From IMG/VR virus record IMGVR_UViG_2541047967_000005, positions 1-40,595 of that record: a stretch of DNA of 40,595 nucleotides; one strand, written 5' to 3'. Source of the stretch: a virus (lineage: Duplodnaviria; Heunggongvirae; Uroviricota; Caudoviricetes). Position 1 is the first letter of the stretch. Every line of letters begins with the position of its first letter. The notes beneath the pieces were generated by a model. It was not told the origin of the DNA, made no database searches, and worked only from the letters and a program-made list of their open reading frames with translations. Shown here one piece after another: positions 1-40,595 of this stretch. The position numbers and the translations under genes were made by a program.

Positions 1-516
1 ATGAAATTAAAAAAATGTCTTCTGCCTGTGGCAATGTTAGCGTCATTTACTCTGGCAGGATGCCAGTCAAATGCTGATGATCATGCCGCCGATGTTTATC
101 AAACCGATCAACTGAATACCAAACAAGAAACTAAAACCGTTAATATTATTTCCATTCTTCCCGCAAAAGTTGCCGTAGACAACGCCCAAAATAAACGGAA
201 CGCACAAGCCTTCGGCGCGCTTATTGGCGCTGTCGCTGGCGGTGTTATCGGCCACAACGTCGGGTCTGGCAGCAATTCCGGAACGACAGCAGGTGCAGTT
301 GGCGGCGGAGCTGTTGGCGCAGCAGCGGGTTCTATGGTGAATGATAAAACCTTAGTGGAAGGTGTTTCTTTAACATATAAGGAAGGCACCAAAGTGTATA
401 CCTCCACCCAGGTGGGTAAAGAGTGCCAGTTTACGACAGGTTTAGCCGTTGTTATTACCACGACGTATAACGAAACGCGTATTCAGCCAAATACCAAATG
501 TCCTGAAAAGAGCTAA
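1..516 (+). CDS. Glycine-zipper outer-membrane lipoprotein (SlyB/YcfJ-like); host-flanking or cargo
   Basis: ATG at position 1; lipobox LAGC after a signal peptide; Gly-rich zipper (GALIGAVAGGVIGHNVG...) resembling the YcfJ/SlyB family; stop at 514-516. Confidence 0.55.
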   Translation: MKLKKCLLPVAMLASFTLAGCQSNADDHAADVYQTDQLNTKQETKTVNIISILPAKVAVDNAQNKRNAQAFGALIGAVAGGVIGHNVGSGSNSGTTAGAVGGGAVGAAAGSMVNDKTLVEGVSLTYKEGTKVYTSTQVGKECQFTTGLAVVITTTYNETRIQPNTKCPEKS

Positions 517-531
517 TAATCAGGAGGAGTC

Positions 532-1071
532 ATGAAGAAAGTTTTTCTTTGCGCCATCTTAGCCTCCTTAAGCTATCCGGCTATCGCCTCATCATTGCAG
601 GATCAACTCTCGGCTGTCGCAGAAGCGGAACAGCAAGGTAAAAATGAAGAGCAAAGGCAGCATGACGAATGGGTCGCGGAGCGCAACAGGGAAATCCAGC
701 AAGAGAAGCAACGTCGCGCAAACGCCCAGGCCGCGGCTAATAAAAGAGCGGCAACGGCAGCAGCGAATAAGAAAGCTCGTCAGGATAAACTGGACGCCGA
801 AGCCACTGCGGACAAAAAACGCGATCAAAGTTATGAAGATGAGCTACGTAGCTTAGAGATTCAGAAGCAAAAACTGGCGCTGGCGAAAGAAGAAGCCCGC
901 GTTAAGCGCGAAAACGAATTTATCGATCAGGAACTGAAGCACAAAGCTGCGCAAACCGATGTGGTGCAATCTGAAGCTGACGCAAACAGAAATATGACTG
1001 AAGGCGGTCGCGATCTGATGAAAAGCGTGGGTAAAGCAGAAGAGAACAAATCGGACAGCTGGTTTAACTAA
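532..1071 (+). CDS. Secreted coiled-coil protein of unknown function, co-transcribed with the upstream lipoprotein
   Basis: Strong RBS caggaggag 6 nt upstream of ATG 532; N-terminal signal peptide (MKKVFLCAILASLSYPAIA); charged Q/E/K/R/A-rich coiled-coil-like body. Confidence 0.55.
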   Translation: MKKVFLCAILASLSYPAIASSLQDQLSAVAEAEQQGKNEEQRQHDEWVAERNREIQQEKQRRANAQAAANKRAATAAANKKARQDKLDAEATADKKRDQSYEDELRSLEIQKQKLALAKEEARVKRENEFIDQELKHKAAQTDVVQSEADANRNMTEGGRDLMKSVGKAEENKSDSWFN

Positions 1072-1115
1072 GCGATGTCAGTAACTTCAAGCCTATGATT
1101 CGTGAGTATAAAAAA

Positions 1116-1142
1116 CCCTCTGTAGTAACAGAGGGTTTTGTT
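1116..1142. terminator. Rho-independent terminator downstream of the 532-1071 gene
   Basis: Stem ccctctg / cagaggg with 6-nt loop followed by tttt; A-run on the 5' side allows bidirectional use. Confidence 0.6.
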
Positions 1143-1171
1143 CATTCATAGTACAGGGTTCAAATCATTCC

Positions 1172-1208
1172 CACTCAATTATTTACGGACACCATAACTA
1201 ATTGAGTG
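1172..1208. repeat. Perfect 10-bp inverted repeat with 17-bp spacer at the left prophage boundary
   Basis: cactcaatta ... taattgagtg, exact reverse complements; position verified against the TTG-initiated ORF at 1202. Confidence 0.5.
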
Positions 1209-1289
1209 ATAACATTTTTCCAAAGATGAATTTTTCTCGTACCGTTTTATATACCGTCACCGGAAATCAGTACCATGAAAAATGCCATG

Positions 1290-1772
1290 CTATCTGGTCA
1301 GTGTGTCGTACTGTTTTTCGCAGACTCTTCCGGCTTCGGCTGCCCGGTCAGCATACTCTGCCAGTTGTCTGTTTCTCTCGAGAGATTTGCTGAGCACGTC
1401 GGCAAGCAAAACTCCGGTGTCTGCGGCTGACGTCCCAGCGCCGACAATGGCGTTATACTGCCTGAGCTGCTCACGGATGGCAAAGAGTTGTTGCTGCAAC
1501 CGGCCAGCGCGAGCGGCAGCATCAAGAGCATCATTGCGCGCCTGGTCGATCCTCTGCTGAGCTTCACGTTCATTGGCCACTTTCTCCTGTTCGTAGTACT
1601 GACGAACTTTGTCTTCTTCGGCTTTGCGGTCTTCTTCCGCCTGCGCATACCCGGCATCGTACTGGCGACTGCCGTGTATATTCCAGGAAACCACTCCGAC
1701 GATGAACAGAGCAGCAAGCATCAACACAATAAGCATCTGTTTCCAATATGCTTTTACGAATGCCCAGATCAT
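1290..1772 (-). CDS. Rz-like i-spanin
   Basis: N-terminal transmembrane segment then long charged coiled coil; start overlaps the endolysin stop (ATGA); last gene of the lysis cassette. Confidence 0.7.
   Translation of the reverse strand: MIWAFVKAYWKQMLIVLMLAALFIVGVVSWNIHGSRQYDAGYAQAEEDRKAEEDKVRQYYEQEKVANEREAQQRIDQARNDALDAAARAGRLQQQLFAIREQLRQYNAIVGAGTSAADTGVLLADVLSKSLERNRQLAEYADRAAEAGRVCEKQYDTLTR
1298..1534 (-). CDS. Rz1-like o-spanin lipoprotein embedded in the +1 frame of Rz
   Basis: Internal start MMLLMLPLALAGC with lipobox LAGC; Pro-containing mature part; lies entirely inside the Rz gene, the classic embedded Rz/Rz1 architecture. Confidence 0.55.
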   Translation of the reverse strand: MMLLMLPLALAGCSNNSLPSVSSSGSITPLSALGRQPQTPEFCLPTCSANLSRETDNWQSMLTGQPKPEESAKNSTTH

Positions 1773-2398
1773 ATAGCCAGCACCTTACTGGCAGTGACGT
1801 ACCGCGCGCGCCGGTCGTCGATGCCGTTCCGGCCACCATTGATAATCAGAGTTACACGTGCAATATCGCCGGTATACTTCATGCATCCTTTGCTGGCAAA
1901 GAACCACGCCGCGCTACGAGCCGCGTATTCGTCCTGCGCCAGCAGTTCAGGACTCTCCAGCAGGTCAACCTTAAGACCGTTTCCACAGTCACGATAGTTA
2001 TTCAAACCGGTAATCTGGATAAGTCCGCGACCACGGTAATTCCAGCCATCACCAGAGGCATTGTTACCCATGCGTTTGCTGTACACCAGATTTGCGATCG
2101 CGCGCTGGCGCTCGAGTGGCAATGGTGGCTCACCAGCACGGCGGCCCAGTGCGTTAGCCTGTCCCTGGGTGAGACGCCCAGCCCGAACGAAGTTAGCCAG
2201 TCCGGTGACGCTGTAGTTGAAATTTTCCTGCAACCGGTTGAAGCCACCAGACTCATGCCCGACCTGAGCAATAAACATTGCCTGATCTTCGGGTTTGCTG
2301 ATACCAAACTCTTTCATCGCAGAAGTTATATGCGAGAACCAGCGTGCGGCCAGCGCCTCGCTAATACCAGCAGCTCGCTGGAATTGTTTAATCTCCAT
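1769..2398 (-). CDS. Endolysin, glycoside hydrolase family 19 (chitinase-like lysozyme)
   Basis: Internal ATG (MEIKQF...) chosen over the long track ORF; GH19 signature NYRGRGLIQITGLNNY plus AAWFF motif; sits between holin-like and Rz genes. Confidence 0.8.
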   Translation of the reverse strand: MEIKQFQRAAGISEALAARWFSHITSAMKEFGISKPEDQAMFIAQVGHESGGFNRLQENFNYSVTGLANFVRAGRLTQGQANALGRRAGEPPLPLERQRAIANLVYSKRMGNNASGDGWNYRGRGLIQITGLNNYRDCGNGLKVDLLESPELLAQDEYAARSAAWFFASKGCMKYTGDIARVTLIINGGRNGIDDRRARYVTASKVLAI

Positions 2399-2696
2399 GT
2401 TTAGACCTCGATATTTTGAAAATATGAACAACGTTACCGCGTGTTTTAATAACCGCGGCAAGCATGACAGCGTTGATAATGACCTCAGATAAATCCACAG
2501 CCATTGGCGTGCGTAACCAGATTGCATAGACGACACGAACAGGAATACTTGCCGCAGCAACAATAAGGAAATAAGCAAGCCACCCTCCCCATCTTCGATG
2601 TTGAGAGCCGTTACGCCGGAATGTGACAACGCGAATTGCTATGCCAGTACAAATAACTGCATTGGTGATAAGCAAAAAAAACTCATGCGTTACCAT
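2388..2696 (-). CDS. Holin-like / antiholin-like small membrane protein
   Basis: 102 aa with 2-3 hydrophobic helices and charged C-terminus; RBS ggggag upstream; overlaps the endolysin start. Confidence 0.45.
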   Translation of the reverse strand: MVTHEFFLLITNAVICTGIAIRVVTFRRNGSQHRRWGGWLAYFLIVAAASIPVRVVYAIWLRTPMAVDLSEVIINAVMLAAVIKTRGNVVHIFKISRSKHGD

Positions 2697-3087
2697 CGTC
2701 TTTTCTCCCCGGAATTAACTCGCGTGGATTATCGGAACGGTGATAGAGCCAGATGCCAATACGCACGGCGACAATTGCTGACACGAATGCGCCTGCAGAG
2801 AAAACAATCCCTTTTTCAAAAGAGTCCTGCGTGATGGTAGGGATCAGGCTGGCTATGCCGATAAGAATTGATGCTGCTGGTTTGTAAAAGAGAAGGCCGC
2901 AAAGAAAGCTGAGCATCGACAGGAGCACCCGGCGACGGATGGGGTACTCTACTGCAGAGGTAACAAAAATTACCGCCCCAGCCAAAGCCCCTAAAGCAAC
3001 CTCCGGAGGGACACCTGCAATAACCGCAGCAAGAGAACTAACACTAAGCCACTGATTTGAAGTTTCATTGGTTAGTTGGAATGACAT
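2683..3087 (-). CDS. Putative holin (multi-pass membrane protein)
   Basis: 134 aa, 3-4 predicted TM helices, immediately upstream of the holin-like and endolysin genes on the same strand. Confidence 0.45.
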   Translation of the reverse strand: MSFQLTNETSNQWLSVSSLAAVIAGVPPEVALGALAGAVIFVTSAVEYPIRRRVLLSMLSFLCGLLFYKPAASILIGIASLIPTITQDSFEKGIVFSAGAFVSAIVAVRIGIWLYHRSDNPRELIPGRKDDGNA

Positions 3088-3159
3088 AACGAAACCCGTT
3101 TATTTGCAAACACCCTGCTTCAGGAAAAGTATACCGCGCAACAACACACCATTTACGGT

Positions 3160-5622
3160 TCAATTCCCTGTTAATTGCAAAACTTGCTCTTCCAGCTTTT
3201 TAACCCTGCGTCTCATCATCGCAGATTCCAGAATCAGAGCCTCTTCATAACGGATACCGTAACATTCACCAGCCTCGACGGCTTCGCGTACCAGAACCTT
3301 TGTCTGTATAAGTGGGTAAACTCCTGCAGAATGCTCTTCTTCCGTCACATCCCTGTATTCTGCCGGGGTCTCATTCCACTTGTCATAACAGATAAATGCC
3401 AGTCGTGACACATCTATGCCTTCATTCTGAAATACACTGATAACATGCTGCGCAACTGCACCAAAGTGCCATCTTGCTCCGTCTTTACCTTTCACTTCGA
3501 TCCTGTCAAGGTACTGGTATGAAACCCATTCCACTCTTTCCCATGCGTCCAGTATTTTCTCATCAATAACCTCTGGAGCAGTCTTGAAACGCGCATCGGA
3601 CAGCACCGTAAACGCTGACTGGGTAAATCCCCCCGACCATGCACGACCAGCCAACCCAAGAGAATAAGTATTCGTTGTCGATGGTGTCATGGCTGAATCA
3701 GAAAACTGTATATATTCTGAATTTCCAGTAGATATTCGAATATTTCCATTTATTAGCGACATAGTGCCTTTAGTATTATCACTATTGAATAATTTCAATT
3801 GCGAACTTATACCGCCTCCCACAGCCAGAGATACATCGCCTTCAGCAAGCATTCTGAATTTATCTGCAGAAACAAGCGTCTGGTTAGCAAGGTTAAAATA
3901 TTTAACCCACCATTCAAAACGCCCTGACATAGTCCCAACGTACTGACCAAGCGCAGGGACGTGAACAACATTGCTATTTGTAGTGCCGTCTATACTGGAA
4001 ATACCAGTCACCGCTGATGCAGAACTCAGAATATTATTTCTGTCACCCGGATGTTTAATTTCAACAAAGTTCCTGATACACCCTTCCTCGAAGGTAACCA
4101 CGCCGGAAGAACTATACATGGGGAATATTGACGCATAATTACTGCGTGCAGCATCTAAGAAACGAATGGTTGTAGATGCCTGCAGATCTCCTGATTCATT
4201 TTTCCCATCACACCCAGTCATTAGAATATTACTGGCAATATTATTATTTCCCTGAACGGTGACGCCGTGCGCCTGCTTTGCGTCCGATTCAGAGTAATCA
4301 ACCAGCACATCCGAAATCAGGTTACCAGTCCCCTTGCCAACAACTACTGCGGCGTATTTTGGGTTGTTAGCCATTACACTGCTAATGATATTATTCGTTG
4401 GGGCAGTTTCCGTCTCAGTTCCATTGTAAACAACGTGCTGACACTCTTCACCAATAACATTGCTGACAATGTTATATTTTGCTGCTGTTTTAAGTTCCAC
4501 TGCACCAAACTGAGGATAATTTCTGGCTATCACACCATCAATTAGCGTATTTTGCGATGAATCAAAAAGCACACAACCTGCTTTTTTATTATTTGCGAAC
4601 CCTAAATACTCTCCTCTTATATCTCTAACAATGTAACCTGACGGAATACCATTATCCGGATAAGCGATCAAGCTAAATCCTGGTCCTCGCGTATTTGTAA
4701 ATCTGATATTTTTAACCGATACATCATGGCCACCTGAAAATGACACCTGGTGTCCCTGCACACTATCATCTGATTTATTTCCCATAATTGTTAGCGTACT
4801 AAGCATGCCACCATCGGGCATGTTAAAAACCAGATGATTACCATCTCTGTCATACTGTTTTATCGTTCCCCCACCTGTTCCGTACAAGCCACAACGTGAA
4901 AGAGAAACTAAAGATGTATTGAATACCCCTTCCGGAACAAAAACACTGCTAAACGAATGTAATGATTTTGTAAAAGCATCCTTGTTATCATTTAAGATTC
5001 CATTTTGAGCTCCAAAATCCTTAATGCTGACACCATCACGCATCTTATCCTGGAACGTTCTGTATACCGCTCCAGAACCATACTGAATAAACCAACCAAA
5101 ACCACCAATAACTCCGGCGATTGCAGCATCGACATAATTACGCATTGAGCGATTATTTACAGCGTCCTGCTCAAGTGATGGATCGGCAAGGTTAGATATT
5201 CTGTTTTGCTTTGCATCGTAATATTTTGCAAGCAAAGATGGTTTCATCAATGCACGTCTGAACCACCCAAAACATCGCTGGATCAGCATCGTCAGGTAGT
5301 CAAATGCATCCTCATGAACTTCGGGGAAAAATTTTCCCTGATTGCGAAGATCAGTCTCCTGCACCACATCAAGCACACGCTCTATCGTGATTCGCCAGCC
5401 AGCAGCAAGCGGCGACGGAAGAACCACTGCACCGCCACTATAAGTTCCCGCCCCTGTTACCGTATAACCAGCATCCAGCACTAGTTTTGTAACGTTACCG
5501 TTAAGGTCAGACACCTGAACAACCAGGTCGGATTTTTTGAAAATACGGAAGGTATACGGAAATGATGTCGTAACGCCGTTACCTGTGTATTCGTTGTGGT
5601 CAACTTCGGTTGAGACCGTCAT
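3160..5622 (-). CDS. Tailspike / tail fiber with T7 gp17-like N-terminal anchor, central beta-helix domain and C-terminal S74 intramolecular chaperone
   Basis: N-terminus (YTGNGVTTSFPYTF ... RISNLADPSLEQDAV) resembles T7-type tail fiber N-domains; C-terminal ~146 aa (SDARFKTAPEVIDEKILDAWERV ... HFGAVAQHV ... coiled-coil tail) matches the endosialidase-chaperone S74 pattern; RBS ggag upstream. Confidence 0.8.
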   Translation of the reverse strand: MTVSTEVDHNEYTGNGVTTSFPYTFRIFKKSDLVVQVSDLNGNVTKLVLDAGYTVTGAGTYSGGAVVLPSPLAAGWRITIERVLDVVQETDLRNQGKFFPEVHEDAFDYLTMLIQRCFGWFRRALMKPSLLAKYYDAKQNRISNLADPSLEQDAVNNRSMRNYVDAAIAGVIGGFGWFIQYGSGAVYRTFQDKMRDGVSIKDFGAQNGILNDNKDAFTKSLHSFSSVFVPEGVFNTSLVSLSRCGLYGTGGGTIKQYDRDGNHLVFNMPDGGMLSTLTIMGNKSDDSVQGHQVSFSGGHDVSVKNIRFTNTRGPGFSLIAYPDNGIPSGYIVRDIRGEYLGFANNKKAGCVLFDSSQNTLIDGVIARNYPQFGAVELKTAAKYNIVSNVIGEECQHVVYNGTETETAPTNNIISSVMANNPKYAAVVVGKGTGNLISDVLVDYSESDAKQAHGVTVQGNNNIASNILMTGCDGKNESGDLQASTTIRFLDAARSNYASIFPMYSSSGVVTFEEGCIRNFVEIKHPGDRNNILSSASAVTGISSIDGTTNSNVVHVPALGQYVGTMSGRFEWWVKYFNLANQTLVSADKFRMLAEGDVSLAVGGGISSQLKLFNSDNTKGTMSLINGNIRISTGNSEYIQFSDSAMTPSTTNTYSLGLAGRAWSGGFTQSAFTVLSDARFKTAPEVIDEKILDAWERVEWVSYQYLDRIEVKGKDGARWHFGAVAQHVISVFQNEGIDVSRLAFICYDKWNETPAEYRDVTEEEHSAGVYPLIQTKVLVREAVEAGECYGIRYEEALILESAMMRRRVKKLEEQVLQLTGN

Positions 5623-5726
5623 GTTAAATCTCCAGATAGTCGCAGCACCCGTTGCGCCGCATATCTGGTTATTCTATTACCCAAAAAACCATATATGGAT
5701 AGAAAGACTGTGAATATGAATAGATA

Positions 5727-5741
5727 TTACCTTTCAGGTAA
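5727..5741. promoter_or_regulatory. Operator-like palindrome TTACC-N5-GGTAA
   Basis: ttacctttcaggtaa; upstream of the LexA box and the 5819 gene; same 16-mer as at 25185-25200. Confidence 0.5.
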
Positions 5742-5778
5742 TTTGCAAAACGTGCTGGATAGCAAACAAATTATTTGC

Positions 5779-5798
5779 TACTGTATAAATATACAGTT
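5779..5798 (+). promoter_or_regulatory. LexA (SOS) box overlapping the promoter of the downstream small gene
   Basis: tactgtataaatatacagtt: CTGT-N8-ACAG with AT-rich spacer, close to the E. coli consensus TACTGTATATATATACAGTA; contains a -10-like tataaa. Confidence 0.75.
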
Positions 5799-5818
5799 AT
5801 TGCATGGAGAAGATTAAG

Positions 5819-6076
5819 ATGCAGCAGTATCACTATCCACTGGAAGAGGGATTTACCGAAAGGATTCACACGCCGGGAGGCGTCAGGTCACTGGTGGAGG
5901 GATCGCACTTGATGAAATTACTCCGGGATCTCGATAAGGATGGATTTAATGTCGATGGCCCACTTGCCGAACTGACTGCACTGATTAACTACGTCACCAG
6001 CTCACAGATGTCTATGCAGGATCTGCAAACACATCTCGACTATTGTGCCGAACAATTACGAAAACAAACCAGATAA
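5819..6076 (+). CDS. Small SOS-regulated anti-repressor-like protein (C-domain paralogue of the Bro proteins)
   Basis: RBS ggagaag 8 nt upstream of ATG 5819 (the track ORF starts at 5804, inside the RBS); C-terminal motif AELTALINYV ... DLQTHLDY parallels AELTTMFCYIV ... DIQTHAEY of both Bro-N proteins; LexA box directly upstream. Confidence 0.6.
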   Translation: MQQYHYPLEEGFTERIHTPGGVRSLVEGSHLMKLLRDLDKDGFNVDGPLAELTALINYVTSSQMSMQDLQTHLDYCAEQLRKQTR

Positions 6077-6212
6077 GATTTGAAATTACCAATAGGAGTG
6101 CTTATATTTACCTTTGCAGTAAATTTACATCGCACTCCTCTTGTGCCATAGTAATCGGGCACTGGCAAAATCCAGTGCCGGGATTGGCGTCCCGGGTTAC
6201 TAAGTGGCGCAT

Positions 6213-6235
6213 ACCACGCCAGACGTGGTTTTTTT
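6213..6235 (+). terminator. Rho-independent terminator inside the Bro1 leader
   Basis: ccacg ccaga cgtgg followed by seven T; a matching hairpin plus T-run sits at the mirrored position upstream of Bro2. Confidence 0.6.
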
Positions 6236-6391
6236 ATGCGTTAAGCACAGCTATATCCGAATTATGGTGGGCTGGGCAGGGGTCCGAAAGGACGCCGGTA
6301 CCACTTAGGCCGGTACGCCAACCTTGTCCAGTTCACCACCAGTAATTGGCGTTGCGGTGGTGATTAAAATCACTAAGTGGAGATAACCACC

Positions 6392-7102
6392 ATGGCTAAT
6401 GCTCAAACTGCCATCTTCAAATTTGAATCTGTTAACCCTATCCGTTCCATCATTATCGATGGCCAACCATGGTTTGTAGCCCAAGACGTTTGTAGTGCGC
6501 TGCGTATCCAAAACGTCACCCAAGCACTTGAAAAACTGGATGATGATGAAAGGTCTATGTTCAACATAGGGCATGAACATCGTGCAATTTTTGACAGCCG
6601 AGTAAAAGAGATCAACATTATCTCCGAGTCAGGCCTCTACACACTGATCCTCCGCTGCCGCGACGCAGTGACACCAGGCACTATCCCCTACCGCTTTCGT
6701 AAATGGGTTACAGGTGAGGTTCTTCCTCAGATCCGCCGCACCGGAAGTTACATTAAAAACTCGCTCCCGCAGGAAGAACGCATAAAGATGGTTGCCGACC
6801 AGGTAGCCAACGCCACGGCGTCAGCAGTAATGCAGGCGATGAAGATAGAGAACAAAACCTACAGCGCCCCACTGAAGCCCGGCTACCGCAGCCTGATTCA
6901 TTCGCCGTCTGGTGTTCTCGGCCTGACGGAGAACTCACTGCTGATGAATCTGCTGAACCAGTTACAGGAAGACGGGCACGATGTATCGGGCGCGGCGGCG
7001 GAGCTGACCACCATGTTCTGCTACATCGTCGGTGTGAGCAAATGCCTGCGTGATATCCAGACCCACGCGGAGTACATCAACGACAAAGCAGGATTCTTCT
7101 GA
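6392..7102 (+). CDS. Bro-N domain anti-repressor-like protein (paralogue 1)
   Basis: RBS ggag 9 nt upstream of ATG 6392; Bro-N pattern (IFKFESVNPIRSIIIDGQPWFVAQDVCSAL); C-terminal 158 aa identical to the 8373-9059 product. Confidence 0.75.
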   Translation: MANAQTAIFKFESVNPIRSIIIDGQPWFVAQDVCSALRIQNVTQALEKLDDDERSMFNIGHEHRAIFDSRVKEINIISESGLYTLILRCRDAVTPGTIPYRFRKWVTGEVLPQIRRTGSYIKNSLPQEERIKMVADQVANATASAVMQAMKIENKTYSAPLKPGYRSLIHSPSGVLGLTENSLLMNLLNQLQEDGHDVSGAAAELTTMFCYIVGVSKCLRDIQTHAEYINDKAGFF

Positions 7103-7174
7103 CGGGCGGCGGCACAGGGATGTGCCTTTAAATAATTCTGTACAGATTGCAGACCGGGGGTGAATAGCGTACTA

Positions 7175-7189
7175 TTACCTTAAAGGTAA
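7175..7189. promoter_or_regulatory. Operator-like palindrome TTACC-N5-GGTAA upstream of the cargo cassette
   Basis: ttaccttaaaggtaa, about 45 nt upstream of the 7232 start. Confidence 0.5.
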
Positions 7190-7231
7190 ACCTGTTTTTA
7201 TTTTATACCTGTAACTTACCGGAGATTAAAG

Positions 7232-7558
7232 ATGACAAAACTTGGATTCGTGATGAGAGGTCCGGTAAGAAGCGGAACTCATGCAAAGCGTAGCAAGAGT
7301 CGTATTTTTACTGGTAAGGTTGTAGCACGTAAATCAGCTATTGGCTCGTTCAATAGTGAAAATGCGGCATTGCGCCATATTTTTATCAGCACAAAGCCAA
7401 GAGCATCCGCTGATGTGCATACAATGTCTATTCCTATCACAAAGAATATCAAGCGGATAAAAAAGCTCTCATCTGCAGAATCAAAAGAGATATCTTTCCG
7501 CCAGCTTAACTCATTAGAAACGCATATGAAGGAAGAGGAATTCGATGTTTTTGAGTGA
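7232..7558 (+). CDS. Basic 108-aa protein of unknown function; first gene of the low-GC two-gene cassette (candidate antitoxin/immunity partner)
   Basis: RBS ggag 7 nt upstream; Lys/Arg-rich N-terminus, acidic C-terminus (EEEFDVFE); AT-rich with AGA codons; 3' end overlaps the next gene by 14 nt. Confidence 0.5.
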   Translation: MTKLGFVMRGPVRSGTHAKRSKSRIFTGKVVARKSAIGSFNSENAALRHIFISTKPRASADVHTMSIPITKNIKRIKKLSSAESKEISFRQLNSLETHMKEEEFDVFE

Positions 7559-8057
7559 GTATAGCGGGAAGGTTATACCTACTGGTGAGTTTAAAACTGA
7601 TGACTTTCTGATTTCGCTAAAAGATGCTTTTAAACAACACTGGCGTCATGGTCATCATCCTGATCTGGGAAAAGATACTCTTTTTGAAAGACCAGACGAA
7701 GTATTAGGCTTCCATCTCAGAAAGGTTCATGTCAATATTGGTGAATATGCATCATATTCATACTCATGTACTGAACAGTGTTGGGATGAGTGGTCATATG
7801 GATTGATTGATGAACAAGGAAATTACAGGCCAAAACCAACCAGTAACGCATATCTCATATATGCAGTCAATGAAATAAGAGATGCAGCCTTACTAGCTTA
7901 TTGGGACCCGCCCGCACACACCAAAGCTAACGCAAAAGTTTGGATGGATTCCGTATTGAATTTCACAAAATTATTTCATGAACGAACGAATACAGCTCCA
8001 CTTAGTAGAAATGTTTATCCGTGGGATTATTCGTACAAATCCAAAAAGCCTGCATAG
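7545..8057 (+). CDS. 170-aa protein of unknown function; second gene of the cassette (candidate toxin/effector, possibly YafO-like)
   Basis: Strong RBS ggaagagga upstream of ATG 7545; translationally coupled to the upstream ORF; low GC; motifs (LFERPDEVLGFHL ... AYLIYAV ... ALLAYWDPPAH) loosely recall YafO-family toxins from memory, not verified. Confidence 0.5.
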   Translation: MFLSEYSGKVIPTGEFKTDDFLISLKDAFKQHWRHGHHPDLGKDTLFERPDEVLGFHLRKVHVNIGEYASYSYSCTEQCWDEWSYGLIDEQGNYRPKPTSNAYLIYAVNEIRDAALLAYWDPPAHTKANAKVWMDSVLNFTKLFHERTNTAPLSRNVYPWDYSYKSKKPA

Positions 8058-8138
8058 TAGTTTTTTATGGACGAAACAAAAGTCAGTGCTACACTCATTG
8101 ACGCCACATTGAGGTGGCTTATAGATGGAAATTTCACA

Positions 8139-8300
8139 ATGAAAAAAGCATTTGCTGCACTGTTCGTTTTGTTGTCTCTGGTAGCTTCAACTCAGGCCTT
8201 TGCCGGTCGTTGTCAGCACGACAGCGACACTGCTGCTGACGGCTCCCGCTGCGGTGGGCGTTCTGCGGATTCCCGCCCTGGCGGCGGTGGCATTCGTTAA
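8139..8300 (+). CDS. Small secreted Cys/Gly/Arg-rich peptide (~53 aa precursor), unknown function
   Basis: Internal ATG followed by a signal peptide (MKKAFAALFVLLSLVASTQAFA) and ~31-aa mature part; weak RBS, so the call is tentative; the track ORF starts at 8067. Confidence 0.35.
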   Translation: MKKAFAALFVLLSLVASTQAFAGRCQHDSDTAADGSRCGGRSADSRPGGGGIR

Positions 8301-8306
8301 AAACAA

Positions 8307-8322
8307 GGCCGCGAAAGCGGCC
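8307..8322. terminator. Bidirectional hairpin terminator between the convergent cassette and Bro2
   Basis: ggccgc gaaa gcggcc (GNRA loop); A-run upstream on plus equals T-run on minus; terminates Bro2 on the minus strand. Confidence 0.55.
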
Positions 8323-8323
8323 T

Positions 8324-8335
8324 GTGACATGTCAC
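8324..8335. repeat. 12-bp palindrome GTGACATGTCAC (copy 1 of 3)
   Basis: Exact palindrome immediately next to the bidirectional terminator, in the unique segment between the inverted-repeat arms. Confidence 0.7.
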
Positions 8336-8372
8336 GATAGTTTCGTTTTGCACATCCCTGTGCCGCCGCCCG

Positions 8373-9059
8373 TCAGAAGAACCCTGCCTTGTCGTTGATG
8401 TACTCCGCGTGCGTCTGGATATCACGCAGGCATTTGCTCACACCAACGATGTAGCAGAACATGGTGGTCAGCTCCGCCGCCGCGCCCGATACATCGTGCC
8501 CGTCTTCCTGTAACTGGTTCAGCAGATTCATCAGCAGTGAGTTCTCCGTCAGGCCGAGAACACCCGACGGAGAATGAATCAGGCTGCGGTAGCCGGGCTT
8601 CAGTGGGGCACTGTAGGTTTTGTTCTCTATCTTCATCGCCTGCATTACTGCTGACGCCGTGGCGTTGGCTACCTGGTCGGCAACCATCTTTATGCGTTCT
8701 TCCTGCGGGAGCGAGTTTTTAATGTAACTTCCGGTGCGGCGGATCTGAGGAAGAACCTCACCCGTAACCCATTTACGAAAGCGGTAGGGGATAGTGCCTG
8801 GTGTCACCGCATCGCGGCAGCGGAGGATCAGTGTGTAGAGGCCTGACTCGTTGATAATATTGGTTTCGCCTTGACGGCCTAAGTTAAATTTAGCCCTTTC
8901 ATCATCATCAAGAGATTTTATTGACATAGTGGGGTTTGTCAGTTGAAGAGCTTTAATAACGTCTTTGGCAACAAACCAAGGATTTCCATCAATAACAATG
9001 GCTCGAATGGTTGCCTCTGATTCAAAATGAAAAACAGATGGGGTTACGTTAGCAGTCAT
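8373..9059 (-). CDS. Bro-N domain anti-repressor-like protein (paralogue 2)
   Basis: Internal ATG (MTANVTPSVFHFESE...) with RBS aggtga; Bro-N pattern (IDGNPWFVAKDVIKAL); C-terminal 158 aa identical to Bro1. Confidence 0.75.
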   Translation of the reverse strand: MTANVTPSVFHFESEATIRAIVIDGNPWFVAKDVIKALQLTNPTMSIKSLDDDERAKFNLGRQGETNIINESGLYTLILRCRDAVTPGTIPYRFRKWVTGEVLPQIRRTGSYIKNSLPQEERIKMVADQVANATASAVMQAMKIENKTYSAPLKPGYRSLIHSPSGVLGLTENSLLMNLLNQLQEDGHDVSGAAAELTTMFCYIVGVSKCLRDIQTHAEYINDKAGFF

Positions 9060-9325
9060 AGTGATCACCTTTGTAGTTAGGTTAATCACCACTACCGACG
9101 CCAATCGGTTGGTGGTGAACTGTGCAGGGTTGGCGTAACCGGCTACAAAGGACCCGGCGCACCTTTCGGTGCCCCCACACAGCCCACCATAGAATAGGTG
9201 CGCTTTACACATAAAAAAACCGCTTATGCGGCATATGTGCCTCTGTAGTAACCCAGGACGCCAATCCCGGCACTGGATTTTGCCAGTGCCTGATTACTAT
9301 GGCACAAGAGGAGTGCGATGTAAAT

Positions 9326-9340
9326 TTACCGAAAAGGTAA
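9326..9340. promoter_or_regulatory. Operator-like palindrome TTACC-N5-GGTAA upstream of the Bro2 leader
   Basis: ttaccgaaaaggtaa; the mirrored site in the left arm (6108-6122, ttacctttgcagtaa) has one mismatch. Confidence 0.5.
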
Positions 9341-9487
9341 TGATAAACGCTAAGAAATATTAAAATCAACCATATTTGGTTAATGCGTATAAAAGAGCCA
9401 GCAGCGAGAAATTGTGCCGCGACGTAAAATAACGAGCATCTGCTGGCTTACAACCAGCGATGTTTCAAATTTGTCACTATTATCAAC

Positions 9488-9841
9488 GTGCCATTCCACG
9501 GCGCAGAACTTTATGTTGTCAATCACAACGGAGAACCGTACACCCCAATGAAACCTATCGTTGAAGGCATGGGTATGGATTGGGCTTCACAGTTTACGAA
9601 AATGAAGCAGCGGTTTAAAACCTGCATTGTGAAAATCACAATGCAGCTTCCTGGGGATGAACAGCGCCGTGAGATTATTTGTTTGGCACTTCGCAAACTT
9701 GCTGGCTGGTTGCAAACCATCAGCCCTAACAAAGTCCGCCCTGAAATCCGCGAAAGTATTGAAACATCAACCGTGTCGATATCGACACGGTTGATTATGA
9801 CGGTAACTTATTGCCGTGTGTCCTATTTCTCCCACCACTAA
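9488..9841 (+). pseudogene. Remnant of a P22 Ant-type anti-repressor (N-terminal domain only)
   Basis: GTG start with no RBS; FHGAELYVVNHNGEPYTPMKPIVEGMGMDW ... LRKLAGWLQTISPNKVRPEIRE resembles the Ant N-terminal domain, then degenerates and stops after ~117 codons; no C-terminal domain in any frame. Confidence 0.45.
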
Positions 9842-10138
9842 CTAATTATATTTGTCTTTAAAAATCTCATGGAATGATTGAGAGTAAGACTTTCCATACT
9901 TCAAATAACATTCTTCATCCAACTTTCTTAATGAACTTCGAACCTGTTCGTGGCATACAGCAAAAAAAACAAGTCCGCCGCCTATTAATACCCCTATTGA
10001 TATTGGGTTCGCAACATCCCATAAAAAATCGGCTAACAGAGCAAATACCCCACCGCCGCCAATAAATGCCCCTATAGCTCGGTTCGTTTTAGCTTGCTCA
10101 TAGCGTCTCTCTAACTCACTAAACTCTTTAATATCCAT
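9842..10138 (-). CDS. Small two-TM membrane protein; candidate superinfection-exclusion protein at a sieA-like position
   Basis: RBS agaggtg upstream of ATG; two Gly-rich hydrophobic segments; AT-rich; directly downstream of the ejection-protein genes and upstream of the anti-repressor region. Confidence 0.4.
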   Translation of the reverse strand: MDIKEFSELERRYEQAKTNRAIGAFIGGGGVFALLADFLWDVANPISIGVLIGGGLVFFAVCHEQVRSSLRKLDEECYLKYGKSYSQSFHEIFKDKYN

Positions 10139-10156
10139 ATAAGCACCTCTATAAAA

Positions 10157-13100
10157 TTACTTCATCACCGGATCCACCTGGTTTATTAGTGGCGCAATCC
10201 AGAACAGGTTATTGCCGGGTATCAGGGTTCGGACATTATGCACAATACGATCACCGGCATCACCATTCAACACTCCTGAGGTCACATCAATGATGCTATC
10301 CGCAAGACCAAATGACGGTCCGAATAGAGATCCTACGAATCCACGACTGGCATACCTGGACTGTGTGCCAGTGCCAAATAAAGCCCCCAGCCCAACAGCA
10401 CCACCAGTCGCCTTTTCAGCCATGTTGTTATATTCCATCAATGGCCCAAGAATACCGGATCTATCTATACCCTCAAGCACCAGCTTCTCTGGTGACCAGT
10501 CAACATTTTTCCCTTTCGATGCTTCTTTAAGCGCATAGACCAGTGAGCCAAGAGCAATCTGAAATGCAGTGCCATAATAAAATTGCGCAGTTCCTTCCTG
10601 TAACCCACCAAGTAGCGCACGGTTGTATGAAGCCGTTGTGAATGATTTAAACTGAAATATCGTTCGCCCCATTGGAGTACTCGCCCATAAAGGTGTGTCA
10701 CCAATACCGGGGGTGATGATAGTGTTATTAACGTCTTTCAGAACCGCTGACTGGAATACTCCGGCAACGTACTGATCGTCCCATTTATCAAAGTTACCAA
10801 TGTGCCATCCATCAATTACCTCACCATGTTTCTCGAACTCACTGCGAATACGCGCAGCCATATTGTCGTTGATACCGAGTTTTGCCAGGCGGCGTGCAGG
10901 AAATGCACCGGACAAAATACCGTCTGAAATAACCATTCCGTTCATGGATTTGTTTATGTCATTAAAGCGATCCATGAGTGTCAGCTTGCCGAAGGCATCA
11001 GTAATTCGCTCCATTCCGGCTTCGACTGCTGTTGTCCTGGAAGAGCTGTCAACAAGATCACCAATTGCACGAGAGCGTGAATGCAGTACAGTTTCCAGTC
11101 CGATACCCATCTTCAACATCTCTTCTTTGCTGGCCTTAAATGCCGGTGATTGGGATATCTGAGAAGCATAGCCTTTCATGGTGTTACGGAAACCATTAAC
11201 CATAACCCCTCTGGCCAGATCTGGAATAGCTGATACTGTCATTCCACCGAGTTTGGTCGTGAAGTTCACATCCCGCAGAAAAGCGCCAGCACGAACAAAA
11301 AACGAAGACGGATCATCAGGCATCCCATATGTACCAACAAGACGATCGCGTAATGCTGTTATGTCTCTGAGATCATTTGCTCTTGATTTTGAAAGTCTGG
11401 ACTGTTCTTTCCGTAATTCCTTTTCGTACTTTCGCATTAATGAATCGAGTTTACCCTGAGGAACAACTTCACCATTGCTCTCATAACGTGCTTTCAGATT
11501 TGCCACACTTTCGTCATATTTCGCCTTTATTTTTTCAGGCACTTCCCGTAACAGACTGTCATATTCGTCCTCAATTAATTGCAGACGCTCAGTCATAGTT
11601 CGTTTGCCAAATGTTCTCGTCAACTCAATTTCTGCTGCCGCTTCACGGATATGACGTTGCAGCACGTAATTCACATCACTTTCAAGATAATCCCTGATAA
11701 GACTATCAGGAACATTTAATGTTCTTTCTTTCGTACTACCTGCGGCTTTTACAGAAAATACGCTGACAAAATCCTGTGGAACCTTAGCACCAGTAATTTT
11801 ATTAATTACGATATCTGCTGCAATTTCAGCATCCTCAGGAACCAGTGTTTTATTTCCTCTCGACCACCAGTCAACCAAAATACGTCGAAATTTATCGCGT
11901 TCACTGATTATTTTTCCAACTTTATATATGCGTGGGAAATAGCTTGCCTGGCCTAATGCTTTCAGTTCTTCATCTGGCGGCAATAAACCAAGCTTTTGCA
12001 TTTCAACTTTCACCCGATTTAATACAGTTCGCATCGCCTGCGCCGTTTCCTGAACAACAGGATTAGCATGCACATCACCGCTTCGCATAGCATTCCCAAC
12101 CTGCTGACGAAATGAATCAAAACTCATGTCACCACCATCAGCTTTATACTTTGCGTATGCCTGTTTATTTCCGACAACAACAGCAGCTTCTTCACGCTGC
12201 CATCCACGTGTACGGGTTTCTACAGCTACCGGTGTTTCAATCCCCCTTTCATTTCCTTTAAGGGTGAAATTATTTTCGGCTAACTCCAGCGTTGTTTTTC
12301 GCACCGTCTTGGACGGAGACTCCATTAACCTTGTCAAAGGAGTAAGATAGCTCCCTGCTTTCCATGCAGCCTTTCCACCCCACCCACCGGAAACAGGGGT
12401 TAAATCATCCAGAGTCGCTGTATCAATTTTCATAGCACCAACACTACCACCATCGGAAAGCGAAGCGGCAGCCCTGTCAGTCGCTGATGTAATGCTCATA
12501 TTATCAAGAGCATCAGCAACCTCACGTGTGGCTGCAGCCCGGACGGATGGCGAAAGCGCAACACCAGCACTGGCAAACACGCCGCTCATCATCGCACCCG
12601 CTGCAACGTGAGCGGCACTTTCACCCCATGAGCGTGTTATTTGCTGATTATTCAGTACAACCTCGCTTAATGCTGTACCGGCAGCACCAATCGCAATCTG
12701 TGAGCCAATACGCGCCAGTGCCCCTCCTTGAGCACCTGGGATAAACATTGACGCAACAGTAACCGGGTCAAAAAGCATCGCTGTTGCACTGGCAATTCCA
12801 CCAGCTAAGCCTGCTTCAGAGATAAAACGCCGATCTTCATTTTCATCATCTATCTGCTGCTTAATCCACGCCGTTTCCTCTGGCGATCGGGAATCTGCAA
12901 ATTTCGCCCCCCAGTATTCATAACCGTGCAACTCATTTTTATCAGCATATGGGTTATAACCCTCGACCGGTTCAAACTGTCTGGCAGGACGGAAAAAACC
13001 AGCCAGAATATTGTTCTGTCGTATTGCTGCGGCAAGCAATGAAGGCTCTTTGGGACGAGGTTCAGGGTTCTTACCTTCTGGCGGATGCACATCAAAACTC

Positions 13101-13180
13101 TGTTCATCAGGTTCAGGAATGGCGAGACCAGCAGAAATAAATCCGTTATTGTTTGATTCAGATACAGGATAGAACGGCAT
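10157..13180 (-). CDS. Large internal virion / DNA-ejection protein (1007 aa)
   Basis: Last and largest of three consecutive internal-protein genes of a podovirus-type structural operon; RBS gaggat upstream. Confidence 0.55.
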   Translation of the reverse strand: MPFYPVSESNNNGFISAGLAIPEPDEQSFDVHPPEGKNPEPRPKEPSLLAAAIRQNNILAGFFRPARQFEPVEGYNPYADKNELHGYEYWGAKFADSRSPEETAWIKQQIDDENEDRRFISEAGLAGGIASATAMLFDPVTVASMFIPGAQGGALARIGSQIAIGAAGTALSEVVLNNQQITRSWGESAAHVAAGAMMSGVFASAGVALSPSVRAAATREVADALDNMSITSATDRAAASLSDGGSVGAMKIDTATLDDLTPVSGGWGGKAAWKAGSYLTPLTRLMESPSKTVRKTTLELAENNFTLKGNERGIETPVAVETRTRGWQREEAAVVVGNKQAYAKYKADGGDMSFDSFRQQVGNAMRSGDVHANPVVQETAQAMRTVLNRVKVEMQKLGLLPPDEELKALGQASYFPRIYKVGKIISERDKFRRILVDWWSRGNKTLVPEDAEIAADIVINKITGAKVPQDFVSVFSVKAAGSTKERTLNVPDSLIRDYLESDVNYVLQRHIREAAAEIELTRTFGKRTMTERLQLIEDEYDSLLREVPEKIKAKYDESVANLKARYESNGEVVPQGKLDSLMRKYEKELRKEQSRLSKSRANDLRDITALRDRLVGTYGMPDDPSSFFVRAGAFLRDVNFTTKLGGMTVSAIPDLARGVMVNGFRNTMKGYASQISQSPAFKASKEEMLKMGIGLETVLHSRSRAIGDLVDSSSRTTAVEAGMERITDAFGKLTLMDRFNDINKSMNGMVISDGILSGAFPARRLAKLGINDNMAARIRSEFEKHGEVIDGWHIGNFDKWDDQYVAGVFQSAVLKDVNNTIITPGIGDTPLWASTPMGRTIFQFKSFTTASYNRALLGGLQEGTAQFYYGTAFQIALGSLVYALKEASKGKNVDWSPEKLVLEGIDRSGILGPLMEYNNMAEKATGGAVGLGALFGTGTQSRYASRGFVGSLFGPSFGLADSIIDVTSGVLNGDAGDRIVHNVRTLIPGNNLFWIAPLINQVDPVMK

Positions 13181-13191
13181 TATTTAGATCC

Positions 13192-15888
13192 TCACGAAAA
13201 GTAATCTTTAAATTTGTCCATACGTTCGTTATGCAGGCGCTGATACTGCTCATCCAGAGCGCGATGCTTGTCTTTGAAGTTTCGTATAGCCTGTCCACGC
13301 ATAATTTCTTCCTGCTCGTGCTGCTCCCGTTCCTGCTGCATTTTCTTATAAGGTTCCCAATCTTCTAGTGATGGCCCCCAGCGCATCTGTCTTCCATGCT
13401 TGTCATAAAATAAATCATCCCTCGTAATACCATTTTTATCTTTTGTTCTGATCACAACTGAATAAAGCTTATCTCTCGGAGTTGATAAGTCAGGAACGAG
13501 AATCAACTCACCTCCAACCAGTGAGCGTGGCTTATTCAGTCCCAATGCACCAGCCTCAGTTGAAGGTCGGTTAAATGAAGGAGCCGGTTTATGTAAGTCA
13601 TCGCCATACATGATTTTTTCTTTTTCAGCCTTCCATTGCGCTGCAATCCAGCCTGACGGCCCATATTGATAAAGCGCCTCCGGTGCATATTTCATAAACT
13701 GTGCTTCCCCGTTGACCTCGCTGATACTCCAGGTGCGGGCTATCTGCTGGTTGGTCATTTGCTTCGCTACGTCAGCGTTACCACCAGCAAGGCGATAGTT
13801 AACGTCATACAGCATCTGATAGTCATTGCGAAAGAGCGCTGCTTCCGGCGTCTGGTCATCCGCAGACGGATCCCAGCGAAGCCAATGAGCCATATTGCTG
13901 ACAGCAGAATTGGCTGCGCTGTCACGCTCTTTTTTGTATTCTCTTGTACTCTGAACAGATGAGAGCTGCGCCCTTAGTGCATCTGTCTGGTTGTATGTCT
14001 TACTCTGCGCTTCCACAATAGCAGCATCAGAAGACATCCCTGCATCAGTTAGTTGCTTAACAGTCAGATAAAAACCCTGCATATCCTTCGGCATATTTCC
14101 AATAGATGCATTGTCTGTTTCATATAACCGACTAAACAGTTCCGCCGCATTTTTAACCACTTCCTGATTGCTGGATCGGGATACTGCTGAAAGCTGCGTG
14201 ATGACCTGCGAAGGCATTATGCCAGTCTGAGCCACAAGCCGAACAACCCCATCATGAGTGGAGGCATCATTAATACGAAAGTTCTGCGCCATTTCTGTGT
14301 AATCAGCAGCTTTCTGCATTGACTTGTTGCTTGGGTCTAATTTTTCACCTATTGTCAGCGCCTCATTGAATCTGCGTGAATCCCGTTGCGCCTGAATTGC
14401 TTCATTTGATCTCTGAAGCAATGCAGACAATTTTCCGTAAGCATCGAGTTTTAACGCATAGTGAGGATCGTTAACCTCAGGCTTCACTTTCTGCATTTCT
14501 TCTTGCTGCTGAGAAGGAGGCAAATACTGAATTGCCTGGAATATTCTCGCGTTATCAATCGCTATATCCAGTTGATTGATTATTTTATCTGCGTTTTTTC
14601 CATACCCCCTGATGATGGTCTCCTGAGCCGGTATATAATCTGGAACCTCACCGTTATATAGCTGGGCCATGGTGTTATTAATAGCTGGCTCAAGCTGTTC
14701 TAATATTAACTTCCTTTGCTTTTCTATCTGACTATTAGCAAGGTTATCTATTTGATAAATAGTCAGCGGATCCATTCCAGTTTTATTTTTTCTATATCGG
14801 GAAAGCCACCCTTGTGTTTCTGATGGAAGATTTCGGATAAATTCTTCTTCTGATATTTCACCTTTACGTGGATCACCGACTTTGGCGATCAGTTTATCCA
14901 CGTTACCCATCCCCCAGTTATATGCTGCTCCGGTCAATATTTCGGAACCGTACTTACCATACAGTTGATTTACATAGTCACTGGCGAGCATTTCATGCTG
15001 TTGTTCGTCCGTAGGGTTGTATTCAACGCCACGTTTGGCCGCCAGTTCTTTCCCTGTGCCCGGCATTAACTGGTATTTCCCCTGGGCCCTCTCTCCAGAA
15101 GATGTTTTCGGTCCTTCAAGAATACTACCATCAGGATTAAAATGACGATCACCTGATTCAACAAGGCGTATGGCACGCATGTCCATGCCTCCAGAATCAT
15201 TTTTCTGAAACTGACCATTTAACCATCCTTCCGGATTAGCAGCGGCATAATTCTTCGCCCGCATTTCTGTGGCACTGCGATCATCACTTTCTATTTCTTC
15301 CAGAATGCGTTCTTGTGACCATCCCCTGGCTGCTCCATATCTGGCAATGGCTACCATTCTGGAATTTCTGGCTAAAGTGGCAGTTTGCGGGTCATTCCAG
15401 GCATCCGCTTCATTTTGTATCCATAATTTTCTCGTTGCCTGATATTGCTCATCTTCATAGGCATTTGTCTGCCCTATCTCATGTCTGAGAACTCCAGTAC
15501 TGAACTGAATTTTCTGTGTTCTGGCTTGTTGCAAAAACATATTTCTTGCTGCTTCATCAGTCAATGAAGCAGCTATTTCTTCCACATCCTGATCAAATCC
15601 AGATATGTACTCTTGCCCCTTACCAATCGCATTTTTGCCTTGTTGTGCATAAAAACCGGTTTGAGGGTTATAAAGACGTTCATTGCTGCGCTGATTAAGC
15701 TGAAGGATGGCATCCTGAGACAATGCAACATTCGCTTTCTGCCTGGCTTCACCATATGCCACCGCATACTGATCTGCGACATTCGCCAGCACCTGACCTG
15801 CTTGAGGAACATCGAAGGTTTGAAAACCACCGGTTTGCACACCACGACTTTGCACCTGGCGTCCGGATGTAGTAGGAACAACAGGCAT
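13192..15888 (-). CDS. Internal virion protein with lytic transglycosylase (SLT) domain (898 aa)
   Basis: SLT motifs in residues ~225-330: catalytic-type VESG, GKYQLMPGTGKELA, AYNWGMGNV. Confidence 0.7.
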   Translation of the reverse strand: MPVVPTTSGRQVQSRGVQTGGFQTFDVPQAGQVLANVADQYAVAYGEARQKANVALSQDAILQLNQRSNERLYNPQTGFYAQQGKNAIGKGQEYISGFDQDVEEIAASLTDEAARNMFLQQARTQKIQFSTGVLRHEIGQTNAYEDEQYQATRKLWIQNEADAWNDPQTATLARNSRMVAIARYGAARGWSQERILEEIESDDRSATEMRAKNYAAANPEGWLNGQFQKNDSGGMDMRAIRLVESGDRHFNPDGSILEGPKTSSGERAQGKYQLMPGTGKELAAKRGVEYNPTDEQQHEMLASDYVNQLYGKYGSEILTGAAYNWGMGNVDKLIAKVGDPRKGEISEEEFIRNLPSETQGWLSRYRKNKTGMDPLTIYQIDNLANSQIEKQRKLILEQLEPAINNTMAQLYNGEVPDYIPAQETIIRGYGKNADKIINQLDIAIDNARIFQAIQYLPPSQQQEEMQKVKPEVNDPHYALKLDAYGKLSALLQRSNEAIQAQRDSRRFNEALTIGEKLDPSNKSMQKAADYTEMAQNFRINDASTHDGVVRLVAQTGIMPSQVITQLSAVSRSSNQEVVKNAAELFSRLYETDNASIGNMPKDMQGFYLTVKQLTDAGMSSDAAIVEAQSKTYNQTDALRAQLSSVQSTREYKKERDSAANSAVSNMAHWLRWDPSADDQTPEAALFRNDYQMLYDVNYRLAGGNADVAKQMTNQQIARTWSISEVNGEAQFMKYAPEALYQYGPSGWIAAQWKAEKEKIMYGDDLHKPAPSFNRPSTEAGALGLNKPRSLVGGELILVPDLSTPRDKLYSVVIRTKDKNGITRDDLFYDKHGRQMRWGPSLEDWEPYKKMQQEREQHEQEEIMRGQAIRNFKDKHRALDEQYQRLHNERMDKFKDYFS

Positions 15889-16454
15889 CAGTAACCTCCT
15901 ATTTTGAATCGGGAGTCAGAATTCATAAAACCTGAGTTAGATAACATTGGCGTGTTTCCTTGCTTACTAATCGGATTGATACTTCCGCTACCCAACTTAT
16001 ATGCACCGTATGCTTTTAGTGGTGCCGTTAACAAAGTGCTGGTCATCGATGATTTAGCAGCCGACTGAGCAGCAGCCCCCTGTGCCTGAGCATTCATTCC
16101 CTGAACCTGATACCCATATGCCTCACGCTGAGCATTATTCACTGTCGTTAACGCATCAAGAGTGCCGAACTGAGCATTATCCGCAAAAACGTCAAGAGCT
16201 GTTCCGCTACTTAATTCCGCACCGGTAGCCCCCATAGTGGCCGCCGCAGTGCCTGAGCGTTGACGCATTTCACGACGACGCTGATCCGCTTCAATATTCC
16301 CACGATTGATTGAATCCTGTGCCTGAGCTTCAGCAATTTCAGCATTCCGATCAGCTATGGCTGACTGGTATTTTGCCTGCTTGCTCTGGCTGTACATTGA
16401 CGCGGCTGTGGATGCCACTGTGACGGCAACCAAAGCGATGGCTGGGTTACACAT
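15888..16454 (-). CDS. Internal virion protein (188 aa)
   Basis: Ala/Gln-rich protein between the tubular-protein genes and the large internal proteins; 1-nt overlap with the upstream gene. Confidence 0.45.
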   Translation of the reverse strand: MCNPAIALVAVTVASTAASMYSQSKQAKYQSAIADRNAEIAEAQAQDSINRGNIEADQRRREMRQRSGTAAATMGATGAELSSGTALDVFADNAQFGTLDALTTVNNAQREAYGYQVQGMNAQAQGAAAQSAAKSSMTSTLLTAPLKAYGAYKLGSGSINPISKQGNTPMLSNSGFMNSDSRFKIGGY

Positions 16455-16918
16455 TATTTTCTCTCCATGTGAAATCTGTGGAAATTAAGACCAAGAGCAC
16501 CATAAGGCGCGGCTTCTTCAAGCCTGAATCCAAGCCAGTGCAGCCATGCTTTGGCAACATGGTTTCGCTCGTCGACATAGTTTTCCAGGCGCGGATAAAC
16601 TGCCAGCATCTGCTGCAATACAGGGCGGCAGTGGCGAAGAAATGTCTTCTGATATTTTTCGATGCGGCTGGTTCCGACCAGCCAGGGCGTACCATTGCCA
16701 CCGATCATTGACGCCGGAGATACGCCAAACATGGTTACCAGTTCTCCGTTCGCAAATCCTGACCAGGCCATAGTCGCAGTACGCAGACCAACACGCAGCG
16801 CATCTTCGGTAGTCATCAGTGATACCGCATACAGTTCGTCAATATCAGCCTGACGAACATCCGGCAAAATCATCTGAAGATGCTCTTCGGTAGCGGGAAT
16901 AATTTGAACATCGATCAT
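16454..16918 (-). CDS. Virion structural protein, unknown role (154 aa)
   Basis: In-operon ORF with tight coupling to neighbours. Confidence 0.4.
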   Translation of the reverse strand: MIDVQIIPATEEHLQMILPDVRQADIDELYAVSLMTTEDALRVGLRTATMAWSGFANGELVTMFGVSPASMIGGNGTPWLVGTSRIEKYQKTFLRHCRPVLQQMLAVYPRLENYVDERNHVAKAWLHWLGFRLEEAAPYGALGLNFHRFHMERK

Positions 16919-19389
16919 CAGAATCCCCCAACAGTAAGGCGAGGAATAACGGCAAGAACAGACAGCGGCAACGGGTCAAGCTGACGGATTTTTACACGTC
17001 CGTTTTTGCCCCAGTTACTGTCCAGTTTCACTTCTACTTTTCCGGTAGCATCATCAACAGGATCATCGTAGAACTCGAATTCACGCTGTGGATATTCGTA
17101 CCATTTACCGCCGGGCGTAGTCGCCCAGATGCCGCGACTGGCATTCACAACCAGAGTAACGGACGGGATCACCTGTTTTTTGTCCAGCAGCGTTTCCTGT
17201 CCGCTAATGTTGATATCCAGTGTTTCGAATTCAGCAGTTATTGGCAGGCCGATGTGCACTACAGCCCCCGGAGATTCCAGCGTGACGGCACCTCCGGAAA
17301 CAACTTTCTGTGGTTCCACGTTCGCATCAGAGAGAATGTTTACGGTCTGGCCTTCAAGATGAGACAGGCCTCCAAATGTCCGGCGCGCCATCTGCCAGTT
17401 CGTGGTGGCCACATTCCTGAGGGATGATGGGACGTTCCTGTTAGGACGAACCACTACAGCGGTATTGCTGGTTACAGAAATAATGTCGCAACGTAATTCT
17501 TTTGACACTTCATCGCCAGTATCAGGATCAGTTCCGGTATAAGGGAATTGTAGTTGCGCACCGACATCACTACTGGTGAAGTACGCACCACCAGAAATAC
17601 TGATTGTATATTCCGCGCGGTAATCCCATTCACCAGAACCACCAGTGATGGTCATCGTTCTGTCAGACGTATTTCTTCCATCATAGCTAAGGCCAGAATC
17701 AACAAAGAAAGCATCTTCATCGCTGGTAAATAAACGGCTGGACAGTCGCTCGATGTATCTCACTGTTTGCCCGTTAACGGTTCGGTTAACGACGAAATAC
17801 ACCGCATCTTCATTTCCTTCGCTGATACTGCATGTGCTTTCATATTTTCCGGTACTGGATTGTGGTGCCCATGCAAAAACCTGCTGATCACGCAAATAGG
17901 TCATCACCAGTAATTTACCGTCATCACGAATGCAGAAGGCGCTGGAGTAAGGGACAATAGAGAAGCACCAGTCAACAATACTGTGCTTCTGAAAAAGATG
18001 ATTGGCAAGGATAGTAAGGTCGTTCCCCTGATAGCCGTCAACATCGAATGAGTAGGCCAGATCACGGACAACACTGCCTTTCTCCTGGACGAACAGAGCA
18101 ATATTCGCCACGGCAATTGGTGGGACATTGCTCGAGCCATTTGATCCCTGAGAGCTGAATGCAAATGATGATGGGGTAAGCACTTTGTTCTGGTCGCCAG
18201 TGATGACGTACTCACCTCCGGAAGTCAGCGCCACCAGCGAACCAACATCAATCAGGTGACGGATCTCATTAACCTGACGCCCGGCATAGGTGTAGATAAT
18301 TCTGTCGTCATCCTGCGTAGGATTGCTTTTGCCAAAATCCTTATAATCCCCGGTACGGCTGACCCAGATAGTCTGAGGGAACGCAGTCGATGCGGCGAAG
18401 TAAAGACGTTGTTGATAATAAACAACAGTGCCAGGATAACCATTAACACTGTTCCAGGCATATTTAGCCCATTTATAGCTGGCATTATCCTCGCCAACTA
18501 CCTGCGAAGGGATATAGGAAATCACCTCGGCAGTTGCAGTAGTTCCATTTGCAGCAGTGATACGGGCAATGCCAAAACCACTGTGCAGATATTCCCACTC
18601 AATGCCAGTATCATCATCACCGGATCCGCCCCAGCCATCCCATGATGTGCCTTCTGTATGCGAAGGGCGCAAAGTGCCTGTTTTGCCTACTGTAACGGCG
18701 CGATAGTAGTTACTGTCTGCACGGCGAATATCGCCAATTGACGTACTCTTACTGGTTTCCCATACCGGCACAGAATCCACTGCAGGCTGTTCCAGATAGA
18801 ACAATTTGCCTACCTGCTCCGCGCCAAAAATAGAGGCGCTTGCCGTTAACGTAATTGTCCCGGTGCTGGCGCTGGCATAAACCGTCACTGACTCGTCAAT
18901 ATTGATATCTTCAAATGGTCCGTTCTTCGTTACCACATCAACCAGTTGCCAGTTGTCATGCGCATAGCGACGCAACTCTTTCGGCGGGTATGCCGGATGA
19001 ACAAGCGTAAGCACGTCGGCGCTTTGCGTGAATTTAATTCGGAACAGATCGGCTTCAGTATATGGCGTGGCAATTTCATAAATAACATTGCTGCTGTTCA
19101 GCACCAACGCACCATCTTTGATAACGCGCATGTACTGGTGTCCGAACTCCAGAGCATAGGTCTGAACCGTCGAGAACTGGAACGGGATCAGGCGGCATTT
19201 CCGATTTGGGTATTTGGCGGCACCGACAAAACGCGTACCAGGTCGATTCTCAACGCCGCCATACTGCCGCACGATAAAGTTATCGCACTTGCGCAATGCC
19301 ACCTGGTACTTCGCCATGTCGATACGACCGTACAACGACGGTCCAATCTCACCACCGGCAAAGCTGGGCTGGATCCAACTGATAGCCAT
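16918..19389 (-). CDS. Tail tubular protein B-like / nozzle protein (823 aa)
   Basis: Size and position (after a ~200-aa gene, before internal proteins) match the T7 gp11/gp12 arrangement. Confidence 0.55.
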   Translation of the reverse strand: MAISWIQPSFAGGEIGPSLYGRIDMAKYQVALRKCDNFIVRQYGGVENRPGTRFVGAAKYPNRKCRLIPFQFSTVQTYALEFGHQYMRVIKDGALVLNSSNVIYEIATPYTEADLFRIKFTQSADVLTLVHPAYPPKELRRYAHDNWQLVDVVTKNGPFEDINIDESVTVYASASTGTITLTASASIFGAEQVGKLFYLEQPAVDSVPVWETSKSTSIGDIRRADSNYYRAVTVGKTGTLRPSHTEGTSWDGWGGSGDDDTGIEWEYLHSGFGIARITAANGTTATAEVISYIPSQVVGEDNASYKWAKYAWNSVNGYPGTVVYYQQRLYFAASTAFPQTIWVSRTGDYKDFGKSNPTQDDDRIIYTYAGRQVNEIRHLIDVGSLVALTSGGEYVITGDQNKVLTPSSFAFSSQGSNGSSNVPPIAVANIALFVQEKGSVVRDLAYSFDVDGYQGNDLTILANHLFQKHSIVDWCFSIVPYSSAFCIRDDGKLLVMTYLRDQQVFAWAPQSSTGKYESTCSISEGNEDAVYFVVNRTVNGQTVRYIERLSSRLFTSDEDAFFVDSGLSYDGRNTSDRTMTITGGSGEWDYRAEYTISISGGAYFTSSDVGAQLQFPYTGTDPDTGDEVSKELRCDIISVTSNTAVVVRPNRNVPSSLRNVATTNWQMARRTFGGLSHLEGQTVNILSDANVEPQKVVSGGAVTLESPGAVVHIGLPITAEFETLDINISGQETLLDKKQVIPSVTLVVNASRGIWATTPGGKWYEYPQREFEFYDDPVDDATGKVEVKLDSNWGKNGRVKIRQLDPLPLSVLAVIPRLTVGGF

Positions 19390-19997
19390 CAGGACAACCT
19401 CGCAATGGTAAACTCGTCAACCGGTGGCTGTGGTTCCTGTGATTCATTCTGGCTATGCGAGCCAGCACTAAGAATCACGCGATTGTACATATTGAGGGCA
19501 AACGTACCGAGGTCTGCATTCCCAGTCAGCGCCATGTTAATAGCTGCCGCAAGACGCCAGGCCAACGCCTCCATAAAAATGGCATCAAACATGTTCACAT
19601 CTGTAACGCGAGAGACATACTTGAGCCATGCCTGAGGCTGGTCTGTGTAGATCAACTTTCCTGTTCCGTTGGTGTCTGCACCAACTTCGTACTGAACGCG
19701 CATTGCTGCTGTTGGATTGCGTACACCAGGAAGCATAATTTCAGTAATGCGCAGACAATCTGACGGGTACTGGTACGCATATTCCCAGTCAGGCGGTGGA
19801 TTGCTCGTATCTGCAAGCGCCACGCGTTTGGTAGCAAAGTTCCAGTCAAAATCAGAAAGCACAGTATCACGGCAGGCCTCAAAGTGCAGCGAACATTCCC
19901 CCGCTTCCTTGCTGGCTTCCGTCAGGCTGTTAATGCTGCGGCTGTTGCCAATATTGGACAGCGCACGATTACAGATCTCTACTACAGAGGCCATCAC
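19389..19997 (-). CDS. Tail tubular protein A-like / adaptor (202 aa)
   Basis: Size and synteny with T7 gp11; overlaps its neighbours. Confidence 0.5.
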   Translation of the reverse strand: MMASVVEICNRALSNIGNSRSINSLTEASKEAGECSLHFEACRDTVLSDFDWNFATKRVALADTSNPPPDWEYAYQYPSDCLRITEIMLPGVRNPTAAMRVQYEVGADTNGTGKLIYTDQPQAWLKYVSRVTDVNMFDAIFMEALAWRLAAAINMALTGNADLGTFALNMYNRVILSAGSHSQNESQEPQPPVDEFTIARLS

Positions 19998-20323
19998 TCA
20001 CCTCCGTTACCGTACAGAGTTTCAGCCGCTGATTTTTCTACATCCCCGGAAACAGGAGCGATCGCCATATCAGTGATCTGCAGATCGGCGCTGCGATTAA
20101 CGCCATCGTCAGTTTCTCTGGCAGACAGGCCTCGAATAACAGCCTTTGCAGTTATCATCACTTCCGTTCCGACGCCCTTAGGTTGCGCCTTCAGCTTATT
20201 CAATGTGTCGTTATTCAGCGTGATGCACAGCCCCCACGGGTATTCATCGCGAGTTCTGGTTTCTCCGCTCTCATCCTGGTAGCTGTCAGTGCCGGTTTTG
20301 AGGTTTACGAGTTCCATATACAC
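19994..20323 (-). CDS. Small virion protein (109 aa), possible head-tail connector component
   Basis: In-operon ORF overlapping the downstream gene by 4 nt. Confidence 0.4.
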   Translation of the reverse strand: MYMELVNLKTGTDSYQDESGETRTRDEYPWGLCITLNNDTLNKLKAQPKGVGTEVMITAKAVIRGLSARETDDGVNRSADLQITDMAIAPVSGDVEKSAAETLYGNGGE

Positions 20324-20367
20324 TCCTGCAATAAAGGGGCCGAAGCCCCTTGTCTGATCCGCGAGGC

Positions 20368-20712
20368 TTACACGCCCAGTTCTTTACGCTTATCTGCGAT
20401 CTTCTCGCGGAGCGTTTCGGCTTTGGCGTTATGGTGTGGCTTCTGGTTAAAGAGCAATTCGTACTCTTCACGGAGCTTATCCAGTTCACCATCATCTGAC
20501 ACATCGTTGATGATTTTGGTGCTGGTTGCTGCCATTGACACCTTTCCTGCAACTTTTGCTTTTGCCTGTCTGGCTGCATCGTTAACAGGTTCCAGTGCGC
20601 TACCAGGCTCACCTTCGTATTCGATTTCTGCCCCCTCCGGCCACAGAGTGTTATGGATATGAGAGAGGCGCAGAACGCGGTATCTTGGTTTCTCACCTGA
20701 CATCAATATCAC
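20368..20712 (-). CDS. Small virion protein (114 aa)
   Basis: In-operon ORF between decoration-like and connector-like genes. Confidence 0.4.
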   Translation of the reverse strand: MILMSGEKPRYRVLRLSHIHNTLWPEGAEIEYEGEPGSALEPVNDAARQAKAKVAGKVSMAATSTKIINDVSDDGELDKLREEYELLFNQKPHHNAKAETLREKIADKRKELGV

Positions 20713-20713
20713 C

Positions 20714-21151
20714 TTAACCAGTTACTTTTGAGCGGATCGGATACGGCGTATTGGCATCAACATCCAGACTGATACCCGCAGTGAATTTGCCGGCCGTTAG
20801 TGGGCCAGTTGCGACGGAGTAGTTAACACGCAGATATCGCTGAACACCGGCAGGCACCTTTGCAGAAACAACTCGTTTACCTGCTGTCAGGGTATCCTTT
20901 GCCAGTGCGCCACTATCATAAATAGTGGACCATGAGCTGTTATTCTCACTCGTCTGCAACTGGATGTTTACAGTTTCCTCACCACTTGCCGTGGCGGCTT
21001 CGTTAACCAGCACCCAAAACTCAAGCGGATAACCCACGCCGATATCACGACGTTTTCCGTCAATTGGACCGAGATCGATTACGTCAGTAGAAGCCGCGGT
21101 ATTCGTAACCGCCTGAGCTTCGGAGAACATCAACAGTTTGTCGGTGATCAT
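20714..21151 (-). CDS. Putative capsid decoration / accessory protein (145 aa)
   Basis: Small beta-rich protein encoded directly after the major capsid gene. Confidence 0.4.
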   Translation of the reverse strand: MITDKLLMFSEAQAVTNTAASTDVIDLGPIDGKRRDIGVGYPLEFWVLVNEAATASGEETVNIQLQTSENNSSWSTIYDSGALAKDTLTAGKRVVSAKVPAGVQRYLRVNYSVATGPLTAGKFTAGISLDVDANTPYPIRSKVTG

Positions 21152-21202
21152 CTTCTTTCTCCATTAGTGGGTCTGTTACGACCCACAGGTTAATAACAGG
21201 CG

Positions 21203-22195
21203 TTACACCACGCGGGCTTCTGTTTCCAGAAGCGCATCAGTTTCACGGATTGGTACACCACGGAATGAAGTCCACCACTCGCCTTCTGTCTCTTTTACGC
21301 TGATCGCCAGAGATGTTTTCTCCAGAGATTGCAGATCAAGAGCCTGGCCTACAGTGCGGTTCATGTAGAACACCGGGCGACCCATGCCACGATTTGGAAT
21401 GCGATGCAGTGCTTTAACCATCAACTTCGCAATATTTGCGGCAGAGGAAGGTTCTGAAAGATTGCTGACATCGATGTTTGCAATGCGAACAACATAACGC
21501 CAGTCACGCAGAGCAAGTCCGTTGTCCCATTTGTAATGGGTACGGTAGCCTTCGTACTTGCCGCCATTCGCATCTTCCAGTGTCACCTGGCCTTTATCTT
21601 CCATCTGGATGCCAGCCTTCTGCCCTTTCGGGAAGATGCCATGCACGGTGTTTTCGCCCCACACCACTAACCAGATTGAGGTGTTATCTGTACTCGTGCC
21701 ACCAGCATCAATGATGTTCTGAGCATTACCCGCAGACAGGCTGGAATAGCGGGAGGACAGTCCCATAAACTGCTGAGGGTTAACGCTGGAATCACCATAA
21801 AACAGTGTCTGCGCCATCTGCTGATTCATCGCTTCAATAAATGCGCGGTCTTCAGACAGGCGGAATTCGGCAGTATTACCGTTCAGATCAGCCAGTGACT
21901 TATCGACTTCAGCATAGGTTTCCAGCATGCCAACGGAATCGGTTACCTGCACTGTGGTTGATTTGCTTGGCTGTACGCCATAGTTCAGCAAACGCCAGGT
22001 AGCTGAAGGTAAACCAGAACGAATGGTGGTTCGGTGTCCGGTAGGAAGGTTCCCTTCGACAAAAGGCATATCCTGAAGGATCGGGTTTGTTTGACCGAGA
22101 AGCTCGATAATCTTATCGACTTTCCCGTTTGGATCGACGCGCTTACCCCAGTCAGCCAGCGTTAGCGCAGTTAAGCCTTTAACAGCCATTGTCAT
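21203..22195 (-). CDS. Major capsid protein (HK97 fold, 330 aa)
   Basis: Size, position after the scaffold gene, strong RBS agagaggaa; composition typical of podoviral coat proteins. Confidence 0.7.
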   Translation of the reverse strand: MTMAVKGLTALTLADWGKRVDPNGKVDKIIELLGQTNPILQDMPFVEGNLPTGHRTTIRSGLPSATWRLLNYGVQPSKSTTVQVTDSVGMLETYAEVDKSLADLNGNTAEFRLSEDRAFIEAMNQQMAQTLFYGDSSVNPQQFMGLSSRYSSLSAGNAQNIIDAGGTSTDNTSIWLVVWGENTVHGIFPKGQKAGIQMEDKGQVTLEDANGGKYEGYRTHYKWDNGLALRDWRYVVRIANIDVSNLSEPSSAANIAKLMVKALHRIPNRGMGRPVFYMNRTVGQALDLQSLEKTSLAISVKETEGEWWTSFRGVPIRETDALLETEARVV

Positions 22196-22203
22196 TTCCT
22201 CTC

Positions 22204-22899
22204 TTATTTGCCATAGAGCACTTCGGCCGCACTACGCTGGCCTTCATTACCACCGGTGACCATGCCATCTTCAGACATCGCCTTTCCGATTCTCACGAAC
22301 GTTTTGACCAGATCAGGGTGATTACCCAGCCCGGTGGTGTTCAGATATTCTTTGAGTTCAGGTGTCCCGAACTGGTCAAGCGCACGCTGTGCGACGCTAA
22401 GGTTAGAAATCAACTTGCCGCCACCGATTTCTTTGTCAGCTTTTACATCCGCAGCCCACTGCTCGGTTGTTTTCTGCCAGGCTTCTGCCTGGCGCTGCTG
22501 AACACCTGCCAGAATCTTCGGATAAGCATCAACCAGCTTTTGCGCTTGCTCGTTGGTCAGGTTAAGTTCTCGCGCCACCGGCTCGAATTCCTTCAACGCT
22601 TCTGTATCCAGCTCTACGCCTTCGGCAGCCTGAAACTCGTACTTCTCAGGCGCACCCTCTGGTTTATCGCCGTCCTTTTTTTCACCCTGCTTATCGTTTT
22701 CAGGCTTTTTGTCATCAGCAGGTTTATCGCCATCAGCAACAGGTTGTGGCTTATCACCTTCCGGTTGTGATGGATCACCAACTGGAGCAGGGTTATCACC
22801 TGCAGGCGCTGACGGTTCTGACGCAGCCGGAGCTGCTCCACCATCGACTGGTTGCTCATTGCAAAGACGGCGATACAGCAAACGCTCAAATAAATTCAT
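22204..22899 (-). CDS. Scaffolding protein
   Basis: Internal ATG with RBS aggag (the track ORF starts at GTG 22905); Pro/Ala/Asp/Lys-rich N-terminal region then helical C-terminus; between portal and capsid genes. Confidence 0.6.
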   Translation of the reverse strand: MNLFERLLYRRLCNEQPVDGGAAPAASEPSAPAGDNPAPVGDPSQPEGDKPQPVADGDKPADDKKPENDKQGEKKDGDKPEGAPEKYEFQAAEGVELDTEALKEFEPVARELNLTNEQAQKLVDAYPKILAGVQQRQAEAWQKTTEQWAADVKADKEIGGGKLISNLSVAQRALDQFGTPELKEYLNTTGLGNHPDLVKTFVRIGKAMSEDGMVTGGNEGQRSAAEVLYGK

Positions 22900-22901
22900 G
22901 A

Positions 22902-23198
22902 TCACTCCTGTTCACTGGCCTCTTTGGCCATCTTCAAATACTGTTCAGGGCAATGCGCCATAACGCGCTGAAACAGTTCCAGCGCCAGATTGCGTTGCCC
23001 CTCATTAAATGCCATTGCCATAGCGTCCATCGGTGAGATAGCGGAAAACACACGGCCTTTCTCCAGCACCGACCAGACAACGCGACGCCCCTGTTCACTG
23101 CTCATGACAAAGCAAATGTCATCAATTTCACGCTGTGCCATGTCACGTTGCTTACGGGCGTTTTCTTCTTTCAGTTGATCGTCTTCGTAATCTGTCAT
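22902..23198 (-). CDS. Small acidic head-assembly-associated protein (98 aa)
   Basis: ORF coupled to the portal stop and scaffold start. Confidence 0.4.
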   Translation of the reverse strand: MTDYEDDQLKEENARKQRDMAQREIDDICFVMSSEQGRRVVWSVLEKGRVFSAISPMDAMAMAFNEGQRNLALELFQRVMAHCPEQYLKMAKEASEQE

Positions 23199-24874
23199 TG
23201 TGATTGCCCACCCTGACCACTAACTGCATTCGCCATAGCTGACAAAACACTCGGATCCGAAGTTTTAGCTTCGCTTAGCGTCTTGGCACCCTGTGCCGCC
23301 GCCATCCCCATCGCCATCATTTGTTGCTGCTGTTGTTGCTGTGCCCGTTGCTGGCGAGCCTGCTCAACCTGTTCCTGCGGAACAATGACGGTTGGAGACA
23401 CTCCGGACATATCAGCGAATGCATCGATCGCCTGATCAACGTTGAGTTTGTCGAGAGCTTCTGGTTTCGCTTGCGCAAGTTGACCAATGAAGTTGACCGT
23501 AGACGCCAGACTGGACAGGCCGATAGACTTCTGCGCCTGAGCCATGACGGAAATGTATTCGACCTTCAGGGGCATACCTTCCATCACGTCAGGCGGTGGC
23601 GGCAGCATGTTTTTACGCACCATCATCGAGAAAGCGCGGTCAATGAGAGGATTAAGACATTCGTCGTTCAGACGCTCCAGAACCGGCCCCAACATCAGAA
23701 GTTTTTCTTCTTTCATTTCGATCACCGCTTCAACAGGCATCGAGCGGGTATTGATGTTCTGCAACATCATGAACAGATCGACAAAGTAGGCGCTGTTAAT
23801 GATTTGACGGGTGTCCTGAATGTCTGCCACCAAATCTGCTGTACTGGGGTTAACCAGATAAGCAGGCCTGAAACCATCCTGACCAGTAATCAGATCGATA
23901 TACGTGATGTCGCCAGGAAGAAGGGAGGCACGCTGATTCTTGAGGGAAGTCGGAGCAACCATCGGCGGATTGGTGGCTTTATCAATCAACTGCGACTTGC
24001 GCTTCTGGAGAAGCTGCAATGCCTTAACAGGTCCAAGCGCCAGCATACCCGGGCATGATGATCCATAAACATCTTCGCCGTTAACTTCCCAGCGCGGAGC
24101 CATAATTGGAAACTCATCGAATCCGGACTCACGCAACAACTTGTCGTTATCGCCACCAACCTCGTAATAAACCGATTTGAATGGCTTGTTCTTGCTATCC
24201 AGCTTCGATGTATCGCGGTCAATGTTCGGGTAAACCGAATGCATCACTTCAATCCACTTCTCGTAGGTTCCGCTTTCCCACATGCTTTTTACGGATTCGC
24301 TGACGTTATTTAGCCCGAACTCCTGAACAAGCTGACGAACAGTCATAGAGAACTTGCGAAAACAGGTGTCCACACTGCCACGAGGTGAGTTAGCCAGGTA
24401 GTAACTGCCTATCGGGAATGGCATTGTGCGAATGATGTCCTCGTCATCCTCCAGCACTGCCATTGCACCAGTGCTGTATGTGCCGAGGCTTCCGTATAAC
24501 TGCGGCAGCGACTGATAGAGATTCGACTTATTGAACATATCGTTCATGCGGTTCTGCACCGCCTCAAGCCACAACTTAACAGGGCCATAATCCATCATTT
24601 CAGGATCTGGCGTAGCCAGGCGAAACCACGGACGCGCGGGGCTTGTGATGCCTGACATCATGCCGCTGGCGAGAGTGCGCGCCGCCATAGTCCCGGTCGA
24701 ATCAATAATGCGTGTATTGCGTCGATCGTTACGGTTGACCTCAGAAGTCAGAAAGCGGGAACCACGCGGGTTGATGTAATCACTCAACTCGCGCCAGTGC
24801 GGCTCGAACGACTGACGCTCGCTTTCAAGTTGTGCGAACTGTTTGTTCAATCGCTCTTTAGTTGTTTCCGCCAT
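23195..24874 (-). CDS. Portal protein (559 aa)
   Basis: Size and position; RBS ggag upstream; C-terminal Gln/Ala-rich tail. Confidence 0.7.
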   Translation of the reverse strand: MAETTKERLNKQFAQLESERQSFEPHWRELSDYINPRGSRFLTSEVNRNDRRNTRIIDSTGTMAARTLASGMMSGITSPARPWFRLATPDPEMMDYGPVKLWLEAVQNRMNDMFNKSNLYQSLPQLYGSLGTYSTGAMAVLEDDEDIIRTMPFPIGSYYLANSPRGSVDTCFRKFSMTVRQLVQEFGLNNVSESVKSMWESGTYEKWIEVMHSVYPNIDRDTSKLDSKNKPFKSVYYEVGGDNDKLLRESGFDEFPIMAPRWEVNGEDVYGSSCPGMLALGPVKALQLLQKRKSQLIDKATNPPMVAPTSLKNQRASLLPGDITYIDLITGQDGFRPAYLVNPSTADLVADIQDTRQIINSAYFVDLFMMLQNINTRSMPVEAVIEMKEEKLLMLGPVLERLNDECLNPLIDRAFSMMVRKNMLPPPPDVMEGMPLKVEYISVMAQAQKSIGLSSLASTVNFIGQLAQAKPEALDKLNVDQAIDAFADMSGVSPTVIVPQEQVEQARQQRAQQQQQQQMMAMGMAAAQGAKTLSEAKTSDPSVLSAMANAVSGQGGQSQ

Positions 24875-24888
24875 TTCAATGACTCCGG

Positions 24889-25095
24889 TTACTGACCAAG
24901 CAGCGTTTTACCGCTGGTATTAGCAGTTGATGTGTCGCCCTGAGAACCGGTAAGCAGCGTAGAACTACGACCAGCAGCAGCGCGACGGCGACGAGTTTCT
25001 TCGTCGCGGGCATCAACAACGGCGGCATCCTGCTCCTGTGGTGCTGCCTGAACTTCTGGTGTTGCAGGCACTGATGGTGAGCTACCCATGCACAT
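24889..25095 (-). CDS. Small hydrophilic protein (68 aa) upstream of portal
   Basis: RBS ggag 8 nt upstream; its initiation region (cggagtcattgatatg) is nearly the same as the portal one (cggagtcattgaaatg). Confidence 0.4.
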   Translation of the reverse strand: MCMGSSPSVPATPEVQAAPQEQDAAVVDARDEETRRRRAAAGRSSTLLTGSQGDTSTANTSGKTLLGQ

Positions 25096-25163
25096 ATCAA
25101 TGACTCCGTACGCAATTAAATTATTACCAATTTAACCACATATGATTTATTTATCGTAGACAG

Positions 25164-25200
25164 TTGACATTTAACGCGCGAATTATTACCTTTCAGGTAA
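25164..25200 (+). promoter_or_regulatory. Candidate promoter (-35 TTGACA) with operator-like palindrome TTACC-N5-GGTAA
   Basis: ttgaca at 25164-25169; ttacctttcaggtaa at 25186-25200; lies in a 400-bp non-coding region upstream of the tRNA. Confidence 0.4.
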
Positions 25201-25522
25201 CCAAAGAGTTCATTCCGGTTACTAACCTGACTGGCTTGTCGTTAAATTGAACAGGTGGAGTGAGCTTTTATTTTGAGCAGTACGGCGTATGGCACATGCG
25301 CCGATAGCGGTCTGGATGCGTTTAAGGGGCACCCTCCCTGGCTGTGGCAAACGAACCAGGTAGCCGGAATGTGCAAGTCGAGCGGTTTTATTCCGCGCAC
25401 GGGGATTCACCATCCCGGCGATTCGGTGTGACGCCTCGGAAGAGACGAGGGTACAACGATGAGAGCATTTATGGAGCCGCGACAAAGTGTGGCGCCTTAA
25501 CAGGCTAAGTGCTCTCAGCGTT

Positions 25523-25599
25523 GTGGCATTAGCTCAGTTGGACAGAGCAACCGCCTTCTAAGCGGTTGGTCGCAGGTTCGAATCCTGCATGCCACGCCA
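25523..25599 (+). tRNA. tRNA-Arg (anticodon UCU), argU-like
   Basis: 77 nt folded by hand: 7-bp acceptor stem gtggcat/atgccac, D stem gctc/gagc, anticodon stem accgc/gcggt with loop cttctaa (TCT), T arm gcagg-ttcgaat-cctgc, 3' GCCA. Confidence 0.85.
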
Positions 25600-25642
25600 G
25601 AATCACGCCTAAGGACCGTGATGCCAGAAGTTCCAGGTGCTT

Positions 25643-25684
25643 GGCGGTGATGGTTTCCCTTGAAGGACTATCACCGCCCTTTTT
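25643..25684 (+). terminator. Hairpin plus T-run downstream of the tRNA
   Basis: 9-bp stem ggcggtgat / atcaccgcc with an 18-nt loop, then ctttttac. Confidence 0.45.
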
Positions 25685-25762
25685 ACAGCAGGACGCCATT
25701 GCGATGACTTCATGCTGTAAACCAGTACAGCCACGGAAGGCATAACTCATTGCTTCCAGTTC

Positions 25763-25786
25763 GCCCGGTTCGCCGGGCATTTTTTT
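25763..25786 (+). terminator. Strong rho-independent terminator immediately upstream of the moron RBS
   Basis: gcccgg ttcg ccgggc followed by seven T; ends 12 nt before ATG 25798. Confidence 0.6.
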
Positions 25787-25797
25787 AAGGTGAGATT

Positions 25798-26220
25798 ATG
25801 AAAACAGCCGACATGCTAGCTAAATATCTAAATGAATGGCCGTGCAAATATGTACGCATTGTTCAGGGTGATGACTCAATTTTTTATGGTGTTTTTGCAG
25901 GAAATGAAATGCTTTGTGAAGCAATTCCAGGTGAGCGACTTGCCGGGTTAACGCTTAGCGATGACCATGGAATAGGAGTTACTTGCCATGACTGGATTTC
26001 AGCGCAGAAAACTGAAATGGAAAAAGGCAATGTGTTTGATATTTCTCGCGCTGTATACGCCAAAGAAAAAAGTGATGATGATTACATGCGCGAAAACTTA
26101 TACAACATGAAGTTACAATGCCTGGCTGAAGTGCTTAGTAAAAGATCTTTACTTGATGTGGTTGGTGCTGAGCAGGACGCCAAGGCAATCAACGCCGCAT
26201 TCGATAAAATAACCTTCTAA
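25798..26220 (+). CDS. Moron protein of unknown function (140 aa), encoded opposite to the structural operon
   Basis: RBS aaggtgag; sits between terL and the portal region on the opposite strand, next to the tRNA-Arg; own downstream terminator. Confidence 0.55.
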   Translation: MKTADMLAKYLNEWPCKYVRIVQGDDSIFYGVFAGNEMLCEAIPGERLAGLTLSDDHGIGVTCHDWISAQKTEMEKGNVFDISRAVYAKEKSDDDYMRENLYNMKLQCLAEVLSKRSLLDVVGAEQDAKAINAAFDKITF

Positions 26221-26224
26221 CGCC

Positions 26225-26236
26225 GTGACATGTCAC
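26225..26236. repeat. 12-bp palindrome GTGACATGTCAC (copy 2 of 3)
   Basis: Exact palindrome 4 nt before the moron terminator hairpin, just beyond the terL stop. Confidence 0.7.
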
Positions 26237-26240
26237 AATC

Positions 26241-26265
26241 AGCCCGCCGATTCGCGGGCTTTTTT
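26241..26265 (+). terminator. Rho-independent terminator of the moron gene
   Basis: agcccgc cgattc gcgggct followed by ttttt; overlaps the terL stop codon. Confidence 0.6.
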
Positions 26266-27739
26266 ATGCAAAAGGATCATAGTCTGTGATGGCTTTGCCT
26301 TGCTGGTTCTGCTGCCCAGGAATTCGCAGACGCTTCGACACAGGGAAAGCAAACGTCAGCAGTAGCGCATCGCCTTTACCCGGCGAACGCCCAAGCCGCT
26401 CCTTGATATCTTCCTTCGGTTCGATAACGATTTTACCGTCCACACGAACTTTGTACTCTGCTGCCGACAGGTCGTCCGCTGTTTCCTGGTCATCCAGCAT
26501 GCCGCCGAGCCTCAGCCATGTCTTGCATGAGTTGAACATCTCCCCACGCTTGTTGAGCATCTGCGGGTCAGTAGACGCGCCACCGAACGGAACAAGTTGC
26601 CATGTACGACCCCAGCCGTCACCGATTGACTTCAAACCGGTTCCGTAACCGAAGTCGATGAACACCGCGTCAGCCTGATACTGGTCTTCAAAGTCAGCGA
26701 TACGCTTCGCCATAATCAGATCGTCGGTAGTCTTGTTGCCAGTCCACAGCACCTTACTGTGTAGCCCCTGCCGCAGGTATATCACAGCGTCATCAACGCC
26801 GGAGTATGCCGGGTCAACGCCGATTATCACCGGAGCATGTGCAACCTGCGCAGCGGTTACCACCCGTTTCATTGCCTCGTCAGTAAGACCGGTAGGGATA
26901 AACTGCAATTCAGATGCATCAGGGAATATGCCGCGCACACGGATTTTAACGAAGTCGCTATCTTCCCCGTAGTCATCAACCCATTTCTGCAACTGCTGTT
27001 TGTTAGTGCCTTCCACCGTCCGGCTGTCAATCTGCGCAGTTTTCCAGCGGTGTTTATATTTGCGGAAACATTCGCGGAAACGCCCGGTGTTACGTGTAGG
27101 GTTTCCGAACGCTACCCAGATAATCTCAGTGTCTTCGTCCGTAAGCGCACCCTCAGCAACTTCCCACACCAGATCCGCAATGTTCGACGCTTCATCGAAT
27201 ACCACGATGATGCGTTTGCGCTCGTTGTGTAGTCCGGCGAACGCCTCAGTGTTGTGCTCAGACCAGGGGATTGCGTCAGCTCGCCACCGCTTGTCGTGCC
27301 CAGGGTCATTGCTGTACATCGCGGTAGCGGTACAGGTAAACCAGTCTTTCGTGATAGCAAGGTTTGACCACTTGATAATTTCCGGCCAGGTCTTCGTTCG
27401 TAGCTGGTTGTCGGTGTTGGCGGTCACCACGACCTTACAATCCTCGCAAGTGGACATGCCCCAGTTGATCAGCATTGAGATGAATGCGGATTTACCAATA
27501 CCGTGACCAGAAGCACGTGCCAGCATAAGCGGCTGATATCGCGTCTCTGGATTCTGCAGGTGATCACGTATCTCTCGGAACGCATCAGCCTGCCACTGAC
27601 GTGGGCCGGTGGCATGTGCCAGTTCAGTCCCCTCTTCCCCCCATGGGAACGCATAGAGGGCATAGCCAAGCGGATCGTGAGTGAACCCTGCAATATCCTC
27701 GATTAACTGCTCTTCAGGAGATAACGCTGTATCTGTCAC
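26264..27739 (-). CDS. Terminase large subunit
   Basis: 491 aa; Walker A-like GHGIGKS in the N-terminal ATPase region and acidic nuclease-region motifs; GTG start overlapping the terS stop (GTGA). Confidence 0.75.
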   Translation of the reverse strand: MTDTALSPEEQLIEDIAGFTHDPLGYALYAFPWGEEGTELAHATGPRQWQADAFREIRDHLQNPETRYQPLMLARASGHGIGKSAFISMLINWGMSTCEDCKVVVTANTDNQLRTKTWPEIIKWSNLAITKDWFTCTATAMYSNDPGHDKRWRADAIPWSEHNTEAFAGLHNERKRIIVVFDEASNIADLVWEVAEGALTDEDTEIIWVAFGNPTRNTGRFRECFRKYKHRWKTAQIDSRTVEGTNKQQLQKWVDDYGEDSDFVKIRVRGIFPDASELQFIPTGLTDEAMKRVVTAAQVAHAPVIIGVDPAYSGVDDAVIYLRQGLHSKVLWTGNKTTDDLIMAKRIADFEDQYQADAVFIDFGYGTGLKSIGDGWGRTWQLVPFGGASTDPQMLNKRGEMFNSCKTWLRLGGMLDDQETADDLSAAEYKVRVDGKIVIEPKEDIKERLGRSPGKGDALLLTFAFPVSKRLRIPGQQNQQGKAITDYDPFA

Positions 27740-28335
27740 TGATTGCCATCCTGACGTTCTTTCAGTCTCTTCCTGGCTGCCGCTATGCGATCAGCAATTG
27801 TCACATTCACATTAACATCCAGGCGTTCTTTGAATGCGTTGACGTCGACGTGCTTACCAATCAGTTCGAGGTTCTTCACCTTGTCAGGCCATTTAATTTT
27901 TTTGAGGATGCCAACCAGCTCTTTCTCGTCTCCACGGCCTTCGAACATGTCGGCCAGTTCGAAACCTGTCAGGTACTGCCGCCAGACCTTAGGCCATTCC
28001 GAGACCGGCTTGATGCTCATATCGTCGTTGAGAATGTCAATCACGTCCATCTGGTCGATCTCCACCAGGCGCATGAGAACGTAATCAGCACTGACGCGCA
28101 TTCGTTTGTTGCGCTCCTCCATCAACTCGGCAATCCGTTTTTGAATGCGTTCATCGCGCATCATGACACTGGCTTTAACTGCCGCTGTATTTGGGGAGAA
28201 TCCTGCGTTAATCGCTGCCTGAGTCTGGTTTTCAGGCGTTTTGATGTATGACTGGCAATAAGCCTCCTGCATTGCTGTTAGTGGCTTAAATTGCGTTGAT
28301 TTGCGTTTATAGGTTTTAGGTTCAGCAGGCATCAT
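27736..28335 (-). CDS. Terminase small subunit
   Basis: Internal ATG (MMPAEPKTYKRK...) chosen because a terminator lies upstream inside the longer track ORF; basic DNA-binding N-terminus, helical C-terminus; coupled to terL. Confidence 0.6.
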   Translation of the reverse strand: MMPAEPKTYKRKSTQFKPLTAMQEAYCQSYIKTPENQTQAAINAGFSPNTAAVKASVMMRDERIQKRIAELMEERNKRMRVSADYVLMRLVEIDQMDVIDILNDDMSIKPVSEWPKVWRQYLTGFELADMFEGRGDEKELVGILKKIKWPDKVKNLELIGKHVDVNAFKERLDVNVNVTIADRIAAARKRLKERQDGNQ

Positions 28336-28376
28336 AACCACCGTGGTAATAGTTACCGTTGTGGTAATAGTACCAT

Positions 28377-28404
28377 GCAAAATAAAGCCGCCATAGTTGG
28401 CGGC
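28377..28404 (-). terminator. Rho-independent terminator between the Cys-rich gene and terS
   Basis: Minus strand: gccgcc aactat ggcggc followed by tttatttt. Confidence 0.6.
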
Positions 28405-28445
28405 AGTATTCAAAACCCATCAAATTCATCATGCATAACCCACTC

Positions 28446-28457
28446 GTGACATGTCAC
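28446..28457. repeat. 12-bp palindrome GTGACATGTCAC (copy 3 of 3)
   Basis: Exact palindrome overlapping the stop codon of the 28454-28795 gene, about 40 nt upstream of the terminator preceding terS. Confidence 0.7.
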
Positions 28458-28795
28458 AATATTAATTTCGTTTCATGCCAGCCTTTAGTCACCCAGCATT
28501 GCGAGTCACCATTACACGGGCATGAATTCACAGGAACTCTCTCGCCGCACTTACCGCAACGTTTTCTGCTGATCGATTTTATACGCCCGTGCACGCGCGC
28601 ATCATCCTGGCGGATCAGTAACGCTATATACTCACCAAATTCGTAAGGCGCACGCCCGGGGCGACGTGTGGCACAGTTACGCTCCAGCATTTCAATTTCC
28701 TGAGCATCAAGCACAATTTCCAGCTTACGCACACCGGATTCAGCTTGTCTGGCTCTCTGAGCGGCTTTGCGCTCTGCTGCTGATTTAGCCATCAA
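28454..28795 (-). CDS. Cys-rich 113-aa protein of unknown function (possible late-gene regulator)
   Basis: C-terminal cluster CGKCGERVPVNSCPCNGDSQC; immediately upstream of the late operon. Confidence 0.35.
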   Translation of the reverse strand: MMAKSAAERKAAQRARQAESGVRKLEIVLDAQEIEMLERNCATRRPGRAPYEFGEYIALLIRQDDARVHGRIKSISRKRCGKCGERVPVNSCPCNGDSQCWVTKGWHETKLIL

Positions 28796-29066
28796 TATTC
28801 ACCTTTATCGCGAACACCTTTACCGGTTTATCGCCGAAGTGGGGATGTGTGATTGTCTTTATTTCATATCCGTCATACGGAACATCAATTCTGCGGCTGG
28901 AATCGTCGCGCTTCGGATATCCCTTTGTGATAATCAGGCGGTCATACTTACGGTTAACGAGGCGCTTATTCCAATAGTCATTACACAGGCGATACTCTTC
29001 CGTTTTCTCTCCGCGAATCATGGCATCGAAGTATTCACCTTTGACGGCAAGTTGAAGGTTAGCCAC
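28785..29066 (-). CDS. ASCH-domain protein
   Basis: GEKTEEYR fits the ASCH GxKxxExR motif; GTG start with strong RBS aggagg. Confidence 0.5.
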   Translation of the reverse strand: MANLQLAVKGEYFDAMIRGEKTEEYRLCNDYWNKRLVNRKYDRLIITKGYPKRDDSSRRIDVPYDGYEIKTITHPHFGDKPVKVFAIKVNIDG

Positions 29067-29946
29067 GGTTAACCTCCTGCGGCGGTTCTGGTAGCGGCAT
29101 CCAGTACAAGGCGTTCCCTAACCACGATAAAGTGCCGTCGCTCAACTCCACGTATTCCCCTTGTACCTGTCCTGCCATATACTCGCCGTGCTTTGAATAA
29201 ATTAAAATCCAATCATCTTGAGCGGGCATTTGCTCACTACAGCTTATCCAACCATCCGGAGTTACCGGATAGTTGCGCATTGCGACCTTTAATGCCTCAT
29301 AGAAGCAACCTTTCAGATTGTTGAACTGACGCCCATTTAGCGGGACGTGTTCAGTCAGCATGTTGTGTAATTTCCATGCCGCGTCGTTTACTTCGTTGGA
29401 TGACAGGGGAGGCAACTTGTAAGTTTGGCTTACAGGTTCGGCACCATGAAGCATGGCGTCGCTCCGCTCTATGCCATCCAGCGCGATTCGCAGTGCCTGA
29501 ATTGTGGTAATGCTATCGTTTGGGGCTATTCCATATCGCTCGAATACAGCGATATGACCGCGCATAATCTCAGGCGTAAGCTCTTTGTAAGCATAAGCAA
29601 GCGACCCTGATGCATCATCCGGCACAACCGACGCAGGCGCGGCAGCATAAACAGGAATAACGTCCGCTTGCTCTTTATTGCTTTCATCCGTTAAAGCCCA
29701 GAATAATTTCCCGGCCGGATGTTTGAAAATATAAGCAACTGGTTCTGCTTCCAGCGATGCCAGCACGATACGCGCCAGCTCACGCACAACTTCCGGCGGC
29801 GCGTAACGGTCATTCAGGTCATCCCACAGGCGTAGCATGTTATCGCTACCAGGGTGAACATCCTCGTTAGTTCCGGCCAGCGCACTAATAACCTCATCGG
29901 CTGCTTCAATAATTTTCTGTGCCTGTTCTCTGGTAATAGTGGTCAT
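29059..29946 (-). CDS. DUF551-domain phage protein
   Basis: C-terminal WMPLPEPP hallmark of DUF551. Confidence 0.55.
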   Translation of the reverse strand: MTTITREQAQKIIEAADEVISALAGTNEDVHPGSDNMLRLWDDLNDRYAPPEVVRELARIVLASLEAEPVAYIFKHPAGKLFWALTDESNKEQADVIPVYAAAPASVVPDDASGSLAYAYKELTPEIMRGHIAVFERYGIAPNDSITTIQALRIALDGIERSDAMLHGAEPVSQTYKLPPLSSNEVNDAAWKLHNMLTEHVPLNGRQFNNLKGCFYEALKVAMRNYPVTPDGWISCSEQMPAQDDWILIYSKHGEYMAGQVQGEYVELSDGTLSWLGNALYWMPLPEPPQEVNRG

Positions 29947-29956
29947 TTGTTATGCC

Positions 29957-30154
29957 TCAATACACGAAATCTGTTTTAAATTCATGGTTACATTCTGGAC
30001 AGCATGTTTCGTAACCTTTTATTTCTTCACATGCCTGTTTAGCTCCAGAAAACTCCCAGAAATCAGCATCACAAAGCAGATCGAAATTGTGACCGCATTT
30101 TGGGCATTCGGTATCAAGTGACAGATTCCAGTAAGCAGTGGTGTTTTTATCCAT
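29957..30154 (-). CDS. Small zinc-ribbon protein (65 aa)
   Basis: Internal ATG with strong RBS aaggagag; CPKCGH ... CCPECNH; coupled to the upstream gene stop. Confidence 0.5.
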   Translation of the reverse strand: MDKNTTAYWNLSLDTECPKCGHNFDLLCDADFWEFSGAKQACEEIKGYETCCPECNHEFKTDFVY

Positions 30155-30155
30155 A

Positions 30156-30785
30156 TCACTCTCCTTTGATGCGAATGCCAGCGGCGCGCTCGGCTTTACT
30201 TTGTTCCCAAAACCACTTGTGAAGCTCCATAAGCTTTTCGTCAATCGGTGCATATTTGCGATTAAAGTAGGCCTGAGCATCTTTCTCAGATTCGTCCGGC
30301 AATTCGCCTGGGCCAAACAGTGTGTTATAAATCCATGCCAGTCCGCTCTTAGCGTCGCCAGTTGCCTGCCATTCGATAATCGCAGCCTGCATGACCAGAA
30401 TGTTTTTCCCGATTAACAGGTCCAGTTCTTTGTACCGGTTGCGGATGTATGCATTCTCGCTTTGTAATTTTGCGTTGCGCTTCTCTGCGGCTTCCAGCTC
30501 AACACGCAGCTTCCCTACCGTTAGCGCAATATCCTCGTTCTCCTGGTCACGGCGTTTGATGTATTGCTGGTTTCTTTCCAGTTCATCCAGTAATGCCAAA
30601 GCAACCTTTGGATTAAAGGCAGCAATAAATTCAGCGTTGTTTTTCAGAACGTGTTGCGCAATGGCCTGACCACTTAGTCGGACCTTATAACCACGTGCGC
30701 CACGGTGTGGTTTATATGAGTCCCAGTCTCCCCACGTTGCTTTTTCTGCCTTTTCACGCAGTGCCTGATAGTTAATCTCGCTCAC
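30156..30785 (-). CDS. Ead/Ea22-like coiled-coil protein
   Basis: N-terminus MSEINYQALREKAEKATWGDW and central coiled coil typical of lambdoid Ead/Ea22-like proteins. Confidence 0.45.
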   Translation of the reverse strand: MSEINYQALREKAEKATWGDWDSYKPHRGARGYKVRLSGQAIAQHVLKNNAEFIAAFNPKVALALLDELERNQQYIKRRDQENEDIALTVGKLRVELEAAEKRNAKLQSENAYIRNRYKELDLLIGKNILVMQAAIIEWQATGDAKSGLAWIYNTLFGPGELPDESEKDAQAYFNRKYAPIDEKLMELHKWFWEQSKAERAAGIRIKGE

Positions 30786-31006
30786 TCTTCATCCTCCAAG
30801 TCGGCAACGGCGTCCATCACATCAGAACCGCGAATAACCTCAAAAGCACGGCAGGCCATTTGAAATACCAGTTGCTCTTGCGGGTGAGGAGACTCCCAAT
30901 ATTTGAAGCCTGGGCGATGCGTGTACCCCATCATTGAATAAAAATCACCAGCAAGCTTAATCGCGGCATCGACAAGCTCTCTGTTAGTCATTCTTTTTCC
31001 GCTCAC
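30782..31006 (-). CDS. Hypothetical early-region protein (74 aa)
   Basis: ORF coupled to neighbours in the nin-like region. Confidence 0.4.
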   Translation of the reverse strand: MSGKRMTNRELVDAAIKLAGDFYSMMGYTHRPGFKYWESPHPQEQLVFQMACRAFEVIRGSDVMDAVADLEDEE

Positions 31007-31509
31007 TGGTTGCCTCCTTTGCGAAGCTGGGCGGCTAACTCATCACATATGTGCGTCAAACAACAAAGTTTGATTGCTGGATGTTCGCGCATCATCTCTA
31101 CCCCCTGCGCCCGCACTTCAGACAGGAAAGCATCGGTAGCTGGAGTTTCGCTGTGGTGTAGGGCATCGTTGATAATCATTGCAGCAACACCAGCCTGCCC
31201 TGCATCCGTGACCGACACATGCTCAAGAGTTACGGCCATTGCGTGTTTCAGTCCGGCATTCTCCACTGCCAGCGCCGAAAACTTCTCGTGTGCCAACTTA
31301 ACAGCTGCATCAGCCTGCTTAATTGACTCAATCGCTTTCTGTTGGTCTTCGGCCAGCGCATTAGCACGCACCAGTTGCACTTCCAGTTGCGTTGCCAAAT
31401 CGCTGATCAGCTTTGCCACACTACGCATATCAACGGCACCACATTCTGCTTTCAGTTCCGAAGCCATCTCATGCCCGGCGGCAACTAACCCTTTGATATT
31501 ACTTTCCAT
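31003..31509 (-). CDS. Hypothetical early-region protein (168 aa)
   Basis: ORF with ATG start verified in frame; Ala-rich helical protein. Confidence 0.45.
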   Translation of the reverse strand: MESNIKGLVAAGHEMASELKAECGAVDMRSVAKLISDLATQLEVQLVRANALAEDQQKAIESIKQADAAVKLAHEKFSALAVENAGLKHAMAVTLEHVSVTDAGQAGVAAMIINDALHHSETPATDAFLSEVRAQGVEMMREHPAIKLCCLTHICDELAAQLRKGGNQ

Positions 31510-31570
31510 CTTTACCCTCGCTTATCCACATAACTTATTGATTACATTGATAACTAAAAAGATCGTCGAT

Positions 31571-31915
31571 TCAGAACTTTTCGATGTTCCAGCCACCACC
31601 TGCTTTCTTTGGTTTAACCGTTACCCCGATGATTCGGAACGGATACTGATCTGCGGCGACTTTGGTTTTCACCCTGGCGTCGTCGGTCCAGAAACCTTTC
31701 ACTTCGTGCAGTTCCATCTCGCCGGTGGCGAGCATCACAGCAAAATCGGGCGTATAGAACGTGTTGTCAGCTAACCGCAGCTTGATACCCTCAAATCGAT
31801 ACCAGACGATTTCTCCTGCACGTTTACGCAGCTCAAGGTGCTGGCAATACGCAGATTCTGTTTTGTTCATCTGACCTGTTTTGAGTCGACCAAGAGCCTG
31901 TATCTGTTTTCTCAT
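31571..31915 (-). CDS. DUF1064-family protein (putative PD-(D/E)XK-type nuclease)
   Basis: Pattern QHLELRKRAGEI ... YTPDF ... EVKG ... YP matches DUF1064 phage proteins; RBS ggagg upstream. Confidence 0.5.
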   Translation of the reverse strand: MRKQIQALGRLKTGQMNKTESAYCQHLELRKRAGEIVWYRFEGIKLRLADNTFYTPDFAVMLATGEMELHEVKGFWTDDARVKTKVAADQYPFRIIGVTVKPKKAGGGWNIEKF

Positions 31916-31918
31916 GAT

Positions 31919-31933
31919 TTACCTCCGAGGTAA
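31919..31933. promoter_or_regulatory. TTACC-N5-GGTAA palindrome overlapping the DUF1064 RBS
   Basis: ttacctccgaggtaa; on the minus strand it contains the GGAGG Shine-Dalgarno of the 31915 start. Confidence 0.4.
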
Positions 31934-31980
31934 TTAAAAACCACATAAGACACGAAATCAATAGATTTTAGAATATTTTA

Positions 31981-31995
31981 TTACCTAACAGGTAA
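31981..31995. promoter_or_regulatory. Operator-like palindrome TTACC-N5-GGTAA
   Basis: ttacctaacaggtaa in the P-like to DUF1064 intergenic region. Confidence 0.5.
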
Positions 31996-32032
31996 TTGTC
32001 GAGGCGTAAAAAAATGCGCTATCGCGCTGGTA

Positions 32033-32818
32033 TTACTTGATAAATCCTGCCGCCTTTCCCCGCCTGTATTCCTCCATCAGCCACTGCGCCGGTGTTATTC
32101 CCCCAAGGGTGGCGGCGTTAGGCATGCACCCGAAACTTCGCCCTGGTGGATGGTAAACGTCTCTCCCTGTGTCCGGAGGCGTACTCATGGGCTCTGGCTT
32201 TGCCTGTATGCTGATCACCGGATCGGGTATCTGCTGTCCTGAAGCCACCTTTTTCGCCCAATCATCGAGCAGCCTGCGTGCGTGTTTCTCAACCTCAATC
32301 TCGCTAAGCTGGCGCTGATACATTGCACGGCGGGTATCACATACGACCCAGTACATAACCGGATGTCGCCACGGGAATCTTTCGGGACCACCAGGATATA
32401 AACTTTTTTCCTTGCTGTACCGGTGAAACTCCGCCATCACATCGTCAATGGTGACGCCAAGAACCATCTTGCTGTCTTTGCACCACTTGATAAATTGCCC
32501 TGGAGACGGCCAGAACGGAGATTCACTGGCGCGGGCGTGGCGCATACCAGCAGAAACCTGTTCACGGGTTCGGATCCCCCCTTCGGCAAACGCAGCAATC
32601 CACTGCTGTTTTGCAGCAACTTCCTGCTCTGGCGTCTTCAGGTTGGTTACCACTGCCGCCGGAAACAGTTGTTTCAGCTGTTTAAAAAGGGCATCAACAA
32701 GCCTCTCTGCTGACATGTTCACCACATTGTCATTGTTGACGTACTGATGCTCATAACCTGACATGCGAGAAAGGGCTTCTCCGTCACGGTTTTGTATCGC
32801 GGTAAAAACGTTGTTCAC
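32033..32818 (-). CDS. Lambda P-like replication protein (helicase loader)
   Basis: Strong similarity by eye to lambda P (QQWIAAFAEGGIRTREQVSAGMRHARASESPFWPSPGQFIKWCKD vs lambda RRQWVLAFRENGITTMEQVNAGMRVARRQNRPFLPSPGQFVAWCRE); GTG start with RBS gggagga, overlapping the O-like stop. Confidence 0.8.
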   Translation of the reverse strand: MNNVFTAIQNRDGEALSRMSGYEHQYVNNDNVVNMSAERLVDALFKQLKQLFPAAVVTNLKTPEQEVAAKQQWIAAFAEGGIRTREQVSAGMRHARASESPFWPSPGQFIKWCKDSKMVLGVTIDDVMAEFHRYSKEKSLYPGGPERFPWRHPVMYWVVCDTRRAMYQRQLSEIEVEKHARRLLDDWAKKVASGQQIPDPVISIQAKPEPMSTPPDTGRDVYHPPGRSFGCMPNAATLGGITPAQWLMEEYRRGKAAGFIK

Positions 32819-33630
32819 AAGAAATCCTCCCATGCTTCAGGGCTGTTCCAGTGCGGAACGTTGTTATCAGGTAATGTTGATTGCTTCTGTCTGCTAATCT
32901 GCAGCCGCCTTGCCAGCTTCTGCTCCCACTGTGCCTGATGGTATGCCTTACCCTCAGCCATCCAGTAAATTCTGAACTCTGCAAGTTCCTGTGCCGTTGG
33001 CAGACTGTCCAGGTAGATCCCCTGCAATGAGCTTTTCCGAAGAAAGTCATCTGATGGCTGCCATTGTTCATGCATGACAAATTTGCCTAATTGCCCTGGC
33101 CCACCAGGAGGAACAAAGTTATTCATCACGGCGTTGTTTGCTCCGGGGTCATGAGGCACAGAATCCCCGCTTTTTGTCCTGCTCTCCCTCTCTTGGTTAA
33201 ATGACTGGTTATATGACTGGTTCTGGATCCCGTTTTTGGGATCATTCAACATCCCGTTTTTGGGATCATTCAACATCCCGTTTTTGGGTATATTCCCGTT
33301 TTCGGGTATATTCCCGTTTTCGGGTTCATTGCCCCCCTCCCGGTTGCCTTTAATGTTCCCGTTTTTGGTTATATTAAGAGAGAAAACCCGCACTCTTTTT
33401 GTCGCTCCCTTTCTCTCTCCGGTATCTGAAATAATCCCCATTTTCATGAGCGATATAAGCCCGGCCTGCACGGTTTTTTTATTCAGGCAAGTGTCTTTAA
33501 CGAGGCGTTCTATGCTGGGGTAGCAGAGGTTATATTCATCGGCTCTGTCAGCCATCGAGAGCAGTATGAGCTTTAATGATGAGCTACCTGGATCTGTCTC
33601 CCAAGCCCAATCTGTTGCATGTCTGCTCAT
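32815..33630 (-). CDS. Replication initiator (lambda O-like arrangement) with internal iterons
   Basis: N-terminal winged-helix-like domain; repeated peptide GNIPENGNIPKNGMLNDPKNGMLNDPKNG encoded by the iteron array; RBS ggag; directly upstream of and coupled to the P-like gene. Confidence 0.65.
   Translation of the reverse strand: MSRHATDWAWETDPGSSSLKLILLSMADRADEYNLCYPSIERLVKDTCLNKKTVQAGLISLMKMGIISDTGERKGATKRVRVFSLNITKNGNIKGNREGGNEPENGNIPENGNIPKNGMLNDPKNGMLNDPKNGIQNQSYNQSFNQERESRTKSGDSVPHDPGANNAVMNNFVPPGGPGQLGKFVMHEQWQPSDDFLRKSSLQGIYLDSLPTAQELAEFRIYWMAEGKAYHQAQWEQKLARRLQISRQKQSTLPDNNVPHWNSPEAWEDFL
33227..33375. repeat. Iteron array (candidate origin of replication) inside the initiator gene
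   Basis: Six or more direct repeats with core CCCGTTTT(T/C)GG at 18-24-bp spacing; positions verified against the overlapping plus-strand track ORF. Confidence 0.7.
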
Positions 33631-33645
33631 GATTAATCTCCGCTA

Positions 33646-33846
33646 TCAGCTTGAATGTTGTGGGGAGGAATTAATCATGATCTGCTTAATCTCTGCCCTG
33701 ATGCGACGGTTTGACTCCATGGTGCACTCAACACAGTGTCCGTTGTAAACCCAGCGTTCACTGTCATGTCCGTGCTTACATGGTTTTCCGGTGTAGTAGC
33801 GTTTAAGTCCGCGCTTTGCGGCATCAATACGTGTAATGATTTCCAT
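33646..33846 (-). CDS. Small zinc-finger protein (66 aa)
   Basis: Internal ATG (MEIITR...); CKHGH ... CVEC motif; between the Cro-like and initiator genes. Confidence 0.45.
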   Translation of the reverse strand: MEIITRIDAAKRGLKRYYTGKPCKHGHDSERWVYNGHCVECTMESNRRIRAEIKQIMINSSPQHSS

Positions 33847-33926
33847 GGTAAGCCCTGTTATTAGTATTGGGATTGCGGTTATTTTGTGCTGACACAAAAA
33901 AAAGATCAACCAGATTTGGTTTTTTA

Positions 33927-33941
33927 TTACCTTTGAGGTAC
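33927..33941. promoter_or_regulatory. Operator-like palindrome, one-mismatch variant (TTACC-N5-GGTAC)
   Basis: ttacctttgaggtac between the Cro-like terminator and the replication genes. Confidence 0.35.
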
Positions 33942-33951
33942 GAATAGATAT

Positions 33952-33974
33952 GAAAAGACCGCCGGATGGCGGTC
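33952..33974 (-). terminator. Rho-independent terminator after the Cro-like gene
   Basis: Minus strand: gaccgcc atcc ggcggtc followed by tttt. Confidence 0.5.
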
Positions 33975-33996
33975 TACAGAGGGTTGTTGCCAGATA

Positions 33997-34227
33997 TCAT
34001 GAGTAGAAGAAGTATGCCAGTTCCGCTTTTGAGCGCAGCCATTGTCTTGTTTTACAGGCTTTAAAAAGCCCATTCATCAATACCTTACCTGGCATTTTGC
34101 GCTTACCTGTTAAGTGAGTCTGGATATAGTGACTCGTCGTTCCGGCTTCCTGTGCGAAGGCTTCACGCTCATCCGGAGTAAGTGCAAGCCAGTGCTTTTT
34201 GAAATCGAAATGTCCGTTATCGCTCAT
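33997..34227 (-). CDS. Cro-like / YdaS-like HTH DNA-binding protein
   Basis: 76 aa with HTH-like segment (FAQEAGTTSHYIQTHL); divergent from the repressor-like gene and first gene of the leftward replication operon. Confidence 0.45.
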   Translation of the reverse strand: MSDNGHFDFKKHWLALTPDEREAFAQEAGTTSHYIQTHLTGKRKMPGKVLMNGLFKACKTRQWLRSKAELAYFFYS

Positions 34228-34311
34228 AGCTATTGCCTGATATTTATTTCAGATAATAAATATTCACCCATAAGGTAACAAAAATCAAGGATAGTTACCT
34301 ATGGGGTGCAT

Positions 34312-34326
34312 TTACCTGTTGGGTAA
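34312..34326. promoter_or_regulatory. Operator-like palindrome TTACC-N5-GGTAA in the divergent immunity promoter region
   Basis: ttacctgttgggtaa between the Cro-like and repressor-like genes; a GGTAAC ... GTTACC pair lies just upstream (34274-34300). Confidence 0.5.
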
Positions 34327-34381
34327 TATTGCTTTAAATTGAATCATCTACTGATTCATATATGAGGCGATTTTCCAGAAA

Positions 34382-34966
34382 ATGAAAAGTATCCAGGACG
34401 TCCGCAGGCAAAATCTCAACGACTTGATCGACCGTGAATTCAATGGTGTTCAGACGCGGATGGCAGAAAAACTTGGAACTCAGGCAAATCTGGTAAACCG
34501 CTGGGCTCTTGGCAAGAAGGTTATCGGCGACCAGGTTGCGCGAAAAATTGAAGCTGCCGCCAATAAACCCCGTAACTGGCTTGATATCGATCGCTCGCTT
34601 TCTCAGGAAGGTTTTCAGCCTGTCGGCCCAAGCGACATTGGTCAGCTGGCAGCTCACAACCTGGAACGCTGGATGAGTGAAAGCCGCGACCTTTCAACTC
34701 AGGGAAAACTTCACCGCGCATCCGGCGTCGCCCAGGTGACAATAAGCCGCCTGTTAAACAATGAGGTCAGCGTTTCCATTTCCACCCTGGAGAATGTTGC
34801 ATCTGCATTCGGGCGTCACGGATATGAACTACTGATTCATCCGCATGACCCTGCGACCATCAACTATGATCGCTCGCGCTACGCATTGTTACCCGAAACC
34901 GAGAAAGCAAAGATCGAAAGTTACATTGAATTTGTCATCAACCAGAACGAAAAAAACAAACAATAA
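34382..34966 (+). CDS. Prophage repressor-like protein with two HTH segments and no LexA-type peptidase domain
   Basis: 194 aa; HTH-like segments GVQTRMAEKLGTQANLVNRWALGKK and GVAQVTISRLLNNEV; no S24 autopeptidase motifs seen; divergent from the Cro-like gene. Confidence 0.5.
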   Translation: MKSIQDVRRQNLNDLIDREFNGVQTRMAEKLGTQANLVNRWALGKKVIGDQVARKIEAAANKPRNWLDIDRSLSQEGFQPVGPSDIGQLAAHNLERWMSESRDLSTQGKLHRASGVAQVTISRLLNNEVSVSISTLENVASAFGRHGYELLIHPHDPATINYDRSRYALLPETEKAKIESYIEFVINQNEKNKQ

Positions 34967-34989
34967 AACCATATTTTTCAGTAAGTAAG

Positions 34990-35012
34990 TCGCCTTATGG
35001 CGGCTTTTTTAT
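34990..35012 (+). terminator. Short hairpin plus T-run after the repressor-like gene
   Basis: cgcc ttat ggcg followed by cttttttatt. Confidence 0.45.
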
Positions 35013-35023
35013 TGCCTATTCGA

Positions 35024-35038
35024 TTACCTAACGGGTAA
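35024..35038. promoter_or_regulatory. Operator-like palindrome TTACC-N5-GGTAA (upstream site of a pair)
   Basis: ttacctaacgggtaa, 20 nt upstream of a consensus -35. Confidence 0.5.
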
Positions 35039-35057
35039 TTTTTTTAACTCATATCTA

Positions 35058-35100
35058 TTGACATCAAACCATATACGCATAATTATTACCTCAACGGTAA
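35058..35100 (+). promoter_or_regulatory. Candidate early rightward promoter (-35 TTGACA) with operator-like palindrome over the -10/start region
   Basis: ttgaca at 35058-35063; AT-rich -10-like cataat/ataatt; ttacctcaacggtaa at 35086-35100; drives the small ORF and the RecE/RecT operon. Confidence 0.5.
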
Positions 35101-35119
35101 CAGACCGAGGTAACAAGTT

Positions 35120-35272
35120 ATGCAGTGGAAAATCATCAACGGTTGGTACTGCGTTACTGCATGCGGATTCATGAGCTGGAAGTTCCGCACCTTACAGGAA
35201 GGCATTAAGTGGGCTTTCGTCAGCAAAGAAGCTCGCGATGTGGCCAACGATAACGAGATATGGGAGGGCTGA
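35120..35272 (+). CDS. Small 50-aa protein, first gene of the early rightward operon
   Basis: RBS gagg upstream of ATG 35120; Trp/Cys-rich; below the 60-aa cutoff of the ORF track. Confidence 0.35.
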   Translation: MQWKIINGWYCVTACGFMSWKFRTLQEGIKWAFVSKEARDVANDNEIWEG

Positions 35273-35274
35273 TA

Positions 35275-35574
35275 ATGAACGTTAATCAGCAGAAAAATCT
35301 TCAAAAAATCATGCTGGCATTCGACAAGGACTACCGTCTGTCAGAACAGCTATATGACCGACAAGTTGAACTGATTGAGAGTATCCGGCTTCATCAACTG
35401 GCATCAACTTTCGACGTTGTAACAGTTAAAGGCGTTCGCCAGGAAGTACTGGAGGCCGCTAAAGACAGCCCTGAGTTCGAAGAACTAATGGATGCCTACC
35501 GGCGCGAGGCAATGGCAATTATCGCCCGCTGGGATCTGGCTGATCAGCTTGATGGGCAGAGGGACGCGGCATGA
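35275..35574 (+). CDS. Hypothetical early protein (99 aa)
   Basis: Internal ATG with RBS gggaggg; coupled (ATGA) to the downstream nuclease gene. Confidence 0.45.
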   Translation: MNVNQQKNLQKIMLAFDKDYRLSEQLYDRQVELIESIRLHQLASTFDVVTVKGVRQEVLEAAKDSPEFEELMDAYRREAMAIIARWDLADQLDGQRDAA

Positions 35575-36392
35575 AACCGGGAATTTATTTCGACATCAGC
35601 AACGAAGACTACCACGCCGGTGACGGCGTGAGTAAGTCGCAACTGGACATGGTTGCCAAGAATCCGGCGCTTCTTAAATGGGTTCAGGCAGCACCAGAAG
35701 ACGAAGAGAAAAAGTCTGCACTGGATATGGGAACCGCATTGCACTGTCTGCTTCTGGAGCCTGGAGAGTTCGACAAACGCTTCATTGTTTCACCGAAATT
35801 CGATCGTCGGACGAAACAAGGTAAAGCTGACGAAGAGGAATTTCTTCGTGATGTGGCGGATATGGGGATTACGGTACTTGATGCCGAGCAGTGGCGGAAA
35901 CTGGAGCTGATGCGTGATAGCGCAATGGCTCACCCGGCGGCACGCTGGATGCTGGAAGCACCTGGTTACTGCGAAGCATCAATGTACTGGAACGATGAAG
36001 AGACGGGGGAGTTGTGCCGAATTCGTCCAGACAAATGGCTGAACGAGCACAACGTGATCGTCGACGTGAAAAAGGTTGCAGATATGGACCGTTTTGCACG
36101 CCACATCGAGGAATTCCGCTACCACGTGCAGGACGCAATGTACCGCGAAGGCGCAATGAGGGTTACTGGTCAGCCGCATGGTTTTTTCTTTCTTGCCGTG
36201 AGCGAAAGCATTGATTGTGGTCGGTATCCGGTACGCGTGTTCGAGCTGGATGCGCAGGATGTCGATGCCGGGCACGCTCTGTTCCGCCGGGATCTGAATA
36301 CCTATCACGAATGCCGCATCAATGATGAATGGGGCGGTGTGGAAATCATTAAACGCCCTGAGTGGGCACGCAAACAGGATATGTACATATGA
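35571..36392 (+). CDS. RecE-like PD-(D/E)XK exonuclease
   Basis: Acidic/Lys nuclease motifs (IRPDKWLNEHNVIVDVKKV); immediately upstream of and coupled to RecT. Confidence 0.55.
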   Translation: MKPGIYFDISNEDYHAGDGVSKSQLDMVAKNPALLKWVQAAPEDEEKKSALDMGTALHCLLLEPGEFDKRFIVSPKFDRRTKQGKADEEEFLRDVADMGITVLDAEQWRKLELMRDSAMAHPAARWMLEAPGYCEASMYWNDEETGELCRIRPDKWLNEHNVIVDVKKVADMDRFARHIEEFRYHVQDAMYREGAMRVTGQPHGFFFLAVSESIDCGRYPVRVFELDAQDVDAGHALFRRDLNTYHECRINDEWGGVEIIKRPEWARKQDMYI

Positions 36393-37330
36393 GCAACGAC
36401 ATCGCAAACATCAACGCACCAGTAGACACAGCAATCGCTGGAACTGCTGCAACTATTTTCAGCCCAGACGGCTTGAACCAACTGATGAAATTCGCCGAGG
36501 TAATGGCGCAAAGCCGCGTAACGGTACCGGCGCACCTCGCCGGGAAACCAGCTGATTGCATGGCCGTGGCAATGCAGGCTGCGCAGTGGGGAATGAACCC
36601 GTTTGCCGTGGCTCAGAAAACCCATGTTGTGAACGGCACGCTAGGTTATGAAGCCCAATTAGTAAACGCAGTTATCTCAACGATGTCGCCAACAAAAGAT
36701 CGCATCAACTACGAGTGGTTCGGGCCGTGGGAACGCGTGATCGGTAAGTTTGTTGAGAAAACATCCAAAAACGGCAATCCATATATCGCACCAGGCTGGA
36801 CTCTAAAAGACGAAGAAGGCTGCGGTGTTCGCGTATGGGCAACCATGAAGGGCGAGGATCAACCTCGAGTGCTTGAGTTAATGCTGTCTCAAGCACAGGT
36901 AAGAAACTCCACACTTTGGGCCAGTGATCCGAAACAACAACTCGCATACCTTGCGACAAAACGCTGGTCTCGCCTGCACTGTCCTGACGTAATCATGGGC
37001 GTCTACACCCCAGACGAATTACAGGAAACGGCACCGCGCGTTGAGCGAGACATTACTCCGCAAACGACCACTGCTGCGGGAATGAACAGTCTGATCAACG
37101 CTAAACCAGCGAAAAAGCCTGATGAGCAAACGCGTAAATCGGACAGCCGTGATCCAGAAGAAATGCTGATGGCCTTTACCAGCGCAGCGATGAATTACAG
37201 CACTGTCTCCGAACTGGATAAGGCTTACAAATACATTGCACAAAAACTTTCAGATGATGACGAACTGCTGGCAAAAGCAACCGACGTTTACAGCGTTCGT
37301 CGGGAAGAATTAAACGAAACATCTATGTAA
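36389..37330 (+). CDS. recT: RecT-family single-strand annealing recombinase
   Basis: Internal ATG overlapping the RecE-like stop; RecT-like core (FAEVMAQSRVTVPAHLAGKPADCMAVAMQAAQWGMNPF). Confidence 0.65.
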   Translation: MSNDIANINAPVDTAIAGTAATIFSPDGLNQLMKFAEVMAQSRVTVPAHLAGKPADCMAVAMQAAQWGMNPFAVAQKTHVVNGTLGYEAQLVNAVISTMSPTKDRINYEWFGPWERVIGKFVEKTSKNGNPYIAPGWTLKDEEGCGVRVWATMKGEDQPRVLELMLSQAQVRNSTLWASDPKQQLAYLATKRWSRLHCPDVIMGVYTPDELQETAPRVERDITPQTTTAAGMNSLINAKPAKKPDEQTRKSDSRDPEEMLMAFTSAAMNYSTVSELDKAYKYIAQKLSDDDELLAKATDVYSVRREELNETSM

Positions 37331-37379
37331 CCACCACCGCGGCGCCACGTGCGCCGCACTGCAACCAAGAGAGGTATTC

Positions 37380-37628
37380 ATGAAAGGTGCATTAGGTAAG
37401 AAAGAACTCCTGGCGGTGGTGCCACTGTCATGGAGCACTATCGACCGTATGGAGCGCGCAGGGGAATTTCCTAAACGCTGGTATATCACCGATAAACGCT
37501 GCGCATGGAACCGTGATGAAGTTGAGCGTTGGCTTGATGAACGTCAGGCAGCAAGCCCGGCAGAGTTCCAGGGTAAAAAGCCTCCTGTTCAGCAACGTGT
37601 ATATCGTCCCGTGAGCAACGCTGCATGA
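37380..37628 (+). CDS. AlpA-family HTH regulator / excisionase-like protein
   Basis: LLAVVPLSWSTIDRMERAGEFPKRWYITDKRCAWNRDEVERW matches the AlpA pattern; near the integrase. Confidence 0.6.
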   Translation: MKGALGKKELLAVVPLSWSTIDRMERAGEFPKRWYITDKRCAWNRDEVERWLDERQAASPAEFQGKKPPVQQRVYRPVSNAA

Positions 37629-37737
37629 GTGCGCTGCTAAGGCACTGGAGCAAATGGTCAGGATGGTACTTATTCCTGGCCTCTGTTTCAGCATGGCTTT
37701 ATCTGCTGGCATTAATTTTCAGAGAGGGTTGGATTAA

Positions 37738-38037
37738 GTGAGAAAGTTAAGCCGACTTGAAAAATATCACATGAATAAGGTTTCAATGCGCAGTCCGTCA
37801 AAGATTGTCGCCGTTACTCCTGCGGCGATAGAGATCGAAAAACGCGCGATTGAAAGAGAGAAAAAAGGGCAATTCCGCATTGCCGCTCACCTTTGGCTTC
37901 AGTGTATGGATGTTGCTTCTGGTGATGTTGAACGTGCAAGGATCGCGGTTCGCAGGGACCAATGTATCACAAAAGGTAACGGCCTTCGCCGTGGCGACTA
38001 TAGCGGCATAGGATGTTGTGGGGTGGTTTATGACTAA
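37738..38037 (+). CDS. Hypothetical protein (99 aa)
   Basis: GTG start with RBS gaggg; overlaps the methyltransferase start. Confidence 0.35.
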   Translation: MRKLSRLEKYHMNKVSMRSPSKIVAVTPAAIEIEKRAIEREKKGQFRIAAHLWLQCMDVASGDVERARIAVRRDQCITKGNGLRRGDYSGIGCCGVVYD

Positions 38038-38680
38038 GAAATACACACTAATCTATGCAGATCCACCCTGGGTATACCGGGACAAAGCCGCAGATGGTAA
38101 TCGCGGTGCCGGTTTTAAATATCCGGTTATGAGTGTGCTGGATATCTGCCGCCTTCCTGTGTGGGATTTGGCCGATGAAAACTGTCTGTTGGCCATGTGG
38201 TGGGTGCCAACACAACCACTCGAAGCACTAAAAGTTGTTGAAGCCTGGGGATTCCGTCTGATGACGATGAAGGGCTTCACGTGGATAAAATGTGGTAGTC
38301 GACAACCAGATAAACTGGTTATGGGTATGGGACACATGACTCGCGCCAATAGTGAAGATTGCCTGTTTGCGGTAAAGGGAAAACTACCTACGCGCATTAA
38401 TGCAGGGATCGTTCAGTCATTTACCGCACCGCGGCTTGAGCATTCAAGAAAGCCAGATATCGTTCGTGAAAAACTTGTGCAATTATTAGGCGATGTTTCT
38501 CGCATTGAACTGTTCGCCCGCCAGACGTCTCATGGCTTCGATGTTTGGGGTAATCAGTGCGAAGACCCGGCAGTGCAACTACACCCTGGATACGCGTTGG
38601 ATATCGGCGGATTAACAAATGCATTCAGCAATGCTCCGCTGTCACCAACAGACAACCAGGGGCGGGAGCGTGCAGCATGA
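38030..38680 (+). CDS. MT-A70-family N6-adenine DNA methyltransferase (orphan)
   Basis: Catalytic DPPW motif ([10 protein letters not shown]); no adjacent restriction gene. Confidence 0.7.
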
Positions 38681-39336
38681 ACCTATATCAACGCATCAAT
38701 GGCGCTGACTGGTGCAATATCTTCGTCGTCGGCGATCTGCATGGGTGCTACACGCTGCTGATGAACGAACTCGACAAAGTTTCATTCGACCCGGCGCGCG
38801 ATTTGCTTATTTCCGTTGGTGACCTTGTTGACCGCGGCGCTGAAAACGTCGAATGCCTGGATTTGATTACTATGCCGTGGTTCCGAGCTGTTCGTGGCAA
38901 CCATGAGCAGATGATGCTGGATGCACTGGTCAACGGCGGAAGTTTCGGACATTGGATGTCAAACGGCGGTGGATGGTGGCACCAACTTGATTCTGAGCAG
39001 GATGTGCAACTCAAATACCTTCTGCCAAAGGTTACCAACCTCCCGATGATTATCGAACTGGTTACCGGCAATAAGAAGGTCGTCATCTGCCACGCAGACT
39101 ACCCGCACAACGAATACGCATTCGATAAGCCAGTACCGGAAGAAATGGTGATATGGAATCGTGAGCGGGTTAGCGACGCGCAGGACGGTATTGTCTCGGA
39201 GATAACCGGTGCCGATTTGTTCATCTTCGGTCATACGCCAGCACATCACCCACTGGTGTATGCAAACCAAATGTACATCGACACCGGCGCAGTGTTCTGC
39301 GGAAATCTGACGCTTACCAAAGTCCAGGAAGGATAG
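38677..39336 (+). CDS. Ser/Thr protein phosphatase (lambda NinI-like metallophosphoesterase)
   Basis: Internal ATG overlapping the methyltransferase stop; GDLHGCY ... GDLVDRG ... GNHE motifs. Confidence 0.7.
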
Positions 39337-39338
39337 AA

Positions 39339-40595
39339 TTATTTATTACTGTCTTCCATCCACTTCTCAAACTTCGACGGGGAGAACGGAATCAGATCCG
39401 TATGCTCCCCGTTAATCCAGGAATCAATCATATCTGCCCACTGCTGCAACATGTAGGCGCGCTGTCTGGCGTATTCCGCTTTGTTATATACGGCGCGCAC
39501 ACCTTTCTGCTCGTGTGCCAGAGCCTTTTCAATCCAGTCTGAAGGATAACCAGCCTCATGCAACAATGTACTGGCTGTACGGCGCATATCATGTACAGTA
39601 AAATCCTGAATATGCTCACCATCTTCATTTATTATTTTCACCGTTCTGTCGATCAGAGAGTTCAGCGCGGCATTAGATAATGGCTTCCGGAAATTGTAAC
39701 GACCAGGAACCAGATATTCACTTCCACCAGCGCACATCTGCAACCCGACTAATATATCCTGTGCCTGTTTAGGCAGGTAAATAACGTGCGCCCGACTTCC
39801 CTTCATGCGGTCTGAAGGAATTGTCCATGTCCATTTTTTAAAATCTATTTCATCCCACGTTGCATTGGTGAATTCTCCCTTACGAACCATGGTGATAAGC
39901 ACCAGCTTTAAAGCCATTTTCATAGTGCCCATAGCACCAATGGCATCCAGCGTGCGGAAGAACAGGCCAATTTCTTCTGGTGTCAGTGTTCGCTCTCGTG
40001 GTTTAAATATGGCGATAGACGAAGGTTTAATGTCAGCCGCAGGATTAAACAAACCATGACCACGGTCATTGGCGTGACGGTATACGCTGCTGATGATCTC
40101 CCTGGCCTGTACTGCTGTTGCCCGACCACCGCGTTCGACAATCCGGTCACACAAATCACGAACCATTGATGTGGTAATTTCAGCCATCATTTTGTTGCCA
40201 AGAACCGGAAGTATGTCACGGTCGATCACCGCCTGCTTCATTGCGCGGGTACTGTCAGCCAGGATGACGTGTTTCATATAACTGTCGGTATGTACCGCAA
40301 ACGTCTCGGCACCACGAATCTTTTTAATACCGTCACGTTTAGCCGCAGCCGGTGACTGGCCTGCTTTAAGCAGCTTCTTTGCAGCAATCAGTTCTTCTCG
40401 CGCTTCTGCCAGGATGATACCGTCACGCCCATACTGCCCGATTACCAGTGTTTCGCGGCGACCGTTGATACGGTAGTCATAGCGAAACGAGACCGTGCCT
40501 GACGTAAGCACAGCTACATACAGCCCGTCACGATCGGAGACCTTGTACAGTTTGTCCTGCGGCTTGAGGTTTTTTAATTTTGTATCGGTAAGCAC
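39339..40595 (-). CDS. P4-family tyrosine integrase, 5' end cut by the window edge
   Basis: N-terminal LTDTKLKNLKP ... pattern of P4-like integrases; C-terminal HDMRRT and AVYNKAEY catalytic region; the first codon in the window is GTG at the edge. Confidence 0.75.
   Translation of the reverse strand: MLTDTKLKNLKPQDKLYKVSDRDGLYVAVLTSGTVSFRYDYRINGRRETLVIGQYGRDGIILAEAREELIAAKKLLKAGQSPAAAKRDGIKKIRGAETFAVHTDSYMKHVILADSTRAMKQAVIDRDILPVLGNKMMAEITTSMVRDLCDRIVERGGRATAVQAREIISSVYRHANDRGHGLFNPAADIKPSSIAIFKPRERTLTPEEIGLFFRTLDAIGAMGTMKMALKLVLITMVRKGEFTNATWDEIDFKKWTWTIPSDRMKGSRAHVIYLPKQAQDILVGLQMCAGGSEYLVPGRYNFRKPLSNAALNSLIDRTVKIINEDGEHIQDFTVHDMRRTASTLLHEAGYPSDWIEKALAHEQKGVRAVYNKAEYARQRAYMLQQWADMIDSWINGEHTDLIPFSPSKFEKWMEDSNK

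Follow-up and report, generated by a model that had tools for sequence, protein, structure and literature searches.

Palindromic sites of a phiV10/epsilon15-like prophage as probable operators of its master repressor Rep

Described repressor systems and the present prophage

In phage P1, the C1 repressor has more than ten operators, which are dispersed over the genome and are asymmetric 17-mers, and the immI region (c4 RNA-icd-ant) consists of a repressor-controlled promoter followed by the C4 antisense RNA and then the antirepressor gene. Lambda has divergent CI and Cro genes with tripartite OR and OL. The 40,595-nucleotide stretch of DNA analysed here, called the window, represents a prophage of phiV10/epsilon15-like type (Uetakevirus), which resembles P1 in the dispersion of its putative operators and in the order promoter-C4-antirepressor (Rfam C4 matches), but differs from it since these operators are palindromic and no C1 homology was seen in PDB and Pfam. 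As in lambda, rep and a cro-like gene diverge across three putative operators that overlap -10 and -35 elements, and by analogy binding to multiple sites is likely to be cooperative. Unlike in lambda, the repressor has no S24 autocleavage domain and induction would proceed via a LexA-controlled antirepressor, sites are also located at late and accessory promoters, and the members of a pair are separated by 62 bp instead of being adjacent. The gp71 'stoperators' of mycobacteriophages L5/L1 are asymmetric 13-mers with an orientation bias that act on elongation (background in PMC1934351). Like these, the window has many repressor sites genome-wide in short intergenic gaps, but they are symmetric and in register with promoter elements.

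Salmonella phage SPC32H shares with the window a full-length Rep homologue, an Ant with ~89% identity, a LexA box before ant and a tailspike neighbour, and the motif is present in it ten times without mismatch. PDB entries 5D50 and 5D4Z represent the SPC32H Rep-Ant lysis-lysogeny switch (Kim & Ryu 2013; Kim et al. 2016). As compared to SPC32H, Rep has diverged (42% identity) while Ant is nearly unchanged, and the window adds Bro-type antirepressors behind isrK/C4 RNAs, of which there are none in the SPC32H annotation. SPC32H Rep is a tetramer on palindromic sites that is broken by Ant (PMC9638917), with an N-terminal DNA-binding, a middle dimerisation and a C-terminal tetramerisation/Ant-binding domain (PMC9986798). 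Over-expression of the ZX5 repressor ORF21 reduced the transcripts of holin and endolysin by over 99.9% and abolished free phage (PMC9782041).

The record of Salmonella phage epsilon15 (NC_004775.2) contains seven 'protein_bind: repressor' features, whose core ATTACC-N5-GGTAAT is identical to that of the window and which may be predictions themselves. They are located before terS, before gp3, in the ant/tail-fibre gap and the PL region, and ahead of the gene that follows the replication genes, with window orthologues at 28353, 25186, 5727, 35024/35086 and 31981, and the same 62-bp operator pairs are present in both phages. Our scan also found epsilon15 switch-region sites at 33341, 33358 and 33388 and a site at 35969, which are not annotated in its record. 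The finding reported here is thus correct but ordinary, as the identical sequence is already annotated as a repressor site in this related phage. The window has extra sites before a YafO-like cargo cassette and before each of two isrK-C4-bro modules; conversely, the epsilon15 site that precedes the lysis genes has no counterpart in it, and these genes here directly follow the tail-fibre gene.

Counts, consensus and conservation of the palindrome

In the whole window, exact TTACC-N5-GGTAA is present ten times, at 5727, 7175, 9326, 25186, 28353, 31919, 31981, 34312, 35024 and 35086; an earlier note on this DNA had reported at least nine copies, having overlooked 28353. The scan against shuffled sequence that it had proposed predicts 0.00 exact sites in the window versus the 10 found, and 0.58 versus 15 when up to one mismatch is allowed. 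Upon window-wide enumeration of all 5+5 palindromes with spacers of 0-10, TTACC with spacer 5 ranked first (10 copies), and the next unrelated palindromes had 3 copies each. The one-mismatch sites are 5495, 6108, 28335, 33927 and 34264, of which only 6108 and 33927 had been listed before, and a site with two mismatches (34295, TTACCTATGGGGTGC) is kept in relatives. When symmetrised, the consensus reads A-TTACC-T-n-(A/T)-n-A-GGTAA-T. The description of all sites as intergenic holds essentially for those listed at that time, but 28335/28353 are inside the longest terS ORF and 5495 is within the tail fibre gene. This last site, the only one inside a real gene, is missing from phiV10 and is probably the one expected chance match.

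In control DNA, the motif was found once in 100 kb of E. coli K-12, not at all in lambda and once in P22. That the phage borrows a transcription factor or nucleoid protein of the host, which would recognise the motif, could be suggested by the location of sites at sigma-70-type promoters and by the host factors that act here (LexA, and IHF in the epsilon15 annotation). This is nevertheless highly improbable given 2 sites in ~190 kb of unrelated DNA versus 8-11 per 40-kb genome of the phage group, and given that the motif is kept across prophages of nine genera, all carrying rep. It is not known to match any E. coli regulator consensus.

The 7-11 copies are found in each of the Rep-encoding relatives phiV10, epsilon15, Tyrion, BUCT711, SPC32H, a Serratia prophage and a second E. 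coli type, and six further genomes likewise carry the motif around rep. It is kept in rep-carrying prophages of Escherichia, Salmonella, Klebsiella, Enterobacter, Citrobacter, Serratia, Superficieibacter, Erwinia and Scandinavium. The sequence of the site is constant while Reps range from 42 to 100% identity, and it is absent in the case of distant homologues that share only the N-terminal domain and have a different helix. Because the site is invariant in the family, protein-DNA covariation is absent.

Rep, the Cro-like protein and the switch region

The 194-aa master repressor encoded by rep (34382-34966, plus strand) aligns end to end with 5D50_A (E 4e-42), shares 100% identity with the ZX5 ORF21 and phiV10 repressors, and has 42-43% identity to the epsilon15 repressor. 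It has the three domains, in the same order, that are described above for SPC32H Rep. Its PDB and Pfam matches are SPC32H Rep and HTH_3, with no peptidase S24 domain. Among 80 homologues, the DNA-binding domain is the best-conserved part, and N36, R40 and W41 of the recognition helix are invariant. The homology to SPC32H Rep, the identity to the ZX5 protein and the annotated epsilon15 sites support the single-regulator reading of the earlier note, which had pointed to this 194-aa protein, and on the sequence evidence the palindromes are very probably the operators of this SPC32H/epsilon15-type repressor.

Divergent from rep is the gene for a 76-aa Cro-like regulator (33997-34227, minus strand), with a match to phrog_35 'transcriptional repressor' (E 4.9e-12) and a terminator downstream (33975-33956). 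Three sites lie between the two genes, where the earlier note had also placed the motif. O1 (34312-34326, exact) overlaps a conserved candidate rep promoter, TTTACC-18-TAAATT. O2 (34295-34309), the site with two mismatches, is 17 bp from O1 and aligns with exact sites in epsilon15, SPC32H and BUCT711. O3 (34264-34278, one mismatch) is flanked by the -35 and -10 elements of the leftward cro-like promoter, for which TTGTTA-17-TATTAT and TTGATT-18-AATATT are candidates. The overlap of these sites with the cro-like and candidate rep promoters suggests a lambda-like switch logic.

The annotation of the Cro-like protein as a repressor, its divergence from rep across this three-site region and the co-occurrence of its gene with the motif in every relative could also mean that it reads the palindromes instead of Rep. 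Comparative data cannot separate the two candidates, since the cro-like gene accompanies rep in every locus. As a sole binder, the Cro-like protein is unlikely, because this conflicts with the epsilon15 repressor-site annotation, with the published palindrome binding by SPC32H Rep (PMC9638917) and with the late-transcript shut-off by over-expressed Rep in ZX5 (PMC9782041). A weaker form, in which it shares the three switch sites with Rep as lambda Cro does with CI, is quite possible, though less likely than not, and assignment of the palindromes to Rep is unchanged either way.

Operators at early, late and accessory promoters

Two pairs of sites (35024/35086 and 31919/31981), each 62 bp apart, flank promoters at 35058 and ~31958, respectively. 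The distal site of the early-left (PL-like) promoter (35024-35038, exact) precedes the -35 TTGACA at 35058 by 19 nt, and the proximal one (35086-35100) covers the +1 of the operon starting at 35120. The promoter is TTGACA-17-AATTAT and the last T of its -10 is the first T of the proximal site, hence the -10 overlap described in the earlier note is confirmed. Alignment revealed conservation of this architecture in 9 relatives. The second pair precedes the operon of a DUF1064 gene on the minus strand; its distal member (31981-31995), orthologous to the annotated epsilon15 site 35906-35922, also occupies the spacer of another candidate promoter, TCGACA-16-TAAAAT, and its proximal member (31919-31933) lies 22 nt after the -35 TTGATT and holds in its spacer the Shine-Dalgarno GGAGG of the next gene, with the ATG 3 nt further. 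A spacing of 61-63 bp is retained in every examined relative having the pair, and invariance among the aligned relatives is limited to the half-sites, the -35 (CTATTGA) and the -10 (ATTAT), with variable DNA between these elements. At 35086, 6108, 9326, 7175 and 28353, and on the plus strand at 25186 and 34264, the first T of the site is the last base of a -10-like hexamer. Such geometry fits repression.

This fixed -35/-10 register and the spacing conserved despite diverged intervening DNA also bear on whether the palindromes act chiefly in recombination, mark module boundaries or serve as a methylation/restriction target, without regulatory function. They do sit at module junctions, including both flanks of the variable bro/cargo region, and the phage encodes homologues of DNA methyltransferases according to the phiV10 annotation. 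However, restriction targets are normally depleted, not enriched, in phage genomes and 15 bp is too short for homologous exchange, so that such an origin is scarcely credible. Assuming operators of Rep, the A-TTACC-T half-sites with centres 10 bp apart would present the same helix face, and two N-terminal helix-turn-helix domains would read one site. A tetramer, as reported for SPC32H, would provide two pairs of DNA-binding domains, and as 62 bp corresponds to about six helical turns, one tetramer could clamp a promoter between paired operators. As 62 bp is short for a free DNA loop, such bridging by one tetramer is a conjecture.

Single or tandem sites are found at promoters or leaders of further units as well. 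The terS operator (28353-28367, exact), orthologous to the annotated epsilon15 site 12-27, lies after a terminator (28404-28387) and just upstream of terS. A second terS operator with one mismatch (28335-28349), 18 bp from the first, overlaps the likely ribosome-binding site and start codon, with equivalents at 30 in epsilon15 and 105 in phiV10; both precede the likely terS ATG at 28335/28332, as in epsilon15. The operator at 25186-25200 (orthologous to annotated site 2931-2947) separates the head-gene operon (start 25095, minus strand) from the tRNA-Arg/p03-like unit on the plus strand, whose candidate promoter TAGACA-18-AATTAT ends at the first T of the operator, consistent with the tRNA-facing promoter proposed previously. 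The operator at 5727-5741 (orthologous to 19895-19911) lies where the tail-fibre gene (start 5622, minus strand) and ant diverge. The one-mismatch site at 33927-33941, also present in phiV10 (33112) and Tyrion (35365), precedes by 17 nt the candidate promoter TTGATC-17-CAAAAT, which would serve a gp40-like gene and the replication genes. Repression at 25186, 5727 and 33927 is less certain because these sites are upstream of, not on, the best promoter candidates.

The late-unit sites (28335/28353, 25186 and 5727) could instead be activator sites of another phage regulator, such as the gp49/p55-like protein encoded at 28454-28795 (phrog_536) just upstream of terS, since late operons generally require an activator and no strong sigma-70 promoter overlaps these palindromes. 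We consider this improbable, since they are indistinguishable in sequence from the early-promoter operators and are exactly the ones that carry the repressor annotation in epsilon15, and a second regulator would more plausibly read a separate conserved palindrome, GTGACATGTCAC. With Rep as the regulator at terS, the head operon and tRNA, the tail-fibre-lysis unit and ant, the replication genes, both isrK-C4-bro modules and the cargo cassette, we infer that nearly every transcription unit would be silenced in the lysogen.

The ant gene (5804-6076, plus strand) encodes a small antirepressor that would inactivate Rep, matching 5D50_E 'Anti-repressor protein' (E 1.7e-47; ~89% identity, counted from this alignment), and as in SPC32H it lies beside the tailspike gene. 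Directly upstream is a perfect LexA box, CTGTATAAATATACAG (5781-5796). From the homology, this box and the literature, DNA damage would cause LexA to leave the box and Ant to be made, which would bind the C-terminal domains of Rep and dismantle the tetramer, so that all operators would be vacated at once. This induction arm was missing from the earlier note.

Control of both bro genes and of the cargo cassette, as claimed there, fits the sequence. The one-mismatch operator at 6108-6122, an exact site in phiV10 (20497), is located at the promoter TTGAAA-17-TATATT of the first isrK-C4-bro module, of P1 immI-like antirepressor type (6159-7102, plus strand: isrK 6159-6235, C4 antisense RNA 6260-6343, and bro1 6392-7102 with a Bro-N domain). 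The operator at 9326-9340 is at the minus-strand promoter TTGATT-18-TATCAT of the second module (8373-9289, minus strand: isrK 9289-9213, C4 9194-9108, and bro2 9059-8373, also with a Bro-N domain). Finally, the operator at 7175-7189 abuts the -10 of the cargo promoter TTGCAG-17-TACTAT, and the cassette (7232-8300) encodes a 108-aa protein, a YafO-like 170-aa protein and a 77-aa membrane-associated protein.

Occurrence of the palindrome in the prophage

A pattern search of the 40,595-bp window for the 15-bp palindrome TTACC-N5-GGTAA revealed ten exact copies, beginning at positions 5727, 7175, 9326, 25186, 28353, 31919, 31981, 34312, 35024 and 35086, as compared to a mean of 0.00 in 100 dinucleotide-preserving shuffles of the window. 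When one mismatch was allowed, 15 copies were found versus 0.58 expected, the one-mismatch copies being at 5495, 6108, 28335, 33927 and 34264. The recurrence claimed in the earlier note was hence borne out by the very scan against shuffled sequence that it had proposed, and the sites that it listed as exact are indeed so, while 28353, 28335, 34264 and 5495 had escaped it. The copy at 5495 was rejected as an operator, as it carries a mismatch, lies within the tail-fibre gene and is missing from phiV10. The copy at 34295 has two mismatches, with exact copies standing at the aligned position in relatives. Counting of all 5+5 palindromes with spacers of 0-10 over the whole window placed TTACC with a 5-nt spacer first with its 10 copies, and after two patterns that represent the same motif in another register, the next-ranked palindromes reached 3 copies. 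The exact sites are perfect palindromes and the symmetrised consensus of the window reads A-TTACC-T-n-(A/T)-n-A-GGTAA-T, with ACC/GGT invariant.

The motif is not equally frequent in unrelated DNA, since one exact copy was observed in 100 kb of E. coli K-12, none in lambda and one in P22. These control counts, together with the fact that the motif travels with the repressor gene rep across genera, oppose its being read by a host factor, which we consider extremely improbable, and a role as a recombination or methylation signal is likewise barely credible.

All the motif sites fall inside a prophage whose immunity region is 97-98% identical to that of phiV10 and relatives and whose gene order is that of phiV10 and epsilon15 in the opposite orientation. 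The presence of the ZX5 attachment core ATTGAGTGGGAATGATT at 1163-1179 and of an integrase gene extending to the right end indicates that the window is almost one whole Uetakevirus prophage. The core at 1163-1179 marks the prophage end, with 1-1179 holding this end and the flank. The 1.1 kb to its left encode a glycine-zipper/TraT-like protein and a DUF5384 protein, and not guaA, which is the integration place of ZX5 and of the prophage at one of the Rep-homologue loci (L023).

The repressor, its antirepressor and the epsilon15 annotation

The 194-aa product of rep (34382-34966, plus strand) aligns over its whole length with SPC32H Rep (PDB 5D50_A, E 4e-42, residues 1-190, phmmer), is 100% identical to the phiV10 and ZX5 repressors and shares 42-100% identity with annotated Uetakevirus repressors. 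Its Pfam matches are to HTH families only (HTH_3 and HTH_26, with YdaS and LacI HTH weak), and no Peptidase_S24 domain was found in the Pfam search. Rep fits the described domain order of DNA-binding, dimerisation and tetramerisation (PMC9986798), with these functions in the N-terminal, middle and C-terminal parts, respectively, although the repression mechanism is stated there not to be extensively characterised structurally. Conservation over 80 distinct Rep sequences is highest in the N-terminal domain, and the recognition-helix residues N36, R40 and W41 are unchanged in all 80. Over-expression of the identical repressor in ZX5 abolished free phage and lowered holin and endolysin transcripts by 99.97-99.99% (PMC9782041). 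SPC32H Rep is a tetramer on palindromic sites, with each pair of DNA-binding domains contributed by different dimers; the antirepressor Ant breaks this tetramer (PMC9638917).

An Ant homologue is encoded by the ORF 5804-6076 on the plus strand (5D50_E, E 1.7e-47, differing at 9 of 83 aligned residues), which adjoins the tail-fibre gene as in SPC32H and is preceded, 8 nt upstream, by a perfect LexA box CTGTATAAATATACAG at 5781-5796. Kim and Ryu reportedly found in 2013 that SPC32H ant is under LexA control and that Rep is uncleaved, with which the lack of a peptidase S24 domain in the Rep of the window is consistent. Between SPC32H and the window, Ant is ~89% identical and Rep only 42%; Ant is reported to bind the C-terminal domains of Rep (PMC9986798).

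The epsilon15 RefSeq record contains seven protein_bind features labelled repressor/lysogeny, all of which read ATTACC-N5-GGTAAT, and the consensus of the window agrees with them. Single features precede terS, gp3 and the gene next after the replication genes, another separates gp19 from the tail-fibre gene, and three lie between gp37 and the repressor gene. These features have orthologues in the window at 28353, 25186, 5727, 35024/35086 and 31981, and in position maps and alignments the window sites occupy the orthologous places between genes, two early promoters carrying pairs 62 bp apart. It is very unlikely that the late-operon sites serve a separate late activator, since in epsilon15 these are the sites assigned to the repressor, and a second regulator has a better candidate site in another palindrome, GTGACATGTCAC. 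Taken with the SPC32H literature and the ZX5 experiment, the epsilon15 annotation supports the proposal of the earlier note that a single phage regulator, most plausibly the product of 34382-34966, reads the sites. The palindromes are very probably Rep operators, and the window belongs to the epsilon15/SPC32H Rep-Ant system on every feature tested.

The element is thus already known, the palindromes being the operator set of an annotated repressor family, a status that rests on the epsilon15 record, the PDB entries and secondary descriptions. Operators are not annotated in the phiV10 GenBank record, and a literature full-text search for the motif or Uetakevirus operators, which did not reach the original epsilon15 and SPC32H papers, returned only the ZX5 paper, in which none are defined (PMC9782041). 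The finding carries little weight as it stands: it comes upon the operator set again from raw sequence, whereas the sites of this repressor family are annotated in epsilon15 and crystal structures exist for the repressor and the antirepressor. Its annotation value lies in a map of 16 sites and the associated promoters in the E. coli branch of these phages.

Arrangement at promoters and its conservation

At the PL-like promoter, operator 35024 is followed by 19 nt, TTGACA (35058), 17 nt, AATTAT and operator 35086, whose first T is the last T of the -10 hexamer, so that the overlap with the -10 region downstream of this TTGACA described in the earlier note amounts to one shared T. This plan is repeated ahead of the DUF1064 gene, on the minus strand, where the order is operator 31981, 19 nt, TTGATT, 22 nt and operator 31919, whose spacer contains the Shine-Dalgarno sequence, with the ATG 3 nt beyond; a second candidate promoter, TCGACA-16-TAAAAT, has operator 31981 as its spacer. 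The centre-to-centre distance is 62 bp in both pairs. A -10-like hexamer likewise ends on the first T of the operator at 6108 (TTGAAA-17-TATATT), 9326 (TTGATT-18-TATCAT), 7175 (TTGCAG-17-TACTAT), 28353 (weak) and, on the plus strand, at 34264 and at 25186 (TAGACA-18-AATTAT, facing a tRNA-Arg gene). This tRNA-Arg gene (anticodon TCT, 25523-25599, plus strand) is divergent from the head operon as in SPC32H, and its transcription may start at the plus-strand promoter that has its -10 against 25186. In the switch region, sites 34264, 34295 and 34312 lie between rep and the divergent cro-like gene (33997-34227, minus strand) with spacings of 31 and 17 bp, a three-site layout conserved in an alignment of six genomes. 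Site 34264 sits in the -35/-10 spacer of the leftward promoter and 34312 overlaps a conserved candidate rep promoter; no clear sigma-70 promoter was found for rep, TTTACC-18-TAAATT overlapping 34312 being the best candidate. The terS start in the phiV10 record (locus L001, 41-115; window counterpart 28332-28413) is that of the longest ORF and would enclose an intrinsic terminator and two operators; comparison with epsilon15 points to the ATG-ATG at 28335/28332 as the probable real start.

Exact sites number 8 in phiV10, 11 in epsilon15, 9 each in Tyrion and Klebsiella BUCT711, 10 in SPC32H and 7 each in 20 kb of a Serratia prophage (Rep 54% identical) and of a second E. coli type (Rep 59% identical), with 4-7 per 6-kb rep neighbourhood in Superficieibacter, Erwinia, Klebsiella, Citrobacter and Scandinavium. 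The two sites that flank a promoter are separated by 61-63 bp in nearly all relatives examined. In alignments of the two promoter regions, invariance is confined to the half-sites, CTATTGA (-35) and ATTAT (-10), and the intervening DNA varies, which indicates that the arrangement is under selection rather than simply inherited. Recognition-helix variants NLVSRW, NLINRW and NLISRW exist among Rep homologues; however, no altered palindrome paired with an altered helix was found, and the Serratia and second E. coli types keep TTACC-N5-GGTAA. The operator and the 61-63-bp spacing are unchanged across Reps of 42-100% identity in at least nine enterobacterial genera, including those with NLVSRW and NLISRW helices (Rep-homologue loci L001-L005, L010-L015, L022 and L023). 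The motif is missing near distant homologues in Hydrogenovibrio, Thiomicrospira and Paraburkholderia, which share only the N-terminal domain and have a different helix, and no clear alternative palindrome was seen beside these three. BcepC6B and BPP-1 are structural relatives without rep, whose much higher G+C makes a motif count there an unfair comparison.

The cro-like gene (phrog_35, 76 aa) accompanies rep in every family locus examined, and with the operator invariant the family comparison thus offers no covariation test between the two proteins. Rep is preferred as the binder on account of the epsilon15 annotation, the published work on SPC32H and the over-expression experiment in ZX5, and the cro-like protein as sole binder of the palindromes is accordingly held to have a very small chance, while a weaker form, in which it shares the three switch sites with Rep, is plausible.

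For Rep, we infer binding, bridging by the tetramer and the sign of regulation as follows. In the lysogen, Rep tetramers would occupy the palindromes; at the two early promoters a single tetramer may hold both sites of a pair, six helical turns apart, and shut the promoter between them, and at the other promoters RNA polymerase would be blocked by the site abutting the -10. Upon DNA damage, removal of LexA would allow Ant synthesis, Rep tetramers would fall apart and all units would be released together. With further sites ahead of terS, the head operon, the tail-fibre-lysis unit, the replication genes, both bro modules and the cargo cassette, almost every unit would be directly held off.

Invariance of the operator is unusual beside the many immunity types of lambdoid phages. 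It is a tentative suggestion that the operators are frozen family-wide, rendering these phages mutually immune at the Rep level, with one tetramer clamping a promoter via its pair; the likely reason for freezing is that sites spread over a dozen promoters cannot be altered all at once. In that case the specificity of immunity and the control of induction would have shifted to the antirepressors, with LexA-Ant as one layer and the isrK/C4-Bro modules under Rep control as another, a situation comparable to P1 versus P7. The invariant operator and 62-bp geometry across divergent Reps predict cross-immunity between phages of different genera.

As in lambda, three operators lie between divergent repressor and cro-like genes, but Rep is without the C-terminal Peptidase_S24 domain through which lambda CI undergoes RecA-stimulated autocleavage. 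Dispersed operators and a C4 RNA-antirepressor module behind a candidate repressor-controlled promoter resemble P1; however, the window sites are palindromic, whereas C1 operators are asymmetric and 17 bp long, and the repressor is not related to C1, matching SPC32H Rep and HTH_3. Mycobacteriophage stoperators are asymmetric, in one orientation and within transcribed regions, whereas the sites described here are symmetric and in register with -10 and -35 elements.

The bro modules, the cargo cassette and a second palindrome

Specific to the window are operators ahead of two isrK/C4-bro modules and a YafO-like cassette. Rfam matches above the gathering score (C4 66 and 79.5 bits, isrK 67.7 and 72.2 bits) place an isrK sRNA and a C4 antisense RNA ahead of each Bro-N gene, at 6159-6343 on the plus strand and 9289-9108 on the minus strand, with operators 6108 and 9326 at the promoters of these modules. 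Judged from these matches, isrK/C4-bro is a P1 immI-like antirepressor control module. Being under the same operator, both units and the YafO-like cassette (7232-8300, behind 7175) should be silent in the lysogen and on at induction. From a second candidate promoter, TTTACA-17-CATAGT, transcription would begin precisely at the isrK 5' end, immediately behind the Rep operator.

The segment 6097-9351 forms a large quasi-palindrome. Its inner arms (6608-7125 and 8350-8867; 518 nt, 97% complementary) hold the C-terminal halves of both bro genes, its outer arms (6097-6202 and 9246-9351; 92% complementary) the operator and isrK, and the arms flank a 1.2-kb cassette for three proteins, of 108 aa, 170 aa (YafO-like) and 77 aa (membrane-associated). 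Of 5,426 complete E. coli genomes, only 2 contain 80% or more of the arrangement, and the segment could invert by recombination. Beside operator 9326, a 117-aa ORF (9488-9841, plus strand) matches P22_AR_N, the P22 antirepressor N-terminal domain (E 1e-31), and would make a third antirepressor gene, in this case decayed; the annotation of a near-identical prophage lists the ORF as a truncated pseudogene.

The second recurrent perfect palindrome, GTGACATGTCAC, has three exact copies in the window versus 0.12 expected (8324-8335, 26225-26236 and 28446-28457), and one with a single mismatch at 23135. It is kept at orthologous spots in phiV10, epsilon15, Tyrion, BUCT711 and SPC32H, always at an operon 3' end a few bases from an intrinsic terminator, namely after terL, at the end of the virion operon and at the stop of the gp49/p55-like regulator gene, and may serve as a processing signal or as a target of some other regulator.

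Follow-up and report, generated by a model that had tools for sequence, protein, structure and literature searches.

The locus examined here raises the question of how a prophage might respond to DNA damage when its repressor carries no recognisable self-cleavage domain. The window (the whole stretch of 40,595 nucleotides that was analysed, IMGVR_UViG_2541047967_000005) had been predicted from its sequence alone to contain a near-consensus LexA box in front of a small antirepressor-like gene. It was further predicted to encode a helix-turn-helix (HTH) repressor lacking an S24 peptidase, with SOS induction proposed to work by LexA-derepressed expression of the antirepressor. The box, the two genes and their surroundings were therefore compared with characterised phages and with related loci.

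Relatives of the window were HEMP4 (97.7% identity), TL-2011b and ZX5 (both ~94%) and phiV10 (91%), and its gene order follows that of phiV10. Positions 1-1071 correspond to host yfgH/yfgI, a chromosomal locus matched at 99.9% identity. Since the left end is host DNA, the window represents an integrated prophage. By these matches it is identified as a phiV10/epsilon15-like (Uetakevirus) prophage of E. coli inserted beside yfgI, and the integration site agrees with that reported for ZX5, phiV10 and epsilon15 (PMC9782041). The prophage begins with lysis genes near 1290 and ends on the right with the integrase (39339-40595).

Read directly, the letters at 5779-5798 are tactgtataaatatacagtt, as given in the original prediction. 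The E. coli PSSM scoring proposed for this site was run with an approximate, symmetric LexA matrix derived from 28 published E. coli sites (Lewis 1994; Fernandez de Henestrosa 2000). The 20-mer scored 27.55 bits out of a matrix maximum of 29.3, above every one of the 28 training sites (12.2-26.4 bits). The runner-up LexA-type site in the 40.6-kb window reached 10.99 bits at an unrelated position, and the top site over 200 shuffled windows reached 20.9 bits with the same PSSM. For the bare pattern CTGT-N8-ACAG the window has three copies where 0.58 would be expected, a number that 2 out of 100 shuffles also reached, so the pattern by itself is weak evidence. The score of 27.55 bits, set against the runner-up and the shuffled windows, indicates that the box is real, very strong and the sole one in the window, which bears out the predicted near-consensus site as the only credible box present. 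In the PSSM scan of the window, no LexA boxes were found ahead of rep or of the two Bro-N genes described below.

The box is followed by an open reading frame for an 85-aa protein, as predicted. The alignment of relatives keeps the GGAG at 5806-5809 but not the in-frame ATG at 5804; the start of the gene was therefore placed at 5819 (Table 1). The product matched a single PDB sequence, chain E of 5D50 (E=1.6e-47, residues 2-84 on 3-85), which is recorded as 'Anti-repressor protein' of Salmonella phage SPC32H, and it was 88-89% identical to SPC32H Ant. The gene lies divergent from the tailspike gene, a synteny shared with SPC32H, epsilon15 and phiV10. It belongs to phrog_450, listed as 'unknown function' in PHROGs, and is a 'hypothetical protein' in RefSeq. 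Pfam returned only a sub-threshold match to DUF724, which was treated as spurious and rejected. No Bro-N domain was found in the small Ant by Pfam and no isrK/C4-type RNA cassette upstream of ant by Rfam, and no NCBIfam model matched either Ant or the Bro-N proteins. Among 5,426 complete E. coli genomes, 529 (~10%) matched ant together with the region upstream of it. Across members of the group from E. coli, Salmonella, Citrobacter and Enterobacter (Tyrion), Ant is 85-99% identical, falling to 78% in Enterobacter phage BUCT554.

A consensus promoter scan at the LexA box gave no match of at least 9/12. With a relaxed scan the best hexamer pair for ant was TGGATA and TACTGT, scoring only 7/12, so these hexamers are put forward as candidates. 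The elements CTGGA.A and TA.TGT are conserved family-wide, the candidate -10 hexamer overlaps the left arm of the LexA box, and a TATAAA sits within the box. From this arrangement we infer that the box overlaps the ant promoter.

Table 1. Positions of the LexA box, the antirepressor and repressor genes, and associated elements in the window
Feature	Position	Strand	Basis or detail
LexA (SOS) box TACTGTATAAATATACAGTT	5779-5798	.	PSSM score and conservation; ends 20 nt 5' of the ant ATG
Candidate ant promoter (inferred)	5756-5784	+	-35 TGGATA 5756-5761, 17-nt spacer, -10 TACTGT 5779-5784
Shine-Dalgarno GGAG for ant	5806-5809	+	Invariant in the alignment of relatives
ant, 85-aa stand-alone antirepressor, SPC32H Ant orthologue	5819-6076	+	PDB match, identity, phrog_450
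Rep-operator-type palindrome ATTACCTTTCAGGTAAT	5726-5742	.	Between tailspike start and LexA box
immI-like cassette 1	6146-6343	+	c4-a1b1 targets 6146-6198; isrK-like with terminator 6159-6235; C4 antisense RNA 6260-6343
Bro-N antirepressor with complete Ant-type C-terminal domain (copy 1)	6392-7102	+	Pfam Bro-N E=1e-19
Bro-N antirepressor with Ant-type C-terminal domain (copy 2, inverted duplicate)	8373-9059	-	Homology to copy 1
immI-like cassette 2	9108-9341	-	c4-a1b1 9302-9250; isrK-like 9289-9213; C4 9194-9108
Divergent 76-aa gene, Cro-like by position	33997-34227	-	ORF list and synteny; homologue of phiV10 p41 / SPC32H_042
Operator-type palindrome TTTACCTGTTGGGTAAT	34311-34327	.	rep-cro intergenic region
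rep, 194-aa prophage repressor	34382-34966	+	PDB and Pfam; two HTH regions and C-terminal tail, no S24
Two operator-type palindromes	35023-35039, 35085-35101	.	3' of rep, ahead of early-left genes
Operator-type palindromes, all positions	5726-5742, 7174-7190, 9325-9341, 25185-25201, 28334-28368, 31918-31996, 33926-33942, 34311-34327, 35023-35101		

Conservation of the box was followed over 96 related loci, comprising 8 from phage records, 8 from other species (Citrobacter, 'Ca. Erwinia dacicola', Superficieibacter, Pseudocitrobacter, Scandinavium, Kluyvera and Klebsiella) and 80 from IMG/VR. A LexA box stood ahead of ant in 93 of these. This count includes two loci, L010 and L012, that the start-finding pattern of the automated scan had missed and in which the box was confirmed by eye; L010 carries the SPC32H box sequence, at 25.2 bits. 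In the 91 scored loci, the box reached at least 18.4 bits and ended 18-20 nt 5' of the ant ATG. In the alignment of the tailspike-ant intergenic region, it occupied identical columns in all nine phages. The 8-nt spacers varied (ATAAATAT, ATATTTAT, ATAAACAT, ATGTTTAT, ACATATAT and others) while the CTGT and ACAG arms were kept, a combination that is the signature of selection for LexA binding. The Klebsiella-type box had a weakened left arm (ATGT) and scored 18.9 bits.

Three loci showed no apparent box. Two were ruled out as genuine losses: L066 is interrupted by a contig end, and in L062 (IMGVR_UViG_3300045988_013119, positions 1-54) the contig begins with AGATGTGTATAAGAGACAG, the Nextera transposase adapter, which runs into the LexA box. 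The start of this public viral contig is thus adapter contamination. Only L026 (IMGVR_UViG_2563366870_000004) has a true junction, at about 1461-1480, where unrelated DNA replaces the left LexA arm (AGACCC, followed by ATAAACATACAGTT). This prophage possibly carries a natural LexA-blind ant, analogous to SPC32N, a two-nucleotide sister of SPC32H in which, according to the alignment, a C to A change turns the right arm from ACAG into AAAG.

The 194-aa Rep was a full-length homologue of the 'Repressor' chain of PDB 5D50 (5D50_A, E=4e-42, residues 1-190 on 2-197) and also matched 5D4Z, a C-terminal fragment. It was 100% identical to phiV10 p40 and ZX5 ORF21. Against SPC32H Rep the identity was 41.8% by tblastn and 43% by MAFFT, with all segments alignable: 53% in HTH-1, 34% in HTH-2 and 48% in the C-terminal tail. 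The GenBank record of SPC32H names the two genes ant and rep. The only Pfam match of the window's Rep was HTH_3, an HTH-type model, and no Peptidase_S24 was found by Pfam at E<=0.01. Nor was an S24-type repressor found anywhere in the window with LexA and lambda CI as tblastn queries (best E=0.73). The claim of an HTH repressor without S24 thus stood up to both searches. The synteny of the divergent Cro-like gene next to rep is shared with SPC32H, Tyrion and BUCT711. Within the family there is an asymmetry, in that Ant is highly conserved while its presumed target Rep falls to 42% identity with no domain clearly spared.

The 17-bp palindrome ATTACC-N5-GGTAAT occurred at 14 sites in the window, allowing up to 2 mismatches, against 1.1 expected, and its near-consensus copies are intergenic. 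The copy nearest to ant lies 53 bp upstream of the LexA box and is kept in all relatives aligned; in GenBank its epsilon15 counterpart carries the annotation 'protein_bind repressor'. Sites syntenic with the rep-cro intergenic copy are found in SPC32H, Tyrion and a Klebsiella phage, in which palindromes flank rep too, and the epsilon15 equivalents of the pair at 35023-35101 are also annotated as repressor-binding. Based on these matches, the palindromes are probably Rep operators dispersed across the whole prophage.

A switch composed of Rep, Ant and LexA has been published for SPC32H by Kim and Ryu (J Virol 2013) and by Kim et al. (PNAS 2016), and the Rep of this phage is reported to stay uncleaved during SOS. 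The window resembles SPC32H in genus, in the divergent order of tailspike and ant, in the position of the LexA box (its end 19-20 nt from the ATG), in the 88-89% identity of Ant, in a Rep that is a full-length homologue without S24, and in the ATTACC/GGTAAT half-sites around rep. It differs in that its Rep is the phiV10 allele, 42% identical, its host is E. coli, its box spacer is ATAAATAT rather than ATGTTTAT, and two Bro-N/Ant-domain genes with isrK/C4 cassettes are added downstream of ant. As far as the SPC32H-type Rep/Ant/LexA system can be recognised from sequence, the locus agrees with it at every point. The locus is therefore orthologous to the SPC32H system and belongs to a sister species within the genus, and the mechanism is not new.

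Three sources describe how the system operates in SPC32H. PMC7380047, citing Kim & Ryu 2013, states that after LexA self-cleavage the antirepressor blocks the repressor by protein-protein contact. PMC9638917 describes SPC32H Rep as binding DNA in the form of a tetramer, with an Ant tetramer binding two Rep dimers and thereby breaking the Rep tetramer. The C-terminal 'CAD' of Rep is presented in PMC9986798 as a p53-like domain serving both tetramerisation and contact with Ant. Transferred to the window, Rep would hold lysogeny through the ATTACC-N5-GGTAAT operators and would be unable to cleave itself, while host LexA would silence ant from the box overlapping its promoter and start region. Upon DNA damage, activated RecA would lead to self-cleavage of LexA, and Ant would be made. 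Ant would then bind the C-terminal tetramerisation domain of Rep and convert the DNA-binding tetramer into inactive dimers, and the splitting of the tetramer would derepress the lytic promoters.

That a LexA-gated Ant inactivating a non-cleavable Rep is the SOS induction switch of this prophage is, on the strength of the homology, very probable. The predicted route of induction is supported by the orthology of both Ant and Rep and by the box standing where it does in SPC32H. By analogy, an Ant 88-89% identical to that of SPC32H would act on a phiV10-type Rep with 42% identity; the contact between the two proteins is an extrapolation here, because Rep is only 42% identical to SPC32H Rep. In ZX5, the Rep is identical to that of the window and the Ant 98.8% identical. 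Mitomycin C raised the titre of a ZX5 lysogen from 10^7 to 10^9 PFU/mL, and overexpression of ZX5 Rep blocked the lytic cycle (PMC9782041).

The two Bro-N genes downstream of ant had been predicted to share a C-terminal motif with its product. This similarity is real and extends to the whole domain: over 74 residues the small Ant and the Bro-N C-terminus shared 42% identity (E=9e-16), and the C-terminus of copy 1 matched 5D50_E over residues 3-79 of 86 (E=1.2e-13). With whole-domain Ant homology in both Bro-N proteins, the prophage encodes three Ant domains. Copy 2 is 82% identical to copy 1, the C-terminal halves being identical, and ZX5 ORF4, the anti-repressor tested in that phage, agrees fully with copy 1 in its C-terminal part (~145 residues). 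The inverted duplication (6097-7125 and 8350-9351) takes in the whole cassette, including palindrome, promoter, RNAs, Bro-N gene and leaders. The longest arms of the inverted repeat measure 518 nt and are 97% complementary. The two-copy region was covered to at least 80% in only 2 of the 5,426 complete E. coli genomes.

A cargo module (7232-8300) lies between the inverted Bro-N copies, with an operator-type palindrome at 7174 ahead of it. It encodes a 108-aa protein (phrog_5933), a 77-aa putative membrane-associated protein (phrog_3117/14503) and a 170-aa YafO-family toxin-like protein, the last based on a weak Pfam match and the RefSeq name YafO family toxin.

Each Bro-N gene is preceded by an RNA cassette. 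In Rfam, cassette 1 scored 67.7 bits for isrK (gathering score 50), 66 bits for C4 (gathering score 45) and 44.1 bits for c4-a1b1, just under the gathering score of 46.7. Cassette 2 scored 79.5 bits for C4 and 72.2 bits for isrK, both above gathering scores, and again just below for c4-a1b1. Ahead of each Bro-N gene stands a promoter-like TTTACA-17-CATAGT with an operator-type palindrome directly beside it: at 6124-6152 in cassette 1, which also has a terminator-like site at 6213-6229, and at 9324-9296 in cassette 2, next to the palindrome at 9325-9341. The isrK/C4 cassette is wholly absent from SPC32H and epsilon15 and occurs in one copy in phiV10 and ZX5. Both Bro-N genes (6392-7102 and 8373-9059) thus have the features of Bro-N/antisense-RNA antirepressors, which the small Ant lacks. 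Judged by these elements, the Bro-N genes are under P1 immI-like C4-type antisense RNA control and not under LexA.

The Ant domains of the Bro-N fusions raise an alternative in which these proteins (6392-7102 and 8373-9059) are the decisive antirepressors in induction and the small LexA-controlled gene is an accessory. Both fusions in the window contain a complete Ant-type domain, and overexpression of ZX5 ORF4, identical in its C-terminal half, cut lysogens ~1000-fold and repressor transcription by 75% (PMC9782041). However, the sole LexA box of the window, at 5779, stands ahead of neither Bro-N gene, and the runner-up of 10.99 bits has an unrelated position. Both genes also stand behind isrK/C4 cassettes and operator-type palindromes, by which they should stay off until Rep has been inactivated. 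Furthermore, SPC32H and epsilon15 are without the cassette, and SPC32H induces via its small Ant. We therefore consider a leading role for the fusions unlikely, although the small Ant is perhaps not the sole route of induction, given two Bro-N/Ant-domain proteins of which one has a homologue with measured anti-lysogeny activity.

The remaining alternatives concern the box and the repressor themselves. The palindrome could be a LexA or AT-rich promoter site belonging to the divergent tailspike gene, or a chance occurrence, with the 85-aa protein having some other role; the box does lie in the intergenic stretch that the two genes share, with the tailspike start (5622) 157 nt away, and the window holds three copies of the bare CTGT-N8-ACAG pattern. 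This reading is very improbable in view of the distance from box to ant ATG, which is fixed at 18-20 nt despite differing tailspikes (GDSL esterase, beta-helix and endosialidase types), of a PSSM score above all 28 training sites, and of the 88-89% identity of the protein to an antirepressor crystallised bound to its repressor. Self-cleavage of Rep stimulated by RecA, as in lambda CI but without a recognisable S24, is favoured only by the general prevalence of that mechanism, and nothing in the sequence points to it. Pfam gave no Peptidase_S24 for Rep, the tblastn comparison with LexA and lambda CI gave no similarity, and Rep is homologous along its full length to a solved repressor that ends in a p53-like tetramerisation domain and not in a peptidase, so that self-cleavage appears barely credible. 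The preferred reading remains the LexA-gated Ant acting on a non-cleavable Rep.

The original prediction had likened the locus to Tum of coliphage 186 and to the Gifsy prophages. In 186 and in Gifsy-1/Gifsy-3 (Shearwin 1998; Lemire et al. 2011, PMC3121763), a LexA-repressed small antirepressor acts against a non-cleavable repressor, which is the same logic, and the comparison holds for functional analogues. It does not extend to descent, since the true family is the Ant of the SPC32H/epsilon15 group. Searches of Pfam, PHROG and PDB gave the SPC32H-type family only, with no homology of Ant to Tum (DinI-like) or to the Gifsy antirepressors. The lineages also differ, 186 being a P2-like myovirus and the Gifsy phages lambdoid siphoviruses. 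The P1/P7 immI locus (c4 antisense RNA, icd, ant) and the IsrK locus of Gifsy-1 resemble the cassettes ahead of the window's Bro-N genes. The immI likeness concerns these genes and not the LexA-controlled small ant, and the antirepressor body here is Bro-N joined to an SPC32H-type Ant domain.

Also close in content are ZX5 and phiV10, with Rep 100% and Ant 96-99% identical and an att region near guaA/yfgI. In the descriptions of ZX5 (PMC9782041) and phiV10, the Bro-N protein is the sole named anti-repressor, the small gene is hypothetical and LexA is not mentioned. The ZX5 study credited antirepression to the Bro-N protein alone and overlooked the small ant (PMC9782041). There is also a gap in annotation: Ant has been characterised functionally and structurally (5D50), yet has no Pfam or NCBIfam model.

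The occurrence of three Ant domains also allows a tiered antirepression circuit built from one fold, linked to a highly conserved Ant able to act on different Rep alleles even where these share only 42% identity; we regard this as possible but rather doubtful. In such a circuit the stand-alone, LexA-gated Ant may be the only SOS sensor. The Bro-N::Ant fusions, gated by operator-type palindromes and C4-type RNAs, may come on only once Rep begins to fail, and may either amplify the response by feed-forward or act in trans against immunity. If true, the cross-reactivity of Ant would permit cross-induction among different Uetakevirus prophages.

The LexA-Ant-Rep switch would explain the SOS inducibility of such prophages without a cleavable repressor. 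The box, altered by a point mutation as it is in SPC32N, would provide a simple handle by which induction may be locked or triggered.

Follow-up and report, generated by a model that had tools for sequence, protein, structure and literature searches.

The inverted repeat in this phage DNA probably consists of two convergent, complete antirepressor modules of the immI type that lie beside an SOS-controlled small ant gene, the modules being alleles joined by recombination; we put the probability of this reading at about 0.78. The window, by which we mean the whole stretch of 40,595 nucleotides that was analyzed, comes from a temperate Escherichia coli phage of the phiV10/epsilon15-like group (Uetakevirus). 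A preliminary description had reported a repeat of ~1 kb, and a search made independently of it recovered arms at 6097-7125 and 9351-8350 by alignment. The inner parts of the arms (6608-7125 and 8350-8867) are 97% identical over 518 nt with 15 mismatches, the outer parts (6097-6202 and 9246-9351) are 92% identical over 106 nt, and weaker matching blocks lie between the two. The arms had been equated with two Bro-N genes, which is correct for the Bro1/Bro2 part, but each arm consists of noncoding regulatory RNA over its 5' third. Moreover, the genes are not head to head as first described; Bro1 (plus strand) and Bro2 (minus strand) are convergent, tail to tail, with their 3' ends facing each other. 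The repeat likely extends as far as it does, and is conserved, because its arms hold predicted IsrK-like and C4 RNAs and because the shared C terminus is a predicted Ant-like domain. The genes of the locus and its flanks are the following.

5781-5796, plus strand: LexA (SOS) box CTGTATAAATATACAG, directly upstream of small ant and outside the repeat
5819-6076, plus strand: small stand-alone antirepressor gene ant (phrog_450), 89% amino acid identity to SPC32H 'ant'
6392-7102, plus strand: Bro1, a 236-aa Bro-N/Ant fusion (phrog_130 anti-repressor); by alignment, variable N-terminal part at 6392-6607 and part shared with Bro2 at 6608-7102
7126-8349, plus strand: cargo cassette of low GC content (about 39%; arms, about 55%)
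7232-7558, plus strand: cargo ORF of 108 aa (phrog_5933)
7545-8057, plus strand: cargo YafO-like toxin candidate; RefSeq names identical proteins YafO family
8067 or 8139-8300, plus strand: cargo small secreted/membrane peptide
8373-9059, minus strand: Bro2, a 228-aa Bro-N/Ant fusion; shared part at 8373-8867 (its C-terminal 158 aa equal those of Bro1) and variable N-terminal part at 8868-9059
9488-9841, plus strand: truncated N-terminal fragment of a P22-type antirepressor (Pfam P22_AR_N, 109.9 bits), adjoining arm 2

Bro1 and Bro2 score 71.5 and 72.3 bits against Pfam Bro-N (PF02498; gathering score 25.6) and are 83% identical overall. The Pfam match in Bro1 spans residues 17 to 112, and identity to Bro2 starts at residue 79. 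The Bro-N domains were said to be clearly divergent, and so they are over their first two thirds, but identity begins inside the domain. Further along, residues 155 to 231 of Bro1 align with residues 3 to 79 of PDB 5d50_E (E=1.2e-13), with about 40% identity to the characterized SPC32H Ant. We conclude that the conserved C-terminal ~80 residues of Bro1 and Bro2 are, as judged by homology, an SPC32H-Ant-like antirepressor domain. The small ant product is 42% identical to Bro1 residues 155 to 228 and is both an SPC32H Ant orthologue and a third copy of that C-terminal domain. A LexA pattern search found three sites in the window, of which the one at 5781-5796 is near consensus (TACTGTATAAATATACAGTT); it is the sole good LexA box nearby and serves small ant, and the same kind of search (CTGT-N8-ACAG) found none in either arm. 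Elsewhere in the window, a Rep gene at 34382-34960 encodes a protein that matches PDB 5d50_A (E=4e-42) and is 42% identical to SPC32H Rep. The P22-type fragment is annotated as an incomplete pseudogene in the related loci L003 and L084.

The N-terminal part is exchangeable. In related arms, at least five N-terminal domains are joined to the same C terminus, as the preliminary description had foreseen when it called the arms a possible domain-swapping platform. The set comprises four Bro-N variants and one type that is not Bro-N (N5), plus an ORF6N-annotated neighbor, and in types N1 and N2 the junction with the constant C terminus falls inside the Bro-N domain. Iyer, Koonin and Aravind reportedly described in 2002 the shuffling of Bro-N, KilA-N, ORF6N and AntA N-terminal modules among phage regulators. 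The present locus resembles that pattern in having several N-terminal modules on one constant C terminus, and differs from domain shuffling in general in that the homologous flanks that would enable a swap (the C-terminal arm on one side, the promoter/IsrK block on the other) are directly visible.

Each arm is what we identify from covariance models and base pairing as a complete module of the P1-immI/Gifsy-1-IsrK type, consisting of a promoter, an IsrK-like RNA, a C4 RNA, an ant leader and the Bro-N/Ant gene. Its elements are as follows.

6119-6152, plus strand: promoter-like site of arm 1, TTTACA-17-CATAGT plus TG, whose -35 is covered by the palindrome GTAAATTTAC, inside the outer block 6097-6202
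6159-6235, plus strand: arm 1 IsrK-like leader RNA (Rfam RF01394, 67.7 bits; gathering score 50)
6184-6190 and 6200-6207, plus strand: arm 1 decoy sites a1 (TTGGCGT, loop of hairpin 2) and b1 (CTAAGTGG)
6213-6229 plus T-run, plus strand: arm 1 intrinsic terminator of the IsrK-like RNA
6260-6343, plus strand: arm 1 C4 antisense RNA (Rfam RF01695, 66.0 bits; gathering score 45)
6301-6308 and 6315-6321, plus strand: arm 1 C4 sites b' (CCACTTAG, loop of hairpin 2) and a' (ACGCCAA, single-stranded joint)
6344-6391, plus strand: arm 1 ant leader, with a2 at 6346-6352 (TTGGCGT) and b2 at 6373-6380 (CTAAGTGG), the latter overlapping the Shine-Dalgarno GGAG
9296-9329, minus strand: arm 2 promoter-like site, hexamers and palindrome as in arm 1, inside the outer block 9246-9351
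9213-9289, minus strand: arm 2 IsrK-like leader RNA (RF01394, 72.2 bits; gathering score 50)
9258-9264 and 9240-9248, minus strand: arm 2 decoy sites a1 and b1 (CTACAGAGG)
9232-9219, minus strand: arm 2 terminator-like hairpin and T-run
9108-9194, minus strand: arm 2 C4 antisense RNA (RF01695, 79.5 bits; gathering score 45)
9143-9151 and 9130-9136, minus strand: arm 2 C4 sites b' (loop, CCTTTGTAG) and a' (ACGCCAA)
9060-9107, minus strand: arm 2 ant leader, with a2 at 9098-9104 and b2 at 9068-9076 (CTACAAAGG), the latter over the Shine-Dalgarno

In both arms the predicted minimum-free-energy fold of the C4 RNA equals the Rfam consensus, and six related loci likewise have isrK and C4 matches above the gathering score in all of their arms. 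The only ORF in the C4-like element, read by eye, has 14 to 15 codons, and no icd-like ORF was found in the 48 nt between C4 and the ant start codon of either arm.

The two modules carry different b sites and a common a site. In arm 1, b' is the exact complement of that arm's own b1 and b2; in arm 2, b' is likewise exactly complementary to its own b2 and also matches its own b1; and in both, a' is complementary to a1 and a2 (TTGGCGT). The two C4 RNAs of the window therefore differ in the b' loop and have the a' site in common. Computed duplexes between b' and the Shine-Dalgarno region are -11.5 and -9.0 kcal/mol for the cognate pairs against -3.1 and -4.9 for the cross pairs there. Because the a' site is common to both, the C4 RNAs of the two arms may cross-react in part. 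Among 94 related arms there are three a-types and four b-types in seven combinations, and in all but one of those arms a1, a' and a2 covary, as do b1, b' and b2. Arms residing in the same locus were never alike in both a and b type (0 of 14 pairs). Across 12 multi-arm loci, only the window has arms that differ at b' alone; L035 and one arm pair of L044 differ at a' alone, and the remaining pairs differ at both.

The shared C terminus of 158 identical amino acids and the stop codon was said to differ only at synonymous positions, and it does. Ten differences occur in the 474 coding nucleotides, all at third positions and all synonymous, and the three codons offered earlier as examples are among them. 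With 113 synonymous and 361 nonsynonymous sites, pS is 0.088 and dN is 0 for the pairwise comparison, and the chance that 10 randomly placed changes would all be synonymous is 5.9e-7. The lack of any nonsynonymous change beside 10 synonymous ones agrees with the proposed purifying selection on the shared region. A population-wide dN/dS from the related loci would be biased because those loci were chosen at 98 to 100% protein identity.

The same differences bear on where the two arms came from. The genes had been called paralogues, and their adjacency, common architecture and overall identity, as well as the dN of 0 in the shared part, would fit a single Bro-N gene duplicated locally in inverted orientation, whose copies then diverged fast at the N terminus while selection held the C terminus. 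Identity between the arms, however, jumps from ~40-65% to 97% within ~50 nt, which is the signature of a recombination junction and not of gradual divergence. Moreover, the synonymous distance between the arms (10 nt) is no smaller than that between different, unrelated phages (median, 14 nt; 5 to 95% range, 8 to 20), and all 10 sites are standing polymorphisms that other phages have in common and that are seen with either N-terminal type. Dozens of phages have just one module at this genomic position, of the arm 1 type in some and of the arm 2 type in others, and in other two-arm loci arm 1 is usually paired with another type, N4. Duplication in place is therefore very improbable. Given the 10 shared polymorphisms and an arm distance of interphage size, we conclude that the arms are, on this comparative evidence, separately acquired alleles joined by recombination and not the product of a fresh duplication.

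Gene conversion between the arms, that is, concerted evolution instead of purifying selection on each copy, could also keep the proteins identical. Homogenization does occur in this family of loci, as the C-terminal arms of L044 are identical over about 400 nt. Conversion would remove differences of any class, however, and so leaves the synonymous-only pattern unexplained, and the 10 differences of the window are dispersed across the whole 474 nt. In addition, in L035, L009 and L078, the three further two-arm loci examined, the arms differ at a comparable or greater number of sites beyond position 76. We regard conversion as a very improbable explanation.

The arms were also proposed to allow inversion of the DNA they enclose, and both whole-segment and cassette-only inversions are indeed present in relatives. 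The whole segment is inverted in L060 relative to L045 and L003 by a crossover that maps to the promoter/IsrK block of ~70 nt. The cassette alone is flipped in L044 relative to L035 and L009, and here the crossover lies in the C-terminal arm region of ~400 nt; the evidence for these inversions comes mostly from IMG/VR contigs of draft assemblies, the only complete genomes being MS 196-1 and PF9285. In the window, the cassette is codirectional with Bro1. The cargo ORF at 7545-8057 scores 19.7 bits against Pfam YafO_toxin (cutoff, 25) and matched nothing in PADLOC or NCBIfam, and RefSeq annotates genes identical to the cargo in L002 and L003. The locus might be a programmed switch like the P1 C segment or the Mu G segment, in which flipping the cassette changes the genes expressed; both orientations occur in nature, and read-through from Bro1 into the codirectional cassette could matter. 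Against a switch, the eight main ORFs scanned between 5800 and 10140 include no invertase or recombinase domain, and thus no adjacent serine invertase of the Cin/Gin/Hin type. The crossovers in relatives, instead of using short sites, fall at differing places in long homologous arms, as is typical of general homologous recombination, and the flipped form is rare (1 of 5,426 complete E. coli genomes, with the direct form in at least 30 of 40 listed records). A programmed switch is accordingly most improbable. Nothing specific favors a chimeric or misjoined assembly, the chance of which is negligible, as two complete genomes (PF9285 and A_5) and several viral contigs of independent origin have the two-arm architecture with the same cassette, and the arms carry SNPs and distinct N-terminal and RNA specificity regions.

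The control unit resembles several known systems. As in the heteroimmunity locus immI of P1 and P7 (PMC6906374), the order and spacing of elements comprise an a1/b1 leader, a C4 RNA with a' and b', a2 directly 3' of C4, and b2 about 10 nt ahead of the start codon, and the regulated product is an antirepressor. P1 C4 is assigned to the same Rfam family (68.8 bits, versus 66 and 79.5 for the window), the P1 a1b1 region matches RF03163 and, weakly, isrK, and in both cases specificity variants carry compensatory changes at all three a and b copies, although the window arms differ at b only and P1 differs from P7 at a as well as b. Unlike immI, the window lacks an icd-like ORF, so that b2 lies on the antirepressor's own ribosome-binding site, and has no annotated C1-type operator; the Bro-N/SPC32H-Ant-like fusion protein that it encodes has no relation to P1 Ant1/2; and its genome, a podovirus prophage and not a plasmid prophage, has two convergent modules of different specificity. 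The Gifsy-1 locus encodes IsrK, STnc1160 and AnrP, and there, and only there as far as is known, a short IsrK switches on translation of the read-through mRNA in trans (PMC4825925). The Rfam isrK model was built on that locus, and the window leader RNAs match it; the antirepressor would likewise be reached only by read-through of the leader terminator. A stable processed downstream RNA complementary to IsrK has been described in Gifsy-1 (PMC4825925), and the window has a predicted counterpart. That downstream element in the window scores as C4, whereas in Gifsy-1 a translated orf45 is coupled to anrP, and the AnrP output, AntQ, is absent from the window.

APSE phages of Hamiltonella have a similar three-part unit of an isrK-family sRNA, a c4-family sRNA and Bro-N, and the region upstream of the adjacent Bro-N gene matches a'/b' (PMC7313666). 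The APSE unit is a single module, and an Ant-like C terminus, an inverted duplication and enclosed cargo are not reported for it (PMC7313666). The SPC32H Rep/Ant antirepression system (PDB 5D50; Kim & Ryu 2013, as related in PMC7380047 and PMC9638917), in which tetrameric Ant breaks up tetrameric Rep (PMC9638917), is like the window in its homologous Rep, in an Ant 89% identical to the small Ant behind the LexA box, and in the homology of Ant to the Bro1/Bro2 C termini. SPC32H positions 17000-38689, which include the ant locus, yielded no isrK, C4 or Bro-N genes. The Ant-like domain of the window, unlike that of SPC32H, is fused to Bro-N and is predicted to be under RNA control and not LexA control.

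By analogy with P1/P7 C4 and Gifsy-1 IsrK, transcription from a sigma-70-like promoter in each arm would stop at the intrinsic terminator to give an IsrK-like leader RNA with sites a1 and b1, and read-through would add the C4 antisense RNA (a' and b') and, behind it, the ant leader (a2 and b2). C4 would pair with a2 and b2 and keep translation of the Bro-N/Ant gene off because the paired b2 covers the ribosome-binding site. The short IsrK-like RNA, as a decoy or an alternative partner with the same sites, could relieve that repression. Once made, the protein should bind, through its Ant-like C terminus, the phage's own repressor Rep (SPC32H type, 34382-34960) and take that repressor apart, and the C terminus may be under strict purifying selection because both proteins have that target in common. 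We infer RNA processing, repression and Rep binding in this phage by homology. The long arms would meanwhile serve as substrates for homologous recombination, via RecA or the phage-encoded RecE/RecT homologues, and such recombination could invert or exchange the enclosed cargo and shuffle N-terminal domains.

Why one phage carries two such modules invites speculation. Perhaps two C4 "keys" allow a prophage to silence an incoming ant of either type, while an infecting phage could escape a resident with one C4; we offer this tentatively, at somewhat less than even odds. A fuller version, a dual-key immunity and anti-immunity device in which two orthogonal C4 RNAs face two differently locked antirepressors and arm recombination changes the RNA-gated promoter that feeds the YafO-like cargo, we think unlikely. 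If the dual-key reading were true, the locus would be a combinatorial RNA specificity code, of three a-types by four b-types, in an arms race among phiV10-like phages. Ultimately, the locus is a largely ordinary example of phage mosaicism, if an instructive one, and its control unit is already known.

The locus at 6097-9351 is a case of ordinary phage mosaicism in which two convergent Bro-N/Ant modules, probably gated by IsrK and C4 RNAs of differing specificity, surround a low-GC cargo cassette. All of the components come from known families, and the identity of the modules is more informative than a description of duplicated Bro genes. The arms (arm 1, 6097-7125, plus strand; arm 2, 9351-8350, minus strand) are inverted repeats, for which a repeat search returned an inner block of 518 nt at 97% identity (6608-7125 and 8350-8867), an outer block of 106 nt at 92% identity (6097-6202 and 9246-9351), and shorter matching stretches between them. 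Global alignment of 6092-7140 with the reverse complement of 8341-9360 was a mosaic: identity is about 98% over the first ~100 nt and 54-78% over the following ~400 nt, has its minimum at about 38% with a 27-nt indel, and climbs abruptly to 96-100% for the final ~520 nt.

The preliminary description held that Bro1 (6392-7102, plus strand) and Bro2 (8373-9059, minus strand) share a 158-residue C terminus that is identical in protein and differs in DNA only synonymously. That was right, and far beyond chance. The pairwise comparison gave 10 differing positions in the shared 474 nt, all third-codon and synonymous and none non-synonymous; the stretch has 113 synonymous and 361 non-synonymous sites, so that 10 random changes would all be synonymous with a probability of 5.9e-7. 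Other particulars need amending. The genes are convergent (tail-to-tail), not head-to-head, and the arms are more than repeats of a Bro gene, as the outer third of each is non-coding. Divergence of the Bro-N domains holds for the variable N terminus, but the identical stretch begins at residue 79, within the Pfam Bro-N match (17-112).

The non-coding part of each arm contains two structured RNAs. An Rfam scan of the whole window gave the following matches:

6159-6235, plus strand: isrK, arm 1, 67.7 bits (gathering score 50)
6260-6343, plus strand: C4 antisense RNA, arm 1, 66 bits (gathering score 45)
9108-9194, minus strand: C4 antisense RNA, arm 2, 79.5 bits (gathering score 45)
9213-9289, minus strand: isrK, arm 2, 72.2 bits (gathering score 50)

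A promoter-like site (TTTACA-17-CATAGT with an extended TG) sits immediately 5' of both isrK elements, symmetrically in the two arms, and each element is closed by a terminator-like hairpin with a T-run. Both C4 sequences, folded alone, are predicted to adopt the consensus shape of the family. Each arm therefore runs in the order promoter, IsrK-like leader RNA, C4 RNA, 48-nt leader, and Bro-N gene. The same layout is found in the P1 immI annotation (a1, b1, c4, a2, b2, then icd and ant) and in the Gifsy-1 isrK locus (IsrK, orf45/STnc1160, AnrP; PMC4825925), and APSE phages are reported to combine isrK, C4, and Bro-N (PMC7313666). The P1 a1b1 region matches the Rfam c4-a1b1 family and, weakly, isrK, and therefore the IsrK-like element is the equivalent of the P1 a1b1 leader. 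The two small RNAs are absent from the annotation of both RefSeq records examined with the same two-arm structure.

Several other features of the arms were seen. A palindrome, GTAAATTTAC, lies over the -35 of the promoter-like sites in both arms. It was considered as a possible operator for the repressor Rep, but it was found in the two arms only, with no copy elsewhere, such as near rep. Read by eye, both C4 elements (6264-6308, and 9190-9143 on the minus strand) have a small frame of 14-15 codons that starts with ATG and stops at a TAG within the b' loop; these frames may be the counterpart of the "orf45" studied in Gifsy-1. In some arms (L023, a related viral locus, at 1197-1438, and a few others), IsrK hairpin 1 carries the exact reverse complement of the usual loop (CACTGG-ATTTTG-CCAGTG versus CACTGG-CAAAAT-CCAGTG), apparently a hairpin flip that may have been left by inverted-arm recombination or by template switching.

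The RNAs and the antirepressor leader carry a matched antisense code. In arm 1, the b' site in the loop of C4 hairpin 2 is CCACTTAG, the exact complement of CTAAGTGG, which occurs once in the IsrK-like RNA (decoy site b1, 6200-6207) and once over the Bro1 Shine-Dalgarno (target site b2, 6373-6380). The a' site, ACGCCAA in the single-stranded C4 joint, complements TTGGCGT, which is found in the IsrK hairpin 2 loop (a1) and directly 3' of C4 (a2). Arm 2 keeps these a sites but has its own b set (b' CCTTTGTAG, b2 CTACAAAGG, b1 CTACAGAGG). Predicted energies for the Shine-Dalgarno-site duplexes are -11.5 and -9.0 kcal/mol for the cognate pairs and -3.1 and -4.9 kcal/mol for the cross pairs.

Covariation was judged from explicit site tables and duplex-energy matrices for 94 arms, drawn from 79 related viral loci and several complete-genome loci; formal pair counting was dropped because the a2 and b' columns of different types did not line up when 24 distinct arms were aligned with MAFFT. 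Three a-types (ACGCC, AGACC, GTGCA) and four b-types (CACTTAG, TTTGTAG, TTTTAG, CTACTAG) occur in seven combinations. The a1, a', and a2 sites switch jointly, and likewise b1, b', and b2, in all of the 94 arms but one, a recombinant arm of locus L044 with a1 of another type. In that right arm (8251-8492), a1 is of the ACGCC type and a' and a2 are of the AGACC type, which indicates a crossover between IsrK and C4 that left the decoy site unmatched. L044 carries three modules, not two. P1 and P7, the classical heteroimmune pair, show the same joint switching, with 2-nt differences at all three a and all three b sites. These comparisons are strong evidence that the RNAs pair as in P1, and by analogy with P1 and Gifsy-1, C4 would repress and the IsrK-like RNA would serve as decoy or activator.

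The genes under this control appear to act on the phage repressor. PHROG profiles call Bro1 (236 residues) and Bro2 (228 residues) antirepressors, and the C-terminal ~77 residues of Bro1 gave a match (E=1.2e-13) to chain E of PDB 5d50, "Anti-repressor protein", the Ant of the epsilon15-like Salmonella phage SPC32H. According to PMC7380047 and PMC9638917, SPC32H Ant is under LexA control and breaks the Rep tetramer, leaving the repressor inactive. Comparison with SPC32H, which rests on GenBank annotation, PDB matches, and secondary citations, identified counterparts of that system:

5781-5796: near-consensus LexA box, TACTGTATAAATATACAGTT, directly upstream of small ant
5819-6076: small Ant orthologue, 85 aa, 89% identity to SPC32H Ant
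34382-34960: Rep homologue, SPC32H type, matching 5d50_A (E=4e-42)

The phage therefore carries three Ant-domain proteins, one probably SOS-gated and two probably RNA-gated, and it is probably induced by SOS-induced antirepression rather than by repressor cleavage. In the stretch of SPC32H searched, which included the ant locus, isrK, C4, and Bro-N genes were not found. A shared repressor target is the simplest reason that the Ant-type C terminus stays constant while everything upstream varies. We note that identity to the SPC32H counterpart is just 42% for the Rep homologue, compared with 89% for small Ant. RecE/exoVIII and RecT homologues follow the Rep homologue (34382-37327), and an integrase gene (39345-40595) continues past the end of the window.

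The arms had been described as paralogues, but they are better read as two separate alleles. The related arms fuse at least five N-terminal types (N1-N5) to one C terminus, each linked, imperfectly, to a C4 type, and in one locus (L002) a sixth kind of arm has an ORF6N-annotated gene next to it. Most phages carry just one module, resembling either arm 1 or arm 2, in the same position adjoining small ant. The C-terminal 477 nt comprise 81 haplotypes that do not cluster by N-type. All 10 sites separating the window arms are polymorphic in other phages, most with both alleles on N1 and N2 backgrounds, and the arm-to-arm distance of 10 is within the inter-phage range (median, 14; 5-95% range, 8-20). 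A recent local copy or a conversion-homogenised pair is disfavoured by that distance and the standing polymorphism. The shared polymorphisms and inter-phage-like distance instead argue that the arms are two population alleles united by recombination. The loci were retrieved at 98-100% protein identity, which biases a population dN/dS drawn from them; N4-type arms, chosen without that selection, differ at about 40 nt and 10-12 amino acids, and these changes cluster within the first 76 nt.

Whether the arms permit inversion, as was proposed, was addressed in relatives. A synthetic flipped-junction query, with the cassette reversed next to arm 1, matched at ≥80% coverage in 1 of 5426 complete E. 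coli genomes (MS 196-1), whereas the native query matched in about 1100 E. coli genomes and, of its 40 listed records, at least 30 show the direct orientation. MS 196-1 was rejected as a flip between C-terminal arms, as there the unit of N4 arm plus cassette is reversed and has another arm as its partner. A whole-segment inversion separates L060 from L045 and L003: the loci are about 98% identical, a ~3-kb two-module segment is reversed relative to both flanks, and the crossover is limited to a ~70-nt near-identical block of promoter and first IsrK hairpin. Moreover, the L044 cassette is identical to that of L035 at 785 of 785 nt and is reversed relative to the N4 arm, with junctions at the C-terminal arm ends and arms identical over about 400 nt. 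L044 versus L035 thus reads as a cassette flip of the kind proposed, plus homogenisation; L044 versus L078 was rejected as a simple flip, as the inner content differs and the proper comparison is with L035 and L009. A recombinase domain was not found in the eight main ORFs scanned at 5800-10140, and the phage-encoded RecE/RecT homologues could act on such short homologies. Judged from related sequences, inversion in this family is real, rare, and of the general-recombination kind.

The cassette between the arms is low in GC (~39%). Three candidate products lie within 7232-8300, and a fourth feature adjoins arm 2:

within 7232-8300: YafO-like toxin candidate, 170 aa, Pfam score below cut-off
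within 7232-8300: phrog_5933 ORF, 108 aa, overlapping the YafO-like candidate
within 7232-8300: peptide, 53-77 aa, signal-peptide-like N terminus
9488-9841: truncated P22_AR_N antirepressor fragment, 117 aa, a pseudogene in the annotation of related genomes

The arm and cassette proteins had no matches in NCBIfam or PADLOC. Relatives hold other genes in the cassette slot, including a 174-aa membrane-like protein and DUF2335, and TL-2011b has a full P22-type arc/ant pair in the corresponding neighbourhood. The region around arm 2 serves both as a hot spot and as a graveyard for antirepressor modules. Elsewhere in the phage are a tRNA-Arg gene (anticodon TCT, 25523-25599) and, about 120 nt downstream, a CTGT-N8-ACAG site (25715-25730).

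Co-resident modules differ in a, b, or both in 12 of 12 multi-arm loci (14 pairs; chance, ~0.025, although the pairs are not independent). By P1/P7 logic, it is conceivable, at somewhat under even odds, that two C4 types widen both the immunity given by the prophage and the escape of an infecting phage. The window arms are unusual in that they have a common a site and differ at b only, and therefore partial cross-repression is possible. What appeared to be duplicated Bro genes are probably a pair of RNA-controlled switches for induction and anti-immunity. The locus also illustrates cleanly how domain swapping, inversion, and the exchange of cargo come about in temperate phages through conserved flanks: here, a promoter/leader block at one end and, at the other, an antirepressor domain probably kept invariant by the repressor that it targets. 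The family naturally supplies at least seven C4/target specificities that can be told apart from one another, each paired with its own decoy. They are useful for understanding heteroimmunity among E. coli prophages, those of the phiV10-like phages linked to O157 typing and to STEC included, and might also serve as orthogonal RNA regulators.

Follow-up and report, generated by a model that had tools for sequence, protein, structure and literature searches.

Two Bro-N antirepressor-type genes, found in the window (the whole 40,595-nucleotide stretch of phage DNA analysed here), are each preceded by a leader which very probably is an antisense-RNA module of the P1 immI type, silencing the Bro-N antirepressor. 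Its main predicted action is the masking of the bro Shine-Dalgarno sequence, rather than attenuation at the terminator. Family membership, structure, complementarity, three-way covariation, Shine-Dalgarno overlap and the operator-like motif are established; every function assigned to the phage module is predicted from homology and complementarity. Judged by these features, the structured leader is a known phage RNA switch, made of P1 c4 and of the a1b1/IsrK decoy, and not a new element: a real but ordinary module, present in two copies with two different target specificities.

Arrangement of the leader modules

The source phage is an epsilon15/phiV10-like integrating podovirus. Gene 1 (6392-7102, plus strand, 236 aa) and gene 2 (8373-9059, minus strand, 228 aa) had both been called Bro-N in a preliminary description of this DNA, and both match Pfam Bro-N, with E 9.6e-20 (also given as about 1e-20) for the former and 5.2e-20 for the latter. 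The two proteins share 83% of their residues over the whole length, and from residue 75 of gene 1 on they hardly differ. Relatives such as TL-2011b feature a P22-type Arc-Ant module where the window has the second Bro-N module.

The same series of parts is found 5' of both genes: palindrome, promoter, hairpins, intrinsic terminator and structured RNA. The mirrored copy 2, already noticed in the preliminary description, was confirmed on the minus strand at about 9060-9340 by inverted repeats (I2-I7) and by pairwise alignment; the two modules, within one genome, are convergently oriented and carry two b specificities. Relative to dinucleotide shuffles, the 261-nt leaders have folding z-scores of -5.0 and -6.1. 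Rfam covariance models match copies 1 and 2 with E about 1e-11 to 1e-15, far beyond chance: isrK (RF01394) is found at 6159-6235 (copy 1) and 9289-9213 (copy 2), and the C4 antisense RNA (RF01695) at 6260-6343 on the plus strand and 9194-9108 on the minus strand, all above the curated Rfam thresholds.

Between 6000 and 9450, no Rfam family other than isrK, C4 and c4-a1b1 was found at E <= 1; a sar-like opposite-strand RNA, a riboswitch and other families were discarded on this basis. The analogy to P22 sar, suggested in the preliminary description, fails here. P22 immI is similar in that a podovirus antirepressor gene is under small RNA control (sar; Arc/Mnt on ant), but sar is read from the strand opposite to ant, over that gene's ribosome-binding site, while the regulator proposed here lies on the same strand as its target, and upstream of it. 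Likewise, no pair of opposite-strand promoter and terminator was found at the bro starts by the promoter/terminator scan.

Putative operator and promoters

The palindrome lying on the promoter side of both leaders, earlier termed operator-like, belongs to an enriched motif: TTACC-N5-GGTAA, with at most one mismatch, is present at 15 sites in the window vs 0.58 expected (26-fold enrichment). The motif scan located it at 6108-6122 in copy 1 (TTACCTTTGCAGTAA), directly 5' of the -35 hexamer, and at 9326-9340 in copy 2 (TTACCGAAAAGGTAA), so that one palindrome per copy adjoins the -35 of the leader promoter; further copies flank an HTH_3 repressor-like gene (34382-34966). This distribution points to the palindrome as a putative operator of the main repressor of the phage.

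In copy 1, the promoter scan identified a sigma-70-like promoter, TTTACA-17-CATAGT with a TG extension (6124-6152, plus strand), and the transcription start predicted from it, at ~6159, is position 1 of the isrK model. By pairwise alignment the promoter stretch is identical in copy 2, where TTTACA-17-CATAGT is located at 9296-9324 on the minus strand, with a predicted start at ~9289. Each copy also has a second promoter-like site, at 6080-6108 in copy 1, where its -10 touches the putative operator, and at 9369-9340 in copy 2.

The predicted short RNA and its terminator

The isrK/c4-a1b1 RNA extends over 6159-6235 (plus strand) in copy 1 and 9213-9289 (minus strand) in copy 2, scoring 67.7 and 72.2 bits against RF01394 (threshold 50); the IsrK 5' halves of the two copies are identical. 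Hfq binding of isrK, like trans-activation of antirepressor translation by its short form, is known only from work in Salmonella. In copy 1 it is composed of hairpin 1 (6159-6178), hairpin 2 (6179-6194) and its own intrinsic terminator; the 8-bp stem-loop described earlier (ggcactgg/caaaat/ccagtgcc, 6158-6179) is borne out by the sequence, and both hairpins show compensatory changes among related leaders. The c4-a1b1 model (RF03163) is matched over its full length (1-53), with 44.1 bits in copy 1 and 40.2 bits in copy 2, narrowly below the gathering score of 46.7; as the same bases pass the isrK model, this is one and the same element.

The terminator of copy 1 (6213-6236, plus strand), at the 3' end of the short RNA, consists of ACCACG-CCAGA-CGTGGT (6213-6229) followed by T7 (6230-6236); placed here also by the preliminary description, it was independently found by the terminator scan, as was that of copy 2 (9232-9219, minus strand, with the T run extending to 9212). 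The predicted 77-nt isrK/c4-a1b1 RNA would correspond to the short transcript ending at 6235 which that description had envisaged. The regulator, however, had been placed before the terminator: the hairpins found there carry the putative decoy sites a1 and b1, while the antisense regulator, c4, is downstream of the terminator. By homology it is the ~150-nt leader, whose blocks tggtgggctg (6265-6274) and ccgaaagg (6285-6292) are present as described, that holds the actual antisense regulator, c4, at about 6266-6340.

The C4 antisense RNA

In copy 1 the C4 RNA occupies 6266-6340 (plus strand), its ends being set by homology with the annotated 77-nt P1 c4; in copy 2 it occupies 9111-9188 (minus strand). 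The RF01695 scores are 66 bits (E 8.6e-11) and 79.5 bits (E 3.9e-14), against a threshold of 45, and both matches take in the whole model (positions 1-87 of 87). When 6266-6340 and 9188-9111 are folded, the MFE structures show the features of the family: a long closing stem, two hairpins, and a single-stranded junction after hairpin 2. Compensatory changes in c4 P1 and P2 were detected by RNAalifold on 32 leaders.

Two segments of C4 are complementary to sites outside it. In copy 1, b' (CCACTTAG, 6301-6308, plus strand) is inside the 11-nt loop of hairpin 2 (6299-6309), and a' (ACGCCAA, 6315-6321, plus strand) is in the single-stranded junction; in copy 2, on the minus strand, the b' core CCTTTGTAG is at 9151-9143 and a' (ACGCCAA) at 9136-9130. 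The AU/GGUGGG 5' context and the CACCACC 3' end of the window C4s match P1, and may be taken as sequence hints of excision. C4 is processed by RNase P, and its b' occludes the ribosome-binding site, according to the summary given in PMC5320573.

Predicted target sites and specificity

The junction ACGCCAA is complementary to UUGGCGU at a1 and a2 in both copies. In copy 1, a1 (TTGGCGT, 6184-6190, plus strand) is in the loop of hairpin 2 of the short RNA, with a duplex energy of -10.3 kcal/mol, and a2 (TTGGCGT, 6346-6352, plus strand) is in the loop of a small hairpin that closely follows c4; this a2 hairpin shows compensatory changes among related leaders. In copy 2 the corresponding minus-strand sites are at 9264-9258 (a1) and 9098-9104 (a2, TTGGCGT).

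The b sites differ. The copy-1 loop CCACUUAG is complementary to CUAAGUGG at both b1 (6200-6207) and b2 (6373-6380), which read CTAAGTGG on the plus strand and form the direct repeat D1; the b1 duplex has an energy of -12.6 kcal/mol. In copy 2 the loop CCUUUGUAG is complementary to CUACAGAGG and CUACAAAGG; on the minus strand, b1 (CTACAGAGG) is located at 9248-9240, its duplex with b' having an energy of -13.9 kcal/mol, and b2 (CTACAAAGG) at 9068-9076, with -12.0 kcal/mol. In both window copies b2 overlaps GGAG or AAGG, 9-12 nt 5' of the ATG: in copy 1 the Shine-Dalgarno GGAG (6379-6382, ATG at 6392), in copy 2 the Shine-Dalgarno AAGGTGA (ATG at 9059). It is therefore proposed that pairing at b2 would block ribosome binding, and that the antirepressor would not be made.

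Duplexes between loop and Shine-Dalgarno have energies of -12.6 and -12.0 kcal/mol for the cognate combinations; non-cognate ones reach -4.7 kcal/mol, and -9.1 kcal/mol at a site away from the Shine-Dalgarno. Since the a sites are shared, while the b sites differ (CCACUUAG:CUAAGUGG vs CCUUUGUAG:CUACAAAGG), the two copies are probably orthogonal, like P1 and P7, and each C4 would probably silence its own bro gene only; the identical a sites make some cross-talk possible. When the window was scanned for extra trans targets of both C4s, combined a and b sites were found at the four expected places only; isolated 8-9-mers, such as those at 7998-8005, 30670-30677 and 33974-33982, have no a site and look like chance. 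RNAcofold, applied to mature C4 with mRNA or IsrK segments, gave ddG near 0 and 2-3 intermolecular pairs; it is uninformative here because loop-to-strand contacts need opened hairpins, and loop-only duplex energies were used instead.

Survey of related loci

In about 170 related phage and bacterial loci, a change in the loop goes along with matching changes in its targets; the two locus sets, independent of each other, each contain over 40 distinct loop sequences. Loops vary in length and register, and a register-free comparison of own and swapped loops was used in place of MAFFT column counts. Of the 116 non-identical loci in the viral set, carrying 75 different loops, 56% have a loop able to form 8 or more uninterrupted pairs both at b1 and at b2, against 1.5% for loops from other loci. 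The bacterial genomes were chosen by the isrK motif, independently of the viral set; the genome scan yielded 99 species, with no Salmonella among the 80 listed. Here at least 7 nt are paired at both sites in 58 out of 59 loci, against 20 out of 570 with swapped loops (43 distinct loops). Covariation, proposed in the preliminary description as a check on the structured leader, is thus found both as compensatory changes in the hairpins and as joint variation of loop and targets.

The other parts are conserved as well: TTGGC is present at the a1 place in all 77 related loci examined for it and at +20 to +25, the a2 place, in 72 of the 77, and across the survey loci b2 consistently lies over the Shine-Dalgarno, 6-12 nt before the start codon. 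Antirepressor-type genes found 3' of related loci encode Bro-N (18), Rha (14), ORF6N (7), P22_AR (4) and KilA-N (1) proteins. By sequence comparison, the architecture a1b1/IsrK, terminator, c4, a2b2 is conserved in P1, podoviruses, Stx phages and prophages of many Proteobacteria.

These results bear on another alternative, namely that hairpins and terminator merely end the upstream gene (5804-6076), the conserved blocks being a passive leader or a decayed remnant. That gene does end at a distance of 80 nt, and the terminator at 6213 is the first to be predicted after it; but a promoter separates it from the hairpins, copy 2 lacks a comparable gene upstream on its own strand, and both copies give two full-length family matches. 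The three-way covariation, with its more than 40 specificities per set, already contradicts this alternative, which is extremely improbable.

Comparison with known systems

The annotated immI region of P1 includes the Oc4 operator, promoters, a1, b1, c4, a2, b2 and icd-ant, with a terminator-like hairpin between b1 and c4; on P1, the Rfam models score 68.8 (C4), 51 (c4-a1b1) and 35.1 bits (isrK). The c4 antisense RNA of P1 and P7, with the sites a1, b1, a2 and b2, was reportedly described by Citron and Schuster in 1990 as controlling icd-ant. The direct c4 target in P1 is the leader gene icd, ant then being turned off through Rho-dependent polarity; Biere and coworkers are said to have found, in 1992, that Rho-dependent termination finally shuts off P1 ant.

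The analogy to P1 c4 drawn in the preliminary description holds, and amounts to homology, given the C4 scores and the same order of parts; the placement of the regulator in that description has to be abandoned. The P1/P7 immI regions and the window leaders share the RNA family and the full series of operator (putative in the window), promoter(s), hairpin, a1 loop, b1, terminator-like hairpin, c4, a2, b2 and gene; in both, b' is in the hairpin 2 loop and a' in the junction, b2 lies over the Shine-Dalgarno, and the target is an antirepressor operon. Between P1 and P7 a few loop bases set the specificity, and the same is predicted between the window copies. Differences concern the pairing sequences (a/a' is UUGACAG/CUGUCAA in P1, UUGGCGU/ACGCCAA in the window, and b also differs) and the host phage, which for the window is an integrating podovirus and not a P1-like plasmid prophage. 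Moreover, the window module is doubled, and the ribosome-binding site predicted to be masked is the Bro-N antirepressor's own: an icd-like ORF is absent from the window leaders, and the step from pairing to silencing may therefore differ from that in P1.

The Gifsy-1 locus has, after IsrK, a stable RNA made by processing, STnc1160, with the antirepressor gene anrP behind it (PMC4825925); both RNAs are highly expressed in lysogens (PMC7067206). When supplied in trans, IsrK turns on translation of anrP (Hershko-Shalev et al. 2016, PMC4825925); according to that study it acts via refolding of the long mRNA and leader ORF translation, not via titration of free C4, nor was its effect countered when the STnc1160 region was co-expressed (PMC4825925). 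The locus resembles the window leaders, besides their isrK matches, in having a short RNA with its own terminator, read-through of which yields the antirepressor mRNA (in the window, by prediction), a stable processed RNA between isrK and the antirepressor gene (predicted from sequence for the window), and complementarity of the middle of IsrK to a downstream segment.

Taken literally, the Gifsy-1 model would have the read-through mRNA of the window locked in an inactive state by cis pairing of IsrK with its downstream part; translation of a leader ORF would be coupled to that of the antirepressor, and the segment between terminator and gene would be mRNA, not a free antisense RNA. Both copies are indeed isrK family members, and an experimental model is at hand (PMC4825925). 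Folding also lends it some weight: the copy-2 read-through transcript, at its MFE, pairs a1b1 with a'b' in cis and does not form c4, which makes the amount of mature C4 uncertain. Furthermore, GGTGGTGA (6356-6363, plus strand) is able to base-pair with 6333-6340, the 3' strand of the stem that closes c4, forming around the a2 hairpin an alternative helix which competes with that stem and is conserved (81.6% of cells paired, both-side changes in 5 of 8 pairs, 32 leaders). An AUG is found at +106 (copy 1) and +100 (copy 2) of the predicted start, orf45 of Gifsy-1 being at +107.

As published, however, the Gifsy-1 mechanism relies on coupling of anrP to a leader ORF of 45 codons that is translated, while the ORF from the corresponding AUG of the window has 14 (copy 1) or 15 (copy 2) codons and stops in the loop carrying b', over 80 nt short of the start of bro: translational coupling is therefore implausible here. 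A leader peptide was also rejected as a conserved coding feature, the ORF ranging erratically from 14 to more than 200 codons across the 77 loci, and orf45 itself being conserved in nucleotide, not in amino-acid sequence, according to a review. The segment at issue scores as a full-length C4 with compensatory changes, and the co-variation of the b2 site at the antirepressor Shine-Dalgarno with the loop is left unexplained by the Gifsy-1 model, which is quite unlikely to apply as such. The survey speaks for IsrK of Salmonella and a1b1 of P1 being one element. It likewise speaks for the "orf45/STnc1160" segment of Gifsy-1 as a c4 RNA, an equivalence based on the isrK match and on the description in PMC4825925; that paper does not name STnc1160 as a c4 homologue, but notes a parallel with P4 (PMC4825925). 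Masking of the Shine-Dalgarno by a free C4 is preferred for the window.

A control of the type exerted by the CI RNA of satellite phage P4 would be compatible with such masking. C4 would pair with a1b1 and a2b2 on nascent RNA and enforce termination, intrinsic after b1 and/or Rho-dependent, so that control of bro would be largely transcriptional, as in the attenuation envisaged by the preliminary description. A terminator straight after b1, preceding c4, is present in 69 of the 77 related loci, as in P1, and the reported final shut-off of P1 ant by Rho would fit. In P4 a processed leader RNA pairs with two sites flanking the regulator, seqA 5' and seqC 3', an arrangement likened by the Gifsy-1 authors to IsrK/STnc1160 (PMC4825925); yet its outcome is premature transcription termination of a replication operon, not masking of an antirepressor ribosome-binding site. 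In Gifsy-1, IsrK in trans raised anrP transcription 8-fold, against a translational effect of 139-fold (PMC4825925). The consistent position of b2 over the Shine-Dalgarno, 6-12 nt before the start, argues for a translational target, and no convincing conserved antiterminator, disrupted by b1 pairing, was found by eye in either copy: bases flanking b1 and the 5' arm of the terminator offer only 4-bp possibilities, and the terminators align poorly. Read-through of the terminator may play a regulatory part; termination as the main mode of control is possible but doubtful.

Proposed mechanism

Transcription would start at ~6159 (~9289 in copy 2), from the promoter adjoining the putative operator of the main repressor. 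The first 77 nt, corresponding to isrK/c4-a1b1, would present the decoy a1 in a hairpin loop, then b1, and end at their own intrinsic terminator. Read-through transcripts would hold c4, which, by homology with P1, may be excised, RNase P making the 5' end. The product would be a stable RNA of ~75-78 nt, with a long closing stem and two hairpins, whose a' in the junction (ACGCCAA) and b' in the hairpin 2 loop would pair with a2 and b2, which follow closely on the mRNA. The antirepressor would thus be silenced in cis, as would that of an incoming phage of the same b specificity. The short a1b1 RNA, having the same a and b as the mRNA target, would compete for C4, and could relieve repression, as has been reported of IsrK in Gifsy-1. 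Processing, translational block, decoy role and orthogonality in vivo are what we infer from the features observed in the leaders.

It may further be speculated that the two modules form a coupled two-channel switch, the b loop and its two targets constituting a rapidly diversifying anti-immunity code with dozens of classes, although we regard this as rather unlikely. Each C4 would then shut off its own Bro-N, along with incoming phages that match it, both C4s could be partly titrated by either decoy via the common a site, and once one module was induced, the other would respond at a lower threshold; the differing N-terminal domains of the two Bro-N proteins would address different repressors.

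Two orthogonal modules in one genome may offer a natural system for tests of specificity and cross-talk. A specialist in phage immunity would not be surprised by the c4/IsrK modules found here, or by the survey, and the practical value lies mainly in annotation, as unannotated or hypothetical segments can be recognized as c4/IsrK control of an antirepressor. In this phage and its relatives phiV10, TL-2011b and E. coli prophages, the c4/IsrK segments are unannotated or called hypothetical proteins.

Identity of the leader RNAs

The leaders lying 5' of the two Bro-N genes (copy 1, + strand; copy 2, - strand) are real and strongly supported features, which, judged from sequence, appear functional on every comparative criterion. 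All the parts listed in the preliminary description were found where it had placed them, among them an 8-bp hairpin (6158-6179) and a terminator (6213-6236) in copy 1; the conserved blocks and the mirrored copy at about 9060-9340 were equally confirmed. Both 261-nt leaders are folded far more stably than their shuffled controls (z-scores -5.0 and -6.1).

When the whole window was scanned with Rfam, each leader turned out to consist of two curated families, both over their gathering scores: isrK (RF01394, threshold 50 bits), at 6159-6235 on the + strand (67.7 bits) and 9289-9213 on the - strand (72.2 bits), and the C4 antisense RNA (RF01695, threshold 45 bits), at 6260-6343 on the + strand (66.0 bits) and 9194-9108 on the - strand (79.5 bits). 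A search at permissive threshold added only matches to c4-a1b1 (RF03163), described by Rfam as "a1, b1 targets of C4 antisense RNA": these cover the same bases as isrK and score 44.1 and 40.2 bits, slightly below the 46.7 threshold. The roles originally given to the parts were thus incomplete: the "hairpin plus terminator" corresponds to isrK/a1b1, and the "150-nt leader with conserved blocks" to c4. The proposed analogy to P1 c4 is borne out by the C4 matches in both copies; that to P22 sar finds no support, as only isrK, C4 and c4-a1b1 match, even at permissive threshold.

isrK (no clan) and c4-a1b1 (clan CL00128) overlap at 6159-6235 and 9213-9289 of the window, and at 18218-18312 of phage P1. 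By sequence they appear to be one element under two names, and the Gifsy-1 'orf45/STnc1160' segment is therefore most likely a c4 RNA. The family has been known since 1990 through P1 c4 and since 2008-2016 through isrK, and routine Rfam scanning would pick up the leaders. Novelty is limited to the new host-phage group, the direct targeting of a Bro-N gene and the presence of two specificities in one genome.

Order of the parts and operator sites

The P1 annotation lists, in order, the C1 operator Oc4, promoters P2c4 and P1c4, a1 and b1, the 77-nt C4 RNA, a2 and b2, and icd-ant; the P1 sequence features two hairpins ahead of b1, the second holding a1 in its loop, and a terminator-like hairpin separating b1 from c4. 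P1 scores 68.8 bits for C4, 51 for c4-a1b1 and 35.1 for isrK. Both copies in the window show the same order. Each begins with a palindrome, TTACC-N5-GGTAA (6108-6122 and 9326-9340), next to which a promoter scan located TTTACA-17-CATAGT, whose predicted start is position 1 of the isrK model. The a1 site (UUGGCGU) occupies the loop of hairpin 2 and is followed by b1, the terminator, c4, a2 (UUGGCGU, in the loop of a small hairpin) and b2, 9-12 nt ahead of the start codon.

The window contains 15 copies of the palindrome, where 0.58 would be expected. These sites, within 5495-35100, are dispersed over the genome and often paired, about 48-62 bp apart (for example 5727, 6108, 7175, 9326, 25186, 28335/28353, 31919/31981, 33927, 34264/34312, 35024/35086); several flank an HTH_3 repressor-like gene (34382-34966). 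They probably represent the operator set of the main, prophage repressor, scattered as the C1 operators are in P1. One site (25186-25200) lies upstream of a phage-borne tRNA-Arg gene (25523-25599; anticodon UCU), which reads the rare AGA codon.

Complementarity and covariation

The loop of c4 hairpin 2 is UACCACUUAGG in copy 1 and GUCCUUUGUAG in copy 2, with b' cores CCACUUAG and CCUUUGUAG. In copy 1, b1 (6200-6207) and b2 (6373-6380) both read CUAAGUGG; in copy 2, b1 is CUACAGAGG, with one G-U pair, and b2 is CUACAAAGG. b2 overlaps the Shine-Dalgarno sequence, GGAG in copy 1 and AAGG in copy 2. In both copies the a' junction ACGCCAA complements the UUGGCGU of a1 and a2.

The same relations were examined in 120 viral contigs chosen by a C4-like pattern, which gave 116 non-identical loci and 75 different loops. 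In 56% of these loci the loop can form at least 8 contiguous pairs with both the b1 and the b2 position of its own locus; with loops borrowed from other loci the figure is 1.5%. In these loci b1 sits at fixed offsets from hairpin 2, about -95 or -136, and b2 at +48 to +58, abutting or overlapping the Shine-Dalgarno sequence in every case. A second, independent set, bacterial genomes picked by the isrK hairpin-1/a1 motif, spans 99 species, from Enterobacterales to Xanthomonas, Aeromonas and Thalassospira; among its 59 loci with a strict c4 pattern downstream (43 distinct loops), 58 feature complementarity of at least 7 nt at both sites, compared with 20 of 570 loop-swapped combinations. An intrinsic terminator separates b1 from c4 in 69 of 77 well-defined loci. 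The genes following related loci are of antirepressor type (Bro-N 18, Rha 14, ORF6N 7, P22_AR 4, KilA-N 1); some loci precede small ORFs without Pfam match, part of which we suspect to be icd-like.

In an alignment of 32 diverse leaders, compensatory changes affect isrK hairpins 1 and 2, c4 P1 and P2, and the a2 hairpin. An alternative helix, 6333-6340 with 6356-6363 (9118-9111 with 9093-9086 in copy 2), is formed by the 3' strand of the c4 closing stem and the downstream GGUGGUGA, and encloses the a2 hairpin. It is conserved in the 32 leaders (81.6% paired, both-side changes in 5 of 8 pairs); it and the c4 fold are mutually exclusive, and it may decide between c4 processing and intact mRNA.

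Predicted specificity of the two copies

By pairwise alignment, the leaders are nearly identical from the operator through hairpin 2. The divergent stretch runs from b1 to the N-terminal Bro-N domain and takes in the terminator, c4, the a2 hairpin and b2; beyond it the copies are again 97% identical. Stem differences are compensatory, and those in b1, b' and b2 agree with one another inside each copy. The C4 RNAs of copies 1 and 2 form duplexes of -12.6 and -12.0 kcal/mol with their own bro ribosome-binding sites; copy-2 C4 reaches only -4.7 kcal/mol on the copy-1 site, and copy-1 C4 pairs with the copy-2 mRNA at -9.1 kcal/mol, off the Shine-Dalgarno sequence. Because of this difference between cognate and non-cognate energies, orthogonality of the modules is predicted at the ribosome-binding site, as between P1 and P7. 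Cross-talk is possible via the a pairing (-10.3 kcal/mol), common to both.

Proposed mechanism

The best-supported mechanism is that of P1 immI, modified for a gene that lacks an icd leader. C4 would be processed out of read-through transcripts; for P1 C4, RNase P makes the 5' end (PMC5320573). Its a' and b' would pair with a2 and b2, blocking ribosome binding on the bro gene, and the short terminated RNA, having the same a and b sites, should compete for C4. Such competition would fit the Gifsy-1 experiments, where IsrK supplied in trans raises antirepressor translation 139-fold, and isrK is separated from anrP by STnc1160, a processed stable RNA; the authors remarked on the complementarity and on the parallel with P4 seqA/CI/seqC (PMC4825925). 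In lysogens, IsrK and STnc1160 are abundant (PMC7067206).

A translated orf45 is part of the published Gifsy-1 model (PMC4825925). A conserved leader peptide of this type was rejected here: the homologous AUG ORF has only 14 or 15 codons, ending in the b' loop, and the length of the orf45 equivalent is erratic across loci; the peptide is therefore judged to lie outside the conserved mechanism. Besides the proposed translational block by C4, there could be a transcriptional component, either termination that depends on C4, the P4 mode, or Rho polarity, the P1 mode.

The phage and its Bro-N genes

The window is a temperate podovirus genome or prophage, similar to epsilon15, phiV10 and TL-2011b. 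The Bro-N genes, at 6392-7102 (+; Pfam E about 1e-20) and 9059-8373 (-; E about 5e-20), are convergent. Their products differ over the first 70-75 residues and are almost the same thereafter: the C-terminal two thirds of both genes form a 518-nt, 97% inverted repeat (6608-7125 and 8350-8867), a near-identity that suggests recent gene conversion, or cassette exchange replacing the leader and N-terminal domain only.

The repeat brackets a 1.2-kb cargo segment, and homologous recombination between its arms would invert the cargo, leaving both Bro-N genes intact. The cargo (7232-8300) contains three ORFs: one of 108 aa (7232-7558), overlapping the next, a weakly YafO-toxin-like one (7545-8057; Pfam 19.7 bits, under the 25-bit cut-off), and one of 77 aa (8067-8300), whose shorter TL-2011b homologue is annotated as 'putative transmembrane anchored protein'. 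An operator palindrome (7175-7189) precedes the first cargo ORF, so the repressor may control this segment.

Beside copy 2, ORF 9488-9841 encodes only a P22_AR_N antirepressor N-terminal domain (E 1e-31), and the annotation of an E. coli prophage calls its counterpart an incomplete pseudogene. The ORF looks like what is left of a P22-type ant module whose place the second Bro-N module took. A perfect 30-bp palindrome (ATCAACCGTGTCGAT/ATCGACACGGTTGAT, 9766-9795) lies within or at the end of this ORF.

Distribution

The full double arrangement is rare, being found in 2 of 5426 complete E. coli genomes; parts of it occur in 990. In relatives, the second position is usually taken by a P22-type Arc-Ant or an ORF6N gene. 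On a further viral contig, two c4 modules share a strand (4098-4127 and 7357-7386) but differ in loop (TTTCCGTAC and ATGTTTCGA), and downstream of each a protein of about 182-185 aa is encoded. The window is thus not alone in having double modules of distinct specificity. The isrK-c4 leader was found in 253 phage records. In Stx-converting phages such as VT2-Sakai (17183-17418) it lies 5' of ant, within the nin region; orf34, the 57-aa hypothetical protein annotated over the c4 segment there, is probably a mis-annotated RNA gene.

Follow-up and report, generated by a model that had tools for sequence, protein, structure and literature searches.

A probable mobile toxin-antitoxin module with a YafO-family toxin and a putative repressor-controlled promoter in a prophage

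Introduction

In Escherichia coli K-12, the YafN-YafO pair is encoded within dinB-yafN-yafO-yafP and combines a toxin of Pfam family PF13957 with an antitoxin of the Phd/YefM type. The antitoxin gene precedes the toxin gene, which is the order given for the YafO family (PF_YafO) in general (PMC11980606, Table 1). Solved toxins of the wider RelE/ParE superfamily, such as those of HigB2/HigBA2, RelBE, and YafQ-DinJ, belong to other Pfam families, and the gene order is reversed in some of these systems (PMC11980606). Toxins related to YafO are also encoded by phages. Escherichia phage TL-2011b carries gp44, a YafO family toxin by its RefSeq name, together with gp45, a small basic partner whose gene overlaps that of the toxin. 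YafO-like cassettes of another kind, referred to here as A2-B2 (139-163 aa followed by 168 aa), are found in phage EC.W1-9, in the locus L014, and in E. coli N21.

In phage P1, the immunity system (C1; immI c4-icd-ant) involves many single operators scattered over most transcription units and a C4-type RNA ahead of the antirepressor. The P1 operators are asymmetric 17-mers. A RelE/ParE pair has been placed within a prophage immunity network in the case of paaR2-paaA2-parE2 of the cryptic prophage CP-933P, which is reported not to follow classical antitoxin autoregulation (PMC8630535). The toxin-antitoxin genes of CP-933P share a transcript with a CI-like repressor and are, therefore, expressed when the cell is immune.

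Here, we describe a pair of genes, A and B, in 40,595 nucleotides of DNA from a virus of the Caudoviricetes (IMG/VR record IMGVR_UViG_2541047967_000005, positions 1 to 40,595), a stretch that we call the window. An earlier note, made from the letters of the sequence, had pointed to these genes as a candidate defense or toxin-antitoxin system, possibly an undescribed one. The order of A and B is that of yafN and yafO, antitoxin before toxin. The genes differ from the K-12 pair in their spacing, with 14 nt shared by A and B and 2 nt separating yafN from yafO, and in having an operator of a phage type.

Results

The earlier note had placed a unique segment between two inverted-repeat arms and, within it, two overlapping open reading frames. 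Both were confirmed. The segment spans 7126-8349 (1,224 nt), and the two genes lie on its plus strand. Gene A (7232-7558) encodes a 108-aa proposed antitoxin and is preceded by a ribosome-binding site, GGAG at 7221-7224, located 7 nt upstream of its ATG. Gene B (7545-8057) encodes 170 aa, putatively a long-form YafO-family mRNA endoribonuclease, and has GAGGA at 7535-7539, upstream of the ATG. The check on co-occurrence in other genomes that the note had recommended showed strict conservation of A and B as a pair. An A homolog of 104-116 aa is followed by a 170-aa B homolog, with the 14-nt overlap, in 19 of 19 loci. These loci come from six genera (E. coli, Salmonella-, Serratia-, and Enterobacter-type prophages, Klebsiella, and Yersinia) and span four kinds of setting, one of which is a nonprophage chromosomal site (L025-L027). 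The two small, adjacent genes are co-directional and co-inherited, and in relatives the module has its own promoter and terminator. The exact sequence of A was present on at least 1,000 public contigs.

The G+C content of A and B together is 39.7%, compared to 48.5% for the window, and is in the lowest 0.8% of same-size windows. The segment had been called AT-rich as a whole; this holds for the cassette, but the gene for a small peptide further downstream, at 57% G+C, lies outside the AT-rich part. The use of AGA codons (7 of the 16 arginine codons in A and B) and the presence of a tRNA-Arg(UCU) at 25523-25599 were also as described. The tail genes are equally rich in AGA, however, so the suggested link between the cassette and this tRNA is not specific.

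B matched the Pfam profile YafO_toxin (PF13957) at E = 9.5e-4 over profile positions 7-100 of 101, with a score of 19.7 bits that is below the gathering cut-off of 25 bits. Its RefSeq name is "type II toxin-antitoxin system YafO family toxin", and a close homolog, P0009, has a precomputed match to PF13957. TL-2011b gp44, which is 33% identical to B (E = 2e-27), passes the cut-off that B fails, with 26.3 bits. An alignment of 45 sequences was assembled from 42 full-length search matches, B, K-12 YafO, and gp44, and 30 of the 45 matched PF13957 at E <= 0.01. Four residues (F29, G42, H62, and H125) are invariant in this alignment, K-12 YafO included, and the conservation of D44, P50, W80, and Y106 is 90% or more. 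B has in common with K-12 YafO the motifs F..(Y/H)W, G-(K/R)-D, and H-(V/I)-H, the histidine of AH/PH, and an aromatic position on strand three. The two proteins did not match significantly when compared directly by BLASTP and hhalign, and K-12 YafO as a query led to eight related loci. The assignment of B to the YafO family rests on transitive links and shared motifs. B is also longer than K-12 YafO (170 vs 132 aa): it has an insertion of ~20-35 aa at about residues 64-98, in which a CW..W motif is conserved, and extends ~25 aa further at the C-terminus.

A structural model of B, of moderate confidence, showed a RelE/HigB-like fold. Structural matches were to HigB, RelE, and YafQ, with Foldseek E-values that were not significant, and the solved toxins of the HigB2/HigBA2, RelBE, and YafQ-DinJ group are 6-16% identical to B in sequence. 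A Foldseek search of BFVD gave no meaningful match, and NCBIfam and PDB sequence searches on B returned nothing useful. The dN/dS of B is 0.04-0.07. Judged by alignment and model, B is a divergent long-form YafO-family toxin with a RelE/ParE (BECR) fold. A loose resemblance of the 170-aa protein to YafO-type toxins had been suggested in the earlier note, and the profile match, the RefSeq name, and the model bear it out; together with the conservation of A and B as a unit, they also favor the toxin-antitoxin reading of the locus. The suggestion of an undescribed system was not supported, since the toxin family of B is known and already annotated. The unannotated part is the small partner, A.

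Across the 23 proteins of the A family, the basic N-terminus (MTKLGF..KRRK) and an acidic C-terminal helix at about residues 81-106 (...ISFRQLNSLETHMKEEEFDVFE) are conserved, and the middle varies. The first 76 residues of A contain 16 K/R compared to 2 D/E. In the AlphaFold2 model, only the helix at 81-106 is confident and residues 1-75 have no confident fold; the middle of the protein is, by this prediction, probably disordered. Searches of Pfam, NCBIfam, and PDB sequences gave no match to A, whose sole annotation is hypothetical. A did not match YafN by BLASTP and lacks the Phd/YefM domain (PF02604), which YafN itself matches. In a single hhalign comparison, residues 66-107 of A were aligned to residues 52-95 of YafN with 29% identity and a weak E-value of 0.025. 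The last 34 columns of A were aligned by hhalign to the last 34 residues of a 163-aa partner of the A2 type (E = 3.2e-4). A2 is longer than A and its N-terminal part is unrelated; the toxin next to it, B2, is 47% identical to B. The tails of A (MKEEEFDVFE*) and YafN (MTDDDFNDFKE*) are both acidic and aromatic, and the open reading frame upstream of a Pseudomonadales YafO homolog has NEDDWTDFVE. When an HMM of the A tail only was used to search the ~2,200 open reading frames of the fetched loci, A2-type partners were the top hits outside the family (E = 0.11 and 0.73) and YafN was not recovered. The partner in TL-2011b, gp45, is only 59 aa and showed no alignment or detectable similarity to A.

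The dN/dS of A is 0.27-0.56. A homologs are 27-49% identical where B homologs are 62-82% identical, and A evolves about 3-5 times faster. The constant position of A before B, its fast evolution, its C-terminal helix, and the likeness of its tail to those of two YafO partners suggest that A is most likely the antitoxin. Another possible explanation is that A and B are not a toxin-antitoxin pair, B being a catalytically inactive YafO-like domain with some other use and A an unrelated basic protein that binds nucleic acids and only shares its transcript with B. This could account for a B score under the Pfam cut-off, for the large insertion and the C-terminal extension of B, and for the strongly basic first 76 residues of A, a protein with no family assignment. 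It is very improbable, given that the residues in common with K-12 YafO do not vary within the family, that B is under strong purifying selection, that the overlap is kept in all 19 loci, and that the tail of A resembles those of the partners of other YafO-like toxins.

A putative sigma-70 promoter was read by eye from the sequence on the plus strand at 7147-7175, with a -35 hexamer TTGCAG (7147-7152), a 17-nt spacer, and a -10 hexamer TACTAT (7170-7175). It is followed by the operator TTACCTT-A-AAGGTAA at 7175-7189 (TTACCTTAAAGGTAA), a perfect 7+1+7 palindrome that begins on the final base of the -10. The earlier note had proposed a promoter tagged with an operator; the operator is present, but the promoter hexamers are weak, with 3/6 and 4/6 matches, and were not called by a consensus promoter scan. 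The same hexamers and spacing, with another spacer sequence, are found in a stand-alone Enterobacter copy, and L003 and L011 have an equivalent TTGnnn-17/18-TAnnAT adjoining the operator. We infer a promoter function from this conservation.

The motif TTACC-N5-GGTAA was found at 15 sites in the window, compared to 0.58 expected, and no shuffle gave as many. Phage phiV10, which is without the cassette, has 14 such sites. The palindrome is, therefore, part of a phage-wide set, with members at most promoters of this epsilon15/phiV10-like prophage, and not the cassette's own operator, as had been claimed. Three sites lie between the gene for an HTH_3 repressor (34382-34966; 194 aa) and its divergent neighbor, and the repressor has two HTH domains. 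Besides the cassette promoter, both ant promoters and two others have the operator directly against the -10. The early promoter at ~35060-35100 shares this layout with the cassette. The cassette copy, which overlaps the -10/+1 region, is the most symmetrical in the phage. Related prophages from several genera also have it with the cassette, and in the prophage-free copy it has decayed (TGGCCCAAAGGTTAT) with the -35 and -10 retained. Operators on most transcription units are a feature that this prophage shares with P1, although, unlike in P1, the operators are palindromes of 15 bp and the repressor is a protein with two HTH domains. The one paper found on Uetakevirus regulation does not define any operators (PMC9782041).

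Binding of A to the palindrome at 7175-7189 was considered and rejected, because the set is also found in phiV10, which has no cassette, and the site decays in the prophage-free copy. Pfam and AlphaFold2 revealed no DNA-binding domain with which A could act as an autoregulator, and the sole palindrome at the promoter is of the phage-wide type. PaaA2 is not known to have a DNA-binding domain. Since A is without a recognizable DNA-binding domain and the operator is prophage-wide, we infer that the prophage repressor, and not the antitoxin, sets the transcription of the module. There is a logical tension in control by the repressor, in that tight repression would be expected to free the toxin once lysogeny is established.

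The position of the operator could also mean that the cassette serves the lytic program of the phage, with B as an early, repressor-gated RNase that acts on host mRNA and A as a brake on dosage or timing instead of an addiction antidote. The operator abuts the -10 as it does at the early and antirepressor promoters, and it moves with the cassette across prophages of several genera. In addition, the K-12 genes and the cassette would both be linked to damage- or induction-responsive transcription, as yafNO lies in a damage-induced operon with dinB (PMC3105422). We consider a lytic role unlikely, however. The module is intact and under purifying selection at a nonprophage chromosomal site where the operator has decayed, and it is missing from most Uetakevirus genomes, phiV10 included, which indicates that it is dispensable for lytic growth.

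Downstream of B, the ends of the gene were compared among the window, L003, L006, L007, L008, L011, L014, and TL-2011b. Relatives have an intrinsic terminator, GCCCGC-ATA-GCGGGC with a T-run, across the B stop codon. The window retains a remnant of this terminator at 8048-8066 on the plus strand; its right arm has been lost, so read-through into the gene at 8139-8300 is likely. This plus-strand gene encodes a small peptide (53 aa; phrog_14503) that has the signal-peptide-like N-terminus described in the earlier note and a 31-aa mature part with two Cys. NCBIfam and PDB sequence searches on it gave nothing useful. The note had counted the secreted peptide as part of the system, but it is a separate insert. 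Its gene is kept whatever fills the A-B slot, the protein being identical in phiv142-3 and EC.W1-9, and is absent beside A-B in L006 and L014. The hairpin at 8306-8323, previously taken for a bidirectional terminator, has a T-run on the minus strand alone. It is the intrinsic terminator of the leftward ant2 gene and is annotated as a terminator in phiV10.

Two convergent Bro-N antirepressor genes have their C-terminal halves in common, and these halves form the arms of 518 nt each, 97% complementary, that flank the slot of A and B. The left arm (6608-7125, plus strand) consists of the C-terminal half of ant1 (CDS at about 6392-7102, plus strand; Bro-N, E = 1e-19 in Pfam) and the ant1 terminal hairpin (7111-7126). 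The right arm (8350-8867, minus strand) is the C-terminal half of ant2 (open reading frame 8373-9212, minus strand). Both arms lie outside the module. A C4-type antisense RNA precedes the antirepressor genes in the window, as in P1. The cargo of the slot differs among related phages, in agreement with the accessory hotspot proposed in the earlier note. In TL-2011b, gp45-gp44 fill the same slot, with the promoter and operator on the left and the small-peptide gene on the right both ~97% identical. The A2-B2 cassettes are found in the same type of prophage and adjoin the antirepressor genes, but occupy a different slot, across ant1.

A prophage hotspot with variable cargo is a setting that fits anti-phage defense of the lysogen by abortive infection, in which a basal amount of A-B complex would be present, superinfection would stop host expression, labile A would decay, and B would cleave mRNA. 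Modules of the RelE/ParE superfamily have been discussed as defense toxins (PMC11980606), and the low G+C content and mobility of the cassette suit an accessory gene acquired by a prophage. On the other hand, PADLOC-DB v2 gave no matches at E <= 1 for A, B, or a 77-aa extended open reading frame containing the 53-aa peptide. The operator over the -10/+1 region predicts repression in lysogeny, the state in which a defense system has to be expressed, and this counts against a constitutive defense of the lysogen. No other evidence for the defense role raised earlier was found, and we regard it as improbable.

Inverted repeats of this length could promote rearrangement, and flipping of the segment between them was looked for through its junctions in 5,426 E. 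coli genomes. Polymorphism by inversion or deletion was not found, and the native junction was present in 78 complete E. coli genomes. One genome, E. coli N21, gave an inverted junction with an artificial junction as the query; this was another gene mosaic and not an inversion. The location between the repeats could suggest an addiction module that stabilizes the prophage or the locus, such that cells in which the region is lost or rearranged die. Precedent comes from PaaA2-ParE2 of CP-933P, which is embedded in prophage immunity and is reported as addictive and proposed to limit rearrangements (PMC8630535). That the cassette acts in this way seems unlikely to us, because a promoter that is off in lysogens would leave little complex for killing after loss and because the E. 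coli genomes gave no sign of rearrangement.

Discussion

We propose, with a probability of roughly 0.7, that 7147-8066 is a mobile toxin-antitoxin module of type II, complete in itself and under repressor control, in which A neutralizes the YafO-type toxin B. The module would be made up of the promoter, the operator, gene A, gene B, and the decayed terminator. A would be made first, and the 14-nt overlap would couple the translation of B to that of A. B is expected, from its homology to E. coli YafO, to cleave mRNA and halt translation. Neutralization would come from docking of the conserved acidic helix at the C-terminus of A (~81-106) on the toxin, and the remainder of A, basic and largely disordered as predicted, may make it protease-labile. 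Transcription is expected to be low or off in the lysogen and, once the prophage is induced or a cell is infected, to start together with that of the early genes and antirepressor operons. This would differ from CP-933P, where the toxin is ParE instead of YafO and where the genes are expressed in the immune state.

A more speculative extension, which we find rather doubtful, is that the cassette is a repressor-gated RNase switch. The antitoxin would have given up DNA binding, the global repressor would time both the toxin and its brake, and the shared tail would be portable. If this were true, toxin activity would be tied to the lysis-lysogeny switch, and the outcome could be that host mRNA is shut off at induction, or that free toxin is released in a pulse as repression is set up or lost. 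The acidic-aromatic tail would then be a portable "YafO-neutralizing" peptide that has been grafted onto unrelated N-terminal parts in YafN, A, and A2.

Overall, the value of these findings is modest but concrete, and the module is a sound but fairly ordinary find. A probable antitoxin function can be assigned to A, which is hypothetical in all annotations. At least three types of partner occur with long-form YafO-like toxins, and two or more of these, and weakly YafN as well, are predicted to share just a short C-terminal neutralizing tail. The shared tail could be tested as a minimal peptide that inhibits toxins of a family without a solved structure. As a by-product, TTACC-N5-GGTAA is the likely operator set of phages like phiV10 and epsilon15, of which we found no description. 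Next to CP-933P (PMC8630535), the module would also be a second case, of reversed polarity, in which a toxin-antitoxin pair of the RelE/ParE type is wired into a prophage immunity circuit.

Identification of a YafO-family toxin and its partner

The module between the inverted Bro-N antirepressor arms is a divergent YafO-family type II toxin-antitoxin pair, apparently repressor-controlled. B, the 170-aa product of ORF 7545-8057 (+), matched nearly the whole Pfam YafO_toxin model (E = 9.5e-4), with a score of 19.7 bits that lies under the 25-bit cut-off, and gave no significant match when compared directly with K-12 YafO. It is 33% identical to gp44 of TL-2011b (E = 2e-27), which clears the Pfam cut-off; the link between B and YafO is transitive, through gp44. 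When 1.84 billion representative proteins were searched exhaustively with a profile, only 57 relatives emerged. In an alignment of 45 sequences (the full-length search hits plus B, K-12 YafO and gp44), 30 matched PF13957 at E ≤ 0.01, and F29, G42, H62 and H125 were invariant, K-12 YafO included. An insertion of ~20-35 aa, at about residues 64-98, carries a conserved CW..W motif; B also has a C-terminal extension, and its dN/dS of 0.04-0.07 indicates strong purifying selection. These comparisons identify B as a divergent long-form YafO-family toxin, in agreement with the published placement of YafO among 13 RelE/ParE 'BECR' fold families (PMC11980606). The earlier note had thought the system might be undescribed, but in RefSeq this very protein (WP_000479990.1) already goes by the name 'type II toxin-antitoxin system YafO family toxin'. 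The toxin family is known; the probable antitoxin was previously unannotated and lacks a DNA-binding domain.

This partner, A (108 aa, ORF 7232-7558, +), had no match in Pfam, NCBIfam, PADLOC or PDB, falls in a PHROG of unknown function and is listed by at least 1,000 contigs as a 'hypothetical protein'. Its family (23 proteins) combines a conserved N-terminus (MTKLGF...KRRK) with a hypervariable middle and ~32 conserved C-terminal residues (ISAxxSxELSFRMLNxLDxRMKEExFDAFE*), and the AlphaFold2 model of A was confident for helix 81-106 only. Within the same loci, identity was 27-49% for A compared to 62-82% for B, and the dN/dS of A was 0.27-0.56. In hhalign, the final 34 columns of the A family pair end-to-end with the C-terminal 34 residues of a 163-aa protein that partners another YafO-like toxin (E = 3.2e-4), and a weaker alignment places A 66-107 on YafN 52-95 (E = 0.025). 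Both A (MKEEEFDVFE*) and YafN (MTDDDFNDFKE*) have acidic-aromatic endings, and a similar one, NEDDWTDFVE, was seen in an ORF upstream of a Pseudomonadales YafO homologue. Unlike A, YafN has a Phd/YefM DNA-binding domain. Taken together, these features are typical of type II antitoxins, which evolve fast, are largely disordered and keep a conserved C-terminal helix for toxin binding, and we infer that A is one, with a C-terminal helix through which B would be neutralised.

Conservation and spread of the pair

Starting from either protein, 19 loci were reached in E. coli, Salmonella-, Serratia- and Enterobacter-type prophages, Klebsiella and Yersinia. In all 19, an A-type gene (104-116 aa) comes first and overlaps a 170-aa B-type gene by 14 nt, as in the window, and this pairing, along with the family link of B, supports the earlier suggestion of a YafO-like toxin-antitoxin system. 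The pair was found in prophages of another type downstream of an antiterminator gene (L011-L013) and, intact and alone, at a prophage-free site of Enterobacter chromosomes between molybdopterin-oxidoreductase and alcohol-dehydrogenase genes (L025-L027, 2830-3900). The cassette is present in 69 of 5,426 complete E. coli genomes. Of 50,697 phage records, TL-2011b and EC.W1-9 were the only ones with any B homologue, and none encoded A.

Judging from related phages, the A-B slot is a cargo hotspot. It holds a 59-aa partner and a 181-aa YafO-like toxin in TL-2011b, an unrelated pair, one a membrane protein, in EC.W1-9, two tiny ORFs in phiv142-3, and one tiny ORF only in phiV10, where A-B and the small-peptide gene described below are both missing from the slot. 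Related prophages also carry a second YafO-like cassette (L018 11-926, minus strand; L014 1417-2404, minus strand; L020 6426-7365, plus strand), with a partner of 139-163 aa and a 168-aa toxin 47% identical to B. Its slot is between a tailspike-adjacent small gene and the first antirepressor promoter, and L014 has both cassette types.

Cassette boundaries and prophage setting

The anatomy reported earlier was correct in its repeat arms, unique segment, gene overlap, palindrome and low G+C. A and B each have a Shine-Dalgarno sequence, and their 39.7% G+C (48.5% for the window) is in the lowest 0.8% of same-size windows. AGA, whose use was noted before, accounts for 7 of the 16 Arg codons but is just as frequent in tail genes. 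Locus comparison showed that the transferable unit starts ~100 nt before gene A, takes in its promoter, operator, leader and conserved RBS, and ends with an intrinsic terminator, GCCCGC-ATA-GCGGGC plus a T-run in relatives, which spans the stop codon of B and thereby explains the conserved KKPA* ending. This hairpin is present in all relatives, and its right arm has been lost in the window (8048-8066), so cassette transcripts probably extend into the small-peptide gene at 8139-8300 (+). The hairpin at 8306-8323, previously called bidirectional, terminates the minus-strand antirepressor gene only.

The small-peptide gene encodes 53 aa, named 'transmembrane anchored protein' in sources, with a signal-peptide-like N-terminus, a predicted cleavage site (AFA|G) and a 31-aa mature peptide that is rich in Gly, Arg and Asp and contains two Cys. 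It had been counted as part of the system. It has 57% G+C and lies outside the AT-rich unit. The gene is independent of the module: it is kept where other cargo replaces A-B (TL-2011b, phiv142-3 and EC.W1-9, the protein being identical in the latter two) and is absent beside A-B in L006 and L014. Matches to part of a 7100-8370 query turned up in about 10% of complete E. coli genomes.

Almost all of the window belongs to a single Uetakevirus prophage, of the phiV10/epsilon15 type, adjoining yfgH-yfgI. E. coli MLI109 is 99.8% identical to the query region, with the same phage genes annotated in the flanks. The cassette region lies between the tailspike gene and the genes for internal-virion (injection) proteins, and it contains two convergent Bro-N antirepressor genes. 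Upstream of each come an IsrK-family RNA (68-72 bits) and a C4 antisense RNA (66-80 bits), at 6159-6235 and 6260-6343 (+) for the first and 9213-9289 and 9108-9194 (minus strand) for the second. A similar antisense control unit is found in phage P1/P7 immI, but here it is duplicated and in a podovirus prophage. The inverted arms (6608-7125 and 8350-8867; 518 nt, 97% complementary, 1,224 unique nt between them) are the C-terminal halves common to both genes, and the repeats are simply two paralogous antirepressor genes with a common C-terminal domain. Flipping of the unique segment was also looked for. The native junction is present in 78 complete genomes, and an artificial inverted junction matched one, which was a different mosaic and not an inversion.

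A third copy of the C-terminal domain is a stand-alone 90-aa ORF at 5804-6076 (+; phrog_450, phrog_1760), with its own operator-tagged region upstream (5727-5741). At 9488-9841 (+), a P22_AR_N-type antirepressor gene is truncated, and RefSeq marks it as a pseudogene. A perfect 30-bp palindrome (9766-9795, ATCAACCGTGTCGAT/ATCGACACGGTTGAT) lies at the exact point at which homology to full-length Ant stops and may be a recombination scar.

Probable operators and possible roles of the module

The palindrome at 7175-7189 was confirmed, but it is not the cassette's own, as it is common to a prophage-wide set. With one mismatch allowed, the 15-nt pattern TTACC-N5-GGTAA occurs 15 times in the window compared to 0.58 expected, starting at 5495, 5727, 6108, 7175, 9326, 25186, 28335, 28353, 31919, 31981, 33927, 34264, 34312, 35024 and 35086. 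The sites are mostly on or beside the promoters of nearly every transcription unit, with clusters in the gap that separates the HTH_3 repressor gene (34382-34966) from the divergent gene next to it, and around the early promoters flanking this region. phiV10, without the cassette, has 14 sites at corresponding places. The cassette promoter is TTGCAG-17-TACTAT (7147-7175), and the operator's first T doubles as the final T of its -10 hexamer. Both antirepressor promoters and those near 25186 and 35086 share this overlap, which is a repressing position. Related prophages from other genera have the operator alongside the cassette, too. The Enterobacter copy outside any prophage has the window's -35 and -10 hexamers unchanged, but both operator half-sites have decayed (TGGCCCAAAGGTTAT), as has the terminator in such copies. 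These observations point to a core phage protein as the binder, most simply the immunity repressor, and not A or A-B. The set probably represents scattered operators of the Uetakevirus repressor. No description of it was found in the literature searched, and the only paper retrieved on Uetakevirus regulation defined no operators (PMC9782041). The phage tRNA-Arg(UCU) gene (25523-25599) is ~320 nt downstream of a TTGACA-type promoter whose -10 hexamer abuts the operator at 25186-25200, and may be repressor-controlled too.

Under this control, the repressor would hold the cassette low in lysogens, and the cassette would come on at the same time as the early and antirepressor transcripts. A RelE/ParE-type pair inside a prophage immunity circuit has been published, paaR2-paaA2-parE2 (PMC8630535); unlike the A-B cassette, it is co-transcribed with its repressor. 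Since the promoter would be shut off once lysogeny is set, a pair with a classical labile antitoxin should then release free toxin, which is in tension with reading A-B as a repressor-controlled pair with a labile antitoxin. A defence role, as previously proposed, is not supported: PADLOC gave no positive evidence for it and it fits poorly with a repressed promoter. A-B may serve the lytic programme, may stabilise the locus or may persist purely selfishly.

Follow-up and report, generated by a model that had tools for sequence, protein, structure and literature searches.

The 12-bp palindrome GTGACATGTCAC forms the core of a dyad-symmetric site of 14 bp, Y-GTGAC-AT-GTCAC-R, and is best explained as the cognate operator of a phage protein of the phrog_536 family (the epsilon15 gp49 family), predicted to carry an RHH fold and a zinc cluster, with a role at boundaries that we infer; we put the probability of this reading at about two in three. 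The window, that is the whole stretch of DNA analysed (40,595 nucleotides), is an epsilon15-like (Uetakevirus) prophage and contains the exact 12-mer at 8324-8335, 26225-26236 and 28446-28457 and nowhere else. Calculation predicts about 0.0024 copies for a sequence of 40.6 kb, and all 100 of 100 dinucleotide-preserving shuffles of the window were devoid of it. The preliminary description had reported this perfect palindrome, a short dyad-symmetric DNA site, at three module junctions, had considered three exact copies too many for chance and had noted that the second and third bracket the terS-terL pair; all of this holds. A copy with one mismatch, GTGCCATGTCAC, lies inside a structural gene (23135..23146, no strand assigned). 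It is doubtful and probably not a functional site, since it is seen again in TL-2011b (at 16873) but is absent from epsilon15.

All three copies, none of which is assigned to a strand, have a stop codon before them and an intrinsic terminator after them. Site 3 (28445..28458, C-GTGACATGTCAC-A, with the 12-mer at 28446-28457) is found at the 3´ end of the gene encoding the putative binder (28454..28792, minus strand, 112 amino acids plus stop). The TGA stop of this gene, at 28456..28454 on the minus strand, is part of the site, which had been overlooked before. The site is located 41 nucleotides upstream of the terminator preceding terS, which consists of GCCGCCAACTATGGCGGC and a T-run (28377..28404, minus strand, hairpin 28404..28387), ends the early-right operon and is followed by the Rep-operator/terS promoter region. 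This terminator is kept in epsilon15, Tyrion and TL-2011b, while the spacer between motif and hairpin cannot be aligned there. Site 2 (26224..26237, C-GTGACATGTCAC-A, 12-mer 26225-26236) is placed between a moron and the convergent terL gene, with the plus-strand moron stop 4 nucleotides before it and, 4 nucleotides after it, the terminator of the tRNA-Arg/moron unit (AGCCCGCCGATTCGCGGGCT and a T-run, 26241..26268, plus strand, hairpin 26241-26260). Site 1 (8323..8336, T-GTGACATGTCAC-G, 12-mer 8324-8335) is found 37 nucleotides downstream of the minus-strand stop of the Bro-N gene and directly abuts the minus-strand terminator of the Bro-N unit (AGGCCGCTTTCGCGGCCT and a T-run, 8296..8323, hairpin 8323..8306). 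Terminators had been claimed next to each copy and are indeed located there; the 8306-8323 hairpin, described as bidirectional, is not clearly so, as the terminator scan scores it on the minus strand only.

The 12-mer itself is ruled out as an intrinsic terminator, since its stem can reach 4 bp at most and a T-run is lacking; separate hairpins adjoining it are the terminators. None of the three window copies overlaps a regulated promoter, and the sole promoter-like match in the window that uses the motif as its -35 element leads directly into a terminator. In epsilon15-like phages each of the three sites stands at the 3´ end of one of three successive, co-directional transcription units, namely the early-right unit, the terS-terL unit and the structural genes with Bro. 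The order of the elements is polar in the wider collection of 97 sites as well: the motif is followed by a terminator within 60 nucleotides at 34 sites and the reverse order is found at 10, 7 of which are bidirectional hairpins. With a stricter detector that accepts perfect stems only, a terminator was found after 30 of 90 sites, compared with 3% of random positions.

The preliminary description had proposed a search of the equivalent junctions of related prophages, and the 12-mer is present at these junctions in epsilon15, SPN1S, phiV10, Tyrion, TL-2011b and BUCT711, with diverging flanks, and in distant relatives too, so that absence from relatives cannot be held against it. The motif is located at 2142, 19517 and 39612 in epsilon15 and at 2174, 19662 and 38653 in SPN1S, and the equivalent of site 3 is exact in epsilon15, TL-2011b, Tyrion, SPN1S and BUCT711. 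Among the 78 usable IMG/VR loci, the site at the gene stop is exact in 74 and has one mismatch in four, a copy after terL is present in 55, and no further copies were found in their 1.36 Mb. The position of site 2 is also occupied in epsilon15, phiV10, Tyrion, SPN1S and several genome loci, and the morons joined there differ. Likewise, the motif together with a GGCCGC-N4-GCGGCC terminator, as at site 1, follows different genes in epsilon15, phiV10, Tyrion, SPN1S, TL-2011b and BUCT711.

The product of the gene at 28454-28792 has homologues in epsilon15 (gp49), phiV10 (p55) and N15 (gp46). It is predicted to consist of an arginine-rich N-terminal helix, an RHH core, a cluster of four conserved cysteines and a final helix, that is, it has the strand-helix-helix fold in prediction. 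No Pfam or NCBIfam model matches it above threshold, and none of the curated family models describes it; RHH_1 and TacA1 gave below-threshold matches in a few phrog_536 members, and PF10723 is precomputed for a few distant homologues. The family comprises about 240 clusters at 50% identity, for which no Pfam model exists, and ranges over podo-, myo- and siphoviruses and phage-plasmids of Enterobacterales, Vibrio and Aeromonas.

GTGAC-N2-GTCAC accompanies this gene family in ZF40, N15/phiKO2, P2-like Yersinia phages, Vibrio phages and 47 prophage loci of many genera. The 47 genome loci contain 66 such sites where 0.83 are expected, although many loci share descent, so that fewer independent events lie behind these counts than they suggest. 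At 29 of the 47 a site is located at the stop of the gene and at 18 it is not; four loci lack any site in the fetched DNA (10 kb on each side where the contig allowed). In most lineages the site lies within 10 nucleotides of the stop codon of the gene and usually overlaps it. The unrelated myovirus ZF40 has three exact copies, one of which begins 2 nucleotides past the stop of the homologue, in N15 and phiKO2 GTGACTGGTCAC overlaps the gene stop and additional copies are present, in a P2-like Yersinia phage GTGACGCGTCAC overlaps the stop, and Vibrio K303 has three copies. P2, lambda and P22, used as negative controls, have neither gene nor motif. Some copies are intragenic (in ZF40, in N15 repA and in BUCT711), and in an Aeromonas phage a variant site is located upstream of genes, like a classical operator. 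Among the matches listed, about one third of the viral chunks with one version of the 14-mer were without homology to the reference phages that carry the gene. No description of the motif was found in the searchable literature.

The site is more constrained than the search pattern requires: in 96% of 103 unique contexts a pyrimidine is found at -1 and a purine at +12, bases that lie outside this pattern. In addition, the centre of the site co-varies with the predicted beta-strand of the protein. The strand (R/T)KLELxL pairs with an AT centre, NEIRARL with GC (6/6), TRRDWVL with TG and KKLELKL with GT/AC (3/3). The 12-mer also occurs exactly, read as the codons C-D-M-S, in genes of phrog_2479 with just 37-46% identity in the flanks, and on this comparison of sequences it is under selection as DNA in that coding sequence. 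Taken from co-occurrence and co-variation, on which the link between protein and site is built, it is quite probable that the motif is the binding site of the 28454-28792 protein. Thus, the earlier suggestion of a protein-binding site has gained strong comparative support, with the RHH/zinc protein encoded just upstream of copy 3 as the likely binder, while the proposed role for a late-gene regulator is unsupported; the sites are located at 3´ ends of units and not at promoters.

It is also conceivable, though unlikely, that motif and terminator persist mainly through exchange of modules and morons, with a protein that is non-regulatory or merely targets recombination. As the preliminary description had suggested, each of the three motif copies indeed falls on a mosaic junction, and in alignments homology breaks at the motif. 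After terL, the conserved terL gene and hairpin meet several moron families there, with the moron stop often just 4 nucleotides away; at site 1 varied genes meet a conserved terminator, and at site 3 a conserved gene meets the non-alignable spacer. In TL-2011b and BUCT711 the moron is a different one and the copy after terL has been lost, and epsilon15-like phages encode RecT/exonuclease systems. However, any selected island in variable DNA would look like a junction, so this coincidence is equally expected of a conserved functional element, and 12-14 bp is short for homologous exchange. A linker would moreover leave unexplained the linkage to one gene family in unrelated phages, the intragenic copies and the exact ones in divergent coding sequence, the Y/R constraint on the flanks and the co-variation of centre and beta-strand. 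Boundary sequences at mosaic joints of lambdoid phages have been proposed as recombination substrates without a cognate protein. They are similar in that a short conserved sequence stands where exchangeable modules meet, but the motif described here co-occurs and co-varies with a specific gene family.

Alternatively, the motif might act in the RNA. As GUGACAUGUCAC, located in the 3´ UTR just 5´ of the hairpin, it could influence termination or mRNA stability by self-pairing or dimerisation, by processing or by binding of the zinc cluster. The strongly polar order of stop codon, motif and terminator described above would fit such a role, as would the UGA-C followed by AUG that is embedded in the motif, and the annotators of epsilon15 marked RNase III sites in these intergenic regions, albeit not at the motif. 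We regard this as quite improbable: to the short stem of the 12-mer the flanks add no pairing, no Rfam family covers the motif, and copies occur within genes and, in Aeromonas, upstream of genes. Dyad symmetry, symmetric Y/R flanks and a partner of the RHH fold are signatures of the recognition of double-stranded DNA.

Very improbable is also that the site belongs to the host, with MatP binding it as a variant of matS or some other host regulator recognising it, which would tie the DNA of the phage to the organisation of the host chromosome or to host regulation. The half-sites GTGAC/GTCAC are the same as in the matS consensus GTGAC[AG]N[TC]GTCAC, which has 13 bp and a 3-nt spacer (RNY) (PMC3603311). 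All hosts are MatP-bearing Enterobacterales or Vibrio, and MatP, the organiser of the Ter macrodomain in E. coli, has an RHH domain and is among the structural neighbours of the phage protein. The phage site has a spacer one base shorter, which led us to reject the three window copies as matS (2 nucleotides in 3/3); the spacer was likewise 2 and not 3 nucleotides in 103/103 contexts, which were collected with the N2 search, and prophages have been reported to lack matS altogether (PMC3603311). Furthermore, the centre of the motif follows the clade of the phage protein and not the host, the site goes with the stop codon of the phage gene itself, and phage sites are found at gene and operon ends in phage genomes whereas matS is located in the chromosomal terminus. 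Homology of the family profile to MatP was not detected (hhalign probability 0.1%), the two sharing the generic RHH fold only. Where the phage protein has a basic helix and a four-cysteine cluster, MatP possesses a four-helix bundle together with a coiled coil. The host nucleoid-occlusion factor SlmA, a member of the TetR family, binds GTGAGTACTCAC. This too is a 12-bp palindrome that starts with GTGA and ends with TCAC, but 4 of its 12 positions deviate from the motif, among them the invariant C5 and G8.

A target for a nuclease, likewise suggested earlier, or for packaging (pac, cos, homing-endonuclease or restriction site) is highly implausible: although two copies bracket terS-terL and the GenBank records of Tyrion and phiV10 open inside the palindrome, Tyrion is reported to be circularly permuted with terminal redundancy, so that its record start is arbitrary, the family is packaged by the headful and circularly permuted, the linked protein showed no nuclease domain, and the motif occurs three times per genome and is shared by phages whose terminases are unrelated, among them N15 and the P2-like group, which are cos phages. 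A single terminase recognition site (pac/cos) at the genome ends is ruled out by the same three copies, unrelated terminases and permutation of Tyrion.

For the cognate operator of the phrog_536 protein, the closest known parallels are the RHH regulators. P22 Arc/Mnt, CopG, MetJ, TacA/KacA and ParG/omega belong to the predicted fold class of the phage protein, and Arc, Mnt, CopG and others likewise have a short dyad operator beside the regulator gene, probably read by the beta-sheet. Their operators overlap promoters or upstream centromeres, whereas the best-conserved phage copy overlaps the stop of the regulator gene, and further copies are either intragenic or located between a stop and a terminator. 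The Arc/Mnt/CopG/MetJ-type families do not include the C-terminal four-cysteine module. In the proposed mode of binding, one dimer would sit on the dyad, with the invariant N-terminal arginines reading the invariant GTGAC half-sites and the variable beta-strand reading the central 2 bp.

Because the sites are located between stop codon and intrinsic terminator at the 3´ ends of units, the bound protein might serve as a boundary element, that is a roadblock or insulator against RNA polymerase crossing from one unit into the next; alternatively, it might modulate the adjacent terminator. With the first site at the end of its own gene, newly made protein could load in cis. LacI at O2, CodY, CcpA and Tus-Ter are known protein roadblocks to transcription, and the mode would be alike, since a tight dimer on a short palindrome would stop RNA polymerase in either direction; an intrinsic terminator consistently just downstream is not known to be a feature of such roadblocks. 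Lambda Q, at its binding element, and P2 Ogr are small phage proteins, some of them zinc-finger proteins, that are loaded onto DNA and act on RNA polymerase at terminators or late promoters. The phage gene resembles theirs in its position at the end of an early operon, just before the late genes. The sites of Q and Ogr are found at promoters, whereas the promoter that follows the motif is anything from 72 to hundreds of nucleotides away, and ZF40 and N15 encode Q-like proteins besides the phrog_536-family protein.

Control of boundaries, roadblocking or termination as the actual function is a tentative assignment. A roadblock upstream of a working terminator seems redundant, and the protein should be absent in the lysogen, the very state in which the morons adjoining sites 1 and 2 are expressed; both points speak against a boundary function. 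The function may also differ between lineages, since some copies are intragenic and the Aeromonas variant is located upstream of genes. More speculative, and in our view doubtful, is a new boundary-element system in which the RHH/zinc protein, loaded in cis at the stop-codon site, would set on 14-bp matS-like palindromes whether RNA polymerase stops or reads through, with the sites also being preferred joints for moron exchange. In a variant of this system the protein would bridge sites as MatP bridges matS, thereby looping the phage genome.

To our knowledge, epsilon15-like phages are without a described regulator dedicated to late genes or to boundaries. This group includes serotype-converting prophages of O157, Salmonella and Klebsiella, and a candidate regulator gene with three sites is now defined for it. 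The predicted target GTGAC-N2-GTCAC allows automatic annotation for a gene family that has been uncharacterised. The presence of a matS-like site, one base shorter, in prophages that otherwise avoid matS prompts one to ask whether there is cross-talk with host MatP or whether host MatP is avoided. If functional, the site would connect a DNA-binding protein to transcription termination or insulation in a new manner, via an operator at the protein's own stop codon just before terminators.

The palindrome GTGACATGTCAC occurs in exactly three exact copies in the window, at 8324, 26225 and 28446, as the preliminary description had it, and none of 100 dinucleotide-preserving shuffles of the window contained any copy. 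A terminator scan also agreed with that description in placing a terminator beside each of them: on the minus strand at 8323..8306, abutting the first copy, on the plus strand at 26241-26260, 4 nt past the second, and on the minus strand at 28404..28387, 41 nt past the third. The hairpin at the first copy had been taken to be bidirectional, but the scan scored 8306-8323 as a terminator on just one of the two strands. At all three copies the transcribed strand runs from stop codon through motif to terminator, the upstream genes being the Bro-N gene (8373-9212, minus strand), the moron (25798-26220, plus strand) and a gene for a 112-aa protein (28454-28792, minus strand), whose TGA stop is contained in the palindrome at 28446. 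A copy with one mismatch at 23135 is intragenic and has no conserved counterpart in epsilon15. The scan gave one promoter-like match, at 28457, where GTGACA resembles a -35 hexamer; this reading was rejected since the transcript would start within the terminator.

The window represents a prophage of the epsilon15-like (Uetakevirus) type, running in the opposite direction to the epsilon15 and phiV10 records, and its nearest relatives are PAS61, phiV10 and TL-2011b. Epsilon15 is about 77-83% identical to it, counting alignable parts only, yet has exactly three copies of the motif in equivalent places: at 2142 between terL and a convergent moron, at 19517 overlapping the gp18 stop with a terminator directly after, and at 39612 overlapping the gp49 stop, ahead of the terminator that precedes terS. 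The comparison of equivalent junctions proposed at the outset thus found the 12-mer in epsilon15, in SPN1S (all three copies) and, at the gp49 stop or 3 nt past it, in exact form in 74 of the 78 usable IMG/VR loci with a gp49 homologue, with one mismatch in four. The copy after terL is present in 55 of these 78 loci, and their 1.36 Mb contain no further copy. TL-2011b and BUCT711 have kept the gp49-stop and operon-end copies; they lack the post-terL copy and have a different moron there. In phiV10 and Tyrion two copies lie within the record and the third straddles its ends. It was missed in scans of the linear records because the palindrome is split by the record start, in phiV10 as GTGA|CATGTTAC, where the copy has one mismatch, and in Tyrion at the exact centre, GTGACA|TGTCAC. 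A genome end at the palindrome was rejected, since the Tyrion authors report circular permutation.

The 112-aa product, the gp49 homologue, belongs to phrog_536, labelled as a transcriptional regulator in PHROGs; it matches no Pfam or NCBIfam family at threshold, and a PDB sequence search with the family protein returned no relative. R8, R13, R43, Y50, E54 and L59 are invariant in the family alignment. There are four conserved cysteines, of which C79, C82 and C99 are invariant in a 52-sequence alignment and C91 in an eight-sequence alignment.

Gene and site occur together in unrelated phages. The sole relation of the Pectobacterium myovirus ZF40 to the window is the 65%-identical homologue gp22, and ZF40 has three exact copies of the motif, one starting 2 nt past the gp22 stop, one in the 3' end of a cII-like gene and one in gp08. 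The homologues in N15 and phiKO2 are 35-37% identical, and here GTGACTGGTCAC overlaps the stop of gene 46 (gp45 in phiKO2), with additional copies of this type in repA and, in phiKO2, also upstream of a terminator. The dispersed partition sites annotated in phiKO2, GTGCGACCACGGTCGCAC (14632, 17072, 22111 and 25345), are a palindrome family distinct from GTGACTGGTCAC. In a P2-like Yersinia phage GTGACGCGTCAC overlaps the stop of the family gene, and Vibrio K303 has three GTGAC(GC/AC)GTCAC copies, one of them about 30 nt upstream of terS; K303 also has, at 6769, a true 13-bp matS-type GTGACACCGTCAC. A scan of prophage loci with one genome per species (47 loci from about 20 genera, 866 kb) gave 66 GTGAC-N2-GTCAC sites against 0.83 expected, and in 29 of the 47 loci a site lies -48 to +60 nt from the stop of the family gene, the commonest offset being -1 (G|TGA). 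In the Citrobacter werkmanii prophage no terminator follows the gene-stop site; what follows, about 45 nt past 10336, is a promoter-like TTGACG and CTGTGTATTTATACAG, which resembles a LexA box. Both the family gene and the motif are absent from P2, lambda and P22. As a weak test of the converse, one 14-mer version was searched in IMG/VR: among the 80 chunks listed, at least 51 are homologous to gene-bearing reference phages and at least 23 contain the family gene itself.

Several features suggest that the site is recognised directly by the protein. A pyrimidine precedes and a purine follows the motif in 96% of 103 unique contexts, both positions lying outside the search pattern. The two central bases track the protein clade, and more precisely its predicted beta-strand: where this strand reads (R/T)KLELxL the centre is AT, for NEIRARL (Yersinia) it is GC (6/6), for TRRDWVL (N15/phiKO2) TG, for QELRLKV (Vibrio) GC or AC, and for KKLELKL (Pantoea) GT or AC (3/3). 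Invariance is common to the half-sites and the N-terminal arginines of the protein. The 12-mer is also exact, and in frame as C-D-M-S, in early-left phrog_2479 genes of ZF40 (5125) and of Serratia and Symbiopectobacterium prophages (L104 at 2039, L105 at 3487, L106 at 1353, L109 at 1565), with flanks that are 37-46% identical, the figure for ZF40 against the others being 37-39%. From these observations we infer a binding mode in which a single dimer would occupy the dyad, the centre being read by the beta-sheet and GTGAC by basic arms.

The same observations bear on other explanations. The preliminary description had considered a recombination linker marking module joints, and the junction pattern is real: in alignments the homology break coincides exactly with the motif at all three junctions, and at the gp49 site the window and epsilon15 share an exact 12-mer, but their sequences from motif to terminator are not alignable. 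A linker leaves unexplained the linkage to the gene, the co-variation with the protein and the copies in coding regions. An element acting in the transcript would fit the stop-motif-terminator polarity, but the 12-mer folds poorly, its flanks are symmetric and Rfam has no family at the motif. The host protein MatP might bind the motif, as the half-sites are identical to those of the 13-bp matS; against this, the phage spacer is 2 nt instead of 3, prophages are reported to avoid matS (PMC3603311), and hhalign detects no homology of the family protein to MatP. A nuclease target, another early suggestion, or a pac site is not supported, given the motif in the unrelated ZF40, N15 and P2-like phages and the circular permutation of Tyrion.

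GTGACATGTCAC was also rejected as operator of the epsilon15 repressor, whose sites, ATTACC-N5-GGTAAT, are a separate family. The epsilon15-type Rep operator TTACC-N5-GGTAA has 10 exact and five one-mismatch copies in the window against 0.58 expected (5727, 7175, 9326, 25186, 28353 with 28335, 31919, 31981, 34312, 35024, 35086). These precede terS, the gp3/portal operon, the tailspike gene, the Bro cassette and the toxin cassette; thus, judging from operator positions, the prophage repressor appears to repress late and accessory units directly. The toxin cassette (7232-8057, plus strand), with its own operator at 7175, comprises phrog_5933 and a YafO-toxin-like ORF (sub-threshold in Pfam), and is followed by a small ORF (8067-8300), convergent to the Bro unit, that ends near the motif at 8324. 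Two cassettes of isrK and C4 antisense RNA (Rfam, 66-80 bits) lie at 9108-9289 (minus strand), at the start of the Bro-N gene, and at 6159-6343 (plus strand), upstream of ORF 6377-7102; by analogy with P1 immI, the pair looks like a duplicated, divergently oriented antirepressor control module. Between terL and the portal operon, the moron unit on the opposite strand includes a tRNA-Arg (anticodon tct, 25523-25599, plus strand), after which come hairpins resembling terminators at 25643-25678 and 25763-25778. ORF 32815-33630 (minus strand) contains, at 33228-33375, six repeats of TCCCGTTTTTGGG, 18-24 nt long and arranged in tandem or nearly so, which look like putative replication-origin iterons.

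The positions of the sites suggest a role at transcription unit boundaries. In the window they would close three consecutive units in the late direction, early-right, terS-terL, and the structural genes with Bro. A separate promoter carrying a Rep operator (28353, 25186, 5727) serves each following unit, and opposite-strand cassettes are inserted between motif and promoter. Across all phages examined, 34 of 97 sites are followed by a terminator within 60 nt and 10 show the reverse order, seven of these being bidirectional hairpins; with a stricter detector the motif is followed by a terminator at 30 of 90 sites, compared with 3% for random positions. A Serratia prophage of a different type shows the arrangement again, with 4 nt from stop codon to motif and 3 nt from motif to terminator; the motif lies there between a protease-like head gene (phrog_3742, with a weak phrog_458 protease match) and the gene for the major capsid protein. 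Since the next promoter may be as close as 72 nt or hundreds of nucleotides away, a boundary role seems to suit the positions better than promoter activation. The bound protein might act as a roadblock or insulator, or modulate the adjacent terminator, and with a site at the stop codon of its own gene it would load more readily in cis. The boundary reading is weakened by intragenic copies and because a roadblock directly ahead of a working terminator looks redundant. It is also weakened by Aeromonas phage 14AhydR10PP, in which two copies of the variant GTGACCGGACAC (251 and 3032), with matching flanks, lie 25-26 nt upstream of ORF starts, the family gene included. This is where a classical autoregulatory operator would lie, unlike the 3' position in the enterobacterial phages.

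Full-text literature searches gave nothing relevant for the 12-mer or for five variants of it, those on epsilon15, phiV10 and Tyrion turned up no reference to the motif, and the GenBank annotation of epsilon15, which includes repressor, IHF, RNase III and terminator features, has no entry for it. Ribbon-helix-helix regulators with palindromic operators are a known kind, to which the predicted 112-aa protein and GTGACATGTCAC would belong. What appears to be new is the uncharacterised protein family, the matS-like site, and the placement of an operator at the regulator's own stop and just ahead of terminators.
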